DNA from: Fimbriimonadia bacterium | GTDB taxonomy: Bacteria; Armatimonadota; Fimbriimonadia; Fimbriimonadales; JABRVX01 | Length of the DNA stretch: 64,000 nucleotides | NCBI GenBank assembly: GCA_041483895.1 | Contig: JBGPGO010000004.1 | Location: 128,001 to 192,000 of the forward strand | Direction of reading: 5' to 3' | In this document: piece after piece, positions 1 to 64,000 of the stretch | Numbering within the stretch: position 1 is the first letter of the stretch | Layout: every line of letters begins with the position of its first letter | Translations under genes and position numbers: made by a program | Notes under the pieces: generated by a model | What the model was told of the DNA's origin: nothing | The model's database searches: none | The model's input: only the letters and a program-made list of their open reading frames with translations

Positions 1-829
1 TCGGCAAACCTTGCGCGGCCGAGATCGTGGTGAGCGCCCTCAGCTTGGCGGTGTCGCTAATCCGCAGCGTGCCTGTGGCCTTCGGCGTAGGATCAACTCT
101 CGGTTGGATGACGGAAGCCGCACCACCGGCGCGAAAGATACTGGGCTGCGCCAAAATCATCTTGGACATAATCTCCGGCCGGAAAATCTTGGGCGGAGGC
201 GGCGCGCCGCCCGCCGGATCGCTGGCGGGGATGGCACCGAGCGCCGTCGGGGTGATATCGACGACATAGGTTTCGCCGGTCAGCTTTGCCAGGAACTTCT
301 TGGCGACCTTGAAGACGCCGGCGGTATCCACTTTATCCTTGGCGTCCTCCTGCACGATCTTGGCCAGCATAAACTTGCTCTTGAATTCCACTCCCATTGG
401 CGCGGAATCGTTCAGGTGGAAGGCCATGTGGACGGTGCCTGCCGCAGTGGTAAGTTTGGGAGCCGCGCCAACCAACGCGATAGGCAGCGCGTTCTTCTTG
501 TCACCCGCGAATTCGGCGATAAGCAGTTTGCCGGACGAGATGTCGGCATCCTTGTAGACGATGTCGACCTCCATCTCGCGATCGGTATCCTTCGTCACCC
601 TCATAGAGACGATTTGGCCCTTGCCTTTGGCCGAAAGACCGGCGGCGAGCGGGCCGAGGTCGGAAAGTTTGAACCCTCCGCCGAGCAGCGCCCCCAAGAG
701 GTCATCCACCTTGCCGATCGCGGTGGCGTTAAATTCCTTATTGAGAATGCCGGAGACGTTGTCCTGCGCCACAACGGCGACCGACAGCGCAAACCCACAA
801 ACGAGTGCCAGACAAAGCTTTTTCATCAT
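1..829 (-). CDS. Secreted hypothetical protein, 3' end outside the window
   Basis: The minus strand reads MMKKLCLALVCGFALSVAVVAQDNVSG (signal-peptide-like), with GGAGGA just upstream. It appears to run off the left edge and is absent from the ORF track. Confidence 0.75.
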   Translation of the reverse strand, partial: MMKKLCLALVCGFALSVAVVAQDNVSGILNKEFNATAIGKVDDLLGALLGGGFKLSDLGPLAAGLSAKGKGQIVSMRVTKDTDREMEVDIVYKDADISSGKLLIAEFAGDKKNALPIALVGAAPKLTTAAGTVHMAFHLNDSAPMGVEFKSKFMLAKIVQEDAKDKVDTAGVFKVAKKFLAKLTGETYVVDITPTALGAIPASDPAGGAPPPPKIFRPEIMSKMILAQPSIFRAGGAASVIQPRVDPTPKATGTLRISDTAKLRALTTISAAQGLP

Positions 830-1197
830 GTCCTCCCAGCGCCGGTACTCCCAGCGCTATACATGTGCCTTCGGGCGCCCCGCGCCCATCGCCACGCCGC
901 AATTCACCTTCAACGGAAGTAAAATCGCCTACACCTTAGGCGAAGAATTGGTCGAACCTGCGATGATCAGCATCGTCTTTTCAGATACTACCTGGTTCTG
1001 ATACGAACTGATCGGCTGAACCGTCACCCTATCCTACCAAATGGTGTCTCATTATGCTAGTACAGGACCAGACCTTAAGGGCTGGGGATTTAGTCTTGGG
1101 ACCGCCTAGGAAGTCTTGGTGCCCTGAACCGCCTGACACCACCTTCCCTCTCTGATAGGAAGCGGTGGCGGATCGAGAGGCTGCAATTCGCGGGGGC

Positions 1198-2052
1198 TCA
1201 CCATTCCAACGCCCACTTCGGCGGCACGACGTTTTCGAACTGGTTTGCATTGAGATCGGCGATCATCGTCGACTCTCCATTCGGAAAATCCGCCCACGCC
1301 CAAAGGCAGCCCTTGTCGCTATAGAGGACGCGCCCGCGCATGTCAACGTCCAGCCAGTGCGATGAATTCCATTTGGTTTCCCACCGAAGGACAGTCTTAC
1401 CGGCCTCGTCAAAGGCTTCCCATTCATCGGAAAGGTACCAATAGATCCTCCGCAATAGGCCCCCAACAAATCGCTTCTCATAGACGGTGCCGGCATACTG
1501 TTCTGTCCGCACTGGAAACTCCCGAAGCTGTTGGGGAAATTCACACCAACCGGAACGAAGAAGCCGGATGCGGAAGATCATTTCATCTTCAGAACCCGGC
1601 AAATTCAATTTGTGCGCAATGACCGGCGATTGGACCGGTTTTTTCTCATTCCATTGATAAGGCATGTTATTGAGATCGACGACGGTATTCGATGCCCAGA
1701 CACCGCCGCCGTTCCAAGCCCCGCCCATAAACCAAAGGGCGAGCGCCGTGAAATAGGGTGGGCGGCTGATCGCGGTCCAACCTTGCTGATCCCACGAGAC
1801 ATGGGTTCTGAGGTCAGGCCCGGCATATCTTGTGTTCCTGTAATTCGTGAAGGCGCCGACCAGGTAGCGTCCGTCTGGACTGACATCGCAACGGCGGGTA
1901 TGGACATGACCCGTGATCCATTGCCCAGGCGTTACCCTATCGGTCGCGAAGTCCCAGATGAGCTGTTGCGTGTGCTTGGATGGACCTCTGCGAAAGATGA
2001 CCGCCAGGCCGGCTTCCCGAGCGATAATGCCGTCAATCCGGGCGTAGGTCAT
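1198..2052 (-). CDS. Conserved hypothetical protein
   Basis: ORF 1198..2202. The likely start is MTYARIDG at 2052, 7 nt after TAGACT. Contains the AVIFRRGPSK and WTAISRPPYFTALALW motifs. Confidence 0.7.
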   Translation of the reverse strand: MTYARIDGIIAREAGLAVIFRRGPSKHTQQLIWDFATDRVTPGQWITGHVHTRRCDVSPDGRYLVGAFTNYRNTRYAGPDLRTHVSWDQQGWTAISRPPYFTALALWFMGGAWNGGGVWASNTVVDLNNMPYQWNEKKPVQSPVIAHKLNLPGSEDEMIFRIRLLRSGWCEFPQQLREFPVRTEQYAGTVYEKRFVGGLLRRIYWYLSDEWEAFDEAGKTVLRWETKWNSSHWLDVDMRGRVLYSDKGCLWAWADFPNGESTMIADLNANQFENVVPPKWALEW

Positions 2053-2075
2053 GAAGGCGAGTCTAGCAGGAACTC

Positions 2076-2093
2076 TGGTACCCCGGACGGATT
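2076..2093 (-). repeat. att direct repeat: copy of the tRNA-Glu 3' end, left island boundary
   Basis: TGGTACCCCGGACGG(-)ATT matches 42253-42271 TGGTACCCCGGACGGGATT: 15 bp exact, then a 1-nt gap. Confidence 0.85.
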
Positions 2094-2253
2094 GCGATCT
2101 CTCGATATTGGTGCTGCTTGATGCCGAACAGCGCTCACCTGCGGCAAAACTTCGTCTGAAACGGTCGTCCGTCGCTGCCCGGACGCAGCCTAACCGGTTC
2201 ATCCTCCAGTGTCGTTGTCACCTGGCCAGGCTAACTATTTCCGAATGCCGCTG

Positions 2254-2345
2254 GGCGGATACTCAAGAATCTTGGGGACGGCATCATGACCGTGTTCGCA
2301 GTGCCCGCCAACGCCCTCAAGGCGGTGGAGGCACTGCGGTTTCTT
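2254..2345 (+). pseudogene. Fragment resembling a class III adenylate/guanylate cyclase
   Basis: Reads GRILKNLGDGIMTVFAVPANALKAVEALR, like the K-x-x-GDG-x-M-x-VF cyclase motif. No complete gene is present. Confidence 0.4.
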
Positions 2346-2392
2346 CTGGCCGAGCCTTGGCGGGGATTCTGGGAGACACTTTATTCCAGGAC

Positions 2393-5300
2393 TCAGTGCC
2401 CCAAACTCGCCGCTGGGATCTCCCCCTTCTCAAACCCCGGACCCGCCCAGAACACCCTCAAAGAGTGTCCTCCGCCAGCCTCGAAGTACCCCACCGTGAT
2501 CGGATGTTTCCCCTTCCTGAGCGCGATGTCGCCATGGACCTCGGAATAGGCGTGTAACCCATCGTTATCCACCACCAGGCTATTTCCGATCCACATTCTG
2601 CTGCCGTCGTCCGAACCGGTCCAGAACCGATACACGCCGTCCTGCGAAATTTCGATCACGCCCCTCAAGCGCATCGAGTAGGTTTCCTCCTTCGGATTCG
2701 CCTCGTCGAGGCCGAACTTGCTAACGGTCATCGTCCGCATCGGCGTCAGCGAGTCGAAGTGCGGGACTTTCTCGAACTTTCCGCCAAACAGTTCGCAGAT
2801 GACACCAGGGACCGAGGGGCGCACGGGCATAGGGACATCGCAAAAGCCCACTTCCAGCTTTGCCACCAGCGGCTCGCTGAACTGCCCATCGGGCCAGAAG
2901 CAAACCGCCTTGACCAAAGTTGTCTTGTTCACCTTGATCGGCGCCACGTACTTCGGCGAGGTTGGTTTGGGCTCCGAGCCGTCCAGCGTAAGGCGAACCA
3001 CGCCCTTACCGCTGGTGTTCAGCAGCCGTATCTGAGTCTCACTCACGAACGCCCGAAAGCCCAAGTCCAGCTTTGGCACGCTGGGATGCGGGAACAGGAA
3101 GTTCCGGTCCACGGCGGGGCTGCGGTCCCTATCCTTCAGCTTCCAGATTTCGACCGCCCGCGCATAGCTGAGGTCTGGCTTTTGGGTCCAATGCCAATTC
3201 AGTGTGATGCGTGATGTGTGAGCAGTGATGGACAACACATTGCCTTTCGCCAAGACCCGCCTGCCATCGACCGTCGCCGAGTCAAGCTTGACGAAGTATG
3301 GAATGTGAAAGAAAAGCGACTTCGGCGCCTGACGCCATTTCGTTGACAGCACGACGTCCGCTCCGTCCTTTCGCGAACGGATGACAAATGACACCGGTCC
3401 GAAGTTCGTCGGCGCATTGGTGAGCCGGATGACCTGGCCCGCGCGCACCCACTGCGGCGAGAGGCACGACGCGAGGTGCAGCGCGTCGCCCTCCTCGCGG
3501 ACCAGCATGTTCCTGACCAATTCGACAGTCCGCGCGGCGAACCACCCGTGCGGCGTGTAGTTGCCGCCCACGTCGCGATCGCCCCAGGGCGCGGTGCCCA
3601 TCTCAAAGCCCGCATGCGTCGCCGATGTGTGCGCCAGGATGCTGTAGAGGTCTTCCAACACCTCCCGCTGCATCCCGCAGGCAAGCTCGGTTTCTGTGGT
3701 GTTGTATATCTCGTAGTGGTGTAGCGTGCCGGGGTCAGCGTCCACGCCCTGCTGCTCGCGCATCCGGAGCACCCAAGCGTTCGTGCCCCAGGTAGAGATG
3801 CCCTCGCGCCATTTGTACTCTCGAACCATCCGCAACGTAGTGGCGACACGCGGGTCGGACTTGTCAATGACTCCAAACGGATAAACGCCGCCGGTCGCAT
3901 TCTCCCAGTCGCGCCCGTCCTCCGGCTTATCAATGCCGGGCGGGATGTAGCCGCCGGTCAAAGCGGTCATCTTGCCAAGCTGCGCCATGAACCGCTTGCG
4001 ATAGGCGTCGTGCCAACTCTGCCAGAGCGCTGCGTCTCGACTGTGTCCCGTGGCATTGGCCAGGTTGATCGCCTCGCGCAGCCCCAGCAGAATCCAAAAG
4101 CTGTGGCTGGTGTAGTGGCCTTCCAAAAGCTCGGCATCATAAGGGCCGAGCTTTGGCCATAGGTTCAGCGGGTCCGAGGCGATCTTCTCCTGGAAATAGT
4201 TCATGTGTGGTGCGAGCACCGGGTATGCGTACTTCGCGAACACCATGTTGCCCGTCGCGCGGAAGTGCGCCCCCACTGCCCAAAGCGACTGGCCCCAATC
4301 GTCCTCTCCGCTGTGCTTGAGCTCTCTTGCCGAGCCGTCCGGGTTGGTCTCGAAGTAGTACTGGACGCTTCCCCGAGCGGCCTCCGGCAGATTCATCAGG
4401 TCGAACATGTGCGTGATGTACGCGCCGTCCCGGAAATAGAACGTATGGTACTGGAACTTGTTGACGGTGGGCATGAAGCTCTTGCCGTCCAACAGCACGT
4501 CGCGCGCGATCAGGTTGTAAGCAACACTGGCTTTGATTGTGTCGGAAACCTTCTCCTCGGGCAGGTCGATCTGCGTCGCTTGGTCGAAAATGCCCGCCCA
4601 GAACGCGGACACCTTGCTGAAGGCCTCCCAGTAGTCTGCACGTGTGACCGCAGCCACCTGGGCCTCGCGCTTCAGGTCGACAGGCACGAATGGCACTTTG
4701 AAGATCATCTCGGTCGTTCGATTGTGCTCAAGGCGCAGGCTGTATTCTACGCCGGGACCGACCCGATAGGACGGCGCGGGATCGCCCGAGTACGTGAACA
4801 CAAGGTGGCCGGCCTTACTGACCATGCCGCCGCTATCGCTGGCTGTGGACGATACGGCCCATCGGCTCTTGTCCATGAACCGGTCGCAATACCACTCGCG
4901 GCAAGGCATCTCCGCGCGGTTCCGCTCGCCCCGGCTCGTGAACTGGGCAACGAGCTTGGTCTCTTTCGGTTCGACGCCGCTGTTCGAAGCCATTACGCGC
5001 ACGTATGCCACCAAGTTCTCGCGCGGATCCAATGCCTTGGGTGCCGCGAAGAACTGAACGTGAAACCCGATGCCGTCCCGCTCGAAGTCGCATTGCGGAA
5101 ACGGGAGTGAACCCTTGTACAGCGTTTTCAGACGCACGTCGACCGGTTTCGGGTCCATGCCGGCCAGGAGCTCGAATTCGCCGAAGCCGTTGTTCAGCGC
5201 GCCGTCGTAGGTGAGTTGGAACCCCTGCGGGCAGTCCTTGAACCCCACCACGTCGCTGGGATAGAGGAGAAAGGTGAACGGTTCGCTGCCCTTTGGAGCC

Positions 5301-5461
5301 TCCGCGTTCTGCTTCTGCGACATTCCGCTCTCCTTCTGTCGAGTTTGGCCAAAATGGCCCGCATCCGCGACGCGGATGCGCAACAAGTCGCTATTGGGCG
5401 CCGTTCCAGGACGGCCGAAACCCGGCCATCCAACGAGGAGGAGACACGCTGCTGAAATCAT
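2393..5461 (-). CDS. Secreted six-hairpin glycosidase-like protein with Fn3-associated and PA14 domains
   Basis: 1022-aa ORF with a signal-like N-terminus, FYFRDGAY, the Fn3-associated motif TLDGSEP and the C-terminal PA14 motif SDDGSRMWIG...DNDGLH. Confidence 0.75.
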   Translation of the reverse strand: MISAACLLLVGWPGFGRPGTAPNSDLLRIRVADAGHFGQTRQKESGMSQKQNAEAPKGSEPFTFLLYPSDVVGFKDCPQGFQLTYDGALNNGFGEFELLAGMDPKPVDVRLKTLYKGSLPFPQCDFERDGIGFHVQFFAAPKALDPRENLVAYVRVMASNSGVEPKETKLVAQFTSRGERNRAEMPCREWYCDRFMDKSRWAVSSTASDSGGMVSKAGHLVFTYSGDPAPSYRVGPGVEYSLRLEHNRTTEMIFKVPFVPVDLKREAQVAAVTRADYWEAFSKVSAFWAGIFDQATQIDLPEEKVSDTIKASVAYNLIARDVLLDGKSFMPTVNKFQYHTFYFRDGAYITHMFDLMNLPEAARGSVQYYFETNPDGSARELKHSGEDDWGQSLWAVGAHFRATGNMVFAKYAYPVLAPHMNYFQEKIASDPLNLWPKLGPYDAELLEGHYTSHSFWILLGLREAINLANATGHSRDAALWQSWHDAYRKRFMAQLGKMTALTGGYIPPGIDKPEDGRDWENATGGVYPFGVIDKSDPRVATTLRMVREYKWREGISTWGTNAWVLRMREQQGVDADPGTLHHYEIYNTTETELACGMQREVLEDLYSILAHTSATHAGFEMGTAPWGDRDVGGNYTPHGWFAARTVELVRNMLVREEGDALHLASCLSPQWVRAGQVIRLTNAPTNFGPVSFVIRSRKDGADVVLSTKWRQAPKSLFFHIPYFVKLDSATVDGRRVLAKGNVLSITAHTSRITLNWHWTQKPDLSYARAVEIWKLKDRDRSPAVDRNFLFPHPSVPKLDLGFRAFVSETQIRLLNTSGKGVVRLTLDGSEPKPTSPKYVAPIKVNKTTLVKAVCFWPDGQFSEPLVAKLEVGFCDVPMPVRPSVPGVICELFGGKFEKVPHFDSLTPMRTMTVSKFGLDEANPKEETYSMRLRGVIEISQDGVYRFWTGSDDGSRMWIGNSLVVDNDGLHAYSEVHGDIALRKGKHPITVGYFEAGGGHSLRVFWAGPGFEKGEIPAASLGH

Positions 5462-5986
5462 CTTGGATACCCTCGGCCTGACATGGCGCGAGCATACTCC
5501 ATATCCTTCCGCGAGGAACTCAACGATGAAAAGCGCCCTGTGTTTGATCTTTATTATCGCCTGTTCGTCGGCAGAGAGAAGAGCGTATGACCCGCCGTTG
5601 GAGCCGACGGCGCTACGTGCCGCGGCCCGATTGGATTCGCCTGAACATTCACTGATGGCGCGAAGTTAGCCGCCTGGCCGCCGCTCGATGAAGAGCAGGA
5701 TGACACCCGCGAGTTTCCGTGGTGGTTCGTTCGACAGAGACCCACACGACGTCGAAGTGGTAATTTTGCCAGGCGAATTGGAGAACCCGTTGAGAACAAG
5801 GGTTCGAACCCCGTCTGGTCTGACGACAATCCTAGGTTCAAAATGGGATGGTACACCGCCCCTCGTAACTCGCGAACTACCCCGGTGAACGTTCATCGCT
5901 TCATCATGTGGGTTACGCTCGCGAGGAACCAGGGCAGAAAAGGCCGGAAGAGCCTCGCCAAACTGTAAAGCTAGCCCCGAGGCGAT

Positions 5987-7162
5987 CTGAAAAATGTCAT
6001 CGGCCACACCCGCTTCATCGCGGATATCGTCGTTGGAGACCGCTTCCGAAAGGATCCAGGCGACATCGAGTCTCTTGCCCAAAGTATCGAGAGATTCGGC
6101 CTCCTGCATCCGATCGTAATTACGCCCGACGGGCGACTGATCGCTGGGGCAAGGCGGATTGCGGCCTGCCTCACGCTCGGCTGGACGAAGGTGCCGGTTC
6201 GCGTTGTCGACATCGGCAGCGTCATCTGCGGGGAGTTTGCCGAGAACGCCTGCCGCAAGGACTTCACGCCCTCGGAACTGGTTGCTATAGGCGAGGCCGT
6301 CGAATTCATCGAGCGTAGGGCCGCGCAGCTTCGACAGGAAAGAACCCAGTTCGGTTCAGGCGGCAGCGAAGAACCGGCACAAACGTGCGACGTCAGTGAA
6401 CTCGACGACGGTGGTGGAAAGTTACCACCACCGTGCAAATCGCGTGATGTCGTCGCCAATCAGCTCGGCATCAGCGGCAAAACCTACGAGAAGGCAAGGG
6501 CCGTCGTTGCCGCCGCGGAGGAAGATCCTTCCCTTGCTCCTCTAGTTATCGAGATGGACCGGACGGGGAAGGTAAACGGCGTTTACAAGAAACTTCGTAC
6601 CACCCAAGCGGCGACAGCGATCCGCTCCGAACCGCCGCCGCTTCCCGATGGGCCGTTCCGGGTCATCGTAGCGGATCCGCCGTGGCAATATGAAAATCGC
6701 CCGGACGATCCCAGCCACCGCAGCGCTCTTCCGTATCCGACCATGACCGAGGTCGAACTCTGCGAGTTACCTGTTGCTGGCTTAGCGGCTGACGATAGCA
6801 TCCTGTGGCTCTGGACGACGAACGCTCACATGCGAGAGGCGTACGCCGTCCTTGACGCATGGGGCTTCAACGCGAAGACGATCCTCACCTGGGTAAAGGA
6901 CCGCTTCGGCACGGGCGACTGGCTTCGAGGTCAAACCGAGCATTGCCTGATGGCGGTAAGGGGAAAGCCGCTCGTCACGCTAAGAGGCCAATCCACCGTG
7001 CTCCATGCGCCATTGCGGGCGCATTCCCAAAAGCCGGACGGGTTCTACGACCTGGTGGAATCTCTTTGTCCTGGATCCAAGTGCGAACTTTTCGCCAGGC
7101 AGAAAAGGCCGGGCTGGATCTCCTGGGGGAACGAGTGCGAACCAGTCGGAGCGTGTTCGTAG
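5987..7162 (+). CDS. ParB N-terminal domain fused to an MT-A70-family adenine methyltransferase
   Basis: The frame is open upstream of 6191 back to a TAG at 5972 and encodes a ParB-like segment (LAQSIERFGLLHPIVIT...LIAGARRIAA). The C-terminus has IVADPPW, LWLWTTN, HSQKP and ELFAR. The only candidate start is CTG at 5987. Confidence 0.8.
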   Translation: MKNVIGHTRFIADIVVGDRFRKDPGDIESLAQSIERFGLLHPIVITPDGRLIAGARRIAACLTLGWTKVPVRVVDIGSVICGEFAENACRKDFTPSELVAIGEAVEFIERRAAQLRQERTQFGSGGSEEPAQTCDVSELDDGGGKLPPPCKSRDVVANQLGISGKTYEKARAVVAAAEEDPSLAPLVIEMDRTGKVNGVYKKLRTTQAATAIRSEPPPLPDGPFRVIVADPPWQYENRPDDPSHRSALPYPTMTEVELCELPVAGLAADDSILWLWTTNAHMREAYAVLDAWGFNAKTILTWVKDRFGTGDWLRGQTEHCLMAVRGKPLVTLRGQSTVLHAPLRAHSQKPDGFYDLVESLCPGSKCELFARQKRPGWISWGNECEPVGACS

Positions 7163-7902
7163 ATGGCGGGGGACCTCTATCAAGTCGTCTGCGAAACGCA
7201 GGACGGTCTCCTCGATGGGGAGGCGACCAAACGCGTCTTCATCGAAAGGCACCCTGCCTTCGGAAAGGACGGCAATGGCTGCTTCGTTGAGGCCACTTTC
7301 CGGCTGGCCGAGGAGATCGATGAGGATGAGGTCCTGGAGTTTCAGTACCTGTTCCGTCTGGCTCGCAGATTGAGGCAGCACACCAATCCTTCCTGCCGGA
7401 CGGCGGATACCGGCTCGTTCTTCGTTCCATTGGCACACCTCTTCGTGGAACTTCTCTGCCATTACGGCAAGATGCAATGCCTGAGCGGCATGGATTGGGA
7501 TGACGAGGAGGAGGTCGCCCTCGAGTTCGAGCACGTGTGGTCGACGGTACGCTTCGCCGAGGGTGAAGATACCCTCATTGAAGCGTTCGTTCGGGGCCGG
7601 AGCGAGCCTCTGCAGTTCTGGTAGAAGGGTCCGGCAGGCTCCTCACCCAGCTCGCGAGCGCCGCATACCATCTCCAGGTGGCGCAAGGGGACAAACCGAT
7701 TCTGCTTCCCATCCATCAGGTCAGCAATGCCATGGGGGTCGCCCCGAAGACCGTTTCCAACCTGATCGCCAAGGCGCTCGCCGCCAACCTGCTCCTTCCC
7801 GTCGATCTGAGCTACAGCCAGGCACAGAAAATCGCCAAACAGTTTCGCTTCAATTTCGAATCCCACCTCTACAAGAAATACAAGCCGGTAAAGGCAAGGT
7901 AG
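7163..7902 (+). pseudogene. Frameshifted hypothetical (possibly Rep-like) gene with a C-terminal HTH-like region
   Basis: ORF 7163..7624 stops, and the adjacent frame continues from about 7621 as VEGSGRLLTQLASAAYHLQVAQGDKPILLP... to 7902. Confidence 0.6.
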
Positions 7903-7931
7903 GGGAAGACATGATTACACATAGATTCTTA

Positions 7932-7998
7932 GAGACTCAGGAGACTCACGGAGGCTTAAGGGCATTTAGTGAGACTCAAGGAGATTCAGGAGAGTCAG
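7932..7998 (+). repeat. Iteron-like GAGACTCA repeats
   Basis: GAGACTCAG, GAGACTCAC, GAGGCTTAA, GAGACTCAA, GAGATTCAG and GAGAGTCAG, mostly at 9-10-bp spacing. Confidence 0.7.
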
Positions 7999-8048
7999 CG
8001 GGATCGCGCGTTCTTCAACTTTTGGAGTCCGACAAAGGAGGTGTGAAT

Positions 8049-9332
8049 TTGATCCTCAACGAGCGATATGAACTGGTGCCGACTGCCAAGCTCACTGAGC
8101 ATCCGGATAATCCCAGGCGTGGTGATGTGGAGGCGATCGGGCAGTCAATTGACGCCAACGGGTTCTTTGGGACTCTGGTGGTCCAGAAATCAACGGGCCA
8201 CGTCTTGGTCGGGAACCACCGGCTGCGAGCCGCCATTGCCAAGGGCATTGAGGAAGTGCCGGTCGTTTACGTCGATGTGGACGATGAGAAAGCGCGGCGA
8301 ATACTGCTGGCTGATAACCGTCTGAGCCACCTTGCGACCAACGATGATGAGGTGCTGGCCGCTCTCCTGAAGGAACTAACGGAGTCGGAAGATGGACTCG
8401 TCGGCACCGGGTACGCGGACGATGACCTTGCGGCGCTTCTGAAACTGTTCGAGGATGAAGGAAACGTGGTGGAGGATCCCGGCCCTCAGATCGACAAGGC
8501 CGATGAGCTGCAGAAGAAGTGGAAGACGAAGCCCGGACAGCTGTGGCTCGTTGGAGCGCACCGCCTTTTGTGTGGTGATTGCACGAACCCATATGACGTG
8601 GCGCGGGTGATGGATGGGAAGAAGGCCGCGCTGTTCGCAACCGATCCGCCTTACCTTGTCAATTACGATGCCCAGAACCACCCGTCGTCCTTAGAGTATC
8701 AGAAGCAGGTGGATGCCGGAACGAAGAAGCCGAAGAACAAGGACTGGTCGTCGAGCTACGGCGGCAGTTGGGATGATGCCGATGCCAACTCAAGCCTGTA
8801 CCACTCCTTCATCAAGTGCGCCGTGGAGATTGCAATCAAACCGAATGCGGCCTGGTACACATGGCACGCACAGCGCCGGCAGGCCATGCTGGAAGCCGTG
8901 TGGAACGAGTTCGGCGCGTTCTGGCATCAGACCATCCACTGGATCAAGAACTGCCCGGTGCTCGGCTACAGCTACTACATGAACGCCTCGGAGTCGTGCG
9001 CTTTCGGCTGGGTCAAAAGCCACGAGCCGCCACGCCTCGCGGGCGACTACCCCAAGAACGTTTGGGAGTTCCCCAACCGTGGGGAAGGTCAAGACGACAT
9101 CGAGCATCCGACGGTCAAGCCGGTCGGTGTGTTCACGATCCCGATGGAGCAGCACACGAAGAAGGGCGACATCTGCTACGAACCGTTCTCAGGTTCCGGC
9201 AGCCAGATCGTAGCGGGTGAGCAGCTTGGCCGCAAGGTGTACGCCATCGAAATCGAGCCCAGGTACGTCGCCGTCGCGTTGGAAAGGCTGTCCGGATGCG
9301 GCCTGACTCCGGGGTTGGAGAAGGCCAAATAG
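8049..9332 (+). CDS. ParB-like domain fused to an N4/N6 DNA methyltransferase
   Basis: RBS AAGGAGGT precedes a TTG at 8049. ParB-like motifs HPDNPRRG...GNHRL...ADNRL; MTase motifs TDPPY, HPTVKPV and EPFSGSGS. Confidence 0.85.
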   Translation: MILNERYELVPTAKLTEHPDNPRRGDVEAIGQSIDANGFFGTLVVQKSTGHVLVGNHRLRAAIAKGIEEVPVVYVDVDDEKARRILLADNRLSHLATNDDEVLAALLKELTESEDGLVGTGYADDDLAALLKLFEDEGNVVEDPGPQIDKADELQKKWKTKPGQLWLVGAHRLLCGDCTNPYDVARVMDGKKAALFATDPPYLVNYDAQNHPSSLEYQKQVDAGTKKPKNKDWSSSYGGSWDDADANSSLYHSFIKCAVEIAIKPNAAWYTWHAQRRQAMLEAVWNEFGAFWHQTIHWIKNCPVLGYSYYMNASESCAFGWVKSHEPPRLAGDYPKNVWEFPNRGEGQDDIEHPTVKPVGVFTIPMEQHTKKGDICYEPFSGSGSQIVAGEQLGRKVYAIEIEPRYVAVALERLSGCGLTPGLEKAK

Positions 9333-9343
9333 GTGAGCGAAGA

Positions 9344-9742
9344 ATGAGCGATTCTGATAAGACGGAATTCAACTTTGAACCGGAATTCGTGATTCTTGTT
9401 GCTTCCGGTCTTAGCATTCGGGCGGCGGCTCGGCAGCTTGGCATACCTGAAGCAACCGCCTACCGCATGTCGCAGGAACCTGAGTTTCGAAAGCTCGTAT
9501 CCGATGCTCGCCATACGATGCTTTCCGAAGGCGTGGGCGCCATGACCGCCGGCATCAAGTCCTCGATAACGAAGCTTCTTGCTCTTACCGCCGACAAGGA
9601 CAAGAAGATCAGTCTGAGCGCCATCCGCACGCATCTGAGCGAGATGACCAGGTTCACCGAACTGCTCGAACTTTCGGAGCGGGTGCAGGCACTCGAAGAG
9701 AGCATGTCCCAAACGCAAGGCCAGGAGCGCTGGGGACTATGA
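9344..9742 (+). CDS. HTH protein resembling a terminase small subunit
   Basis: HTH-like SIRAAARQLGIPEATAYRMSQEPEF, followed by a coiled-coil tail ELSERVQALE. Confidence 0.55.
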   Translation: MSDSDKTEFNFEPEFVILVASGLSIRAAARQLGIPEATAYRMSQEPEFRKLVSDARHTMLSEGVGAMTAGIKSSITKLLALTADKDKKISLSAIRTHLSEMTRFTELLELSERVQALEESMSQTQGQERWGL

Positions 9743-10302
9743 GACAGCGCGTGAAGACGGCCGCCACCATAACCCGCAGGCTCTTCGATCTGGAGGGCCG
9801 GATGCCGTCAAAGGCTGACGAAGAGCCATTGGGACCCGTGTCACCCAATCTCGTGGCGATTGTCGTCGCCACCTTTGCCGACATGGAATGGTACGACGTT
9901 CCAAGCGAAGACGGTCGGCGGCTAGAGCAAGTTATTGTTTCGCCCTATGACGCATGCCTTCGCGCCTGGAGCGGTCCCTACTACCATTCCGATGGAACCA
10001 TATCGAGATCAGGGCTGCCCCAAGAACTTGCAGAGCGGATTACATGGCTCACTCGTTCCATATGGGAAGGGCTGGAAGAAGAGTACAGGAACGCGAATCG
10101 AGCCAGCGTCTGGATCTCCATACCCTTTACCAATCTCCTCGAAGCGGGCCTGACCGGCCTCATCTCGACCCCAAAGATTGAGCCGAGGGACCCAAGAGTG
10201 CGCGAACTTTGTGAAATCCTTCTTAGCCTCTATGACATCGCCTTGGACGTAAAGAAGCCAAAACCATCGCGCATGTCCACCTTTTTGAGGCTCCGAGGTT
10301 GA
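9739..10302 (+). CDS. Hypothetical protein (paralog of 10622..11230)
   Basis: Overlapping-codon operon. Has DPRVRELCEILL versus DPRIRELSALLL in the paralog. Confidence 0.7.
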   Translation: MRQRVKTAATITRRLFDLEGRMPSKADEEPLGPVSPNLVAIVVATFADMEWYDVPSEDGRRLEQVIVSPYDACLRAWSGPYYHSDGTISRSGLPQELAERITWLTRSIWEGLEEEYRNANRASVWISIPFTNLLEAGLTGLISTPKIEPRDPRVRELCEILLSLYDIALDVKKPKPSRMSTFLRLRG

Positions 10303-10634
10303 TGCGGGTGCAAACAAGGTTGGAGCGGCTTGAACGCTCAGCCCGGGTTGCTTCCGGCGCGGAGCTGATCCCGATGCCGGACCTCGAGCGCTGGACTGAC
10401 GAGGAGTTGGAATCGTTGGCTTCGCTTCGCATACTTGACGACGATTGGTTGGATAGGCTCAGTGATGCGGACCTCGAGCGCATGGCGAGAGGGGAGCGTG
10501 TCCCAGGCTTCGATTACTCACGGCCACTTCCGAAAGCCGACCCAGAAGCATCGAAAGAGATGGACCGCATTTTGAGGCGCGTGGACGAGCGGCTAAGACG
10601 GGAAGACGCCAGGGGTGTGAAGTGCGAAGCCTGA
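10302..10634 (+). CDS. Hypothetical protein
   Basis: Coupled by TGATG. Starts with RLERLE and has WTDEELE/LSDADLE internal repeats. Confidence 0.7.
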   Translation: MRVQTRLERLERSARVASGAELIPMPDLERWTDEELESLASLRILDDDWLDRLSDADLERMARGERVPGFDYSRPLPKADPEASKEMDRILRRVDERLRREDARGVKCEA

Positions 10635-11230
10635 ACTCGTTGGAGCGCCAACTAAAGAAGATGGAAGCCAGGCTCCCGAAACCACGAGAGGAAAAGCCGT
10701 ACCATCCGGATCAGATCGCATTCATAGCATCTTGGAGCGCTTGCACGAAAGGACTCGTCACCTTCGACGTGGCCGCAAGAAGATTCGTAGATATTCGATT
10801 TGAGACGTTTGAGGCGGCGTGCGAACACTTCTGGGGAGAGCCGCACGTGGGGTGGGGCGGCAAAACAACTCCGCCGGCATTCGACTCGGCCGTGGCACGA
10901 AGGATCGCAACGCTGGCGGTGGGCTACGCTAGGGAAGTGGGCGAAAGAGCTCTCCGGGATGGATGCGGTGGGCCGACCGGCTGCTCCGAGGAATACGCCC
11001 TGCACCTGAGCCATCGATATCATGGCCAGAATTCGCTCTGCGCAGCGATGACCGACGGCATGGTCGGCATGCTATCGAATCCGAAGACTTTTCACCCGGA
11101 TCCCCGAATCCGCGAGCTCTCGGCACTTCTCCTGCCGCGCTATCCGAACGTATCTCTCGATGGGGAGCGAATGCATCCGGATCGCCGGGGCGAAGCCGCC
11201 GCCGGGAAGGAACATGACCGGTCCAACTGA
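10622..11230 (+). CDS. Hypothetical protein (paralog of 9739..10302)
   Basis: 202-aa ORF in the operon with the LERQLKKMEARLP and DPRIREL motifs. Confidence 0.7.
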   Translation: MRSLNSLERQLKKMEARLPKPREEKPYHPDQIAFIASWSACTKGLVTFDVAARRFVDIRFETFEAACEHFWGEPHVGWGGKTTPPAFDSAVARRIATLAVGYAREVGERALRDGCGGPTGCSEEYALHLSHRYHGQNSLCAAMTDGMVGMLSNPKTFHPDPRIRELSALLLPRYPNVSLDGERMHPDRRGEAAAGKEHDRSN

Positions 11231-11241
11231 AATGCTTCAGC

Positions 11242-11646
11242 ATGCGCACCACAATTTGCAGGCTAGCCGAATTTGAAACGACGTCGCCGCATGGGAATGC
11301 AGGGCTCGTGGGCTTCTTCAACCGGACGACTCCAAGCCGCTATCCTTCTCCGTTGCCTCCCATGGTGTTTGGGACCGAGATCGCCTACGAGCCAAGCGAA
11401 AGCGGTCGGACGGCCAAGGTCGAGGTGGTAGTGATCGATGAGGACGGCCATCGCGTCCTAACGATCACGAGAGATGTTGAGCTGTATCCAACAGGCGACG
11501 GATCGGAAGGGCGGGCATGGATAAGTCACACCTTCGGGACTGATGAACCGCCGGTCATCCCTGGTCCTGGCGAATACCGGTTCGACGTTCTCGTTGACGG
11601 CCACCTTGTTGCGTACGACCGACTGGTTTTCGCCAGCTTGGCCTAG
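11242..11646 (+). CDS. Hypothetical beta-sandwich protein (DUF6941-like)
   Basis: 134-aa ORF with a GLVGFFN...YP...PGEYRFDVLVDG pattern. Confidence 0.55.
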   Translation: MRTTICRLAEFETTSPHGNAGLVGFFNRTTPSRYPSPLPPMVFGTEIAYEPSESGRTAKVEVVVIDEDGHRVLTITRDVELYPTGDGSEGRAWISHTFGTDEPPVIPGPGEYRFDVLVDGHLVAYDRLVFASLA

Positions 11647-11759
11647 CTCTGCGAGGAACACCCAGGAAGCGCCCAAAACGCGCGCCGTGGCGCGACGGTC
11701 GGCATTTGTGCGCCACTCGTCCCAAGCTAGTCCTATGGGCCACTGACCACCTCCAAACA

Positions 11760-11787
11760 CCTATCGATAATGGTTCTTTTCGATAGG
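11760..11787 (+). repeat. Putative tyrosine-recombinase site 1 (11-6-11)
   Basis: CCTATCGATAA TGGTTC TTTTCGATAGG. Confidence 0.8.
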
Positions 11788-11826
11788 TCATCGCTCCAGT
11801 GAGCCCATTCTAGGCGTGGTCACCAA

Positions 11827-11895
11827 TTCTTGATGCAGTCTTGATACTTCCGGACTGATTGTTGATGCCTTCTTGTCGCAGTGCGACCGTACAAT
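11827..11895 (+). promoter_or_regulatory. kdp promoter region with putative KdpE direct repeats and a -10 box
   Basis: TCTTGATGCAG-TCTTGATAC (11-bp period) and GTTGATGCCTTCTTG. TACAAT at 11890-11895 lies 6 nt before an ATG. Confidence 0.55.
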
Positions 11896-11901
11896 TCAAT
11901 C

Positions 11902-11988
11902 ATGGAATTGGCCATCGTCGTCCTCATGATCATGCTCTTGGCCGCGTCTTACGGTCTGGTATGGCTGTGTGGCCGGTTGGAGGAATAG
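11902..11988 (+). CDS. Small hydrophobic peptide upstream of kdpF
   Basis: MELAIVVLMIMLLAASYGLVWLCGRLEE, 28 aa, single TM. Its 3' end contains the kdpF RBS (GGAGGA). Confidence 0.7.
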   Translation: MELAIVVLMIMLLAASYGLVWLCGRLEE

Positions 11989-11990
11989 AC

Positions 11991-12071
11991 ATGTACTGGG
12001 TCGCCGGTATATTGACCTTGCTGCTGTTGGGCTATCTGATCGAAGCCATGCTGGAACCGGAGCGATTCTGA
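11991..12071 (+). CDS. kdpF: K+-transporting ATPase subunit F
   Basis: MYWVAGILTLLLLGYLIEAMLEPERF, with the YL..A.L.PERF signature, coupled to kdpA. Confidence 0.9.
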   Translation: MYWVAGILTLLLLGYLIEAMLEPERF

Positions 12072-13768
12072 TGTCATCGGACTGGCTTCAAATCGCGATA
12101 TATGTCGTCCTGCTGATGATTCTCGCTGTGCCCCTTGGCGCCTATATGGCAAAGGTGCTCGAAGATCAGCGCACCTTTCTTTCTCCGGTGTTCGGCCCGA
12201 TCGAGCGGGTGCTCTATCGCCTGGGCGCAATCTCGCCGGAAGAGGGCATGGATTGGAAGACCTACGCGAAGGCTGTTCTTGCCTTCAGTTTCATCGGACT
12301 GGTGGTCGTCTACCTGCTGCAGCGGCTGCAGGGCAACCTGCCACTCAATCCCGCCAGACTTGGCCCCGTATCTCCTGACCTGTCCTTCAACACCGCGTCC
12401 AGCTTCGCAACGAATACGAATTGGCAGAGCTATGGGGGAGAAACGACCCTCAGCTATTTCACCCAGATGGTGGCGCTCACCGTTCAGAATTTCGTCAGCG
12501 CCGCAACCGGCATCGCGGTCTTGGCCGCGCTGATTCGCGGCATTCGCGGCAAGCAGATCCAGGCGATCGGCAACTTTTGGGCCGACCTAACGAGATCGAC
12601 AATTTACATCCTGTTACCGCTCGCAATACTCCTAAGCATTGTGTTCGTGTCCCAGGGGGTGGTTCAGACCTTCGATCCGTACGTCAAGGCGCTGACCCTG
12701 GAGGGCAAAGAGCAGGTGATTGCCGTCGGACCGGCCGCTTCCCAAATCGCCATCAAGCAACTAGGAACCAACGGCGGAGGGTTCTTCAATGTCAATTCGG
12801 CGCACCCATTTGAGAACCCAACACCTCTGACCAACCTTCTCAGCTGTCTCGCCATCCTATTGATCGGGGCGGGGGTCTGCCACACCTACGGGATCATGGT
12901 AAAGGATAGTCGACAGGGGTGGGCGCTCTTGACAGCGATGACAATACTCTTCCTACTCTTCGTCATCCCGTGCACCCGCGCGGAGCAGTCCGGCAATCCA
13001 CTGTTCGCCAAACTGGGCCTTGCCTCGACCGAGAACTGGGAGGGCAAAGAGGCGCGAATCGGAATCGGCAACTCTACCCTATGGGCGGTGGCCACTACCA
13101 GCGCGAGCAACGGTTCCGTCAACTCCATGCACGATTCGTACACCCCGTTGGGTGGCATGTTCCCAATGATCCTGATCCAGCTAGGGGAGGTGGTTTTTGG
13201 TGGCGTTGGGTCGGGCCTGTATGGAATGCTGATCTTCGCCGTAGTTGCCGTGTTCGTCGCGGGCTTGATGGTCGGACGTACGCCGGAATACCTCGGGAAG
13301 AAGATCGAGGCGTACGAGATGAAAATGGCGTCCGTGGTCATCCTAATCCCATGCGCGCTTGTGTTGCTCGGGACAGCCATCCCTCTCATGGCCGGCACGG
13401 GTCAATCCAGCATGGCAAATCCGGGCGCGCACGGTTTCAGCGAACTGCTCTACAACTATTCGAGCATGGGCAACAACAACGGTTCCGCCTTCGGCGGATT
13501 CAACGCGAACGTGCCGTTCCATAACATTCTGGGTGGAGTCGTCATGTGGATCAGCCGATTCTGGATCACCGTTCCCATTTTGGCCATAGCCGGATCGTTG
13601 GCAAGAAAGAAGACCACTCCTTCCGGTCCTGGCACCCTCGCAACACACTCGCCGCTTTTTATAACGCTCCTGATCTCGATTGTGTTGATCGTGGGAGCCT
13701 TGACCTTCATCCCTGCACTTGCGTTGGGTCCGATTGCGGAGCAGATAACTTATGCTACACAAAACTAA
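12071..13768 (+). CDS. kdpA: K+-transporting ATPase subunit A
   Basis: [34 protein letters not shown] and NNNGSAFGG selectivity motifs. Start MSSDWLQ via TGATG. Confidence 0.97.
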
Positions 13769-15821
13769 GGCGACGTCACTCTTCGAACTGTCGATTGTAC
13801 GACGAGCGGTCGGCGACTCGTTCAGGAAGCTCAACCCACGGTTGCAACTTCGAAATCCGGTCATGTTCGTCGTATACATCGCCTCGATCCTGACGACAGT
13901 CCTGTGGCTCCAATCGCTGGGCGGAAGCGGAGAGGCTTCGCCAGCGTTCATCCTATGGATATCGATCTGGCTCTGGTTCACGGTCCTCTTTGCCAACTTC
14001 GCGGAGGCGGTCGCCGAAGGGCGCGGCAAGGCGCAAGCTGACTCACTTCGTCAGGCACGGAAGGGCCTTACCGCCAAGAAACTTGACAAGCCCAGTCGCG
14101 ATTCCGAATGGACCGCGGTGGATGCATCCACGCTTCGGCGCGGAGATATCGTTCTGGCTGAAGCAGGCGACTTCATTCCTGGAGATGGCGACGTGATCGA
14201 AGGCGCAGCTTCTATCGATGAGAGTGCAATCACAGGAGAATCGGCCCCAGTTATCCGAGAATCAGGCGGGGATCGCAGCGCGGTTACTGGCGGAACGAGA
14301 GTGTTAAGCGATTGGGTCATCGTTCGCACGTCCGCCAATCCTGGAGAAAGTTTTTTAGACCGCATGATCGGCATGGTGGAAGGAGCGAAGAGGCAGAAGA
14401 CTCCGAACGAAATCGCGCTAAGCATCTTGCTTGCGGCGATGACGATCATCTTCCTACTCGCATGCGCCACCCTGCTGCCATTCTCGATATACGCCGCGAA
14501 CTCCGCCGGTCAGGGGAGCCCAATAACGGTCACCACACTGGTCGCGCTGCTCGTCTGCCTGATCCCGACCACGATTGGTGGTCTCTTGAGCGCGATCGGG
14601 ATCGCGGGTATGGACCGGCTGATGCGTAAGAACGTCATCGCGATGTCCGGCCGATCCGTGGAGGCGGCGGGTGACGTGAATGTGCTGCTGCTCGACAAAA
14701 CCGGGACCATCACGCTCGGAAATCGCCACGCCGTCGCTTTCCGATCCGCACCAGGAGTCGAGGAAAAGGAACTCGCTGAGGCGGCGCAGATGTCGTCCCT
14801 AGCGGATGAGACGCCGGAGGGCCGCAGCATCGTGGTCCTTGCCAAGGAGCAGTTCGGGATTCGCGAGGTCGACATTCAGGGGCTCGAGGCTCACTTTCAA
14901 CCGTTTTCCGCCCAGACGCGAATGAGCGGTATCAGCACGAACGGCCGTGAAATTCGCAAAGGCGCGGCGGATGCGGTCTGGAAGTGGGTTGAGGAATTGG
15001 GTGGCCACATGCCTCATCAGGTGGAAGCGGATATAGAGGACATCGCCAAAGAGGGTGGCACGCCGCTGGTCGTCGCGGAAAGGTCTCGCATCCTGGGCGT
15101 CGTCCATCTCAAGGATATCATCAAGGGTGGCATCAAGGATCGGTTCGCCGACCTGCGAAACATGGGCATTCGGACCGTGATGATCACGGGTGATAATCCG
15201 CTTACGGCCGCGTCTATCGCAGCGGAGGCTGGTGTGGACGACTTCCTTGCAGAGGCGACACCGGAAGCCAAGCTCCAACTGATTCGGGAATATCAGCAGG
15301 GCGGCCAACTGGTTGCGATGACCGGGGACGGCACCAATGATGCCCCTGCGTTGGCGCAGGCGGATGTCGCGGTTGCGATGAATACAGGTACGCAGGCTGC
15401 CAAAGAGGCGGGCAACATGGTTGACCTGGATAGCAATCCGACGAAGCTGATCGAGATTGTCGAGACCGGCAAGCAGCTCTTGATGACGCGTGGCGCGCTG
15501 ACGACATTCAGCATCGCCAATGATGTCGCCAAGTATTTCGCGATCATTCCGGCTGCCTTTGCGGGCATCTATCCGAAACTCGTGTTGCTTAATGTCATGG
15601 GCCTGAAGACGCCGGAAAGCGCGATTCTGTCGGCGGTCATTTTCAACGCCCTCATAATCATCGCGCTCATTCCTCTGGCGCTACGAGGCGTGGCGTATCG
15701 GCCAGTCGGTGCGGAAGCCGTCCTGCGGCGCAATCTGCTGGTCTACGGCGTTGGGGGCCTCCTCATCCCCTTTATCGGGATTAAGGCGGTCGACCTCATT
15801 CTAGGAGTATTCTATCGATGA
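13752..15821 (+). CDS. kdpB: K+-transporting ATPase subunit B
   Basis: TGES, DKTGT, TGDN, GDGTND and CLIPTT motifs. Confidence 0.98.
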
Positions 15822-16393
15822 AGACGTTGCGACAGGCGTTCATGCTATTCCTCGGCCTGACTATCCTAACCGGACTCGTCTATCCGCTCGCGATCACCCT
15901 GATCGCTAAGGGCGTTTTTCCAAGCCAAGCTGATGGGAGCCTCATTCGCCAAGGCGATCGGATCGTGGGATCGCGGCTGATCGGTCAGGAGTTCACGCAG
16001 TCCGGCTACTTTTGGGGCCGCCCCTCCGCGACGGCGGAGCACGCCTACAATGCGGCCGCCTCCAGTGGATCCAACCAAGGGCCGAACCATCCGGACTTCG
16101 AGAAGGCACTGCGCGAGCGCATCGATGTGCTCCGCCGAGCCGATCCTGGCAACCGAGCCAAAATCCCGACCGAACTGGTCACGGCATCCGGCAGTGGGCT
16201 CGACCCGCACATCAGCGTAGCTTCCGCCGAGTACCAGATCGGGCGAGTCTCGCGAGCACGGGGGATGTCCGATCAATTGCTGCGAAAGCTCATTGCGGAT
16301 CACACAGAGGGTCGCCAGTTCGGAGTTCTCGGTGAGCCTGTGGTCAACGTTTTGAAACTGAATCTCGCTCTTGATAAGATGGAGACGCGCTGA
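15818..16393 (+). CDS. kdpC: K+-transporting ATPase subunit C
   Basis: [15 protein letters not shown] and [11 protein letters not shown] motifs. Confidence 0.96.
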
Positions 16394-17424
16394 TGATTGT
16401 TATTGCAATTGGACAGGGATTGTTAAGCATTACGGCGTATCTGGATGCGTATTATCAGGTTGAGCCCCGAACGGCGGAGTACGGAAACCTGATCCCGTTG
16501 CGCCAATTCGACACAAAGAACCGGGAATTCCGAGTTGCCGCGGCACAGGTGGACATCAACTACAAGCAGGGCAATTTCGCTGCCTTGGTTTCGCCCTGGA
16601 TCGGCGATAATTCAGACGTTTTGGAGCGAACAAATCCGAAGCATAACGACGTGCTCGATCATTTCGCGCAAGCCTACGTTACCGTCGAGCGCTTGGATGT
16701 TGGAAAGTTCTATTCCTGGTGCGGCTACGAAAGCCCTGAGTCAAGGCTCAGCGATTGCTACAGCCGTGGCCTTCTGTACACCCTCGCGGAGCCGGTGTGG
16801 CATTTTGGCCTGCGATATGCGTGGAATCTCAATCCAGGTTGGAACGGGAGCTTTTATCTCGTTCCTGCCTGGAACCAATCTGAGAGTCCAACAGAATCGG
16901 TGGGAGCCGCGGCGCAAATTCATAGGAAGTTTGGGTCCGCCACAGATGTCACGATTGGATACATGCGCAGTGAAGAAGGCGACAGCTCCCCAAATGCGTT
17001 CGGCGGATACGGTGGCATCGGATTCCCGAAGCCGGGGTCGTCAAGAGTCGGCATGTTCGATCTGATCGCCACGCATGTTGCTTCGAAATCGCTGCGGCTG
17101 GTCTTCAATGCCGACTACGGCATGGCTTCCGAGGGCGCAAATAGCGGCGTTTGGCTGGGAGCGGCGGCGTATGCAATCTATACGACCGCCGATAAATGGC
17201 AGATCGTCGGCCGCGCCGAGAGCTTCGCGGATCGGAGCGGCAATCGGGTCGGCGTACCGGCGTCTCTGTTCGAGGTCACTCTTACAGTGTCCCACAATAG
17301 CGACGGCATCATCAAGCGCCTGGAGATCCGCCACGACCGGGCCAACCATGGCCTGTTCGCCGGCGAAGACCATCAGACGACGGTGAGCCTCAGTCTGGGA
17401 GTGACATGGCAAGCGTTGCGATGA
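16393..17424 (+). CDS. Putative outer-membrane beta-barrel porin in the kdp operon
   Basis: LDAYYQ, QAYV, DVGKFYS..GYE and LEIRHD patterns with alternating beta strands. Coupled to kdpC. Confidence 0.7.
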   Translation: MIVIAIGQGLLSITAYLDAYYQVEPRTAEYGNLIPLRQFDTKNREFRVAAAQVDINYKQGNFAALVSPWIGDNSDVLERTNPKHNDVLDHFAQAYVTVERLDVGKFYSWCGYESPESRLSDCYSRGLLYTLAEPVWHFGLRYAWNLNPGWNGSFYLVPAWNQSESPTESVGAAAQIHRKFGSATDVTIGYMRSEEGDSSPNAFGGYGGIGFPKPGSSRVGMFDLIATHVASKSLRLVFNADYGMASEGANSGVWLGAAAYAIYTTADKWQIVGRAESFADRSGNRVGVPASLFEVTLTVSHNSDGIIKRLEIRHDRANHGLFAGEDHQTTVSLSLGVTWQALR

Positions 17425-17843
17425 CTTCAGATCATTCGGCTCTTTTGGAACCCGTCAAGGTAATTACCTTTCGAATGCTATCCCATAACGCCATCATCGC
17501 CGTGCTCGATGCGGCCCGCAAGACCAGTACTGCGGTCGCGCTTGCGGTCATCGCCGATGACGCCGAAGCAATGCCGCTCAAACAGGCCTGGCGGGAACAT
17601 GTGGACCCCGTGGCGCCGGCGGTCCCGCTCTTCTTGCTGCACGCCAACCCCGACCGGGCCCAAGAGCGCACCGCGGAATATCTCGTGGAACTTCGGCATG
17701 TCTACCCTCGCCGGGAGATTGAAATCATCGTCGTCGCGAGCGGCATATCGAAAAACGAGGGCGTTGTTCCAAAATGGGTCAAGCAGCTTGACAAGGCTAT
17801 AGACGCACATGGAATTACCGACTACATTCTTCGCTTGGTGTAA
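17421..17843 (+). CDS. Small soluble protein, possibly related to the C-terminal domain of KimA/YdaO-type K+ transporters
   Basis: LKQAWREHV...VPLFLL...EYLVEL...IEIIVV pattern; lies between the porin and kdpD. Confidence 0.5.
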   Translation: MTSDHSALLEPVKVITFRMLSHNAIIAVLDAARKTSTAVALAVIADDAEAMPLKQAWREHVDPVAPAVPLFLLHANPDRAQERTAEYLVELRHVYPRREIEIIVVASGISKNEGVVPKWVKQLDKAIDAHGITDYILRLV

Positions 17844-17846
17844 CAA

Positions 17847-20513
17847 GTGACCGATAGAAGACCGGACCCGGATGCCCTGATTGTGGAACTTCGCACGAAA
17901 GAGGCGACGCCCGGTCATGGTCGTTTGAAGGTCTATTTGGGGATGGCGGCGGGTGTGGGGAAGACCTATGGAATGCTCGCCGACGCGCAAGAAGCAAGGC
18001 GGCGGGGACTGGATGTGGCGATCGGGTACCTAGAACCTCATGGCCGCCAGGCGACCGAAGCGCTCGCAGCAGGATTGGAACGCATCCTGCCGGTAGAGGT
18101 CGAGCATCGGGGCCTGATGCTCAAGGAATTGGATTTGGATGCGGCGCTTAAGCGACGGCCTGAATTGATGCTCGTCGACGAACTTGCCCACACCAATGCG
18201 CCGGGAATGCGGCACAAGAGGCGCTGGCAAGACGTGGAAGAGCTCTTGCGGAGCGGGATCGATGTCGCAACCACCGTCAACATCCAGCATTTGGAAAGCC
18301 TGCGAGATGTCGTCGCTCAGATTACCGGGATATTCGTCCAAGAGACAGTGCCTGACTCTCTCATCAATTCTGCCGATCAGATTGAGCTGGTGGACCTGCC
18401 GCCCGAAGACCTGATCCGACGGATCGAGGAAGGCAAGGTCTACGTTCCTGAGAAGGTCCAGATCGCGTTGGAAGGGTTTTTTAGGGCTGGAAACCTATCC
18501 GCACTAAGGGAGCTGGCTCTTCGCAGGACAGCGGAGCACGTCGACGAGCAAATGCGCGGATTCCGCCAAGCTGCCACGGAACCTTGGCACACGACAGAAC
18601 GGATTATCGTCTCCGTCGCTCCCAATCGGCTTGCTGCTCGCGTAGTCCGCGCCGCTGCCCGAATGGCGAACAGCATCCATGCCGATCTGATTGCTGTTTT
18701 CGTGGAAAGTCATCGCCAGGCGACCGTCACAACACGAGGCCGTGATCTGGCGGCCGACGCCTTGCGGTTAGCCGAGTCTCTCGGCGCGGAGACGGTGATC
18801 CTGAGCGGAGAGGATATTGTGCAGGAGTTGATTCGCCTGGCGAGAAAACGGAATGCTCCCACTATCGTCGTCGGCAAGCCGATCCGCCCGCGTTGGCGAG
18901 AGATCATCTTTGGCTCTGTTGTAGACGAACTGATCCGAGAAAGCGGCGACATCAATGTCTTCGTCATTACGGGAGCGGCAGAGACCGGAACGATTCTTCG
19001 CGTCGCACCACCGCCAAAGCCTGGTGATATCAAGACTTTCGGCGCGACAATCGGGATTGTCGGTTTCTGTACAATCCTGGTCGCCATGCTCTATCCCTAC
19101 TTCGCCCCGGCCAATCTCTCCATGATCTACCTGCTTGGCGTTACGATGACAGCCGCTCGTTATGGGCAGCGGGAAGCGGTGCTCGCCTCGCTGCTCAGCG
19201 TCTTCGCATTCGATGTCTTGTTCGTGCCGCCGAGATGGACGCTGGCCGTCACCGACGTGCAATATGTGATGCTGTTTGTCGTGATGCTGATTGTATCACT
19301 GCTGATCAGCACCCTAACGGCTCGCCTGAGAATGCAATCGCAAGCAGCTTCCGAAAGAGAACGCAGGACGGCCGCGCTCTATGATCTGAGCCGCCGCTTG
19401 GCCGCCACGCGGGGAAGAAAGGACTTGGGGCAGGCGACTGTCGAAAAAGTGCGGGAGCTGTTCGATTGCGATGCATGTGTCCTCTTAAGCGATTTGGAGT
19501 CGCATGAATTGCAGCCGATGCCGGGTTCGCTGACCGGATTTGAGCAGTTGGCGAACGAAACTTTGGTCGCCCGCTGGGTGGCCGATCACATGACGCGAGC
19601 CGGTCATGGAACCGATACTTTGGCCGGCGCCGCGGCAACCTATTTCCCATTGGTTGCCGATGAAAACAGTGTCGGTGTTCTTGCAGTCGCCCTCAACGAA
19701 GCTCTTCTGCAAGACCAGGCCTCTATCCACCTGCTCGAGACTTTCGCCAGCCAACTCGCGACCGCAATCCATCGGGCGAATTTGGCAAAGCACTCTCATG
19801 TCGCAGCGCTGCAAGCGGAAACCGAACGGCTTCGGTCCAGCCTGCTCAGCAGCGTATCCCATGACCTTCGGACGCCGCTGGCCGTGATCGAAGGATCCGC
19901 GGAATCTCTCATGTCGAGCGAAAATACGGACGATAAGCAGCGAGGTCTGGCCGCGGCGATTCGAGATGAGGCACGGCGCCTCGGTCGGTTGGTCCGAAAT
20001 CTATTGGATATGACCCGAATGGACTCGGGGGCGGTCGAATTGAATCGGGATTGGCAGTCCCTCGAGGAGTTGGTCGGGGCGGCCCTCAGTCGTACGGAGC
20101 CGGTCCTGGGAGACCGCAATGTAATCGTCCATCTTGCGGAAGAATTGCCGTTGGTGTATGTGGATGGTGTCCTGTTGGAACAGTTGCTCGTGAACCTGTT
20201 GGAAAACGCGAGCCGGTACACGCCTCCGGGAACTAGAATCACGATTTCCGCGGAAAGCCATGAATCGACAATACGGGTCACAGTCGCCAATAATGGACCT
20301 CCACTTGCCTCGGGTGAAGAGGATGCGATCTTCCAGAGGTTTCATCGCAAGGCGACCGACGGCGATCGGGGATTCGGGCTCGGATTGGCCATCTGCCGCG
20401 CGATTGCGGAAGCGCACGGTGGGACGATCATTGGTCGGAACGTTGAGACCGGTGTCGAGTTTGTCATCACGTTGCCGTTGCCGAAGGCTCAGCCGGAAGT
20501 ACGAGATGAGTGA
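17847..20513 (+). CDS. kdpD: Sensor histidine kinase KdpD
   Basis: GMAAGVGKTY, VDELAHTN, a Usp-like region, 4 TM segments, SHDLRTPL and GFGLGL. Confidence 0.97.
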   Translation: MTDRRPDPDALIVELRTKEATPGHGRLKVYLGMAAGVGKTYGMLADAQEARRRGLDVAIGYLEPHGRQATEALAAGLERILPVEVEHRGLMLKELDLDAALKRRPELMLVDELAHTNAPGMRHKRRWQDVEELLRSGIDVATTVNIQHLESLRDVVAQITGIFVQETVPDSLINSADQIELVDLPPEDLIRRIEEGKVYVPEKVQIALEGFFRAGNLSALRELALRRTAEHVDEQMRGFRQAATEPWHTTERIIVSVAPNRLAARVVRAAARMANSIHADLIAVFVESHRQATVTTRGRDLAADALRLAESLGAETVILSGEDIVQELIRLARKRNAPTIVVGKPIRPRWREIIFGSVVDELIRESGDINVFVITGAAETGTILRVAPPPKPGDIKTFGATIGIVGFCTILVAMLYPYFAPANLSMIYLLGVTMTAARYGQREAVLASLLSVFAFDVLFVPPRWTLAVTDVQYVMLFVVMLIVSLLISTLTARLRMQSQAASERERRTAALYDLSRRLAATRGRKDLGQATVEKVRELFDCDACVLLSDLESHELQPMPGSLTGFEQLANETLVARWVADHMTRAGHGTDTLAGAAATYFPLVADENSVGVLAVALNEALLQDQASIHLLETFASQLATAIHRANLAKHSHVAALQAETERLRSSLLSSVSHDLRTPLAVIEGSAESLMSSENTDDKQRGLAAAIRDEARRLGRLVRNLLDMTRMDSGAVELNRDWQSLEELVGAALSRTEPVLGDRNVIVHLAEELPLVYVDGVLLEQLLVNLLENASRYTPPGTRITISAESHESTIRVTVANNGPPLASGEEDAIFQRFHRKATDGDRGFGLGLAICRAIAEAHGGTIIGRNVETGVEFVITLPLPKAQPEVRDE

Positions 20514-21198
20514 TCGCATGACGATTGCCATCATCGACGACGAGCTGCCCATGCGGCGTCTCCTTCGGGCGGGGCTTGCGGACGGAGTCCGCCTGGTAGA
20601 AGCCGAAACCGGCGAGGCGGGAATCGGATTGGTGGCGCAGGAGAATCCGGATGTCGTTTTGCTGGATTTGGGGCTGCCGGATATCGATGGAATCGAGGTT
20701 GCAAAGCGCATCCGCGAGTGGACCGATGTGCCCATCATTGTCCTCTCCGCCCGCGGGCAGGAGCGTGACAAGATCGCCGCGCTAGATGCCGGTGCGGACG
20801 ACTATCTCACAAAGCCGTTTGGCATCGGGGAGCTGCAGGCGCGGATTCGGGTCACGTTGCGCCACGCGGAACGCGCAAAGGGGCCGAATCCAGAAGCGCT
20901 ATTTGAATCGGAAGGACTTCGCATCGATCTAAGCGCGCGACAAGTGTTTGTTGAAGACTCCGAGATCCATCTAACCCCGATCGAGTACAAACTGCTGTCG
21001 ACATTGGTGCGGCATGCGGGACTGGTCGTTACTCACAAGCAATTGCTGACGGAAGTCTGGGGGCCGGCCTATGCTTATGAGGTGCACTACCTGCGGGTAT
21101 ACATGGCCCAACTCCGCCACAAAATCGAGAGCAATCCCGCACAGCCGCGCTATCTGACCACAGAAACTGGGATCGGGTATCGCCTGCGCTTCACGTAG
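20506..21198 (+). CDS. kdpE: Response regulator KdpE
   Basis: LLDLGLPD, GADDYLTKPF and HYLRVYMAQLRHK...TETGIGYR. Confidence 0.95.
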   Translation: MSDRMTIAIIDDELPMRRLLRAGLADGVRLVEAETGEAGIGLVAQENPDVVLLDLGLPDIDGIEVAKRIREWTDVPIIVLSARGQERDKIAALDAGADDYLTKPFGIGELQARIRVTLRHAERAKGPNPEALFESEGLRIDLSARQVFVEDSEIHLTPIEYKLLSTLVRHAGLVVTHKQLLTEVWGPAYAYEVHYLRVYMAQLRHKIESNPAQPRYLTTETGIGYRLRFT

Positions 21199-21230
21199 AC
21201 AGTTTGGATGAGGTCGGCGCGAGGCGCTAC

Positions 21231-21258
21231 GGTATCGATAATGGCGATTTTCGATAGG
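21231..21258 (+). repeat. Putative tyrosine-recombinase site 2 (11-6-11)
   Basis: GGTATCGATAA TGGCGA TTTTCGATAGG. Confidence 0.8.
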
Positions 21259-21306
21259 AAATTAGTTCAAGTGACGCGACAAGAGTCTCCGCAATTTCGT
21301 AATTTG

Positions 21307-22422
21307 CTAACTCGGCGGATTCACATATGGTTCCAACCGACGCCGAATGTCCGCGAATTGTTCCTCAGTTAGCTTAGTGCCTTCCGGTTTGCAGTATGGC
21401 CCCATGAACCGCCGAAAGAGCCGAAATGTCTGAGTTTCAGGTTTTTCAGGTGGGTAGAATCCCCGCTGGTCTCTATACGACGTGCGAGCATCTTCATCTA
21501 GGCCATCCCACCAATCACTTAAGGACTTCATGTCGTCTTGGAGATTTTGCCCGGAGATGAACGCCTGATTTTCGCGCAATAGTTTCGGAGCGATCAGACG
21601 ATGAAGCTTGTCGTTTGAAGCGAATACCTGACAAAACGGCAGATAGAAGAGATACTCTAGATCGATGTTGTTTGTTGGCTTGAATCCAATTAGTTTGTGC
21701 CTGGTGCATGTGTGAAGGAGCAAGATGGCTTTTAGACAATGGTAGGCATATGGGGCAAATTGACGGACCATGAGGGCACGATGATAGTTCCATCTGCTGA
21801 TGACTTGGTGCAGCGATTCATTCGAAATGTTGAATCGACGACACAGCAGGCGGATCCACACCAACTGCAACCCAGGTCTATTGGCCAGGGTTTCAGCAGT
21901 GCGGAGTGCCTCGCCGATATTGTTCGCCCTTGGGATGATGATGCTTCGGCTTCGAAGTTCCTCACCAAATGCTTCCATGGTCACCTCGTTCGTCCAAGTT
22001 CGCCACATCTTGGCCCCAAGTCGCTCTGTTTCTTCAAACTGCCCGTCTTGCCACCGCATGATAGCGGTGTTGAGTTCATGCAGATCGAGCATGAATCCGT
22101 ATCCACCGTCGTCTTCCACGATTCGAGCGTAGTCCACCGGGAACTGACCAGTAAGCGGAACCGGATAACCGTGGAGCGAGGCTTCACAAGCATTTTGCGC
22201 CGAAACAATCACAATCGGACCACTGCCAAAGAATTTCGCGGCCAGGATTGCAACCTCACTTTGACCAGCTTGCGAGATTGTATTCTTTGCAAGATCGCCT
22301 AGCACCTCCATTGCCAATATGGGCGGGAGGCCCGGCCTATAGTGCGCATTGAGGGTGCTATGTTCCGACTTGCCTAGCATTTGGAACGCAGACTTATCCA
22401 GTATCAAATTTGGACCGATCAT
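21307..22422 (-). CDS. Hypothetical protein with a PIN-like motif arrangement
   Basis: 371 aa. N-terminal LILDKS, later NNIDLEYL and FASNDKL. TAGAAT lies 8 nt upstream of the ATG. Confidence 0.65.
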   Translation of the reverse strand: MIGPNLILDKSAFQMLGKSEHSTLNAHYRPGLPPILAMEVLGDLAKNTISQAGQSEVAILAAKFFGSGPIVIVSAQNACEASLHGYPVPLTGQFPVDYARIVEDDGGYGFMLDLHELNTAIMRWQDGQFEETERLGAKMWRTWTNEVTMEAFGEELRSRSIIIPRANNIGEALRTAETLANRPGLQLVWIRLLCRRFNISNESLHQVISRWNYHRALMVRQFAPYAYHCLKAILLLHTCTRHKLIGFKPTNNIDLEYLFYLPFCQVFASNDKLHRLIAPKLLRENQAFISGQNLQDDMKSLSDWWDGLDEDARTSYRDQRGFYPPEKPETQTFRLFRRFMGPYCKPEGTKLTEEQFADIRRRLEPYVNPPS

Positions 22423-22748
22423 GGACTCGGATTCTAGCAGAGTGCTCGGGCCGGGGTTTCTTCGAATAAGTCTTGGGGCTCATCAATTTCCGCCCTGACC
22501 TAACGGCTCCAAGAATGGATTGAAAACGCCTACCCTACCCCGAAGTAGTTTACCGCGAGCAATGACAGCAAATGAGTTTGCTACGGCTGGCGTGCAATCG
22601 ACCGATTCGGTCTCGACTAATTTTGCCCTGTATTGCATTGTGGCTAGGGCTGGTCCCCGATGATTCTGCCCCGGTAAGCGATTAATTGTCGGTTACTGAC
22701 ATTGCCCCAACGGATGCAACCGTGCGTTTCTTGACCCTATTCTACGGA

Positions 22749-23696
22749 TTACGCCAGCTCTGATAATAGCCGTGTGGCCCGACCCTGAAGGTCCTCCCGC
22801 GCGTCGTCGTAGATCATCAGCGTCTCAAGCTTGGAATGACGGCTGAGCTTCTGTGCGCCGCGCACGTCGCCGTTGGTGGCGTGCAGGTAGGCGGTGATGC
22901 TCGTGTGCCGCCACTTATGCGGGCTGAAGTTCTGGATACCGGCCTTCTTGGCATAATACTTCACCATGAACGCCAGGCCAACACCAGTGATGCCGGACAG
23001 TTGGCCATCGAGGTCCCGTGTGCAGGAGAGGAACAGTGCCGGTCGGTCGTCGTTCCTGCTAGCCATGTAATCGCCGATCGCTTCGATGGCCTTGTCGCTC
23101 AGCGTCATCAGCACCTTCTGAGTCCCTGTGCCTTTGCCACGGACGGCTAGCGTCTTCGCATCAGGGTCGAAGTCGCCCCTCGTCAGATTGCAGATCTCCG
23201 CCCGTCGCAGCGCCAGTTCCCAAAACAGCCGAAGGATCGCCGCGTCTCTCTTTCCCTTGACGGTGTTGGAATTGGGAAGCATCAGCATCGCGGCCGCCGC
23301 GTCCTTGTCGACGCCCCTTGTGTCGCGGTACTGCATCGTCTTCTCTCCCGGTACCAGCCCTTGCGGATTGACTTCCGTCAGCCCAAGCTGTCGAGCAACT
23401 TGTAGAAGCGAACGGATCGCCGTCAGTCTACGGTTCAGCGTCACCTCGGCCACGCCTTGTTCAATCTGCTGCATCTTGAAGGTAAGCATCGCCCGAACGA
23501 CGCCGGGCGTGTCCAGTTTGAAGAACGCGCCGACCGTTTGCGGCGTTGGCTCGCTCCTGGCCACGACCCGGAAGAACAGCCGTAGATCCCGCTGGTAGGC
23601 CAGCCTCGTGACCTCGCTCCTTTTGGACCGAAGAAGAAACTCCAGCGCGTCTGGAGCCGCTGGGGCTACTTCTGTAACCTTGAGTTCAATTGCCAT
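22749..23696 (-). CDS. Tyrosine recombinase (XerC/D-like), intact
   Basis: Catalytic set ALRRAEI (R), GKG (K), HKWRH, RH and LMIY (Y). RBS AGGGAGG precedes MAIELK at 23696. Confidence 0.93.
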   Translation of the reverse strand: MAIELKVTEVAPAAPDALEFLLRSKRSEVTRLAYQRDLRLFFRVVARSEPTPQTVGAFFKLDTPGVVRAMLTFKMQQIEQGVAEVTLNRRLTAIRSLLQVARQLGLTEVNPQGLVPGEKTMQYRDTRGVDKDAAAAMLMLPNSNTVKGKRDAAILRLFWELALRRAEICNLTRGDFDPDAKTLAVRGKGTGTQKVLMTLSDKAIEAIGDYMASRNDDRPALFLSCTRDLDGQLSGITGVGLAFMVKYYAKKAGIQNFSPHKWRHTSITAYLHATNGDVRGAQKLSRHSKLETLMIYDDAREDLQGRATRLLSELA

Positions 23697-23713
23697 GGTT
23701 CTTGCCTCCCTTT

Positions 23714-23741
23714 GGTATCGAAAAGGGCCATTATCGATACC
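23714..23741 (-). repeat. Putative tyrosine-recombinase site 3 (11-6-11), directly upstream of the recombinase RBS
   Basis: Minus strand GGTATCGATAA TGGCCC TTTTCGATACC. Confidence 0.8.
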
Positions 23742-23855
23742 AACACGACATGTACCAGGAGGGGGCGGATACATCCAGTCCCGCGCTCTTGAAGGCTAGC
23801 GGTTTCAGTGTAAAATGGATTGTAGTAGCCGATAGTAACGGCTTGGAGGAAGTCA

Positions 23856-24563
23856 GTGGAGTTGGTTCTACGGTCAAGGGGCTCGGGATATTCTCTTCGC
23901 AGATTCATTCTCTACGTTCTCTTCGCATCAACGAGAGACGATTTTGAATTGCGCCGCCAACCAAGACCCAGCGAGGCCGGCCGCAACTGGAAGGCAGCCA
24001 CAGACCTGGAACTTGTTGCAGGGCTCCGGTCGGGGGAACACGGCGCTAGCGCCGAGTTCGTCCGGCGGTTCGAGAAGCTCGTAACATACATTGCCTACGG
24101 CCACACTTATGAGAAGGAGGAGGTCGAGGATCTCGTACAAGATGTTTGGGTGGTCCTCTCGCGCGGCAACTGGCGGACGGTCTGCGCTTGGGAAAACAAG
24201 TGTCCACTCTCAAGCTACGTGTCCGTGATCACAACCCGCGTGGTTCGCGCCCGGATGCGACGTCGACCTAACGAAGTCTCAATCGAGGAGCTGGACGCTG
24301 AACCCGTGGATTCCACCGTCATCGTTGAACCGCTTCTGACGTCACAGCAGGCAGAGACGATTCAGTTTTGCATCCGGCAACTTTCGGCGAAGCAGCAGCT
24401 CGTGCTAAAGCTACGAATCGTCGATGGAGCGGACCATATCGAGATCGGTCGGTTGCTTGGCATTTCGCCGACGACATCAAGGAAACGACTGTTTGACGCA
24501 CTTCGGAAGCTGGCAAAACTGATCCCCGAAGTCGATCCGAGTTTGATGGAGCTGGAGATATAA
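23856..24563 (+). CDS. ECF sigma-70 factor (start uncertain)
   Basis: Region 2 EVEDLVQDVW; region 4 IRQLSAKQQLVLKL...EIGRLLGIS...RKRLFDA. Confidence 0.85.
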   Translation: MELVLRSRGSGYSLRRFILYVLFASTRDDFELRRQPRPSEAGRNWKAATDLELVAGLRSGEHGASAEFVRRFEKLVTYIAYGHTYEKEEVEDLVQDVWVVLSRGNWRTVCAWENKCPLSSYVSVITTRVVRARMRRRPNEVSIEELDAEPVDSTVIVEPLLTSQQAETIQFCIRQLSAKQQLVLKLRIVDGADHIEIGRLLGISPTTSRKRLFDALRKLAKLIPEVDPSLMELEI

Positions 24564-25127
24564 ATGCGCTTTCCTTGGAGCAAACGGGAAGACCTTGACG
24601 CGCTGGAGCGCATCATCAGTGGCGAGACTTCGGAGCAAGAGGCCGCGGAATTCGCCGTAACCATCGCCCGATCCGAAAAAGCTAGGCGTGCGATTGTTCC
24701 ATTGGAGAAGGCCGGCAGATTGGTTTCGGTGGCCGGTTCTGACATCTCTCCGTCCGAACATCTTAGCAACAATGAGCTGGCCGAGTGTATTGCCGGTGAC
24801 GTGTCGCCGATTGTCAAAATGCGAAGGGAGGCTCATTTGGCCTCTTGCGATGAGTGCCGGGCGGTGTTCGTGCGAGCGACGGCGGCCTACCGCGTGTATG
24901 CGGAGAATGTGCGCCCGCCGTTCCGCCGCGCCATCCGCGGCATATTGCTACCCCTTAGCCTGGGGATCGTGCCCGGGATCTTCTTCGGCATCTATCTGCT
25001 TGGTTATTTTCTATCGCCCTTCGATCCCCCTTGGCTCGCCCCACTTGTGAACAGTCCCTGGATCGTAGTCTTCGGGCTGGCATCAGCCGTAGTCGCGGTG
25101 ATGATCCTTCTTAGGAAACGTTGGTGA
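24564..25127 (+). CDS. Zinc-binding anti-sigma factor with two TM helices
   Basis: HLS...EAHLASCDECR (HxxxCxxC) followed by two hydrophobic segments. Confidence 0.8.
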   Translation: MRFPWSKREDLDALERIISGETSEQEAAEFAVTIARSEKARRAIVPLEKAGRLVSVAGSDISPSEHLSNNELAECIAGDVSPIVKMRREAHLASCDECRAVFVRATAAYRVYAENVRPPFRRAIRGILLPLSLGIVPGIFFGIYLLGYFLSPFDPPWLAPLVNSPWIVVFGLASAVVAVMILLRKRW

Positions 25128-25657
25128 AGTGGATCGCGCTATGCGTCGGCGCCGTTCTTGCGAGCGTCATGTGGGTGACTGTCACGAGGCTCGCGCTCAA
25201 CGCCTCCCATTTCCAGGACCTGGAACCGATGTCCGCACTCCAGATACGGTCCGCGCCGTATCGTCAAAGATCCGCAATGCGATATGGCTTCGGCGGAATG
25301 CTCCCTCGGCCCGCAGGCGTCCAAGATCGCATCCGTCTCACGTTCGAGAGCGAAGGAAGGTTTGAGGTTCAGATCCTGTTCCGCGACGGTGAGGGCGACA
25401 TGGTCTTCCCAGGATTGGTCGACGAGATGACCGGGCGTTTCATGTGCGGCCCACACCTCGCCGCCGTCGAGTTCCCCTACCTCAACGCAGTGCGCGGCAT
25501 GCTGCACGGTCCGGCGCTGGTGAGTGGAAGGCCCGCCGTTTACGTCGAGGTGGAAGGCCTTCGGTGGGTGGCCGAACGGAACGACTATGCGCCCGTCGCC
25601 GGCTTCCGCTGGCAAGGCATGCTTCCGTCGGAGGGAGGGCCGTACGGTGGCCGCTAG
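25124..25657 (+). CDS. Membrane-anchored hypothetical protein, paralog 1 of 4
   Basis: N-terminal TM; GLVDEMTGRF...GMLHGPALVSGRPAVYVE...WQG. Confidence 0.75.
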   Translation: MKWIALCVGAVLASVMWVTVTRLALNASHFQDLEPMSALQIRSAPYRQRSAMRYGFGGMLPRPAGVQDRIRLTFESEGRFEVQILFRDGEGDMVFPGLVDEMTGRFMCGPHLAAVEFPYLNAVRGMLHGPALVSGRPAVYVEVEGLRWVAERNDYAPVAGFRWQGMLPSEGGPYGGR

Positions 25658-26180
25658 AATCCCTATCTTGATATCCGTAGTCGTCTCGTTGTTGGTGGCG
25701 ATCTGCTTCGTCGTCTTTGCACGAGCGAGGATCGAGACATTCAAGTATGCCGGCCTTCCCGTAATGTCCGAGGCTGCGTTGAGACGCGCTCCGTTCGATT
25801 GGCTGCTCTTCGTCCGTCATTCCGCCTACCTAAAGGAGTTCGCAGGGCGTAATCTTGTACAGGTGACGGAATACGAAGGCAAGGTGGGCGTAATGCCCGG
25901 CATTGCGGATGGGCAGGGCTTGCCCTTGATAGTAGGCCCGATAGATCAGAAGACCGGCCGTTTCCGCGCCGACCTCTCTCCCGCAAGCGGCAAGTATCCC
26001 TACTTCGATCGAGTGGAAGGGGTGCTCCACGGCCCAGGGCTGGTGAACGGTGCTCCGTGCGTTTATGTCGAAATGCGCTCGGAGTGGGCGGGGATCTACG
26101 AGAGAGCCCATCCACACTTCCGCTCGATCGGCTGGTCCGGGGTCTTTCGGAGTTGCCGCGAGGTCTCCGTCATGCCATGA
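25647..26180 (+). CDS. Membrane-anchored hypothetical protein, paralog 2 of 4
   Basis: GTG start after GGAGGG; GPIDQKTGRF...GVLHGPGLVNGAPCVYVE...WSG. Confidence 0.75.
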   Translation: MAARIPILISVVVSLLVAICFVVFARARIETFKYAGLPVMSEAALRRAPFDWLLFVRHSAYLKEFAGRNLVQVTEYEGKVGVMPGIADGQGLPLIVGPIDQKTGRFRADLSPASGKYPYFDRVEGVLHGPGLVNGAPCVYVEMRSEWAGIYERAHPHFRSIGWSGVFRSCREVSVMP

Positions 26181-26683
26181 TCGGCAAGTTGCTGGCTCTC
26201 GGTCTTGCTTGCTGCTTGACGGCTACGATGCTCGTGATCGCCGTCCATTCGTTCGTCGTGCACCCTTATCTCGGCAAGCTTGCCACCAAGTCGGAGGGCG
26301 AGGTGAGGCGCGCCCCGTTCATCCTCACCGACCTGAAACGAACGCCTTTCGTTGGCGTCCTCCACCGACCGGATGGCACTCCTGATATAGTTAGTATACG
26401 CTGGACGCTCTATGCCTCCGTGAACGTGTCGATACGATTCGGACATGGCGAGGGCGATGTGACGTTTGCCGGGATGATCGATCCGGAGACAGGCGAGTTC
26501 CGTTGCGGCCCGCACGCCGCCGCGATGAGCTTCCCCCATTTCTATCACTTGGTCGGCAGGTTGCGCGGACCGGGCTTGGTTGCTGGCAAACCGATTGTGT
26601 ATTTCGAAGGGAAAGGCCTTCCCGTGGAGGGTCCAGTTCGCCCCGGATATTCATGGAAGGGCTTTCTGACGTGGAGGCCGTAA
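26177..26683 (+). CDS. Membrane-anchored hypothetical protein, paralog 3 of 4
   Basis: ATGA-coupled; GMIDPETGEF...GRLRGPGLVAGKPIVYFE...WKG. Confidence 0.75.
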   Translation: MIGKLLALGLACCLTATMLVIAVHSFVVHPYLGKLATKSEGEVRRAPFILTDLKRTPFVGVLHRPDGTPDIVSIRWTLYASVNVSIRFGHGEGDVTFAGMIDPETGEFRCGPHAAAMSFPHFYHLVGRLRGPGLVAGKPIVYFEGKGLPVEGPVRPGYSWKGFLTWRP

Positions 26684-27213
26684 TCCGCCCCGCGCGGCTG
26701 TTGATCGCTTTGGTCCTGTTCCTGACTGGAGCGGGATTGATAGCCGCCGCGCTCGTTGTGGCATTCCACGGCTATGCATCGGCGACGCGATTCGAAGGCC
26801 TTCGAACAAGGACGATCACGCAACTTCGATACGCCGTGTTTTCGCCACGACTGGCTGGGAGGTGGCATTGGCGCGGGGTCTGGCCGGGGCGCGAGATCAG
26901 GAAGGCCGACGTAACGATCGCCGGCGATAATACAATCACATTCCGCCTGACTCCTACCGAGGACATTCAGTTGCCGCAGTGTAGTGGGATTCTGTCGTCT
27001 GATGGCAGCTTTGACATCGGTCCGATTCTGGCGAAGATCGGTTCCCTTCGCTTTGACGCGATCGTGGGCCGGGTCCGTGGACCGGCGTTGGTCGACGGTC
27101 AGCCGCAGATCTGGCTTGAGGCGCAGACGGTCCTGAAACGCCGCCCGGTGTTCGCTGGGCGGGTTAGATTGTATCGGTGGTCGGGAACACTCGCCGCAAC
27201 GGGTCGGACCTAG
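26671..27213 (+). CDS. Membrane-anchored hypothetical protein, paralog 4 of 4
   Basis: N-terminal TM; GILSSDGSF...GRVRGPALVDGQPQIWLE...WSG. Confidence 0.7.
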   Translation: MEAVIRPARLLIALVLFLTGAGLIAAALVVAFHGYASATRFEGLRTRTITQLRYAVFSPRLAGRWHWRGVWPGREIRKADVTIAGDNTITFRLTPTEDIQLPQCSGILSSDGSFDIGPILAKIGSLRFDAIVGRVRGPALVDGQPQIWLEAQTVLKRRPVFAGRVRLYRWSGTLAATGRT

Positions 27214-27360
27214 CGCACAAAATCATCGGTGCGTCGATAAGTAACGCTGGGCGCTTGGCGAGGCACCTATTGAGATGGAACAAGCTAGTTCGGGAACGAT
27301 TCCACTACAGGCACGCCGTTGTAGAGCAGGATATCCGAACCGCTAAACAGGAGGTTCCGG

Positions 27361-30300
27361 ATGTCATCGAGCCGATTTTTGACCGTCATTGTGGGTATCG
27401 CCGCGACTGCGTCTGTGGTCGCGCATGACTTCGTAGACGAATTCAACGGCAATTCGGTGGATACTTCCCTGTGGACCGTTGACACAGGTCAGGGTGTCGT
27501 GTCAGTCGCGAACGGTTTCCTGTCCTTATCTGCACCATCCAGCGCCTCGGGGTTCCCAGCGCTGACCTGCGCGACCAACCCGTTTGCCGCCGGTAGTTGG
27601 ACATTCGAGATCAGAATGCGCTACACAAACCTACACGGTGGGCATGGGGACGGCGTCGAACTGTTTCGAAGCCCAGACGGTGACGGAAGTCCCTACAAAA
27701 CGATCATCTGGCAGGACCTCAACAATTTGGCCTTCTTTTGTTCGAACACGCTCATGTTCGTGATCTCGGGAGGGGATACGGAGTGGCATACGTATCGGCT
27801 CGTATACACGGTTGAACAGAATGTGTTCGCGGCCTATGTCGATGAAGTGAAGCGGGGAGAAGTCCCAGCGGAGGCGCAATGCGACACGATAAGGATCGGG
27901 AATCCGAGGTCCGGATGCTGTAACGGCTGGAACTCCTTTGACGTCGACTATGTTAGGATCACTCCCGCCGAAGATACGTGGCACGTCAACCCGGCCAATG
28001 GCCATCTGTACAAGCGGACGGATACCATGAACTGGAAGGACGCCAGGCGGCAGGCCGTGCTGTGGGGTGGGCAATTGGTCACAATCAACGATCAAGCGGA
28101 GCAGGACTGGCTCCTCCAGACCTTTGGCGACAGCGAAGACCTGTTCATCGGCCTGCGCGATGTCAAGCCGCCGCTCCAGAAGTGGCGGTGGGAGTCTGGC
28201 GAGGCGGTCAGCTACACGAATTGGAACACTGGAGAACCCACAGATACAGTTGCCGAGCCGGTTGTCATGCTTAATAATGGATTAGCCGGCAAATGGAACA
28301 ACGTGCCGATGAGCTTTTTGGCGCGCGGCATCGTCGAGCGGACGCCACCTCAAGTTCAGCGACTGGCGGTGGGTTCCGACGGCGCGACCGTCACCTCTGA
28401 CCCGCTGGAGCCGGGCAAGCGATACGTTATTGAGGCTTCTGGAAGCTGGCAGATCGCTCTTGACGGCCGACTGGCCGACGCGAACTATTGGCGAGATCAG
28501 GACGGAGTTTGGCGGGAAAAGAGCGCTCCTGGACTCCTGGTAAACAATCAGAATGTCGCTTGGATGGGGTCCCCCGAAGGCGTATATTATGCGACGCACA
28601 CCTACTCGCCATCTCACGTCTATCGGTATATCGTCGTCGGCAACGGCGAGCCCATATCGTTCCGCGTGAACGATACACAGTACGACGACAACTTCGGCGG
28701 GTTGCAGGTAAGGATCTATTCGCCCGTGCCGACAACGGGTACACAGGCTGACGCGCTATGGCCGTTGCACTACGTCGATCGTAACAACACGGGCTTTTTT
28801 CCATGGGCCATTGGGCCAGATGTTCCTCAGGTACGCTGGTCGCTGCCTAACGTCGGTTTGGCCGTCCTAGTCTCAAGCAATGGTAATGTTTATTGCCTTT
28901 CAAATGCAGCACTACAATGCTTTAGCCCGGATGGCTTACTCCTTTCTCAGGCGACACTGCCAGGCAGCCAAATAAGCATTGGCGGCGTTATCGGAGCGGA
29001 CGGCTCGGTCTTCCTGCTGGCACACCAATACATCGCCGCCTTTGATGAGAATCTCAACCTGCGCTGGCAATATTCAGATGGGGGCTTGTGCGGCCCTGTT
29101 GTAGACGACGCCGGCAACCTGTACTATGGTGGCTGGTTCGGCGGGGGTCAACTTTATTCACGAACCCCCTCAGGCCAGCTAAGCTGGTCCCTTCCTTTGT
29201 CTGAAGAGATGTTCCCTCGCATGGTCCTCGGCCCAGATAATCTGATCTATTTGAAGGCTCTTCATTCGCCCCGAATCTACGTGTTCTCCATCGACGGCCA
29301 GTCTCTAGGCAATTTCGACGGGCGCGGAAACGGGGGCATGACGCCGGTTTTCGATAGCGATGGCACGTTCTACACGACGACCGCCGACGGCATGCTCCAT
29401 TGCTTTAACCCGGACCGGACGCCTCGCTGGGAACAGAATATCGGAGCGACGGTTGATACCACCCTTGCTCTTGCGCCCGACCACAGAGTCGTTAGCCAGA
29501 CGTTTTCGAGTGGATTACTCCTAAGCTTCTTGTTCGATGGAACTCAACTGTGGTCCACGCCCCAGGACGCCTCCGCCTATCAACATATCCGGCTCGACGC
29601 GCAGGGAACGGCAACGAACGCGAACTTTGCGAATCGTATCTGGTCCGTAGACTTCATGGGTAGCCCGATGTGGAACCAACAGTTCGCAGGAACAGATATG
29701 ATCGCATCGCACGTTATTGGACCCGACGGCACGATCTACGCGACTGCGGGAGGGCTCCTGGGCACACTCTACGCCATCGGCCCAGGCTCGCCAGTGCTCC
29801 AGGAAACCTTCCTAACCATTGATAACACCACAATTAAACGCGGTGAGACTGCGGACCTCGCCGCTCGACTGGCATTGGGTAGAAACTCCGGCGGGGCGAG
29901 AAATCGCACCGTCCGGTTCTACATAGATCACGTGGTATTAGGCCAGGCGGTGACCGACTGGCGCGGTATCGCAACGTTGCCCTATGCCGCGCCGAGCAAT
30001 ATGGCGATCGGACCACATGTCTTGACCGCGAACTTCGATGGCGATACGAATTTTTGGAACTGCGAAGGCGACGGCACACTATACGTTCGCCGCCCCGTCA
30101 GCCAAGTGGAAGGCCAGATCTTCTTGGAGAACTACGAACCCGACCCGACTGGGCAGTCCATCACCTTCGAATTGCTCGACGGCGGCGGACAAACGTTGGC
30201 CGACACCGTAGCCATCCTGGATTCCACGGGCCATTATTCGTTTGAAATGACATACGAAGGACCTTGTTCACTCCGGGCGAAAGGCAGCCACTGGCTCAGC

Positions 30301-30531
30301 TCAGTCGTCTCAGGCCTCAATCTGTCCGAATCAGCGCCGGCCATCGCCAACATGCAACTGCCAAATGGTGACGCCGATGGCGACAATCTAGTAAGTCTCA
30401 TTGACCTGAACCGGATTCTCATTGAGTTCACATCGACTGCATCTACCGACACCGATCTGGATGGATCTGGAAAAGTGGATTTGCCTGACCTAAATATCGT
30501 CTTCTTGAACTTTGCAAGGGCCGGTCAATGA
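27361..30531 (+). CDS. Large secreted multidomain protein (ConA-like, C-type lectin, PQQ-type propeller, Ig-like, dockerin-like tail)
   Basis: Signal peptide; C-type lectin motifs LVTINDQAEQDWL, YTNWNTGEP and KWNN; repeated DG...RW propeller blades; KGSHWL; GDADGDN and DLDGSG Ca-loop pair. Confidence 0.85.
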   Translation: MSSSRFLTVIVGIAATASVVAHDFVDEFNGNSVDTSLWTVDTGQGVVSVANGFLSLSAPSSASGFPALTCATNPFAAGSWTFEIRMRYTNLHGGHGDGVELFRSPDGDGSPYKTIIWQDLNNLAFFCSNTLMFVISGGDTEWHTYRLVYTVEQNVFAAYVDEVKRGEVPAEAQCDTIRIGNPRSGCCNGWNSFDVDYVRITPAEDTWHVNPANGHLYKRTDTMNWKDARRQAVLWGGQLVTINDQAEQDWLLQTFGDSEDLFIGLRDVKPPLQKWRWESGEAVSYTNWNTGEPTDTVAEPVVMLNNGLAGKWNNVPMSFLARGIVERTPPQVQRLAVGSDGATVTSDPLEPGKRYVIEASGSWQIALDGRLADANYWRDQDGVWREKSAPGLLVNNQNVAWMGSPEGVYYATHTYSPSHVYRYIVVGNGEPISFRVNDTQYDDNFGGLQVRIYSPVPTTGTQADALWPLHYVDRNNTGFFPWAIGPDVPQVRWSLPNVGLAVLVSSNGNVYCLSNAALQCFSPDGLLLSQATLPGSQISIGGVIGADGSVFLLAHQYIAAFDENLNLRWQYSDGGLCGPVVDDAGNLYYGGWFGGGQLYSRTPSGQLSWSLPLSEEMFPRMVLGPDNLIYLKALHSPRIYVFSIDGQSLGNFDGRGNGGMTPVFDSDGTFYTTTADGMLHCFNPDRTPRWEQNIGATVDTTLALAPDHRVVSQTFSSGLLLSFLFDGTQLWSTPQDASAYQHIRLDAQGTATNANFANRIWSVDFMGSPMWNQQFAGTDMIASHVIGPDGTIYATAGGLLGTLYAIGPGSPVLQETFLTIDNTTIKRGETADLAARLALGRNSGGARNRTVRFYIDHVVLGQAVTDWRGIATLPYAAPSNMAIGPHVLTANFDGDTNFWNCEGDGTLYVRRPVSQVEGQIFLENYEPDPTGQSITFELLDGGGQTLADTVAILDSTGHYSFEMTYEGPCSLRAKGSHWLSSVVSGLNLSESAPAIANMQLPNGDADGDNLVSLIDLNRILIEFTSTASTDTDLDGSGKVDLPDLNIVFLNFARAGQ

Positions 30532-30639
30532 ATCAACGGCCTCGCATTAGGAGCGAAACCATGCGTTTGCTGGTGCGAGTCGTTGATGGAAGCGCATTGA
30601 GACATTAGCGGGATCGCGCCACCAACCCTGATCCCCGCA

Positions 30640-30667
30640 GCTATCGATAACGTCCATTATCGATAGG
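30640..30667 (-). repeat. Putative tyrosine-recombinase site 4 (11-6-11)
   Basis: Minus strand CCTATCGATAA TGGACG TTATCGATAGC. Confidence 0.8.
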
Positions 30668-30694
30668 ACCGGGCCGCGCATCCGGTTCTAGCGT

Positions 30695-33600
30695 CTACTC
30701 TTGCGGCGTGTACGTCGAGATGAAGTTCGTGTCCGTCAGCCACTTGCGGAATGCCGGGTTATCCGAGAATTGCTTGAACAGTTCAGCGTGGTCCGACAGA
30801 AGCTGGACGATAACTCGCTCCAATGCCTTATCGTGCTCGATGCGAGCATTTTGTCTATCGGAGTTCTGGATGGCGTTCTGGTACGCGGTATCGGCCGCAA
30901 CTCGGGCGGGGATTTCGACCGTAATGACCTCCTTGATCTTATCCTCGTCCTTCCAATCGATGTTGCCGAACTGCTCATTGAAGACCCGCAGAATATTGCT
31001 CAGCTGATCGATCTCAGGCTCTGGCATGCGTCCGCCGCCGGAAGTTGGCAACGGTTCGATCTCCGCATCTGTGTCGGCCAAGGCTATGGACATCGCTGAC
31101 CGGACTTCGACGCGGTAGCTGTCCATGTCGATGGATTCGAGGATTCCCTTGGAAAGGTCTTCCTCCATTGGGGCCGGCAGCTTCGGGATCAGGAAATTCA
31201 GGAAGATCGACAGCTTCTCCCATTCGGCGAAGCTATACGGCAGGATCGACGCCAAGAAACCGTACGTCCGAACAAATGCCTTTGCCTTGCCTTTGAAATC
31301 CACTTGGCCGTCTTCATCAAGCGATCCAATGTAAACGGCGACACAGGCGTCGAGGATTGGATCAAGGTGGTCGCGGTCAGCACCCGAGAGATACCGTTCG
31401 ACAATAACATCGACCTCATTCGGGCCATACACTTGGTACCCGTCTAGATCCGCCTTCAAATCGTGAAGTCTATTCGGGTCCGTCTCCCTGCTCAGAATAG
31501 TCGTGCGGTAGTACGGTTCGAACGCCTGCTGAATCGTGTCTGAGTCGTTTACGAAGTCCAGCACAAACGTATCGTGCTTCTTCGGGTGGGCCCGGTTGAG
31601 CCGTGATAACGTCTGCACCGCCTTGATGCCAGACAGAGGACGGTCCACGTACATGGTGTGAAGAAGCGGCTCGTCGTACCCGGTCTGGAACTTGTCGGCG
31701 CAAATCAAAAACCGATACGGATCCTCTTGAATCTTTTCGGCGATCTTCCCACTCGGAAACCCGTTGAGCGTCGATTCGGTCACTTTCTGGCCGCCGTCCT
31801 CATGTTCGCCGGAGAATGCGACAATGGCTTTGAACGGACTCTTCCGTTCCCTCAAGTACTCACTGAACGCGTGGTAATAGTCGATTGCCCGCGCGATAAC
31901 ACCAGTTATCACCATCGCGCGTGCCTGGCCGCCGACCTTCTGCTTGGCAAATACCTGGTCGTGAAAGTGATCCACCATGATCTCAGTCTTCTGCCGAATG
32001 GCATGCTCATGCGACTCCACGTATCGCCGCAGCTTCTTCTTAGCCTTTTTTGTGTCGAACTCTGGGTCATCCTCGACGGTCTTGATCAGGTTGTAGTAGC
32101 TCTGGACCGGTGTATAGTGCTCCAGCACGTCGAGGATAAAGCCCTCCTGAATGGCTTGCTTCATCGTGTAACTATGGAAGGGTCGATGCTTGACGCCGCC
32201 GCCCTCCTCATAAGGTTCACCAAAAACCTCAAGCGTCTTGTTCTTTGGCGTCGCGGTAAAGGCGAAGTAGCTGGCATTCGGAAGCATCTTTTTCGCTTCC
32301 ATGATCCGATTGATCTGATCCTCAATGTCTTCGTCGTCTTCTTCGCCGCCCACCTCGCTAAGGGCGATGTTCATCTTCGCGGCGGCGCGGCCGCCCTGGC
32401 TGGAATGCGCTTCGTCGATCAGTACCGCAAACGATCGGTCTCTGTGTTCATTGCCGATATCGTCAAGGATGAAGGGAAACTTCTGGACAGTTGTGGCAAT
32501 GATCTTCTTGCCGTCCGCAATAAACTTCTTAAGATCGCCGGAGTGCTCTGCGTGGCCGAACACGGATCCGACTTGGGCGAATTGCTTGATCGTGTCGCGC
32601 AATTGTCTATCCAGCAATACGCGGTCAGTCACCACAATAACCGAATCGAAAATCGGCTTCGAGTCCTGCTCCAGCCCAACAAGCTGGTGGGCGAGCCATG
32701 CGATGGAGTTGGATTTCCCGCTTCCGGCGGAGTGCTGTATCAGGTACCGCTTCCCGGCACCGCGAGAGCCAGCATCGGCGAGAAGCTTCCTCACGACGTC
32801 GAGTTGGTGGTACCGGGGGAAGATGAGACTTTCCCGCTTGCGATGCGTCTTGTCAGCAGGGATCTCCACAAGCTGCGCGTAATTCTCTAGGATGTCGGTG
32901 AGGCCGTCTTTTGTAAGGACTTCCTTCCACAAGTAATCGGTCTTGATTCCGTCCGGATTAGGCGGGTTGCCGGCCCCATCATTCCAGCCTTTGTTGAATG
33001 GCAAGAACCAGGAAGCCTTTCCTTGCAGATGGGTGCAGAACCGAACCTCCGTGTCGTCCACGGCAAAATGTGCGAGACTGCGGCCGAATTGGAATAGCAA
33101 TTCGCGCGGATCCCGGTCGCGCTTGTATTGCTGGACGGCGTCCTCGACCGTCTGCTTGGTCAGGCTGTTCTTGAGCTCGAACGTAGCTATGGGAAGACCA
33201 TTGATGAAGAGGACCAAGTCCAGCGCGAGTTGGGTCTCGTCCCTGCTGTATTGCAGCTGCCGCGTGACGCTAAAGAGATTGGCCGCCCATAGCCTTTGCG
33301 CCTTTGCATTTCCGGGTGAAGGAGTGCCGTAGAGGAGCTGTACCCTTGCGGGCCCGTGGGAAACGCCCTTCCGGAGCACATCGACGATTCCGCGCTTGGC
33401 GATTTCGCCCTGAAGACGGTTCAGGAACTGGTTGCGGCTTGGTCCATCGGTAACAAGGCCAAGCTGTTCAAACGCTTTCGGCTGCGTCTTGCGTAGGAAA
33501 TCAAGGAGATGCCGAAGATCGATTGAGTGGTCGCGGTCGTAGTCCTGGGGGCTTCCGAGAAGATAGCCCGCTCCGGCGTAGCCGATTGGCGTCTCAGCGA

Positions 33601-33697
33601 CTCCTTGCACGGTCTCGCGAATCTGCTCATCGGTAAGCCCAGTGAGCGACCGGACGATGAGTAGCTCCAAACCCTTTTCACTGGTATCAGTGCTCAA
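30695..33697 (-). CDS. hsdR: Type I restriction enzyme R subunit
   Basis: DLVLFING...ELK, QYK, HSAGSGKS, DEAH, FTATP and QTLSRLNR motifs. Confidence 0.95.
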   Translation of the reverse strand: MSTDTSEKGLELLIVRSLTGLTDEQIRETVQGVAETPIGYAGAGYLLGSPQDYDRDHSIDLRHLLDFLRKTQPKAFEQLGLVTDGPSRNQFLNRLQGEIAKRGIVDVLRKGVSHGPARVQLLYGTPSPGNAKAQRLWAANLFSVTRQLQYSRDETQLALDLVLFINGLPIATFELKNSLTKQTVEDAVQQYKRDRDPRELLFQFGRSLAHFAVDDTEVRFCTHLQGKASWFLPFNKGWNDGAGNPPNPDGIKTDYLWKEVLTKDGLTDILENYAQLVEIPADKTHRKRESLIFPRYHQLDVVRKLLADAGSRGAGKRYLIQHSAGSGKSNSIAWLAHQLVGLEQDSKPIFDSVIVVTDRVLLDRQLRDTIKQFAQVGSVFGHAEHSGDLKKFIADGKKIIATTVQKFPFILDDIGNEHRDRSFAVLIDEAHSSQGGRAAAKMNIALSEVGGEEDDEDIEDQINRIMEAKKMLPNASYFAFTATPKNKTLEVFGEPYEEGGGVKHRPFHSYTMKQAIQEGFILDVLEHYTPVQSYYNLIKTVEDDPEFDTKKAKKKLRRYVESHEHAIRQKTEIMVDHFHDQVFAKQKVGGQARAMVITGVIARAIDYYHAFSEYLRERKSPFKAIVAFSGEHEDGGQKVTESTLNGFPSGKIAEKIQEDPYRFLICADKFQTGYDEPLLHTMYVDRPLSGIKAVQTLSRLNRAHPKKHDTFVLDFVNDSDTIQQAFEPYYRTTILSRETDPNRLHDLKADLDGYQVYGPNEVDVIVERYLSGADRDHLDPILDACVAVYIGSLDEDGQVDFKGKAKAFVRTYGFLASILPYSFAEWEKLSIFLNFLIPKLPAPMEEDLSKGILESIDMDSYRVEVRSAMSIALADTDAEIEPLPTSGGGRMPEPEIDQLSNILRVFNEQFGNIDWKDEDKIKEVITVEIPARVAADTAYQNAIQNSDRQNARIEHDKALERVIVQLLSDHAELFKQFSDNPAFRKWLTDTNFISTYTPQE

Positions 33698-34685
33698 CAG
33701 ACTCCTCGGCGGCGGCTTGCTCCTTGATCAGTTCCTCGGCTTCTTGTATTGCCTTTCCCAGAAACGGTCGGACCGCTTTGTCAAGACGAATCATCGCATC
33801 AACCATTTGGTTGATGAAGGCGGGCCACGTAGCTTCATCATCCAGATCCACCTGGGCATCAAGTCGTTTGCAAACGCGGCAGGCTCTTCCGTTCGAAAGT
33901 TCCTCCCAATTCAGGGGCCCGCCGAATTCCGCTTCAATAACCGACCTGTTCGTTTCTAGCGAGTGAAAAACCGCTTCGTTAAATGCCTTGCCCATCTTTT
34001 CATCATCAATGTAGAGTTCGACACGGCCCTTTCCGTACGCGAGGACATAACCTAAGCCGAAAGCGGTGGGCATATCGGCCGCAGTACTAACCCAGTTACT
34101 TGTGCCCGGCGATATGTTTCTGTGGAGCGACGTCTTCGACTTAGCGGAATCAAGCAATGCCTGCCAGAATCGAAAATAGCGATTGCTCATTGTCGCTTGA
34201 TCACCCCTGACCCGCCTGGCCTCCGAGACAGCTTCGCTCGGCCCAGTGATAAGCGTGAACAGTGGTGCAGGGGCAGATTCGCCGATCCGGATCGCCTCCA
34301 ACTTAAGCAGATAGAACGACGCGCTCCCTGCTTCATTGAGCCACTGAATAGCTTTCAGGTGCTCAGCACGAGGTTCGGAGACAATCCAAACCGCTCGCTT
34401 CGCTCCCACCATCGCGACATACGTGATGACCTTGCCGAGGTGATCATGATTGCTCCGCTCAAGTTGGTTTTCGATCACCACGAGGTTACCACTTCCATCT
34501 TGGGCAACTAGGTCGACACAAAAGTCACCTACAGTTTGTTCACGCTCGATGACCGCGAGGTTAAGCCCCAGAACATCACCAAGAAGGTCAAGGTTCCCTT
34601 CGAGCCATCGTGTGAAATCGAGGGCTTCATGTTTCCATGCGTCTCTAAGGTGCAGTCGTTCTATTCGGCCAATCCCGGTACTCAT
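33687..34685 (-). CDS. DUF4268-domain protein with an N-terminal PD-(D/E)XK-like region
   Basis: WKHEALDFTRWL, VDLVA...IENQL, HDHLGK and LNWEEL motifs. Confidence 0.75.
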   Translation of the reverse strand: MSTGIGRIERLHLRDAWKHEALDFTRWLEGNLDLLGDVLGLNLAVIEREQTVGDFCVDLVAQDGSGNLVVIENQLERSNHDHLGKVITYVAMVGAKRAVWIVSEPRAEHLKAIQWLNEAGSASFYLLKLEAIRIGESAPAPLFTLITGPSEAVSEARRVRGDQATMSNRYFRFWQALLDSAKSKTSLHRNISPGTSNWVSTAADMPTAFGLGYVLAYGKGRVELYIDDEKMGKAFNEAVFHSLETNRSVIEAEFGGPLNWEELSNGRACRVCKRLDAQVDLDDEATWPAFINQMVDAMIRLDKAVRPFLGKAIQEAEELIKEQAAAEESVEH

Positions 34686-36148
34686 TGCGCCGCTCCCGCA
34701 ATCTGCTCCTCGGGGTCCGCGACGAACTCTTCGATATCCAGTTCTTCGGGCTCTTCGATGAGGAGCTCTTCGACATCCGGGAGGTCGAGATGCCGAACGT
34801 CGACCTGGCCAGTCACCACGTCGCTGATTAGGCGGCTACGGTACTCGCGGATCAGGTCTATTTCGGAATTGGCTTTGGAGATGGCGAGGTTGATGCCCTG
34901 AGATGCGAAATCAATGTACTTCACCAAGTCATCTTGCTCAACACGTCCGGGAAACGCAAATCTGTACTTGCGCAGCTTCTCGCTTGTCAAATGGGCGATA
35001 GTGTTCTCGCTGCCATCTGCTTTGAACACCCCCTTTTGAGCAACATAAAACAATTGGTACATCAAAAAGCGAGGATTGTCGGCGTGCGGACACCGTGGGC
35101 GAAGGCGATGGAGCGCCTTCTGATATCCGACCACAGAATCACATTCAGCCCACATTGCCGACCGCCCGACTTCACCGCCCTCACAAACCAAGAGGTCTCC
35201 CGCCCGTACCGTGTACCGCTCATACTCCTCCGTTCGAATGTCCATTTGAGGTAGCTGTGCCGTCCGAATATTGTCCCACTGCACATCCGTGTTTCTGAGA
35301 TAGGGAATCAGATAATTACCGGTGATGCGCTTTCCGTCGAGCATCTTTCCCAACTCGACGGAATAGCGCAATCGCAGAGCCATCACCGTCCATTGCGCCG
35401 GGATGTCGGATAGCCATTCAATGCCAGAGGGTTTGAGGGTGACGGTGGGGTCGAGGCCTCGGGTAACGGCGCGGTGGATGATGGCCTGCTTCTGCTCGTT
35501 CAGCAGCTCAATCATCTTCCGCTTCGCTCGAATGAGCTGGTTCACCAGTTGGTCGAGGTGGCGAATGAAGCGAACGATTGCTGTTCGGTCTCCGACCGGC
35601 GGGACCAGGATGGGCATCTCGAGGAACGCTTCGTCCGTAAGTTGGAGCCGAGACACCCAAATGCCCTTAGAGCGAACTGTAAACTCCCAGTCGTATGCCC
35701 TCGACCTTAGCAATTGATGGAAGTACTCGAAGTCCTCCGCAATTTCGGGGCGCAGGCGGTACACACCATAAGCCGAACTGATTATTCCGTGATATCTCGA
35801 AAACCCGAACCCAGTTGCCCAGGCCCACAAGCTATTAATGACCAGATCTCCGGGCCAGCAAAGCTTGTGGCCCACGTAGCTCGACGCCATGAACATCGTC
35901 ACGGCCTTTTCGTTGCGTCTCCGAACTCCATCAGCGGCAGACACCGTCAGCAATTCCTCGTCACCGGTGGTTGACCGTACGTCTATCGGGCCGAACAGAT
36001 ACTTTGCCCGAATCACTTCCCAAGCGTCCGGGATTCGGTCAAGCCAAGGCAGGCCCGCATTACGATATGCTGGGTACGGGCGGAGACCGATAGGCGGCGG
36101 CTTTTTTGCTACTTTGCTAACCAATTTCACTTCAAGACCGCATCCCAA
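34682..36148 (-). CDS. hsdS: Type I R-M specificity subunit (start uncertain)
   Basis: Two TRDs separated by LLNEQKQAIIHRAVTRGLD...KPSGIEWL; ends with LISDVVTGQVDVR. Confidence 0.92.
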   Translation of the reverse strand: MGCGLEVKLVSKVAKKPPPIGLRPYPAYRNAGLPWLDRIPDAWEVIRAKYLFGPIDVRSTTGDEELLTVSAADGVRRRNEKAVTMFMASSYVGHKLCWPGDLVINSLWAWATGFGFSRYHGIISSAYGVYRLRPEIAEDFEYFHQLLRSRAYDWEFTVRSKGIWVSRLQLTDEAFLEMPILVPPVGDRTAIVRFIRHLDQLVNQLIRAKRKMIELLNEQKQAIIHRAVTRGLDPTVTLKPSGIEWLSDIPAQWTVMALRLRYSVELGKMLDGKRITGNYLIPYLRNTDVQWDNIRTAQLPQMDIRTEEYERYTVRAGDLLVCEGGEVGRSAMWAECDSVVGYQKALHRLRPRCPHADNPRFLMYQLFYVAQKGVFKADGSENTIAHLTSEKLRKYRFAFPGRVEQDDLVKYIDFASQGINLAISKANSEIDLIREYRSRLISDVVTGQVDVRHLDLPDVEELLIEEPEELDIEEFVADPEEQIAGAAQ

Positions 36149-36357
36149 TTTCGTATGTTACCCTACGTTTCAATTTCAATTCTTTCTGTCTCTAGGGACA
36201 AGCTTAAATAAAACTCACGTTCAAACAGGCTCCATTTGCTAGCGATATTGGCAGGTATCCGAAGTTGCGCTTAAATAGACCTTTCAACCCCAATATGGAA
36301 GGTAGCGAACATATTCGCTGGAGGCACTCCAACGAACAGTCTGTTCGATAGTGAAAA

Positions 36358-38334
36358 TCAACGATCCACCTCAACGAGTACTTGATCGAGGAGCCCCTCG
36401 GTCTCTGTTTCAAGCGCCTCGATGTCGCGGCGAATCTCTTCGAGCGTCCGCATCGGCTTCGGCTTGTAGAAGTAGCGCGTGAAGCTGATTTCGTATCCGA
36501 TCTGGGTCTTGTCCGAATCAATCCACGCGTCGGGAACGTACGGCAGAACTTCCTTTCGGATGAATGCCTCGATTCCGCCGTCTTCCAAGAGCGCCACGTT
36601 CTCGGTGTCGCGAAGGTCGGTGTCTGATTCATATTCGACGACGCACGCCTTCCCCTCGATGGTCGCCTCGAAGAGTCCGTGCATCGGGTCGGGCTCCGCC
36701 TTGCCCGGTTTGTGAATCTTCCGAATGACGGGTGGCGCGTTTTCGTCCCGCTTGCGGCTCTCTTTCAGCTCCTTGATTTCCTTCGGCGTGTATGCTCGAT
36801 TCGCATCGATACCGACGAGCCGCAGCGGCCGCTCGACGACGACCTTCCAAAATCCAAAGGCTTCATTCGGGAATATCTTCGACTGCTCAGTCTCCTCAAA
36901 CGCCAGAAACGTCTCGACAATCCGCTGAATATCCCCGCCCACAAGTTCGCAGTTTTTCTTGCCGAGGTTTTTGCGAAGCGGCTTGTACCACTGGGTCGCA
37001 TCGATTAGCTGCACATTGCCCTTTCGATGCTCCGCCTTCCGGTTGGTGAGCACCCAGATGTATGTCGCGATGCCGGTGTTGTAGAACATGTTGAGCGGCA
37101 GTGCGATGATGGCTTCCAGCCAATCGCTCTCCAATATCCAGCGCCGAATGTTGCTCTCGCCCTGCCCGGCATCACCGGTAAAGAGCGATGAACCGTTGTG
37201 CACCTCGGCGATGCGGCTGCCTAGCGGAGTGTTGTGCTTCATCTTGCTCAGCATGTTGACCAAGAACAAGAGCTGGCCATCGCTGCTTCTTGTAATCAAA
37301 TTGAAGTCGGGGATTCCCTGATGTTGGATGATGAAGCGCGGGTCTTTCATTTCCCCCTTGCCGCCCATTTTTTCCAGATCGTTCTTCCAACTCTTTCCAT
37401 ACGGCGGATTCGAAAGCATGAAGTCGAATTCGCGGCTGGGGAAGGCGTCGCTGGAGAGAGTGGAGCCGTAGATGAAATTCTCAGCCTCCTCCCCTTCGCC
37501 TTTTAGGAGAAGGTCGGCCTTGCTGATGGCGAACGTCTCAGGTTGGACCTCCTGGCCGAAGAGGTGAATGGAGACCTCTTTGCCATGTTCGACTGCAAGT
37601 TCCCGGAGCCGCTCTTCCGCGACGGTTAGCATTCCGCCTGTACCACAAGCGCCGTCGTAGACAAGATAGGTCCCCGACTCCACCTTGTCGGCGATCGGTA
37701 TGAGGATGAGGTCCGCCATCAGCTTGACGACATCACGCGGAGTGAAGTGCTCCCCGGCTTCTTCATTGTTCTCTTCGTTGAATCGGCGGATCAGCTCTTC
37801 AAAGATCGTCCCCATCGCGTGGTTATCGAGCGCCGGCAATCGCTCGGAACCATCTGCATTCATGACCGGTTGCGGTGACAGATTGATTGAGTGGTCGAGG
37901 AACTTTTCGATAAGCCCACCGAGAATGTCGGCTTCGATCAGTGTTTGCATCTGGTTCTTGAACTTGAACTTATCCAAGATCTCTTGAACGTTCGGCGAGA
38001 ACCCATTGAGGTACGCAAGGAAGTCGGATTCGAGTTGTTGGCTTTTCGTGCGGGCCTTGAGGTCACGAAGCGTGAACGGCGACGTGTTATAGAACGCTTG
38101 GCCCGCCGCTTGTCGGAGCGCCGCATCTTGGTTGGCGATCCCAGCCGCATCCAGGTTCTTCTTCATGTCGAGAACCGCCCGCTTGGTCGGCTCCAGGACC
38201 GCATCCAGCCGGCGAATGACGACCATTGGCAGAATGACGTCGCGATACTTCCCGCGCACATACACGTCCCGCAGTACGTCGTCCGCGATTCCCCAGATGA
38301 AGTTCGTGATCCAACCTAGCGTCTGCGTGCTCAT
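36358..38334 (-). CDS. hsdM: Type I R-M methyltransferase subunit
   Basis: GEHFTPR, DGACGTGGML, NPPYG and FYNTGI motifs. Confidence 0.95.
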   Translation of the reverse strand: MSTQTLGWITNFIWGIADDVLRDVYVRGKYRDVILPMVVIRRLDAVLEPTKRAVLDMKKNLDAAGIANQDAALRQAAGQAFYNTSPFTLRDLKARTKSQQLESDFLAYLNGFSPNVQEILDKFKFKNQMQTLIEADILGGLIEKFLDHSINLSPQPVMNADGSERLPALDNHAMGTIFEELIRRFNEENNEEAGEHFTPRDVVKLMADLILIPIADKVESGTYLVYDGACGTGGMLTVAEERLRELAVEHGKEVSIHLFGQEVQPETFAISKADLLLKGEGEEAENFIYGSTLSSDAFPSREFDFMLSNPPYGKSWKNDLEKMGGKGEMKDPRFIIQHQGIPDFNLITRSSDGQLLFLVNMLSKMKHNTPLGSRIAEVHNGSSLFTGDAGQGESNIRRWILESDWLEAIIALPLNMFYNTGIATYIWVLTNRKAEHRKGNVQLIDATQWYKPLRKNLGKKNCELVGGDIQRIVETFLAFEETEQSKIFPNEAFGFWKVVVERPLRLVGIDANRAYTPKEIKELKESRKRDENAPPVIRKIHKPGKAEPDPMHGLFEATIEGKACVVEYESDTDLRDTENVALLEDGGIEAFIRKEVLPYVPDAWIDSDKTQIGYEISFTRYFYKPKPMRTLEEIRRDIEALETETEGLLDQVLVEVDR

Positions 38335-38574
38335 AGTCCAGTGGTCAACTCCCCTAATCAAAATAGCATGTTACCGAGAATTCGTTGTGCGCTCGGTTAC
38401 TCCTGCTCCAGCTACTGTTCTTGGCCGGATATCCGGTAACTGGGCGGATCGCTACTTGAGAACGATAATCGAACCGTCGCTGCTGACGAAGATTGCAGTG
38501 ATCCCGATCCGCTCTTTGGCAAGCTTCGGTAGCCGATCCCAGAGGCCCCGAAATTGCCGCATATCGGGGAGGGC

Positions 38575-40481
38575 AATACTGTAACGGGTGGCAAGTGCTC
38601 TTGCGGAAATCCAGACTGCCTCAGTCCAGGTAAGCATCCGCTGGGAGCCTTGGTACCCAATGGACTCAAGGACGCCACCAACATCCCGCAACCATAAGGG
38701 ATTGGTGGACCAAGTTTCCTAACGCGAACGTCGCCGTACGAGCTGGCCCAGAGTCCGGGTTCTTTGCAATAGACATCGATCCACATAGCGGCGGTGACGC
38801 GACTCTGGAACGCCTTGAATTGGAACACGGGAGGCTTCCCCAGACGGTCGAGGCGATTACCGGCGGCGGCGGAAGACATCTGTTGTTCCGTTACGCGAAC
38901 GGAGCGACCATCAAATCTCAGGTTGGAAAACTCGGACCTGGCATCGACGTGCGCGGGATCGGTGGGTACATCGTCGTCGAGCCGAGCCTGCACACGAGCG
39001 GTAAGAACTACATCTGGGAAGTGAGCAGCGATCCGTTTGATAACCCGTTAGCTGTGGCCCCAGACTGGCTCCTCGACCTTCTTACACCCAACACGCAGAC
39101 ACAGGGCGCCTCGAAAGAAGTGGGCGACAGGATCCCGGTTGGGATTCGTAACATGGTGCTTACCAGCCTCGCGGGGACGATGCGCCGAAGAGGCATGACC
39201 GAGCCAGAGATATTAGCGGCTCTGCTCGAAGTCAATAAGGGTCGATGCGATCCGCCTCTTGACGAGTCAGAGGTTCGAAAGGTCGCGCGGAGTATCAGCA
39301 GTAAGCCTTCGAATACCCCGATCGGCGGGACCGGCGCATTTGGGCCAGATGATAGCTGCGCTTTGGCATCAGATGGTGAACCCGGTTCGAGCGGAGAGCC
39401 GCCCAGGATCTGGACGATTGACGAGCTGCTGGACGCAGACTTCCCGCCAGTTGAGTGGATCGCCGACGGTATGCTCCCAAAGGGCGGCCTGATCCTGTTG
39501 CACGGCGCTGCGGAAAGCGGTAAATCAATCGTCGCGACAGATCTGGCGATTGCCGTGGCTGCCGGACGCAAATGGCTTGAGACTGTTGACGTCCTTCAGG
39601 GGGCTGTATTCTACTGGGATGAAGAGAATGGCGCCCAGCGCAGCACAAATCGCCTCGTGCGCATGGGAGCAACACGCGGACAGCCCATCCACTACATCGG
39701 TATGGCCGGCTTACTCCTGACGAAACCAAGCGATGTAAAGTACGTTCTCGATGCTTGCATCTCGCGGTCCGTCAAGCTTCCCATCATCGACACGATGATT
39801 GCTGCACATGAGCTAGCGGAAAAAGACGCGACCGAGATCAGGAAGCTCAGGGCAATCTTTCGGCCGTTTCTAGCTGCGGGCATCACCGTCCTCGGGATCA
39901 TCCACGACCGCAAGGACGGCCACTTCACGAATGTTCGCCTTCATGAGATCGCCGGCAGCCGTGAATTCGGGGCGATGGCAGATGCCGCCTGGCAGATGAA
40001 ACGGACCGACGCAAAGAGCGACGAATTTCGGTTGGAGTGTTCAAAGTTGCGAGACGGCCCGAGGGGCGAAACGAAGATTTACAGAGTCGAATTCATCGGA
40101 GCGCCTGATGAGCCACTCCGTGTAACTGCGGCAGTCGATGCCGGTGTGGCCCAAGTCAAGAGGGCTCAGATGCGCTCGAGGGTCCTTGATGCGCTCATGA
40201 GGGCATGGTATCAGGACGACTGCTGGCTGACGAAGAAGGAGCTGGAGCTTGAGATCGACGGCGATCACCACACCGTGAAATCCGGCCTGGACATCCTCCT
40301 CAAGGAGACGATGATGGTCAAAGACGCGGAAGAACAGAAGCCGGTGCCGATTGTCCTCACTAGGAAGCGCGTGAAGGAGGAAGGCCAGACCGGCAAGAGC
40401 GCAATGGAGTATCGGCTTCGCGACGATTATGTTGCCCGCGCCGAAACTGGTGACATGCCCGATGAGGATGGCGGAGAATAA
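38575..40481 (+). pseudogene. Prim-Pol/PriCT-1/AAA helicase, frameshifted and 5'-truncated
   Basis: GKCSCGNPDCLSPGKHP...GLKDATN ends in TAA. The adjacent frame continues TIRDWWTKFPNANV...DID into ORF 38820..40481 (TGGGGRH, GIDVRG, GIRN, Walker A GAAESGKS). No start or N-terminal helix is seen. Confidence 0.8.
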
Positions 40482-40632
40482 TGGGGGGCTTCCTATATAC
40501 TCCCCCACCATTATTAGAAGGCGCTTCGATTGCTGGCGAGTCGCTGGCAAGACTTGACTTCCACGGCCCTTCATGCTCTCATGTTGATGCGCCGCCCCGG
40601 AGGGCGGCAAGGCAAGAGGAAAGGAGCTTACA

Positions 40633-42282
40633 ATGGCTAGTTTGACGGCGGAAACGAAACAGAAGACGCTTCGAGCCTGGGGATATGTAAGGTGCAGTAC
40701 GGATGATCAGGCTCGCTCAGATTTCAGCACGCTCGACGCCCAGCGGGAAGCCATCGAGCACTATGCTGAACGTAGGTCCAGGGATTGCGTGGAATGGAAG
40801 ATAGTCCAAGTCTTGTGCGATGAAGGTCTCAGCGGCAAGGACTCGAAGCGTCCCGGGCTGCAAACACTCATGCGGGCTGTGGACAACGGCGAGGTCGATG
40901 TCGTGATCGTCTATCGGCTGGATAGAATCTCTCGCTCCAGCGCGGACTTTGTGCAGATGTGGGAGCGATTTCAATCCGCTAATGTGAATTTTGTCGCAAC
41001 GGACCAGGATTTCGACACAACCACCCCGATGGGCCGGGCGATGCTGATGATCGCAATGGTGTTCGCACAACTCGAACGGGAGACCATTGTTGAGAAGATC
41101 CAACACAAGATGCATGCATCTGTTGCGAGAGGCCTATTCATGGGCGGCGGCCTCCCATTCGGCGTCATGCTTGACGCTGATCGCTCACGAGTGGCGCATC
41201 CAGAATATGTGCCGATCATCAGGGAGGCCTACCGAATCGCCGATCAGCGCTGATCGCTTGCCGCCGTTGCCGACTTCCTAAGGATCGTATCGCCAAACCT
41301 TCCGCTCCTCAAAGGCCGTACGAAGTCGCCAACATGGACATGCGAGTCGGCGCGGCGATTCCTGGACAATCCGATGTACAAAGGCCATTTCCACTACAGC
41401 GGTAACAAGAAAGGGAAGCGAGGTCAAGTAACGATCATCAAGGACGCAATGGAGCCAGTCATCTCTGCCGAGCAGTGGGATCGCGTGAACAGCTGGATAC
41501 ATGAGCGATCGGGAATGGCTTCGAAGCGTGCCTGCAGCTTCCGTTCCTACCTGCGCGGCAAAGTGTTCTGTTCATGCTGTAACAGCGCAATGTCACCTAG
41601 CGGGCCCGGCGGCAAGAAATCCAATTTCAGATATTACCGCTGCACTATGTCAACCAAGATGCTGACCAAGTGCGAACCGAGTCACTTGAACGCCGAACGC
41701 TTGCACGAAGCCCTCGTGGCCGACATGGCGAAGGAGGCGAGAGAGGGAAATCTGGAGGCGATCTTGGAGTACATCCCCGACGATACTGCTGTTGACAAGA
41801 GCATGCTCGCCGACAGCCAGTCAGCGCTGGAAGGCAAAATCCGCGGGAAGCAGGCTGCCATCGCTAACTTGATCGACTTCATCTGCAAGGGTCGCGGCAC
41901 CGAGTCGACTTCGGAGGCTTTGAAGACCGCCGAGGCTGAACTGAATCAAGCCAAGGAGGATCTGGCCAAGGTCAATGCGGATTTGGTGGCGCAACGCAAC
42001 ATTACTCCCGATGTCAGTAAGGTGGAAGAAGCCTGGGCCCGTCTCGGTGAAGTTTGGGGTGTCCTATCTGACGACGAGCGCCAAGAATTCTTCAACGAAA
42101 CCGTTGAGCGCATCGAAGTCCACCCGGATGGCAAGCTCAAAGCGACCCTCCGAATCGAATTTCCAGCAAACGAACGATCAAAACAAATCGTAGGGTATGA
42201 TACGGAAGAAGCGCCATTGAACGAACCGCTCGGTTCGCGTTTTCAAGAGGATTGGTACCCCGGACGGGATTCGAACCCGTGA
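40633..42282 (+). pseudogene. Large serine recombinase (integrase) with an in-frame TGA at 41251-41253
   Basis: YVRCST, SG, RPGL and DRISR catalytic motifs. The same frame continues through W...FLDNPMYKG and a zinc ribbon (CSCC...YYRC...C), and ends inside the tRNA antisense (WYPGRDSNP). Confidence 0.9.
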
Positions 42283-42329
42283 CCTTCGCCGTGAGAGGGC
42301 GATGTCCTGAACCGCTAGACGACCGGGGC
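42253..42329 (-). tRNA. tRNA-Glu (CTC)
   Basis: GCCCCGG acceptor stem, anticodon arm TCGCC-CT-CTC-AC-GGCGA, GGTTCGAATC T-arm and an encoded CCA. TATAAT lies upstream. Confidence 0.96.
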
Positions 42330-42380
42330 ACGCTTCCGCGGGGCCATGATTATACACGAAAAAGGGCGGCGCCTCCCGGA

Positions 42381-42419
42381 ATAGGACGCATAAGTCGTAT
42401 AGGACCTATAAGTCCTAAT
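42381..42419 (+). repeat. 9-bp periodic repeat
   Basis: ATAGGACGC ATAAGTCGT ATAGGACCT ATAAGTCCT. Confidence 0.65.
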
Positions 42420-42514
42420 CGGAAGTCACCCCCTCGCGCCGAACCGAACCCCCTGGTAAACCCGTCCCACAAAAGGCCGCACAAAAAAAATCCTTCCGCG
42501 AAGAATAGAAAACC

Positions 42515-43087
42515 ATGCCTACAGAGTCTTCTCTACCAGAGCGATGCTTTGGTGACAGTCCAATAAGGGGAGTTTCCACGGATCGAAAAGGGTCTCCGGT
42601 CGAAGAGATCCTGACCGAGAAGGCGTGCAAGGAGGTATTTGCCTTCCTGTATAGCCGGCTTGGCAACGCGGAGGATGCGGCTGATGTCGCACAGGAGGTA
42701 TACGCACGCGCCGCCCGTACGATATTGGCCACTGGCCCTCCGCGTCATCCCCGGGCTTGGCTGTACCGCATCGCCAAGAACGAAATGTTTGGTTGGAGGC
42801 GAAAAAAGCACCGGGAGGACCGCGGCAGAGCCGCTCTGTATGCCGCGGCCGACATCGAAAAGCCTCCAAATTTGCAGTGGCGCTTGGAAATTGAACAGGC
42901 GCTCAGTGAGTTAGAAGAAGCAATGCGAGAAGCTGTGATCTATATCCATATGCTCGGATATACATATCGGGAGGCCGCGGACCTTGCCCATGTGCCCGTG
43001 ACCACCATGATGAGCCGCGCCTATCGCGGCCGCACGAAGCTACGTGAATTGCTGGGGGACAAGTTGGACCCGGAGGCAAGAACATGA
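42515..43087 (+). CDS. ECF sigma-70 factor
   Basis: DAADVAQE, WLYRIAKN, YREAA and MMSRAYRGR motifs. Confidence 0.88.
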   Translation: MPTESSLPERCFGDSPIRGVSTDRKGSPVEEILTEKACKEVFAFLYSRLGNAEDAADVAQEVYARAARTILATGPPRHPRAWLYRIAKNEMFGWRRKKHREDRGRAALYAAADIEKPPNLQWRLEIEQALSELEEAMREAVIYIHMLGYTYREAADLAHVPVTTMMSRAYRGRTKLRELLGDKLDPEART

Positions 43088-44049
43088 GCAACCATCCAAT
43101 CGAAAAACTGGACGCCTACCTCGAAGGGGCGCTTCCCGCCAACGAGATGCGCTACGTCAAAGATCATGTGAAGCAGTGCGTCCGATGTGCGACCGAGCTG
43201 CGGCGGGCCGAGCGCCTGCGGCACGTTTTGTATAAGACTCTGCCGCCGCTGGCCGCCATGCCGCGCCGCTCCGTGGTCATCCGGGCGCCCGCAGCCCCCA
43301 TGCGAACGCCGAGATTTAGCTGGGCCTTCGCTGCCGTTACCGTCGGGGTCTTGGTGGTGTTCGGCCTATTCCGGTTCGGCTCCTCCGGCCTGGTTCTCGC
43401 GCCCGAGCAAGTGGTGGCGACCGTACCGCAGACCAATGGATTGCCGATCCGGTTGACGAATACCGGCAAGGTCTATGTGGGGGAGAAGCCTCTCAGCCCG
43501 GAACTTGCCGCGCCCGTCCAAAGAATGCTGACGCCGGAAATCTGGCCCCGGCAGAAGGACCAGGAGAGTTCCCACTCCGCTGCCATTCGCTTGCTGCAGC
43601 CGAGCCCGATTAACATAGCCGCAACCCAACCGCCGTCGGAGTTGGCCTGGACGGGGCCCACCGGTTCTCCCTATCTGGTGGAATTGCAACGGCGTGAGGG
43701 CGGCGGTTGGTCACCGGTGCCTGGATTCCCGAAACGGATCGCCGCGTTCTCCCTCTCTGTCAGCGGTTTGGAATTGGGAGAGATCTTCCGGTGGCGGGTA
43801 TCGACCGGCAACGCGACATCCAAATGGGCCACCGTCAAGCTGCTGCGACACGAAGAAAAGATGCAGTTGGCTGAGGCCCGGGATCGGTTCGGAGAGGACT
43901 CATTCGTGTATGGTTCGGTGTGCGCGCAGTTCGGTATCTATTCGGAAGCCAAGGACGCCTTGATGCATGAGGCGGTGGCGCATCCCGGCGAACCCGGCAT
44001 CATTAATGCCCTTGTCGAAGTGCGGCGTCAGATCAGCCGTTTGCAATAG
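43084..44049 (+). CDS. Zinc-binding anti-sigma factor with TM and periplasmic domain
   Basis: LDAYLEGAL...HVKQCVRC, then a TM segment and a C-terminal Fn3/TPR-like region. Confidence 0.82.
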   Translation: MSNHPIEKLDAYLEGALPANEMRYVKDHVKQCVRCATELRRAERLRHVLYKTLPPLAAMPRRSVVIRAPAAPMRTPRFSWAFAAVTVGVLVVFGLFRFGSSGLVLAPEQVVATVPQTNGLPIRLTNTGKVYVGEKPLSPELAAPVQRMLTPEIWPRQKDQESSHSAAIRLLQPSPINIAATQPPSELAWTGPTGSPYLVELQRREGGGWSPVPGFPKRIAAFSLSVSGLELGEIFRWRVSTGNATSKWATVKLLRHEEKMQLAEARDRFGEDSFVYGSVCAQFGIYSEAKDALMHEAVAHPGEPGIINALVEVRRQISRLQ

Positions 44050-44053
44050 CGCG

Positions 44054-44863
44054 TCAGCCTGCCGCGACAGCGTTATCCAATTGGTCCGCCAGACGGCCGC
44101 TGAGGGCGCCCCCGCACAGATCCGGGTTTGTGGACCAATTGAGAGCCAGCTTCTTGATGTCCTTCGCAAACCGGGATGTGGGGTAGGTGAGGAGCACCGC
44201 TCGCGACTGGCTCCGCGCACGATCGACGGCCACATCTTCGTGGACCGAGCCCGCATAGGCCACTTCTGTGTTCAGGAACGACCGTGAGATGCCGTTCAGC
44301 CGCATGGCTGTCATCTGACCCTCATCTGAGCTGTTGACCCTGTTTACGCAAAGAGAAATTCGGCTTCCGGGGTTGCGGCGGCCGGCCATTCGCAGCGCGG
44401 CGTAGGCGTCGTCAAGTACCGCCGGTTCGGGGGTCGTCAAGGCAAGCACTTCGTCGGCTGATAAAACCATCGTCATCACGCTGTTGGCCACTCCCGCCCC
44501 AACATCGGCGATGACGAAGTCAAACGTCTCCTCGATCTCCTGCAAGCCGCCAAGCAGATGCGCTTCCTGGTGGGGGGACAGCCAGGCCAGCCGTTCCAGC
44601 TCCGGTCCGCCACTGAGGATCCGGATTCCGCCGGGCCCTTCAGTGATCACGTGGTCCAGCGTTCGGCGGCCGGACAGCATTTCGGAAAGGGTGCCCGTCG
44701 GCGCAACGCCGAGGATATCGAGGAGTTCGGAGCGTCCCAGATCCAAATCCAAGAGCAAGGAGTCGTGACCATGCTGCTGCAGGGCGATCGCCAGGTTCGC
44801 GGCGATTTGGCTGCGCCCCAGACCAGCGCGGCCCCCGGTTACGAAGATCGAATAGCAGTCCAC
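44054..44863 (-). CDS. FlhG/MinD-like protein with a degenerate Walker A
   Basis: GGRAGLGRS in place of KGGVGKS; LLLDLDLG, DVGAG, TTPEP and VNRV motifs. Confidence 0.8.
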   Translation of the reverse strand: MDCYSIFVTGGRAGLGRSQIAANLAIALQQHGHDSLLLDLDLGRSELLDILGVAPTGTLSEMLSGRRTLDHVITEGPGGIRILSGGPELERLAWLSPHQEAHLLGGLQEIEETFDFVIADVGAGVANSVMTMVLSADEVLALTTPEPAVLDDAYAALRMAGRRNPGSRISLCVNRVNSSDEGQMTAMRLNGISRSFLNTEVAYAGSVHEDVAVDRARSQSRAVLLTYPTSRFAKDIKKLALNWSTNPDLCGGALSGRLADQLDNAVAAG

Positions 44864-44865
44864 GG

Positions 44866-46263
44866 CTAGCCTGCCCTTCTTCGGTGGGAATCGGACAGAT
44901 ACTCCGCGACCCCGGCATCCCCGGAGAGATCCGGCCAATGCTGGGTGAGCAGCTCCTCGGAAAGCGACAGAGTATCTGGGAAGCGCCCATGCCGCTCCTT
45001 GGCGCATGCCCGCAAGATGAGGCGATTGAGCTGCGCAGGAAGGTCCTCGGAGGGCACAACGGCTCCCTCCATCACCATCTGCGAGACGGCCGCGACGCTG
45101 TTGCCAGGGAAGGCCGGTCTGCCAACTGTGGTTTCGAACAGCAGCGTGCCCAACGAGAAGATGTCGCTTCGCTGATCCATGGGCAGACCCGCCAACTGCT
45201 CGGGCGATAGATACCGGTAATCCTCAACCGGGATAGTCGACTTGTTAAGCTGTTCGGACGGACTGAGCTTGATGTCCAAGTGCGTCAACCTCAGCTCTTC
45301 GCCGGCAAGGATAACGCAATTGGACGGTGACAAGCTCTGATAGACCAGTTGCGAGCCATGGAGGTATCGCAGAGCCTCACAAATCTGCAGCCCGAGTTCA
45401 CAGACGCTGGACACAGAGAGCCGATGTTCGCGGTCCAGGCGCTCCCGAATTGTCTCGCCCGGCAACGATTCGCTCACGACGAAGCGAAGGCCATTGACCT
45501 CCCCGACATCGTGAATCGTTAGGATATTGCGATGCGGGAAGCGGGCCAGCCACATGCTGTGCTCCAAGAAGCGCTGGGAGCGGCGGAACTCCTCTTCGTT
45601 CGTACTGGGTCGGACGACGGCAACCAGCACGCGGCGGAGAAGCCGCGTGTCGTCGGCCTCGTAGAATGCAACAGTTGGTTCGTTCCATCGGACATTGACG
45701 AGCCAGTAGTGAAGGAACATGCTTCCCGGCTGAATCGGGAGAGCAGATTCGGTCGAAACTGCGCAATAGCGACGATCCAGCTCGGCCAAGATCTCGTTGG
45801 GGGTTGATATGACGTATTGCAAGTTACAATCTGCGGCGCTTTCGATGGCCTCTGTGGCGTCTTGGTCCGCCGGATCCGCGGTCGCACAGTGGAGGGTTGA
45901 GCCGGTTCGGCGCAATGGAACGACCAGATGATGTCGCGCCAGGTCTTCCGGTACAGAGAGAACGGCGCTAGTGTCCATGGGAAATAGCTCGAATCGAGCG
46001 ATATCCAGGTCGTATCGGAGGCAGATGGCTCGGGCCACCTGGTCGGCGGATACGTGACCTTCATCCACCAGCAACTCACCCAAGCGCAAGCCAGGCTGGC
46101 AGTTGCGTTTGAGAAAGGCTTCCCAGTCCTTTTGTGCGATATCCCCGCATGCGGTCAGGATTTCTCCCAGCCGCTCATATCCAGAGGCTTCCAATCGAGC
46201 GCCCTGCCTTTCGTGGTCTCTCGATTGATTATCGGCGGAAGGGAGTGGAGGGCTCCGTTCCAT
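44866..46263 (-). CDS. MshEN/GspE-N domain fused to a Ser/Thr pseudokinase
   Basis: RLGEIL...RLGELLVDEG; kinase fold HRNILTIHDVG, YLSPEQ and SDIFSLG; catalytic motifs altered. Confidence 0.8.
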   Translation of the reverse strand: MERSPPLPSADNQSRDHERQGARLEASGYERLGEILTACGDIAQKDWEAFLKRNCQPGLRLGELLVDEGHVSADQVARAICLRYDLDIARFELFPMDTSAVLSVPEDLARHHLVVPLRRTGSTLHCATADPADQDATEAIESAADCNLQYVISTPNEILAELDRRYCAVSTESALPIQPGSMFLHYWLVNVRWNEPTVAFYEADDTRLLRRVLVAVVRPSTNEEEFRRSQRFLEHSMWLARFPHRNILTIHDVGEVNGLRFVVSESLPGETIRERLDREHRLSVSSVCELGLQICEALRYLHGSQLVYQSLSPSNCVILAGEELRLTHLDIKLSPSEQLNKSTIPVEDYRYLSPEQLAGLPMDQRSDIFSLGTLLFETTVGRPAFPGNSVAAVSQMVMEGAVVPSEDLPAQLNRLILRACAKERHGRFPDTLSLSEELLTQHWPDLSGDAGVAEYLSDSHRRRAG

Positions 46264-46308
46264 CGGAGCCGGTTCTTGCGTGCGGCTCCGATGGAACGGA
46301 GCCCTCCA
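46246..46308. repeat. Perfect 26-bp inverted repeat (REP-like hairpin)
   Basis: TGGAGGGCTCCGTTCCATCGGAGCCG, an 11-nt loop, then CGGCTCCGATGGAACGGAGCCCTCCA. Confidence 0.9.
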
Positions 46309-46311
46309 AAC

Positions 46312-46848
46312 CTAGAATCTGTATCCGATGGTCGAGAAGAAGCCGTTGATGTTGACCCCGCCCGCGCTGGGATAGAGGGAGTAGCCGCCGCGGATGGCGA
46401 TACGGTCTCCAAACATGAAACCGGCAAAAATGCTTGCTCCTACGCCAAGTTGGGTGTCCGTGCCACTGCCGGGCTGAAAGTCTCCGCCATTGTCCGCGAA
46501 GGCCACTCTGCTGGAGAAAATGCCCACGTCGAAGCCGGCGAACGGCCCCTTGTCGCGCCCGTACCACGCATAGCGCAAGAAGGCGCCTCCAGCCTGGACT
46601 TCATTGCCGGAATCCTTCCGGCCTGTCCAGCTGAAACCGACGGAGGTCTTTGCACCGGACGGGCTTGTGATGAGGTCCAGCGTAATATCCGCTAAGAATG
46701 TCGTGTCGCCGATCAGGGCTTGTGTTTCTTCCTGGGGGAAAAACGCTCCGGCCTCAATGTTCCATCGATGCTGATCGTCCGCAAAAGCTGCGGAGGTGAT
46801 GGCGGCCACAACGAAAAGCAGACCGCCGCGAATTGCGAATCCCTTCAT
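46312..46848 (-). CDS. Small outer-membrane beta-barrel protein
   Basis: Signal peptide MKGFAIRGG...AAFA, amphipathic strands and a C-terminal GYRF. Confidence 0.8.
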   Translation of the reverse strand: MKGFAIRGGLLFVVAAITSAAFADDQHRWNIEAGAFFPQEETQALIGDTTFLADITLDLITSPSGAKTSVGFSWTGRKDSGNEVQAGGAFLRYAWYGRDKGPFAGFDVGIFSSRVAFADNGGDFQPGSGTDTQLGVGASIFAGFMFGDRIAIRGGYSLYPSAGGVNINGFFSTIGYRF

Positions 46849-46948
46849 AATCGCACCCTTCTTCCCTAAAGAGTTACCGCTAATTGTACCGGCGCAACTG
46901 CTTACCCTGCAATTGCTGGGGAAACTATACCCACATCGGGGAGATTTG

Positions 46949-47169
46949 GTGTTGGGGTCTTGGGTTTTCGTGGCTTGTATGGGTTGTCCAGTTCCGTGTT
47001 GGGGTCTTGAGTGTTTGGCGCTTGAGAGGTCGCAGTAGGCAAGGACCCCAACACAACAACGCCCACAGGGGAGAGGACCCCAACACATCGTAGGTTATTC
47101 GGTTCAGGGTTGGGGTCTTGGGTTTTCGGCGCTTGAGCAGTTGCGGCAGGCGAGGACCCGAACACATCA
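46949..47169. repeat. Cluster of REP-like direct and inverted repeats
   Basis: Three copies of G(T/G)GTTGGGGTCTTG...GCTTG and three inverted copies of AGGACCC(C/G)AACAC. Confidence 0.8.
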
Positions 47170-47201
47170 CTGGCCACTGGTAGCAGGTAGAATCGTTACC
47201 T

Positions 47202-48309
47202 ATGGATCAATCAATGATCGAAGCGCTGTCCAAGGCGAAGCCTCGCCTGGACGCTATCGGACAACATCTTTGACGTAGCCGGAACGGTTACGCAGATTGC
47301 CACGCTGGAAAAAGAGCAAAATCGACCCGATTTCTGGGACAACCCCGACGCCGCACAGAAGATCCTCCGCAAACTCTCGGCTCTTAAGTCACGAATCGAG
47401 CCGGTCGAGCGTCTAACGAAGCAGCTATCGGACATTCAGGAGTTCCGCGGCCTGCTCGAAATGGACGGAGACCCGGCCATGGAGGCGGAGATCGAGGAGA
47501 CCGCCAAAGGCCTCTTAGCGAACCTGGAACGCCTCGAATTCGAGACATTGCTGTCCGGGCCTTATGACCAAGGTCCCGCCATTGTGACCATTAACGCGGG
47601 CGCAGGTGGAACCGAGTCCTGCGACTGGGCATCTATGTTGCTAAGAATGTACACCCGCTGGGCGCAGCTTCGCGGCTTTTCATTCGAGATAATAGATGAA
47701 TCGCCCGGCGACGTAACGGGATATCGGAGCGTAATGGGAATTGTGGAAGGCCGGTATGCGTACGGGTATTTGATGGCCGAACGAGGCGTGCACCGATTGG
47801 TGAGAATTTCACCGTTCGATGCCGCCGGGAAGCGCCACACATCGTTCGCGATGGTGGACGTGATTCCAGAGGTGACTGATGGTGAGGTCAATATCAAATC
47901 GGAAGAACTTCGCATCGATACCTATCGGGCCAGCGGCGCGGGCGGCCAGCATGTTAATAAGACCGATTCCGCGGTCCGGATTACGCACATTCCGACCGGC
48001 ATCGTGGTGACCTGCCAGAATGAACGGTCCCAATTGAAGAACCGATCGACCGCGATGAAAGTCCTAGAGTCGAGACTCGCGGACCTGGAACGGGATAAAA
48101 CGGAGACGAAGCTGAAACAATTGCGGGGAGAGGTCCCGCCTGCCGAATGGGGCCATCAGATACGTTCGTACGTTTTGCACCCGTACTCGATGGTGAAAGA
48201 CCATCGGACGAATTATGAAACGGGGAACACGAGCGCCATATTGGACGGCGAGCTTGACCCATTTATGGAAGCCTATTTGCGAATGACGCCGGGAGAGCGG
48301 AAGGAGTAA
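47202..48309 (+). CDS. prfB: Peptide chain release factor 2, +1 programmed frameshift
   Basis: A 23-codon ORF ends CTT TGA C (47268-47274). The +1 frame joins the ORF carrying the SPF and GGQ motifs. Confidence 0.96.
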
Positions 48310-48926
48310 TGATAATGCGACGCGCAGGTGCGTTGGTAGTGATACTATTGGGAGCGATGGCTTGGAGCCAGGCGCCGGATTTGGCGAGCGCCGGGAGTGC
48401 GTATTCCCCCGCCGCCAGCATTGTGGTTGACGCGATTCGGGCGGCTGCGAAATCGGATATCGCCGTCCAGGCAGCCGGGTTCTTCGCGGACGGGAAGCTG
48501 CCTGCGAAGGTAGATGCCGACGCGCTCAACAAAATGCTTTCATATCCCGGCGAAGAGATCACGGTTCTCACCCTAACCGGCGATCAGGTCAAGAAGGCAA
48601 TGGAGCGGTCCCTGAGCCTGCTGCCGCAGTCCAATCGGCAGTTCCTCCAGGTCTCCGGCATGACGGTCACCTATTCGGCGAGCGCCCCGGTGCAGTCGCG
48701 CGTGAAGAAGATTCTTGTCGACGGCGCGCCTCTATCCGACACCGCGAAATACACGGTTGCGATGCCGGCCACCCTCGCCCGCGGCGCTCTCGGATACTTC
48801 ACGATTTGGAAAAAGGAGCAGATCACGTCGCAAACGGGCGTCACCGTGGAAGCCGCGGTGCGGGAATACCTAAAGGGAAAGAGCTCCTGGCCGATCGGAG
48901 AGACGAACCGAATTGTGGGTGAATAG
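48309..48926 (+). CDS. Secreted 5'-nucleotidase C-terminal-domain protein
   Basis: LTGDQVKKAME, FLQVSG and YTVA motifs; no metallophosphatase domain. Confidence 0.75.
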   Translation: MIMRRAGALVVILLGAMAWSQAPDLASAGSAYSPAASIVVDAIRAAAKSDIAVQAAGFFADGKLPAKVDADALNKMLSYPGEEITVLTLTGDQVKKAMERSLSLLPQSNRQFLQVSGMTVTYSASAPVQSRVKKILVDGAPLSDTAKYTVAMPATLARGALGYFTIWKKEQITSQTGVTVEAAVREYLKGKSSWPIGETNRIVGE

Positions 48927-48927
48927 A

Positions 48928-49872
48928 ATGTTTTTGCTCGCTCTTGCTTTGCTTTTTGGAGGGTGCAATTCCGCGCCGCAGGCAACCGGGGACGGGACCG
49001 GTTCCGCGCCACAGCATGTCACGAAGGAGGCGCCCAACCCGACGCCAAAAACCGATTTTGATGGAGCGAAGGCATACGAGCTGCTCAAGAAGCAGGTGGC
49101 GTTTGGGTACCGGGTGCCGGGAACTCCAGCCCATGACAAATGCCTGGACTGGATGGAGCAGACGCTGAAAGAATCCACGCCGAATGTGCACCGGCAGCCG
49201 TTCACCGGGACCTACAAGGGCAAGAAACTTCTGATGACCAACCTGATCGCGCGGTTCAATCCTGACGCCAAGACACAGATACTGCTCTTGACCCACTGGG
49301 ACACGAGGCCGATCGCCGACCAGGACCCGATCCCGGAGAACAAAAAGAAACCGATACCCGGCGCGAACGACGGGGCCTCCGGCACTGCGGTCTTCATGGA
49401 GCTTGCGCGCTCCTTTGGGAAGCGGGCGCCGGACGTTGGCGTCGTTTTGCTGTTTACGGACGGCGAAGATGTGGGCCCTGATATTGACAACATGCTTCTC
49501 GGGGCGCGGTATTGGGCGAAGAATCAGATTCCCAGGGGAGTAAAGTACGGAATCTTGATCGACATGATCGGTGACAAGGACCTGCGGGTTCCGGTCGAGG
49601 AACACGGGTACGAAGTGGCAAGAGATGTCGTACAGAGGGTGTATGATACTGCCAAGCGCCTTTCGCTGGAAAGCACATTCCCCTACGAGGGCGGCGGATT
49701 TATCGAGGACGATCATATACCGCTGAATGAGGCCGGAGTGAAGACGATCGATCTGATCGATTTCACCTATCCCTACTGGCATACTGTTGAAGATACTGTG
49801 GACAAATGCAGCGCGGCATCGTTGACAAAAGTGGGTGTATTGCTGGAAGCGTTGCTGCGCGAAGAAAAGTGA
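48928..49872 (+). CDS. M28-family peptidase / glutaminyl cyclase-like lipoprotein
   Basis: Lipobox-like FGGC; HWDTR, GANDGASG, DGED, DMIG, DDH and WHT motifs. Confidence 0.85.
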   Translation: MFLLALALLFGGCNSAPQATGDGTGSAPQHVTKEAPNPTPKTDFDGAKAYELLKKQVAFGYRVPGTPAHDKCLDWMEQTLKESTPNVHRQPFTGTYKGKKLLMTNLIARFNPDAKTQILLLTHWDTRPIADQDPIPENKKKPIPGANDGASGTAVFMELARSFGKRAPDVGVVLLFTDGEDVGPDIDNMLLGARYWAKNQIPRGVKYGILIDMIGDKDLRVPVEEHGYEVARDVVQRVYDTAKRLSLESTFPYEGGGFIEDDHIPLNEAGVKTIDLIDFTYPYWHTVEDTVDKCSAASLTKVGVLLEALLREEK

Positions 49873-49932
49873 GTTAGACTGTAGTTGTAGGCGTACACTG
49901 TGCGCCGCTGGTTTTGCAAGGGAGTTGGCGAG

Positions 49933-50271
49933 ATGCATCGAGAGGATGTTCCGGCATTTTGCTTTGAATTAGATCGTGGAGCGAGGCTTCGAGTCAACGA
50001 GGCGTCGCTGAAATCTTGCGACCTGTGCGGCGCGCTCAATCTTCTGCAGAATGGCGAATGTTTCGTGTGCGGATGGCGCGGCCACTTCAGCCGGAACCAA
50101 TCGGTGATTCACGAGACGTTGATCGAGCTGATCCGCAGTCTGCCTGAGGTATCGCCGCTGCACTTCACCGACGACCGCACATTGCGTCGCATTTTCCGGC
50201 GGCGTCCCTGGTGGGTGCGAATGGTGGATGCTGTGCGCTGGTGGTTTGAAGCGCCGCGATCAGTTCGGTAG
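49933..50271 (+). CDS. Small zinc-ribbon hypothetical protein
   Basis: CDLCGALN...ECFVCGWRG. Confidence 0.65.
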   Translation: MHREDVPAFCFELDRGARLRVNEASLKSCDLCGALNLLQNGECFVCGWRGHFSRNQSVIHETLIELIRSLPEVSPLHFTDDRTLRRIFRRRPWWVRMVDAVRWWFEAPRSVR

Positions 50272-50934
50272 CATCCAGTCCTTGATTTCGCTGTAGTGGC
50301 TCTTTCGCAGGTGCGGCTGCGTGCTGACACTCTTGACGATCTCTTGCATGAGTGGCACCATTTCCGCAAACCGTTCGGCGGTATCCGTTACCTCAAGAAG
50401 ATGTTGCCGGACGCGCTGATCGATTCCAAGCATCCCCGCCATCGCGAAGGAAAGCGAGCACGGGTCCGCAGAAAAGCGAACCTGAATCTTGAGATCCAGC
50501 CGCTCGGTCAGAAGATCCGCCAACTGCTTGAACGTGGATTTTGCCTCTTCCAGGACCTCCGCTTCGTCCTCATACCCGCACCAAGGCTGGTCCTCCACCG
50601 GCTGCACTTTGCCCACCAAGAAGGAACGGGAGCTGTCGAACTGCCGGATGCGAAATCGATCGGTGCCTTGCGCCACGATGTTCATGCGCCCATTTGCAAG
50701 ACGGTCGACATCACGAATGACCGCCGCCGTGCCGACGAGATACGGTTCGGCTTCGTCATCGCCGACCTCATTGCCTGTGCGCAGGAGCACCACGCCGAAC
50801 GGCCCATCCCGCTCGATGCATTCGCTCATCATTTCCCGATACCGGTCCTCGAAGATGTGAAGAGCCATCAGCATGTTGGGGAACAACACGCTGTTGAGCG
50901 GAAACAATGGCATCGATGTCAGCTTTTCGGGCAC
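50260..50934 (-). CDS. Lon protease N-terminal (substrate-binding) domain protein
   Basis: MPLFPL..VLFP....LHIFEDRY, VGT and G..RFRI motifs. Confidence 0.88.
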   Translation of the reverse strand: MPEKLTSMPLFPLNSVLFPNMLMALHIFEDRYREMMSECIERDGPFGVVLLRTGNEVGDDEAEPYLVGTAAVIRDVDRLANGRMNIVAQGTDRFRIRQFDSSRSFLVGKVQPVEDQPWCGYEDEAEVLEEAKSTFKQLADLLTERLDLKIQVRFSADPCSLSFAMAGMLGIDQRVRQHLLEVTDTAERFAEMVPLMQEIVKSVSTQPHLRKSHYSEIKDWMLPN

Positions 50935-51014
50935 GAGAGAAATATTACCACCGGTTCAGCCAGCGGGTTCGATGGCTACAACGCGTGCGAAGCGAGTATT
51001 GGAATTATGACGTA

Positions 51015-51488
51015 CTAGTTTGCAGCGAACGGGTCGTCCATCTGCCATGTTTCCTCATCTACATCCTTTTTGTCTCTGTTCTTCTCTGTCACTGAATTCC
51101 TTTCTTCGTAGTGATTGAGAAGCTCCAATAAGCCGAAGGTATTCGGACCTGTTCGCACGAAGATTTGGCTGTTTCTGGCGTACGAACCAAGCGATCCCGC
51201 GATGGAAGATCGTCTTTCCTTCGTATCATCTCTACCAAGACCTATTAGCAACTCACGAACATGGAGGGGCTCGCGCGCATCGAGAAGCACCTTGCGGATA
51301 TTTGCGACATCACTTCCCGGCCTTAGCTTGGTGTCGGGCTGGTCATTCTCCGGCGATCTAGGGAGAAACCTGAGGGCTTCCCTTAGGCCTAGGATGAACT
51401 GCTCCAGCTTTCCCACCTCAAGGCGAAGGCCCTCCAGCTTAGTCTGCTCCTTGGCAATTCTCTTCTCCAATTCCTTGCGGGCGCTCAT
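51015..51488 (-). CDS. Coiled-coil plus winged-helix hypothetical protein
   Basis: Start MSARKELEK after TATAAT; EPLHVRELL...FVRTGPNTFGL. Confidence 0.65.
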   Translation of the reverse strand: MSARKELEKRIAKEQTKLEGLRLEVGKLEQFILGLREALRFLPRSPENDQPDTKLRPGSDVANIRKVLLDAREPLHVRELLIGLGRDDTKERRSSIAGSLGSYARNSQIFVRTGPNTFGLLELLNHYEERNSVTEKNRDKKDVDEETWQMDDPFAAN

Positions 51489-51605
51489 AATGAGTCCATT
51501 ATATCTCACGATGGAGAAAAAAGAGAGAAAAGTGAAAAACTTTTCGGTTGCAATGTTGACGATGGTATTATCAACGTCAGGACATGTCTCTTGGAGGCCT
51601 CGGCA

Positions 51606-52430
51606 ATGAGAATAGACACCGTGATAAATGAATTGGAAAGAGCCAAAATCGTTCCACCGAGCGGCCACGAATACTGGATGGGACGCGACCTAATGAGTAT
51701 TCTTGATTACGCTTCTTGGGAAAAATTCGAGGCTGTGATTGAAAGAGCCGTCGAAGCATGCAAGAGTCTAGACGAGTCAGTCGACAATCATTTTCGCCGA
51801 ACGGTGAAAAAGATAGAGGCTGCGAAGGGCGCGATGGTGCCCCGGGCGGACTATTAACTCGACAGATGGGCATGCTATCTGGTCGCGATGAACGGCGATT
51901 CATCAAAAAAGCAAGTTGCGATCGCGCAGGCATATTTTGCCGTTCAGACACGTCGTCAGGAACTGAGTGACCAACTCAACGAGGACATGAAACGGCTTTC
52001 ATTGCGCGAGCGAGTCCGGCAAGCACATTTAGCCTTATCAGGAGCGGCAAAGAATGCTGGCGTGATCAGATTCGACCAGTTTTACGCCGCTGGGTATCGG
52101 GGATTGTATGAAATGGGATTGAAAGATATCAAATCGAAGAAGGGTATTCCCGAACATGAGGAACTGATGGACTATGCTGGTCGCGAAGAATTGGCTGCAA
52201 ATGAATTTAAGCTGACTCAGACCGAAGCGAAGCTGAAACGGGAGAACGTCTCTGATGAATTGGCCGCCAGAGATGTCCACAAGAAGGTAGGAGCCGAAAT
52301 CCGCACAGCAATCGAAAACGTCGGCGGCACCATGCCTGAAGATCTGCCGGCAGAACCGCCCATCAAGAGCATTCGCGAAAACGTCAGGAAGGCGTTACCA
52401 AAGTCGCCGTCACGAAAAAAGAACGAGTAG
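51606..52430 (+). pseudogene. dinD: DNA-damage-inducible protein D with an in-frame TAA at 51855-51857
   Basis: EYWMGRDL...DY*LDRWACYLVAMNGD..K..VA.AQAYFAVQTRRQE...GGTMPEDLP; both ORFs are in the same frame. Confidence 0.85.
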
Positions 52431-52440
52431 GCGCCGCCTT

Positions 52441-52908
52441 TCAACTATAGATGAATGAATAGTAGTCCCAGTCCGGATCGGTCGCCATGCGGATGAAGGC
52501 GATCTGGCCCGAGTGATAATAGTCCTCCGAGCTGAGATATGTGATCGCCCTGCCGAGTTTCATCGGCATATCCCACAGACTGACTTCGGTATCGAGCGGG
52601 GTGTTTTGGTATCTCTGCTTGAGGAAGGCAAGCAGCTTTTCGTGCGATGCGGAAAGCATCATCCGGAGCTGATCGAGGTCGGTTTCTTCCACCTCAATCG
52701 AAGACCAGTCGGAATCGGCGCCGGCCTCCATCGACGCTTGGGCGGTCCTGTCCACCCACAGCATGTGCGCCACCGTTTCCCGCGCGCTCTTGCATTCCGG
52801 GTACGGCTTCCACTCCCACTGTTCTTCCGTCAGCCCTTCCATATGCCTCAAGAAGTGGGCGCGCGACGCCTGCTTTGCCTCGACTAGGTCCAGCGGTCCA
52901 AACGGCAT
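52441..52908 (-). CDS. DinB-family protein
   Basis: LTEEQWEWKP, SARETVAH and YHSGQI motifs. Confidence 0.8.
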   Translation of the reverse strand: MPFGPLDLVEAKQASRAHFLRHMEGLTEEQWEWKPYPECKSARETVAHMLWVDRTAQASMEAGADSDWSSIEVEETDLDQLRMMLSASHEKLLAFLKQRYQNTPLDTEVSLWDMPMKLGRAITYLSSEDYYHSGQIAFIRMATDPDWDYYSFIYS

Positions 52909-52917
52909 GCCCGTATT

Positions 52918-54177
52918 CTACTCGGCCAAGCGCAGTCCGATAAAGCCTTGGCGATAGGAAGGGAAATACCAATTCCGGAAAGTGCGGCGGAGGATCGGGG
53001 CGGCCGTCACCCAGGACCCGCCCCGGCAGACGAAATGCCTGCCATCCATGTGGTCTTTCGAGTAGCCGTCATACGGGAACGCCTCGAAGCCTGGATAAGG
53101 GAGGAATTTGGACGAGGTCCATTCCCACACGGAGCCGGCCATGTTGGTTGCGCCGAATGCGTTGGGCGCGCCGGCGCCGACCGATTGCGGCTGCCAGGCA
53201 TTTGCGCCGAAGTCCGCTTTGTCCGGTGTCGGCTCATCGTTGCCCCAGGGATAGCGGCGGCCGTCCGGGGATGCGGCGAACTCCCATTCTTCTTCTGTTG
53301 GCATGCGTTTCCCAGTCCATCGGCAATACGCCTCGGCCTCATACCAACTGATCCCGGCAACCGGCTCGTCGGGGTGGATCGCCCGCAGTCCTTGGGGTCC
53401 GAAGAGATAGAAATCGCCATCGAGAACGACCCAATATTCCGGCAGCGTTGCTTTTTCTTGCTCCCGCCATTGCCATCCCGCGTCGCTCCATAAGCCCTTT
53501 TGGAGGTACCCATAGTCTTCGACGAACGTGGACCATTCGTACGCGGTCACAGGGGTCTTAGCCAAGCGGAAGGGCGCCACTTCGACCGAGTGGGCGCGCT
53601 TTTCGTTATCATAACCGCTCGGTTCGTTGGAGCCCATTTCGAACACGCCGCCGGGGAGCTCGACAAATTCGGTTTTGCGATCGGATTTCCATTCGATCGG
53701 TTGCGGAACGCCCTCGATGCCCTTGTGTTGATGGATGAGATGCAGCATCTCCAGGATCGTTTCCTGATGCTGGCACTCGTGCTGATAGGCGAAATCCCAC
53801 GCGTATCCGTCGCACAGAAACGGATTGTCCGATGCCAAATCCGCCGCCTCCAGTGCATCCAAAGTGGCTTTTCTTGTGGAGTTCAGGTACTCGACAAGAC
53901 CGGCTCGGTCTGGGATGTTGACGCGGTTGTCCTTCGGGTTATCCGGCGTATCGGCGAGGATGAAGCTGAGGAACTCATCTTGGCAGGGTAATCCCAACGC
54001 GCGCACCACAATCCAATGCTCCTCTGTTCGCGCGATGTGCCCAAAATGCCACCCCACCGGGCTATAGAAATCATGAATCCGCACGCGCAGGATGTCATCC
54101 GGGATGCTGTTTAGGAGCGCAAGCGTCTTGGCGCGCGCGGCCTGCATCGCCCCGCGGATCTGGTCCTTCCGGTTCAT
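52918..54177 (-). CDS. EgtB-like non-heme iron sulfoxide synthase family protein (DinB_2 + FGE-sulfatase)
   Basis: SPVGWHFGH, HECQH, RMPTEEEWE, GSVWEW and RGGSW motifs. Confidence 0.8.
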   Translation of the reverse strand: MNRKDQIRGAMQAARAKTLALLNSIPDDILRVRIHDFYSPVGWHFGHIARTEEHWIVVRALGLPCQDEFLSFILADTPDNPKDNRVNIPDRAGLVEYLNSTRKATLDALEAADLASDNPFLCDGYAWDFAYQHECQHQETILEMLHLIHQHKGIEGVPQPIEWKSDRKTEFVELPGGVFEMGSNEPSGYDNEKRAHSVEVAPFRLAKTPVTAYEWSTFVEDYGYLQKGLWSDAGWQWREQEKATLPEYWVVLDGDFYLFGPQGLRAIHPDEPVAGISWYEAEAYCRWTGKRMPTEEEWEFAASPDGRRYPWGNDEPTPDKADFGANAWQPQSVGAGAPNAFGATNMAGSVWEWTSSKFLPYPGFEAFPYDGYSKDHMDGRHFVCRGGSWVTAAPILRRTFRNWYFPSYRQGFIGLRLAE

Positions 54178-54201
54178 GCCATAGGTATACTCCATGCCGT
54201 T

Positions 54202-55458
54202 GTGGAGAAGCCCCGCCGCAAGCTGTCCAATGTCGTCAATTCCCCGCAAGCCGTCATCTTTCTCACTGTTTTTCTCGATCTATTCGCTTTTGCGTTAGTG
54301 CTGCCGAAGCTGCAACTGTACGCCAATGACCTGGGCGCGAGAGGGGCGGTTCGTGGCGCGCTGATCTCCAGCTATGCGTTCATGGGATTTATCTTCGCGC
54401 CGATTTGGGGCCGGTTGTCCGATCGAGTGGGCCGTCGTCCGGTGATCATGTGGTGCGTGGTTGGCTCGCTCCTCTCCTTTATCATGCTTGCATTCTCCCG
54501 AACCCTTCCCCTCCTGTTTATGTCGCGCGCTATCGGAGGGATGGCGGCCGGAAACATCTCGGCGGCACAAGCCTATCTCGCCGACATCACCCCCAAGGAG
54601 AAACGAACGAAGGCGATGGGAATGCTCGGCGCCGCTTTTGGATTGGGCTTCATATTCGGCCCGGGGATCGGGGGGGTGCTGGGCAAATGGGGCGATCATG
54701 TGTTGGGCGGCCACGGGGGCATTGTCTTTCTTGGCGTCGGCGGCGGCATCGTGTGCGTTGTCAATCTAATTTGGGTGTTGCGATTTTTGCCCGAGTCGCG
54801 AATCCACGTGCCGAGCGAAGGGATCCTCGGAACAAGCGTACTGCGGACGGTGCTGGAAAGTCCTCGGCTGTTGACGCTCCTGCTGCTATTTGCCGCCATC
54901 AACTTCGCATGGTCGAACATGGAATCCACGTTCATCATCATGATCTATAAGAAGCACGGATGGCGCGATGACATGGGGGCGTTCTTGCTCGCGTATGTGG
55001 GCATTTTGACGGCGATTATTTATGGTGTGGTCGTGCATCGGGTGTCAAAGGCAATCGGTGACGGTCCCACCCTGCGATTGGGGGCGTTTTTGGCGATTCC
55101 GGGCTTGGCGTTGCTGTCGTGGGCGCCCAATCTTGGGTTGCTGATGCTTGTGATGTTGGTGCTGGCTCTTAGCGGCGGGCTGGGTAACCCGACGCTGCAG
55201 AGCATCGTGTCCAGGACCGCGCCTCCGGATATCCAGGGAGGGATTTTTGGGGTGGTGCAGGGGATTGGGAGTTTTTGCAGGATTGTGGGGCCGCTCGTTG
55301 GCAACACCTTGATCGAGAAGAACGTGCAGTATCCCTATTCCCTGGCAGGAGCGGTCGTGGCCGGGGCGTTTGTGGCTACGCTGTTTGTGCCGTTACCGGG
55401 GCGGGAGGCCATCGCCGCCGGCGCGGGACCAATGGCGGCGGAGCTGACCGATGAATAG
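54202..55458 (+). CDS. MFS transporter (TetA-like)
   Basis: GRLSDRVGRRP, AYLADIT and GLGFIFGPGIGG motifs. Confidence 0.9.
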   Translation: MEKPRRKLSNVVNSPQAVIFLTVFLDLFAFALVLPKLQLYANDLGARGAVRGALISSYAFMGFIFAPIWGRLSDRVGRRPVIMWCVVGSLLSFIMLAFSRTLPLLFMSRAIGGMAAGNISAAQAYLADITPKEKRTKAMGMLGAAFGLGFIFGPGIGGVLGKWGDHVLGGHGGIVFLGVGGGIVCVVNLIWVLRFLPESRIHVPSEGILGTSVLRTVLESPRLLTLLLLFAAINFAWSNMESTFIIMIYKKHGWRDDMGAFLLAYVGILTAIIYGVVVHRVSKAIGDGPTLRLGAFLAIPGLALLSWAPNLGLLMLVMLVLALSGGLGNPTLQSIVSRTAPPDIQGGIFGVVQGIGSFCRIVGPLVGNTLIEKNVQYPYSLAGAVVAGAFVATLFVPLPGREAIAAGAGPMAAELTDE

Positions 55459-56767
55459 CACGACGAAGCGCAAGCACGGGGTGTACGACACGCCGGAATG
55501 GCTGGCGCGGCAGGTCCTTGATGGTGCGCTGTCTCGATTGGGCCGCTCTCCATTGCGGGTGTTGGATCCGTCTGTCGGCAAGGGCGTCTTTTTGCGCGTC
55601 GCGTCTTCCCTGCCCGCCGAGCTAGTGGGTTGGGAGTTGGATCCCGATCGGGCGTCATGCGTTCCTCACGGCAACATCCATGTTGGGGACTTTCTTGCGG
55701 CGCCGACGGACGATGCTTATGATATGGTGATCGGGAATCCGCCGTGGGTGTCCTATTCCGGCCGGCATGCGCAAGAGGGGCGGTTGGAGGAGTATGCGGG
55801 CGGGTGGAAGTCGCTGCATTCGGCGTTCATCGAGAAGGCGGCGCGGCATTTGGCGCCGGGCGGGGTGCTTGGATTTGTCGTGCCTTGGACGGTGGCGCAT
55901 CAGCGTGGGTATGCGCGGTTGCGTGGGGCGTTGGCGTCTATGGGGGAATTGGAATTTGTGACTCCTACGCAGGACGGATTTGCGGACGTAACGATGCCGT
56001 ATTGCATTCTGTATCTTCGACGCTGCGAGAGTATTACGGCCCCCTGTAGCCGCGGGTCCGCATGCTGGCCACGTCCCGATTGCCAATCCCTTGAGCCCGC
56101 GGAATCACCAATCCCTTCACAGTCGTACCCCGAAGGGATAGTTGAAGCTCCCGCGGGCCTCACCGTTCGGCAGGCGGAAGGTGGTCGGCATGCGGACCCG
56201 CGGCTACAGGGTGGGGGTTTTCCTGCTGGCCAACAAATCTTCGGCGACCCGGGTGTGCATACGGGCAACGCGCGGGAATTGATCCTGTCCGCGACGCCGC
56301 GGGACGGTTGGGTTGCGGTGCGGGAAGGGAAAGACTTGACGGCCTATCACCTCCGGCCCCCGGCCCTGTTCGTCGACCCCGATCCAAGCCTTCCCTCCAG
56401 CCGCTATGCGCGGGTCGGGCAGGCGGAGCGTTATCTTTCGACACCGATCCTGATTCGCCAGACCGCGACACGGCCCATCGCGGCGGTGCACGACGAGCCG
56501 GCCTTTTTCCGCAACAGCATCCTCGCCTGTTATGGCCTGCCGGGCCATAGCCCCTACTATCTGGTCGCCCTTCTCAACAGCCGGGCAATGGCGTTCTTCC
56601 ATCGGGTTATCAATCCCGATTCGCGGCAGTCGGTGTTTCCCCAGGTGAAGGTCTCGGCTCTCGCCCGGTTGCCGATTCCGGTTCTTGCGCCAGCAATAGA
56701 GCTAAGAGGGTTGTTTGCGCTGGCGAAGAATTGGCTGAGCGGCGAAGCAGTTGAGATCGATGCCTGA
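55451..56767 (+). CDS. Orphan N6-adenine methyltransferase with a TaqI-like C-terminal domain
   Basis: GVYDTP, LDPSVGKGVF, IGNPPW and YLVALLNS motifs; internal insertion. Confidence 0.8.
   Translation: MNSTTKRKHGVYDTPEWLARQVLDGALSRLGRSPLRVLDPSVGKGVFLRVASSLPAELVGWELDPDRASCVPHGNIHVGDFLAAPTDDAYDMVIGNPPWVSYSGRHAQEGRLEEYAGGWKSLHSAFIEKAARHLAPGGVLGFVVPWTVAHQRGYARLRGALASMGELEFVTPTQDGFADVTMPYCILYLRRCESITAPCSRGSACWPRPDCQSLEPAESPIPSQSYPEGIVEAPAGLTVRQAEGGRHADPRLQGGGFPAGQQIFGDPGVHTGNARELILSATPRDGWVAVREGKDLTAYHLRPPALFVDPDPSLPSSRYARVGQAERYLSTPILIRQTATRPIAAVHDEPAFFRNSILACYGLPGHSPYYLVALLNSRAMAFFHRVINPDSRQSVFPQVKVSALARLPIPVLAPAIELRGLFALAKNWLSGEAVEIDA
56042..56211. mobile_element. 170-bp REPIN/MITE-like element inside the methyltransferase ORF
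   Basis: Perfect 24-bp inverted termini CCCTGTAGCCGCGGGTCCGCATGC / GCATGCGGACCCGCGGCTACAGGG. Confidence 0.75.
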
Positions 56768-57758
56768 CATCTGTTGGACTATGCTGGCCGTATTGATCGG
56801 CGGCTCGCTCTTCGACTGGATCACGGGCTGTCGAGTACGACGTCGCGCCCTAGAACGATGTCCCAAATGCAGATCGCTAATGTCCTGTTCCTTTGATTGG
56901 GATGTGGACGAATGGGAATGCCCGAAGTGTTCTCATGAAGATATTGCCCGTTCGGAATCTCCCGTACAGAATCGAGCGATGGAAGTGTTGGATCGGTTGG
57001 CGCTGGGCGATCGACGCGCCAAGGCCATAATGGTTCGTCGGCTTGCATCGGGACTGACGCCGGAGCGAGCCCTCGCTCTGGTTCGGGAATCGAAACGTAT
57101 TTTTCAGCCGGCTGGCTCGAAAAAGCTAGGCCTGATTTTGGCATTGTTATCTATAGGCGGGTTGATTGGCGTGGGCTTCTCCAATCCTTCGTCGGTACTT
57201 GAGCGCATTTTCATATTTCCAGCCGCGGTTTCATTTTTGGTTTTGGCCTTGACACATATACGGCCACGCGATTGGCTCAAGGTGAGCGAAAACATCCGGG
57301 AAATCACGCTACTGAACTCACAACCTACGGCGGCTGGATATCTTGCGACCTTGGCGCAAAAGAATGACTCGGCAGCAATCGTTAGCTATTTGCGGCTGGC
57401 CAAGACTGTTTCAATTAAGGAACTGCAGGAGTTGCCGAGCAGCGAAATTGTGCCGGTGGAACGCCTTGTGATCCGAAGAGCGCGTCGAGGGGATTGGGAC
57501 CTCGTCGGGGCGTCGATGCGGATACTCTCGAACACGTCGCGCCAGCAATCAATATCCTGTTTGTCTCGCATGGCCGGCAAGGCGAACGCGCCCATGAAGA
57601 TTCGCGAGCAAGCGACCGAAGCCATTCAGGCCATCGAGGCCAATATTGCGAAGCTTGAATCCACCCAAAACCTCCTTCGCGCCGCCGTTTCGACCGAACA
57701 TCAGCCAGAACAGCTCCTGCGGCGAACGGATCATGGTTCTGATCCCGACCTACAATAA
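56760..57758 (+). CDS. Membrane protein with a zinc ribbon and HEAT-like C-terminus (paralog A)
   Basis: CPKC...WECPKC; ends IREQATEAIQAIEANI...QNLLRAA...PEQLLR. Confidence 0.75.
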   Translation: MPDICWTMLAVLIGGSLFDWITGCRVRRRALERCPKCRSLMSCSFDWDVDEWECPKCSHEDIARSESPVQNRAMEVLDRLALGDRRAKAIMVRRLASGLTPERALALVRESKRIFQPAGSKKLGLILALLSIGGLIGVGFSNPSSVLERIFIFPAAVSFLVLALTHIRPRDWLKVSENIREITLLNSQPTAAGYLATLAQKNDSAAIVSYLRLAKTVSIKELQELPSSEIVPVERLVIRRARRGDWDLVGASMRILSNTSRQQSISCLSRMAGKANAPMKIREQATEAIQAIEANIAKLESTQNLLRAAVSTEHQPEQLLRRTDHGSDPDLQ

Positions 57759-57777
57759 CAGGTAGGACGGAGCCATT

Positions 57778-58791
57778 GTGTATACATCTGACCTCGATAG
57801 CATCATTGACGCTTCATTTCTGAGCGTGATCGGATATCTGCTTTGCCGATCGCTCCACCAGCAGATCCGAAGCCATCGCGCGTGGAGAAAGTGTCCGCAT
57901 TGCCGCTATCTGATGCATTGCGAAATGGACTGGTCAACTGACCACTGGCATTGCGGTCGATGCGCGTATGCGAACGATGAGCCACAGGTCGAGATTTGGC
58001 CGGATCGGGCGGCAAGCATTCTCGACCGGGTTGCCGCGTTGGGCCCCATCCTTGCGACACGATCAGTCGATCGGCTGGGGTCAACTCTCAATAATGTTCG
58101 GGCGGCGGCGATCAACCGGGCGGCTGCCGAGATGTGCCATGACCTGACTCGAGCCTGGACGAAGACCCTGATTCTTCTTGTCATCCCTTTACTCTTTGTG
58201 TTTGGCTTGATCGACTACTGGACGCCGGGCCTGCTGCCTTCCAAATTGCTGCGTATTGCAGCCTTTACATACCTGGTGTCTGATTTTGTCTTGGGCTTTC
58301 GACCCAAGGCCTGGATGCGAGACGTGGACCTGGCAGCCTTGGAAATCATCGCCGCCAATCCGCAGCCCTCGTGCATCGGATACTTGGCGTCCGCTGCTCG
58401 AGGCAGACGTGGTTCGAAAGCGGCCCTCACCCTCGTTCAGCTTTCCGAACGGATCGATGTGAGGAATCTGCGAGTCGCTCCATCGAGCCACCTGCAGGCG
58501 TTGCTTGCGCTGATACATAAAAAGGCACGGAAAAAGGAGTGGACAATAGTTGCCGCGTGCATTCGGATCCTTAGCAAATCAACCCACCGTCCCTCGGTCG
58601 CCAGCCTTGTTCACCTTACCGCGAACAAGGGCACACCCGATGACATCCGCGAGCAGGCTGCATCGGCGATTCAGGCGATTGAGGCGAACATCGCCCGCGA
58701 GGAATCCATGCAAAACCTCCTCCGCGCCGCGTCGCCGACTGAGACCGATCCGGATCAGCTCCTTCGCTCCACCGATTCCGATATTACGTAG
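57778..58791 (+). CDS. Membrane protein with a zinc ribbon and HEAT-like C-terminus (paralog B)
   Basis: CPHC...WHCGRC; ends IREQAASAIQAIEANI...QNLLRAA...PDQLLR. Confidence 0.75.
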   Translation: MYTSDLDSIIDASFLSVIGYLLCRSLHQQIRSHRAWRKCPHCRYLMHCEMDWSTDHWHCGRCAYANDEPQVEIWPDRAASILDRVAALGPILATRSVDRLGSTLNNVRAAAINRAAAEMCHDLTRAWTKTLILLVIPLLFVFGLIDYWTPGLLPSKLLRIAAFTYLVSDFVLGFRPKAWMRDVDLAALEIIAANPQPSCIGYLASAARGRRGSKAALTLVQLSERIDVRNLRVAPSSHLQALLALIHKKARKKEWTIVAACIRILSKSTHRPSVASLVHLTANKGTPDDIREQAASAIQAIEANIAREESMQNLLRAASPTETDPDQLLRSTDSDIT

Positions 58792-58843
58792 ACAAATGAG
58801 CGTCGGGGATGCAAATAAACGCAAAATGCGTAATAATGTACGT

Positions 58844-59488
58844 ATGATGCGTAAAACCGGATTTCTGGACGCGATTATGCCTCGGATACGCCAGAAGTTG
58901 CTGGCCACAACGATCCTCCAACCGGATCGATCGTGGTACTTGAGCGAACTAGCGAGTCACCTGGCAGTACGACCATCTAGCCTGCAAAGGGAGCTGGCGT
59001 CCTTATCCGATGCCGTAATCTTGACGAAGTCTCAAGACGGAAACCGGACGTACTACCGCGCCAATACCGAGAATCCGCTCTTTCCCGATCTCGAAGGGCT
59101 GCTGCGAAAGACGATTGGCCTGGCTGACGTTTTGAGGAGCGCTCTTTTCTCGGTCGCGGAAGGCGTTGATTTTGCGTTCGCATTCGGCTCCTTTGGTCGC
59201 GGCGATCCTAGCGTTTCAAGCGATATCGATCTATTTGTCGTAGGCAAAGTGCCGCTATCCGAACTGGCATCGCCCTTGCGGATCGCAGAGGTCGAGCTTC
59301 AAAGAAGCATCAATCCTGTCGTCATGGCCCAGGACGAACTGATTTCGCGGTTGGCAAATCGAGATCATTTCGTTGCGCAGGTGCTGACAACTCAGCGATT
59401 GTTCATAATTGGGGACGAAAATGACCTGGCAAACGCTCTTGAAGTCCCGAAAGGTACAGCAACACGTCACAAGCAAACAAGAGCTTGA
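58844..59488 (+). CDS. HTH plus minimal nucleotidyltransferase (MNT antitoxin)
   Basis: YLSELA...SLQREL HTH and FGSFGRG....SDIDL. Confidence 0.85.
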   Translation: MMRKTGFLDAIMPRIRQKLLATTILQPDRSWYLSELASHLAVRPSSLQRELASLSDAVILTKSQDGNRTYYRANTENPLFPDLEGLLRKTIGLADVLRSALFSVAEGVDFAFAFGSFGRGDPSVSSDIDLFVVGKVPLSELASPLRIAEVELQRSINPVVMAQDELISRLANRDHFVAQVLTTQRLFIIGDENDLANALEVPKGTATRHKQTRA

Positions 59489-59873
59489 TGACCTCCGCGC
59501 TGTGATCCATCGCGATCTCGCAGACGCCGCCGTTGCGGGTCTTTCGCAAGACCGGAGGTTTGCTACGGCCTATAACGCGGTCCCCCAAGTCTCAAAGATG
59601 GTGATCGCATGTTCGGGTTACCGGGTCCTGGGACAGGCACATCATCAAACAACGTTCGTCGCATTGGACATTGCGATGGGACCAGCCGTGTCGCAGATTG
59701 CGATCTACTTTGATGTTTGCAGACGAAAACGAAACCTCATCGAGTACTTTGCCGCTCATAAGTCAACGAAATCTGAGTCGGATGATCTTGTGGAACAGGC
59801 AGAGAAATTCCTTGCGATGGGGGAGGAGTGGATTGAGTTGAATTTCCCCCAGTTCAAGGCAGATTCCCCGTAG
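59421..59873 (+). CDS. HEPN-like protein (putative toxin)
   Basis: RFATAYNA, GYR...HH and RRKRNLIEY; overlaps the MNT gene. Confidence 0.75.
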   Translation: MTWQTLLKSRKVQQHVTSKQELDDLRAVIHRDLADAAVAGLSQDRRFATAYNAVPQVSKMVIACSGYRVLGQAHHQTTFVALDIAMGPAVSQIAIYFDVCRRKRNLIEYFAAHKSTKSESDDLVEQAEKFLAMGEEWIELNFPQFKADSP

Positions 59874-60242
59874 TGTGCGGCTTGTTTGAGCTACTCCTGA
59901 TCCGGACCACCTTCTTCACTCGACCGAATCCGATTCATGATGGATAGCAATTGGCCGTTCAGTGGTTCAGGAGTCGCAAAATTGCATTACTAAAACGAAG
60001 ACCAGTGATAGACGATACAGATATAAAGCAATTCTGCGACGCAGGTTGCAAAAATGCGCGAATTCGACCCTTGCAATATCGAAAAGATGCCGTATACTCA
60101 AGTTCAATTGTTAGAAAACGGTACCTATCCGGGCCAAATCAGAGGCCGGAGAGCGATCCCGGCAAGGGCAGCGGGATCCATTTGTTGATGTTGATTTTCA
60201 TCCCGACCTTATGGATTTAATTTATGACCATGGAGGAAAGGG

Positions 60243-60890
60243 ATGTATCGAAAACTTTCAGTCGTCGCTCTGGCGACGATCTTTGCAACTGCATCGCAGG
60301 CCGCACCGCTTTTTTCGGGACTTGCGTTTTTCAGCCAAGGGCCATTTACACAAATGGGTGGGATTAACGGATCCCTCTCAATTGTTAATCTCCCGAACGG
60401 ATTCAACATCACCGGCAACATCACGATCAATACCGGCCCCGGATTCGTTGGGGGGACATTGCTGTCCTGGACGGTCGATCGGCCACTCGATCCGAGCTAT
60501 GGCACGGGAATCCTGTCGACAACGACCTATCTTTTCGGATTTTCTCAACCGCCGTCACTTGGCACCTTCGGCAACACGTCTGGGATCTCACAGAGCGAGT
60601 TTACGAACTTCGTTGGACCTTCGACCTCCACGATTCCGTTGAATCTCACCGCAGGCGCGCAAACGTGGAACAACATCTTTAGCAGCGGTCCGTTCGTTTA
60701 CACATCCGGTGGAACGAACTACTTGCGTCAGCGGTTCGACCTCGACGGCATTCAGCTTTCGGGACCGGGCGGCAATTGGGTCGTTGATGTTCCCTTGACG
60801 ACGACCGTTGATGTGGTTCCGGAGCCGACCAGCTTGGCGGCGATCTTCGCCGGTATCGGAGCGTTTGCGATTCGACGACGACGCGCCTAG
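60243..60890 (+). CDS. PEP-CTERM protein
   Basis: Signal peptide and C-terminal VPEPTSLAAIFAGIGAFAIRRRRA. Confidence 0.92.
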   Translation: MYRKLSVVALATIFATASQAAPLFSGLAFFSQGPFTQMGGINGSLSIVNLPNGFNITGNITINTGPGFVGGTLLSWTVDRPLDPSYGTGILSTTTYLFGFSQPPSLGTFGNTSGISQSEFTNFVGPSTSTIPLNLTAGAQTWNNIFSSGPFVYTSGGTNYLRQRFDLDGIQLSGPGGNWVVDVPLTTTVDVVPEPTSLAAIFAGIGAFAIRRRRA

Positions 60891-60906
60891 CCTTTGAGAA
60901 ATTCGG

Positions 60907-60940
60907 AAGGCCGAACCGATGCAAATTCGGTTCGGCCTTT
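60907..60940 (+). terminator. Intrinsic terminator-like hairpin
   Basis: AAGGCCGAACCGA-loop-TCGGTTCGGCCTTT downstream of the PEP-CTERM gene. Confidence 0.7.
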
Positions 60941-61034
60941 GCTCTTGCATCTCACAAATCTTCGTAGCCACAGTCTGTGAGAGTAGATTGGCCGGGAAAC
61001 GACATGGATATCAGAATCGGCTAGACTCGCTGCC

Positions 61035-62021
61035 ATGTCCCGATTCCTGTGGCTTCTGCTGGCGCTGGTTGCCGCCATGCTCGTCTCGGTATTCATCGGC
61101 GCAGAGCGGCTGGCCGTCGCAGACGTGTGGCAGTCGCTGCTGAGCGGACCGAATGGCGGCGACAGCATCGGCACCATTGTCTGGCAGTTGCGGCTCCCTC
61201 GCATCCTCGCCGCCGCGGCGTGCGGATGGATGCTTGCGGCGGCGGGTGTCGGATTTCAGGGTGTGCTGCGCAACCCGCTGGCCGACCCGTACATCACCGG
61301 GGTGGCGGGCGGGGCGGCGGTGGGGGCTTCCTGCGCGGTGTTGTTCGGATTCGCGACCGCCCTCGGAGGGTTTGCCGCTCCCGTTGCCGCGTTTGTGTTC
61401 GCGTTCGGCGGCGCGCTCTTGGTGTTTGGATTGGTGCGCCGGGCGGGACGGATGAACGTCGCCAGCTTCCTCCTGGCCGGCATCGCGATCGGGTCCATGC
61501 TTTGGGCCATCATCACCCTCCTTCTGCTCGTCGCCCACCAACCGTTCGAACGAATTCTCTACTGGCTGATGGGCAGTTTTCAGCAAGCGACATGGGAAAC
61601 GCTTTCCGTCATGGCGATTGTTGGCGGTGTTGGGGTCTTGGGGTTATGGCGGTTGGCGCGGCCCTTGGATGTGTACGCCCTCGGTGAGGAATCGGCGGCA
61701 CATTTGGGCGTGGATGTGGAGCGGGTGAAACGCGGGGCGCTGCTATTTGGATCTCTGGCGACGGCGGCGGCGGTTTCGTTCTTCGGCATCATCGGTTTCG
61801 TGGGCCTCATCGTGCCGCATTTGGCAAGGCGGATGTTCAGCCCGCGCCACGCGCTGCTTTTTCCCTCGGCGGGACTGATGGGGGCAATCTTGTTGGTGTT
61901 GGCCGACACGCTGGCCCGGAGCGCTCTGCCACCGACGGAGATTCCGGTGGGCGTTTTGACCGCGCTGGTGGGTGGCCCGTTTCTGGTTGCCATCGTGCGA
62001 AAGGGTACATTGGCGGCGTGA
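61035..62021 (+). CDS. FecCD/BtuC-family ABC permease
   Basis: LRLPR, RNPLADP, LGEESAAHLGV, GIIGFVGL and EIPVG motifs. Confidence 0.92.
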   Translation: MSRFLWLLLALVAAMLVSVFIGAERLAVADVWQSLLSGPNGGDSIGTIVWQLRLPRILAAAACGWMLAAAGVGFQGVLRNPLADPYITGVAGGAAVGASCAVLFGFATALGGFAAPVAAFVFAFGGALLVFGLVRRAGRMNVASFLLAGIAIGSMLWAIITLLLLVAHQPFERILYWLMGSFQQATWETLSVMAIVGGVGVLGLWRLARPLDVYALGEESAAHLGVDVERVKRGALLFGSLATAAAVSFFGIIGFVGLIVPHLARRMFSPRHALLFPSAGLMGAILLVLADTLARSALPPTEIPVGVLTALVGGPFLVAIVRKGTLAA

Positions 62022-62431
62022 AATCCGTCCTCTTCGTTTGTGTTCACAACTCCGGCCGCTCGCAGATGGCGGAGGCGTTTCTCAACCATCTGGCTGCGGA
62101 GCGCGGCCTCGCGGTGCGCGGCCTTTCGGCGGGCACGGCGTCGGGCGGGAGCATCAATCCGCTGGCGCGGCAGGTGATGGACGAGGTTGGCATCTCCATG
62201 GCCGGGCAGGAGCAGAAGCAGCTAACTCTGGAGAAGGCGCAGGCGGCGGACCGGGTGATCACGATGGGCTGTGGGGTGGAGGCCGACCAGTGCCCCGCGG
62301 GGATGATGCCGACGGAAGATTGGGGGCTGGACGATCCGGCGGGCCAGCCGATCGAGGCCGTGCGTGTCATTCGGGATCAGATCCGGGATCGTGTCGGACG
62401 AATGTTGCAGGAGATTGTCGTCGGGCCGTAG
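62018..62431 (+). CDS. arsC: Arsenate reductase (LMW-PTP family)
   Basis: CVHNSGRSQMAE, SAGT, ITMGCG and DW.LDDP motifs. Confidence 0.85.
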   Translation: MKSVLFVCVHNSGRSQMAEAFLNHLAAERGLAVRGLSAGTASGGSINPLARQVMDEVGISMAGQEQKQLTLEKAQAADRVITMGCGVEADQCPAGMMPTEDWGLDDPAGQPIEAVRVIRDQIRDRVGRMLQEIVVGP

Positions 62432-62448
62432 CTTCGCAAGAATTCGTG

Positions 62449-62477
62449 TTGACAATGTGTTCACAATGTGGTACGAT
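62449..62477 (+). promoter_or_regulatory. Sigma-70 promoter with an overlapping direct-repeat operator
   Basis: TTGACA-17 nt-TACGAT, containing ACAATGTG twice. Confidence 0.75.
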
Positions 62478-62486
62478 CTATGAACT

Positions 62487-62777
62487 ATGAAATCCCAGCC
62501 GAAGCCTGAGCACATCCACATCCGCGCCTCGAAGCATCAAAAGGCATTGTTGGCGGGCGCAGCCCGAAAGAGAGATTTGTCGTTGAGTCAGTTCGTTCTC
62601 CAAGCGGTTTTGCCGGTGGCGAACGACGTCCTTCAACAAAATGCCCAAGATATTCCGCTTCACGTTGAGCTAGACGACGAAGCATGGGCAGAATTCAATC
62701 GCCTCCTAGACGCTCCAGTTCGGGATCTGGCGGAATTGAGAAAGTTGTTGCTTAGCAAACCCGTTTGGGAAGAGTAG
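62487..62777 (+). CDS. DUF1778 (RHH) antitoxin
   Basis: IHIRAS...LL..AA.....SLSQFVL..., L...AW.EF...LDAP; lies upstream of a GNAT gene. Confidence 0.85.
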   Translation: MKSQPKPEHIHIRASKHQKALLAGAARKRDLSLSQFVLQAVLPVANDVLQQNAQDIPLHVELDDEAWAEFNRLLDAPVRDLAELRKLLLSKPVWEE

Positions 62778-62779
62778 GC

Positions 62780-63280
62780 GTGGTATCAAAACCCGTTCTC
62801 TTGAACGCGACGCACGACATTACAAGTTTTGATTGCGGCAAGGAACCGGTCACCGAATTCTTGAAAAGGTATGCGCTGATGAATCAAGCGGGCGGAGCCA
62901 CTCGGACATATGTTGCTCTGAGTGGCAACAACGTCGTTGGATATTATAGTTTAGCGCCGTATTCGGTCTCCCACAAAGAAGCGCCAGATCGAGTTACTAA
63001 AGGACAGTCCAAACATCGAATACCGTGCATCTTGCTCGCCCGACTGGCAGTTGACAAGAGCCAGCAGGGCAAGGGATTGGGAGGCTCGCTATTCCGGGAC
63101 GCTCTCCTCCGGGCCGATTCCGCTCACTCGGCCGTCGGCGGCAGAGCTTTTCTTGTTCATGCTGTAGACGAAGAAGCGCTAGGGTTTTATGCAAAGTACG
63201 AGATGCTACCTTCGCCCACCAATCCGTTTCATCTCTTCCTACTGTTCAAAGACGTCCGTGCAATTCTCGCCGCCGATTGA
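62780..63280 (+). CDS. GNAT acetyltransferase toxin
   Basis: HD..SFDCG, VVGYY, LARLAVD..QQGKGLG, VHA and FY motifs. Confidence 0.88.
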   Translation: MVSKPVLLNATHDITSFDCGKEPVTEFLKRYALMNQAGGATRTYVALSGNNVVGYYSLAPYSVSHKEAPDRVTKGQSKHRIPCILLARLAVDKSQQGKGLGGSLFRDALLRADSAHSAVGGRAFLVHAVDEEALGFYAKYEMLPSPTNPFHLFLLFKDVRAILAAD

Positions 63281-63403
63281 TTAGTCCACAATCACCCTGA
63301 TCACAACCCGCTTCTTCCGATGACCGTCGAATTCCGCGTAGAACACCCTCTCCTACGGGCCGAGGTCCAGGCGGCCGTTGGTGATCGGGAGCATCACTTG
63401 GTG
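63281..63403 (-). pseudogene. 3' remnant of a YjbQ-family gene
   Basis: [39 protein letters not shown]; the conserved W codon is TAG. Confidence 0.75.
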
Positions 63404-63420
63404 TCAGAGGAGTAGGCGGT

Positions 63421-64000
63421 TCAAGTGCGCAACTCGCTGTTGTCTATGAGTCTTGTATTGCCGATCCATGCGGCGATACAGAGTCGAGACTCTGCGTCGA
63501 GCGATTCGATGCGTTGCAGGGTGATGGAATCGACGACGTGAATGTAGTCGATGCGGACCGCGTCAATGACTTCGGTAGCCAGGCCCTCGATGGCTGCGGT
63601 GGAGCGTTCTCCGGACTGGACCGCTTGCTGCGCGGCCTGCAACGCTTGATAGATGGTGAGGGCGCGGCGGCGATCGTCGGGTGAGAGGTAGGCGTTGCGG
63701 GAGCTCATCGCCAATCCGTCCGGCTCGCGCACAGTGGAGCAGCGGACAATCTGCGTCGGGATTTCGAGGTCCGACACCATCTGCTCAATGATGCGAAGCT
63801 GTTGGAAATCCTTCTCGCCAAAGTAGGCGCGGTCTGGCTGGACGATGTTGAACAGCTTGCACACCACCGTCGCCACACCCGCAAAGTGCCCCGGACGGAA
63901 GGGACCGCACAGCCCTTCCGCCAGCGCGCCGGGCCGCACTGTCGTCTGCCAACCCTCCATGTATATCTCCTCTGGCGCCGGCGCGAAGACTGCCTCCGCC
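63421..64000 (-). CDS. panC: Pantoate-beta-alanine ligase (5' end outside the window)
   Basis: RPGHFAGV, YFGEKDFQQ, DGLAMSSRN and RLIDN motifs. Confidence 0.96.
   Translation of the reverse strand, partial: AEAVFAPAPEEIYMEGWQTTVRPGALAEGLCGPFRPGHFAGVATVVCKLFNIVQPDRAYFGEKDFQQLRIIEQMVSDLEIPTQIVRCSTVREPDGLAMSSRNAYLSPDDRRRALTIYQALQAAQQAVQSGERSTAAIEGLATEVIDAVRIDYIHVVDSITLQRIESLDAESRLCIAAWIGNTRLIDNSELRT

Follow-up and report, generated by a model that had tools for sequence, protein, structure and literature searches.

The 28-bp sites described here are, on balance, probably the sites of the island's own Xer-like recombinase, which appear to have been multiplied within mobile elements whose cargo slots would be exchanged at joints of the same spacer. 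What emerges is a mobile island of a sediment bacterium in swappable-looking blocks, one of which is a whole potassium-pump operon (Table 1). All positions refer to the window, that is, the whole stretch of 64,000 nucleotides that was analysed.

The pattern TATCGATAATGGNNNTTWTCGATA matches the window four times, at 11762-11785 (+), 21233-21256 (+), 23716-23739 (-) and 30642-30665 (-), where none is expected: all 100 shuffled windows gave 0 matches. Together with a reading of the strings, spacers and outer dinucleotides, this confirms the four exact 28-bp sites of 11-6-11 geometry described in an earlier note, all four of them intergenic. The spacers read TGGTTC, TGGCGA, TGGCCC and TGGACG for sites 1 to 4. 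The DUF6941 gene stops 114 nt before site 1, and the short kdpF-like ORF follows this site at a distance of about 115 nt; kdpE stops 32 nt before site 2 begins. Site 3 stops 18 nt short of the recombinase ATG (23696), directly ahead of the ribosome-binding site, and site 4 has the 1056-aa gene and hsdR converging on it from either side. Pattern and domain matches bear out that sites 1 and 2, and likewise sites 4 and 3, form direct repeats with a complete gene set between them; the kdp operon between the first pair is whole (kdpA, kdpB, kdpC, porin, 145-aa ORF, kdpD and kdpE).

Table 1. Features of the island in the window.
Feature	Position	Strand	Description and basis
Left backbone block	6191..11646	+	MT-A70 methylase, ParB-methylase fusion, HTH protein, three unknown ORFs, DUF6941 protein
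Site 1	11760..11787	+	CCTATCGATAA-TGGTTC-TTTTCGATAGG; spacer class TTC; border of backbone (left) and kdp cargo (right)
kdp cargo module	11902..21198	+	Pfam matches and sequence
kdpF-like short ORF	11902-11988	+	Sequence reading
kdpA	11969-13768 (ORF limits)	+	Pfam
kdpB	13752-15821	+	Pfam
kdpC	15818-16393	+	Pfam
BBP2 porin gene	16393-17424	+	Pfam
145-aa ORF	17406-17843	+	
kdpD	17847-20513	+	Pfam
kdpE	about 20510-21198	+	Pfam
Site 2	21231..21258	+	GGTATCGATAA-TGGCGA-TTTTCGATAGG; spacer class CGA
371-aa gene, no assigned function	21307..22422	-	Low-GC stretch (0.518); variable slot, recombinase stop to site 2
Xer-like tyrosine recombinase, 315 aa	22749..23696	-	Intact; Phage_integrase and Phage_int_SAM_1 (SAM-like N-terminal) domains, Pfam
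Site 3	23714..23741	-	GGTATCGATAA-TGGCCC-TTTTCGATACC; spacer class CCC; recombinase-proximal
A-box, conserved flank distal to site 3	23742..23782	-	...GGTACATGTCGTGTTGG
Second cargo module	23856..30531	+	Pfam matches
ECF sigma factor gene	23856-24563	+	Pfam
Four ORFs without family	24564-27213	+	
Lectin/Ig-like surface protein, 1056 aa	27361-30531	+	Pfam
Site 4	30640..30667	-	CCTATCGATAA-TGGACG-TTATCGATAGC; spacer class ACG; border with type I restriction-modification backbone block
Right backbone block	30695..42329	.	Type I R-M (hsdR, DUF4268/PDC-S11, hsdS, hsdM), Prim-Pol/AAA_25 primase, serine recombinase in two ORFs, tRNA-Glu
tRNA-Glu	42253-42329	-	Within right backbone block

The recombinase was correctly described as intact: both domains are present, as are all six catalytic residues (R165, K188, H260, R263, H287 and Y296), which are invariant across six aligned family members. 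Of the copies in the genome, at about 90% protein identity, three are intact and five truncated, and each full-length copy retains all six residues. Since five of the eight copies are truncated, much of the system is decaying. All four copies that keep their 5' end have a CCC-class site 19–20 nt upstream of the start codon. In the sister genome G001, a homolog of 72% identity has GGTCACGATAA-TGGTCA-TTTGCGTGACC at the same upstream position, and G002 has a related site. At 34–48% identity, 27 of 64 non-self homolog loci have a palindrome of 11-6-11 geometry in the 400 nt upstream; these palindromes have a common inner core (CGATAA-TGG...-TTTTC) and different outer arms, with about 14 distinct site sequences, and the site was single-copy at all 23 homolog loci tested. 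Because homologs elsewhere carry a co-varying 11-6-11 site at the same position, the palindrome is very probably the enzyme's own target, as had been proposed. The unit of a recombinase gene and one adjacent site may be ancestral in the family, the site having presumably been multiplied in this genome within integrated mobile elements of one family. The A-box is common to the four CCC sites and the hybrid site discussed below, and a GGTACA/AGTACA flank is found in G001 and G002 too; the A-box may serve as the promoter of the recombinase or belong to the site as an accessory element.

About 28 sites of the same family occur in eight regions of the genome, and the idea of a private four-site device is therefore not supported. 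The strict motif has 14 copies in the genome, and the reversed-pattern control has none; 13 sites match all 21 specified bases. The strict motif was absent from all 40 same-order relatives searched, and a recombinase homolog at E ≤ 1e-60 was found in only two of 227 other genomes of the order. The expected link between motif and recombinase holds for 23 of 28 sites, each with a recombinase gene or fragment no more than 12 kb away, but not for the other five, which form two clusters, on C1 and C2, with no recombinase gene within 140 kb. Similarly, the mirror-symmetric layout is present but belongs to a conserved backbone architecture that the C7 island shares. The window island (C4) and the C7 island have the same spacer order (ACG, CCC, recombinase, CGA, TTC), and in full both run backbone, TTC, cargo, CGA, variable gene, recombinase, CCC, cargo, ACG, hsdR, with different cargo. 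This shared order could simply have been inherited from an ancestor that was duplicated. All sites in the C11 and C2 arrays point in one direction, and C11 looks like partial elements set in tandem, together with an IS21 insertion.

In the islands compared, the sites separate unrelated cargo between conserved backbone blocks. The left flanks of the sites fall into two conserved groups, and the right flanks and cargo are unrelated. Homology on the recombinase side stops 14–41 nt beyond the site in every pairwise comparison, and that between C11 112233 and 133047 stops 2 nt past it. The backbone left of site 1 is homologous to the C11 and C7 islands, where such blocks adjoin TTN-class sites, and the homology ends at site 1. 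Islands on C7, C11 and C6 likewise have an inverted CGA-class site downstream of the recombinase and a single variable gene, and an ACG-class site adjoins hsdR in the C7 island as well. The C1 island has, in the corresponding slot, a distant paralog of the second cargo module that is collinear with it, and in the two C7 islands this slot is taken up by unrelated cargo. This one-sided homology supports the view that sites coincide with module borders, although part of the signal could be loss of alignable neutral sequence, because the paralogs diverged long ago (about 84% DNA identity). No conserved sequence was found past the recombinase stop codon among the paralogs compared either.

We favour a scheme in which the sites would act as joints between conserved backbone blocks (one with the methylases, the opposite one with the restriction system and primase) and variable cargo slots, occupied in the window by the kdp operon and the ECF-sigma/surface-protein block. 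Each joint would have its own spacer type, TGG followed by TTC, CGA, CCC or ACG, so that the two sites around a module are probably incompatible; each would be a match for the corresponding joint in a sister element. A first crossover at same-spacer sites would fuse two elements, and a second, at another same-spacer pair, would separate them with one slot exchanged. The recombinase would thus bind and act at these sites, with the spacer deciding their compatibility. A point against the scheme is that, were the enzyme freely active, same-spacer sites at distant chromosomal loci would give large inversions or deletions. No movement was seen, and any present-day activity would be conjectural.

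A conceivable but unlikely alternative is that the arrays are scars of tandem insertions or fusions of related integrative elements, and that shuffling is defunct. The truncated recombinase copies, the partial elements of C11, the roughly 15% divergence of paralogs and the lack of variant arrangements in Logan contigs would all fit such a history. Against it stand 13 exact sites, three recombinase genes with their catalytic residues, and a 34-nt CCC site string that is identical upstream of all four recombinase copies with a retained 5' end. The genes adjoining the CCC sites have only 84–87% DNA identity between copies, and site identity beside such divergence points to continued selection on the sites.

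The cassette capture first proposed, in which a module would be cut out as a circle via its two flanking direct repeats and re-inserted elsewhere with any spacer, seems improbable. At both window modules the flanking spacers differ in three of six positions (TTC/CGA around kdp, CCC/ACG around the ECF block). For Xer sites, passages of PMC11705084 report no recombination between sites without closely related central regions, and under this rule neither module should excise as a circle, making simple excision or integron-like capture unlikely. Logan contigs of four sediment metagenome runs (about 5x depth) span site 1 in three runs, site 2 in three and site 4 in one, always in the reference arrangement. 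The predicted site 1/2 and site 3/4 circles or inversions are not among them: no circle, inversion, empty site or alternative junction was found and no joint falls at a site in these contigs, which cannot show rare variants. Capture of circles would agree with the direct repeats around complete gene sets and with the unidirectional C11 and C2 arrays, as expected from repeated circle insertion, and the invariant TGG could suffice for one strand exchange. It would also agree with the only hybrid site found, C11:100276, whose 20-nt left flank is identical to that of the window CCC site at 17 of 20 positions, whose spacer is CGA and whose right side is unrelated. This site records a past crossover, which counts for the favoured scheme too, and because it joins CCC-type and CGA-type halves, unlike spacers would have recombined at least once. 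However, no cargo block occurs twice at the DNA level in the eight regions compared, so the classic proof of module mobility, one module in two contexts, is missing. Integrons likewise have a tyrosine recombinase beside an array of site-separated blocks, with one special site at the recombinase gene. Their attC sites are folded and 60–140 nt long, whereas the sites here are short double-stranded dif-type palindromes with no attC-like fold. Integron-integrase models barely match the recombinase (19–20 bits against cut-offs of 265–435), the modules have the size of operons and carry regulators of their own, and cargo orientation within islands is not uniform.

Exchange between same-spacer sites of related elements fits better, by analogy with the dif (pdif) modules of Acinetobacter, which the island resembles even though the earlier note recognised no named system. 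Like the sites here, those of the dif modules are 28 bp long with 11-6-11 geometry; their inner arm bases are conserved and their 6-bp centre varies, according to PMC6449649, PMC12907356, PMC11705084 and PMC13141974. There, too, sites separate unrelated accessory gene blocks that lie between conserved backbone blocks, and several modules follow one another in linear arrays; the two sites of a module usually differ in their centre, and exchange is thought to proceed via replicon fusion at same-centre sites. Acinetobacter xrs sites with divergent central regions are described there as not excising modules but recombining with same-spacer sites on other replicons (PMC11705084, PMC13141974). The system is called unique to Acinetobacter in PMC13141974, and there are differences. 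Here a single dedicated recombinase is encoded on the island with a site at its own start, rather than a host XerC/XerD pair; the elements are integrated on large contigs of an Armatimonadota genome, rather than Rep_3 plasmids; sites in an array mostly share one direction, rather than alternating; and no module was found in two contexts. A single Xer-like enzyme with a site beside its gene, as in the homologs, is also known from XerS/difSL (streptococci, lactococci), XerH/difH (Helicobacter) and XerA/dif (archaea), the XerS linkage being stated in PMC1914069, PMC2731167 and PMC5357621. In contrast to these units, there are here about 28 sites and eight gene copies or fragments in mobile islands, together with two separate XerC/D-like genes, and the protein scores far under the XerS, XerA, XerC and XerD model cut-offs.

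It is very unlikely that the palindrome is instead an operator, terminator or other hairpin signal at block borders. Sites 1, 2 and 4 do lie directly downstream of genes, site 3 has the position of an autoregulatory operator at the recombinase 5' end, a weak match to a promoter (CTGACC-17-GATAAT) overlaps site 1, and hairpins form at -8 to -20 kcal/mol. Yet none of the four is terminator-like or followed by a T-run, the hairpin of site 2 does not outdo those of shuffled sequence (z = -0.2), and the sites have no Rfam match. The conserved arm asymmetry (GATAA against GAAAA) and invariant TGG half-spacer are features of dif-type protein sites, not of stems, and from genome to genome the 11-6-11 sites vary together with the recombinase. 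That a housekeeping XerC/XerD-like pair serves the sites, as in Acinetobacter, with the island recombinase incidental, is hardly credible: two further Xer-like genes (on C14 and C13) have the best Phage_integrase scores and five sites lack a nearby island recombinase, but the site arms track that recombinase (different in G001/G002, different again with the 34–48% homologs) and the 40 relatives without the motif are also without this recombinase.

Two observations concern the cargo. kdpB was found in one of 30 relatives searched, at 73% identity, in a kdp locus without the porin and 145-aa genes and without flanking 11-6-11 sites. Between site 2 and the recombinase there is a 371-aa gene absent from the earlier description; its product has no match in Pfam, PHROG, NCBIfam or PADLOC and only hypothetical clusters in Atlas, and its slot holds unrelated genes in other islands.

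The four sites are present in the window at the positions claimed in the earlier note, with the same strings and spacers. A pattern scan and a direct reading of the sequence agree on this, and confirm the 28-bp build of two 11-bp arms around a 6-bp spacer. The degenerate pattern given in that note matches the window at these four places (see the table), and has no match in 100 shuffles. All four sites are intergenic, with polarity + + − −. The inner arm bases are ATAA and TTTT, or TTAT in the ACG class, the classes being named here by the last three spacer bases. Site 3 is 18 nt from the ATG of the recombinase (position 23696), with a GGGAGG ribosome-binding site in between. GC composition does not set the modules apart, except for the 371-aa gene and the R-M block.

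Sites, modules and neighbouring features (window positions unless a contig is named)
Feature	Position (strand)	Description
Site 1	11760 (+)	spacer TGGTTC; pattern match 11762–11785 (+)
Site 2	21231 (+)	spacer TGGCGA; pattern match 21233–21256 (+)
Site 3	23714 (−)	spacer TGGCCC; pattern match 23716–23739 (−)
Site 4	30640 (−)	spacer TGGACG; pattern match 30642–30665 (−)
kdp module	between sites 1 and 2	complete set: kdpF-like ORF, kdpA, kdpB, kdpC, BBP2 porin, 145-aa ORF, kdpD, kdpE
Central segment	between sites 2 and 3	371-aa gene without assigned function; intact 315-aa tyrosine recombinase
Recombinase	22749–23696 (−)	Xer-like tyrosine recombinase
ECF module	between sites 3 and 4	ECF sigma factor, four family-less ORFs, 1056-aa lectin/Ig-like protein
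Left backbone block		MT-A70 methylase, ParB-methylase fusion, HTH protein, ORFs without assigned function, DUF6941 protein
Right backbone block		type I restriction system, Prim-Pol/AAA_25 primase, serine recombinase, tRNA-Glu
Porin gene, BBP2 (OmpL-like), and 145-aa ORF	16393–17843	between kdpC and kdpD
DUF4268 gene	33687–34685 (−)	inside the type I restriction operon
Serine recombinase ORFs	40633–41253; 41374–42282	Resolvase domain in one, Zn_ribbon_recom in the other
tRNA-Glu	42253–42329 (−)	
15-nt direct repeat	2076–2090; 42253–42267	exact; TGGTACCCCGGACGG; 3' end of tRNA-Glu
SIR2-SAVED defence-type gene	C1 195982–197589 (L091:17982–19589)	directly after the truncated C1 recombinase copy
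Recombinase fragment	C2 ~60830–61160	64 codons; ~60 nt from a tRNA-like sequence

The site system is not private to the window locus, which is C4:128001–192000. In the whole assembly (G000; 3.95 Mb, 58% GC, 43 contigs) the strict site pattern has 14 copies, against none for a reversed-pattern control. Allowing up to four mismatches to the 21 specified bases, 28 distinct sites were accepted in eight regions, on contigs C1 (two regions), C2 (two), C4 (the window contig), C6, C7 and C11; two weak matches, on C9 and C12, were left out. In all 28 the spacer is TGG followed by CCC, ACG, CGA, TTC/TTG/TTA, ACA or CTG. The recombinase is also multi-copy, with three full genes (the window copy and two on C7, approximately 90–91% identical in protein) and five fragments, two on C11 and one each on C6, C1 and C2. 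The suggestion that the motif would lie near recombinase copies holds for 23 of the 28 sites, which are within 12 kb of a gene or fragment, and fails for the remaining five, which are clustered in two places, on C1 and C2, and have neither within that distance. The array on C11 (six sites) and those on C2 (three and three) each point in one direction. Two half-sites at contig ends, C34:242 and C9:80614, consist of a left arm and TGGCGA with no right arm; they are likely coding coincidences and were not counted. The short recombinase fragment on C2, with its neighbouring tRNA-like sequence (recognised by eye only), looks like what is left of an element located at a tRNA.

Judged from sequence comparison, the recombinase very probably has this palindrome as its own site. 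All four recombinase copies that keep their 5' end have the identical 34-nt string TTGGTATCGATAATGGCCCTTTTCGATACCAAAG at 19–20 nt from the start, while the adjoining genes are just 84–87% identical in DNA. In the sister genome G001, the layout at a 72% homolog is the same (GGTACA flank, site, ribosome-binding site and ATG) and the site has arms of its own, GGTCACGATAA-TGGTCA-TTTGCGTGACC, so that the arms co-vary with the enzyme. Three such sites are found in G001, and two, inverted around a truncated homolog, in a second sister genome, G002. Among 64 non-self loci with homologs at 34–48% identity, an 11-6-11 palindrome lies within 400 nt upstream in 27; five more matches are dubious, and many contigs are too short upstream to judge. 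These palindromes are usually 60–220 nt from the gene and have in common the inner core CGATAA-TGG...-TTTTC, with outer arms that differ, giving about 14 distinct site sequences.

Within the order a homolog at E≤1e-60 occurs in just two of 227 other genomes (G001 and G002, of the same family), and within the phylum one at E≤1e-40 occurs in 26 of 400. A metagenome search for close homologs gave solely 38–51% relatives, the ~70% homologs being reached through G001 only. The nearest homologs carry the name Fimbriimonadia. The strict motif is absent from all 40 same-order relatives scanned. All 23 homolog loci tested have one site copy per locus (eight of these loci exceed 13 kb); genome G243 has a single site, and in G077 two genes are accompanied by three sites. 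One gene with one adjacent site is thus the norm for the family, and the array of about 28 sites is peculiar to G000.

Two further observations concern the wider distribution. The strict motif occurs in one other record only of the genome contig collection, an Acidovorax MAG contig (L001, 10001–10024), where it lies inside a longer palindrome with no recombinase homolog within 10 kb. At eight loci from several Armatimonadota genera (L003, L004, L011, L013, L014, L016, L023 and L025), a ~36–45% homolog directly adjoins a conserved gene upstream, the product of which ends in ...WVYYEAEKK, with no palindrome between the two genes. Such loci point to a branch of the recombinase family that is housekeeping-like and inherited vertically.

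Site 3 is also possibly an operator for autoregulation of the recombinase, a role compatible with one in recombination. That the sites are terminators or hairpins is not supported, since no terminator is called and no Rfam match found at them, and the hairpin of site 2 is no better than shuffles.

The recombinase matches PF00589 (Phage_integrase catalytic domain, 66 bits) and PF02899 (N-terminal SAM-like, 27 bits). Residues R165, K188, H260, R263, H287 and Y296 are invariant across six aligned family members, and align with the P. abyssi XerA-like protein 4a8e; this XerC-like/XerA protein is the nearest solved structure by sequence. With the R-K-H-R-H-Y set and the SAM-like domain it is an Xer-type tyrosine recombinase in the broad sense. 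It lies outside every curated NCBIfam equivalog tested, reaching 104.9 against a cut-off of 335 for XerC, 97.3 against 220 for XerA, 86.5 against 330 for XerD and 58.9 against 267 for XerS. By pairwise identity the G000 copies are closer to one another than to the G001 homolog. Also present in this genome are two XerC/D-like genes distinct from it, on C14 and C13, along with two integrases of the phage type.

The window island looks like an integrated mobile element. Pieces homologous to its backbone blocks adjoin TTN-class sites on C7 and C11 too, and the islands are found on contigs of 155–525 kb, bordered by tRNAs and integrases. When both are oriented so that the recombinase points right, C4 and C7 show one common order: hsdR, ACG site, cargo, CCC site, recombinase, one variable gene, inverted CGA site, cargo, inverted TTC site and backbone, with an extra ACA site in the latter cargo on C7. 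The cargo differs. The slot that holds kdp on C4 holds OsmC/acyl-CoA dehydrogenase/MetE and a phosphoesterase block on C7, and the slot of the ECF block holds TPR/cyclase-NB-ARC and malectin blocks. Other regions carry an RND efflux set, a 2540-aa protein with IS21, Rieske/cyclase genes, a Tricorn-like protease and glycoside hydrolases. The sole cargo pair that is related consists of the ACG–CCC blocks of C4 and C1, which are distant collinear relatives. As the earlier note proposed, the sites coincide with the borders of gene modules, in that conserved backbone gives way to differing cargo at them.

A homolog of kdpB at 73% identity is present in one of 30 relatives searched, with a weak second match at 31%. 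The kdp locus of the former relative, G019, has no flanking sites, so that it tells us of module boundaries only that kdp is patchy in the order. The porin gene and 145-aa ORF that interrupt the kdp genes of the window are both absent from the G019 locus.

The earlier note proposed that the enzyme captures or excises the two modules through their own flanking sites. This is unlikely, because the last three spacer bases are not the same at the two sites that bound each module, and excision at Xer sites requires direct repeats with identical centres (PMC11705084). The same paper describes the sites around accessory genes on Acinetobacter plasmids as usually of opposite polarity or divergent centre, with no excision; they form cointegrates with another replicon through sites of the same centre, and a second same-centre event would exchange the intervening block (PMC11705084). 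Inversions and deletions between identical or near-identical spacers are described as experimentally detected in PMC13141974.

The moderately favoured reading is an exchange in two steps between sister elements: a crossover between sites of the same spacer would fuse two elements into a cointegrate, and a second one would swap the block between. The order of spacer types conserved on C4 and C7 fits such an exchange better than it fits capture in the manner of an integron. We tentatively hypothesise further, with considerable doubt, an 'addressed' cassette exchange, in which one Xer-like recombinase would act on ordered, mutually incompatible sites, and sister elements in one cell would swap defined slots. 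The arms and the TGG half-spacer are constant, and a three-base code (TTC, CGA, CCC, ACG, ACA, CTG) varies. Slots as large as a complete operon, kdp for example, could then be exchanged with the backbones left unscrambled. On C7, an hsdR-containing segment has two inverted ACG-class sites around it (55701 and 61751), and lies between 'ACG-cargo-CCC-recombinase' units that mirror each other; inversion between identical spacers is most plausible in this arrangement.

Footprints of past recombination were sought by comparing the islands. Homology is one-sided at the sites: alignments from the recombinase side end 14–41 nt past the CCC site, and the C11 112233/133047 alignment ends 2 nt beyond the site, although the paralogs are old and neutral flanks may just have diverged past alignment. 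The 20-nt left flanks fall into two groups, 'A' comprising the four CCC sites, and 'B', CAGCAATCCnAAGACC, the TTN sites plus a single CTG site; on the right, the flanks show no relation apart from the recombinase gene itself. The site C11:100276 combines an A-type left flank (17/20 identical to that of the window) with a CGA spacer, and its right side is unrelated; a crossover of a CCC-type with a CGA-type site would leave just this. One such hybrid only was found. Taken whole, C11 resembles partial elements strung together in tandem. A motif for a second site was sought after the recombinase stop codon, and no conserved sequence was seen there. No cargo block was found twice, an all-against-all blastn of the eight regions giving backbone and recombinase matches only.

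Part of the window stretch is contained in 21 sediment metagenome runs, and Logan contigs of four of these (X1–X4) were compared with window 11001–31000. The circles or inversions predicted in the earlier note were not seen: sites 1, 2 and 4 are bridged in the reference arrangement only, with no joint at any site, a result that says nothing about activity because depth is ~5x and such contigs drop rare variants. Contigs end at 23714, as expected from the several copies of the recombinase-plus-site unit that the genome contains. A joint from 23177 to 23742 with 34 extra letters, the one joint near site 3, is the C11 paralog and no new arrangement. Other joints are of low depth and away from the sites.

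In Acinetobacter, shuffling of the dif type disseminates genes for antibiotic resistance and requires both Xer proteins of the host; its mechanism is still debated. The earlier note did not recognise the system described here as a named one. Its closest described counterpart is the dif (pdif) modules of Acinetobacter, including chromosomal 'dif module islands' (PMC12907356; PMC6449649). These have in common with it the 28-bp build with two 11-bp arms and a 6-bp centre, inner arm bases conserved as a palindrome (PMC6449649), variable centres, and backbone blocks that alternate with accessory modules. There are also differences. Acinetobacter dif sites are targets of the host housekeeping XerC/XerD; here the island codes for a single dedicated recombinase, the probable enzyme, whose gene has a site at its start. 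The co-variation of site and island recombinase across genomes argues against host XerC/XerD as the enzyme, though XerC/D-like genes do occur on C13 and C14. Acinetobacter modules are bounded by sites of opposite polarity, C/D alternating (PMC11705084; PMC13141974), while those here mostly point in the same direction. The same Acinetobacter module is found in different contexts and replicons, and no module was seen in two contexts in G000. The carriers are Rep_3/OrfX plasmids in the one case, and integrated elements of Armatimonadota in the other. The literature found on dif modules concerns Acinetobacter only, and PMC13141974 calls the system unique to that genus.

Two other comparisons are less close. 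Single-recombinase Xer/dif units share the adjacency of site and gene (in G000 the site is 18–20 nt from the ATG), but have one site per chromosome, compared with about 28 sites and eight gene copies or fragments in G000; the single-site homolog loci agree with such units. An integron has an IntI-type integrase and folded attC-type sites. Here the sites are 28-bp dif-type palindromes, and the recombinase scores 19.9 and 18.8 bits with integron-integrase models that have cut-offs of 265 and 435. The system is not an integron.

If 'addressed' exchange were true, it would be the natural parallel to recombinase-mediated cassette exchange as carried out with heterospecific lox/FRT sites, and dif-module-type shuffling would exist outside Acinetobacter and could run on its own enzyme. 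The G000 system is found in a phylum unrelated to that of Acinetobacter, with a single dedicated enzyme, sites that differ in three spacer bases only, and operon-sized modules. Working as proposed, it would make this way of building mobile elements more general than thought, and would offer a simpler model, with one protein and short sites, for how spacer identity governs block exchange. A complete potassium-uptake regulon can occupy a site-bounded slot of a mobile element.

The 15-nt direct repeats, which match the 3' end of tRNA-Glu and have no similarity beyond it, may mark the two ends of a ~40-kb integrated element containing all four sites. The two serine recombinase ORFs beside the tRNA may be a frameshifted large serine recombinase. 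The DUF4268 gene matches the candidate defence family PDC-S11 (E=2e-111).
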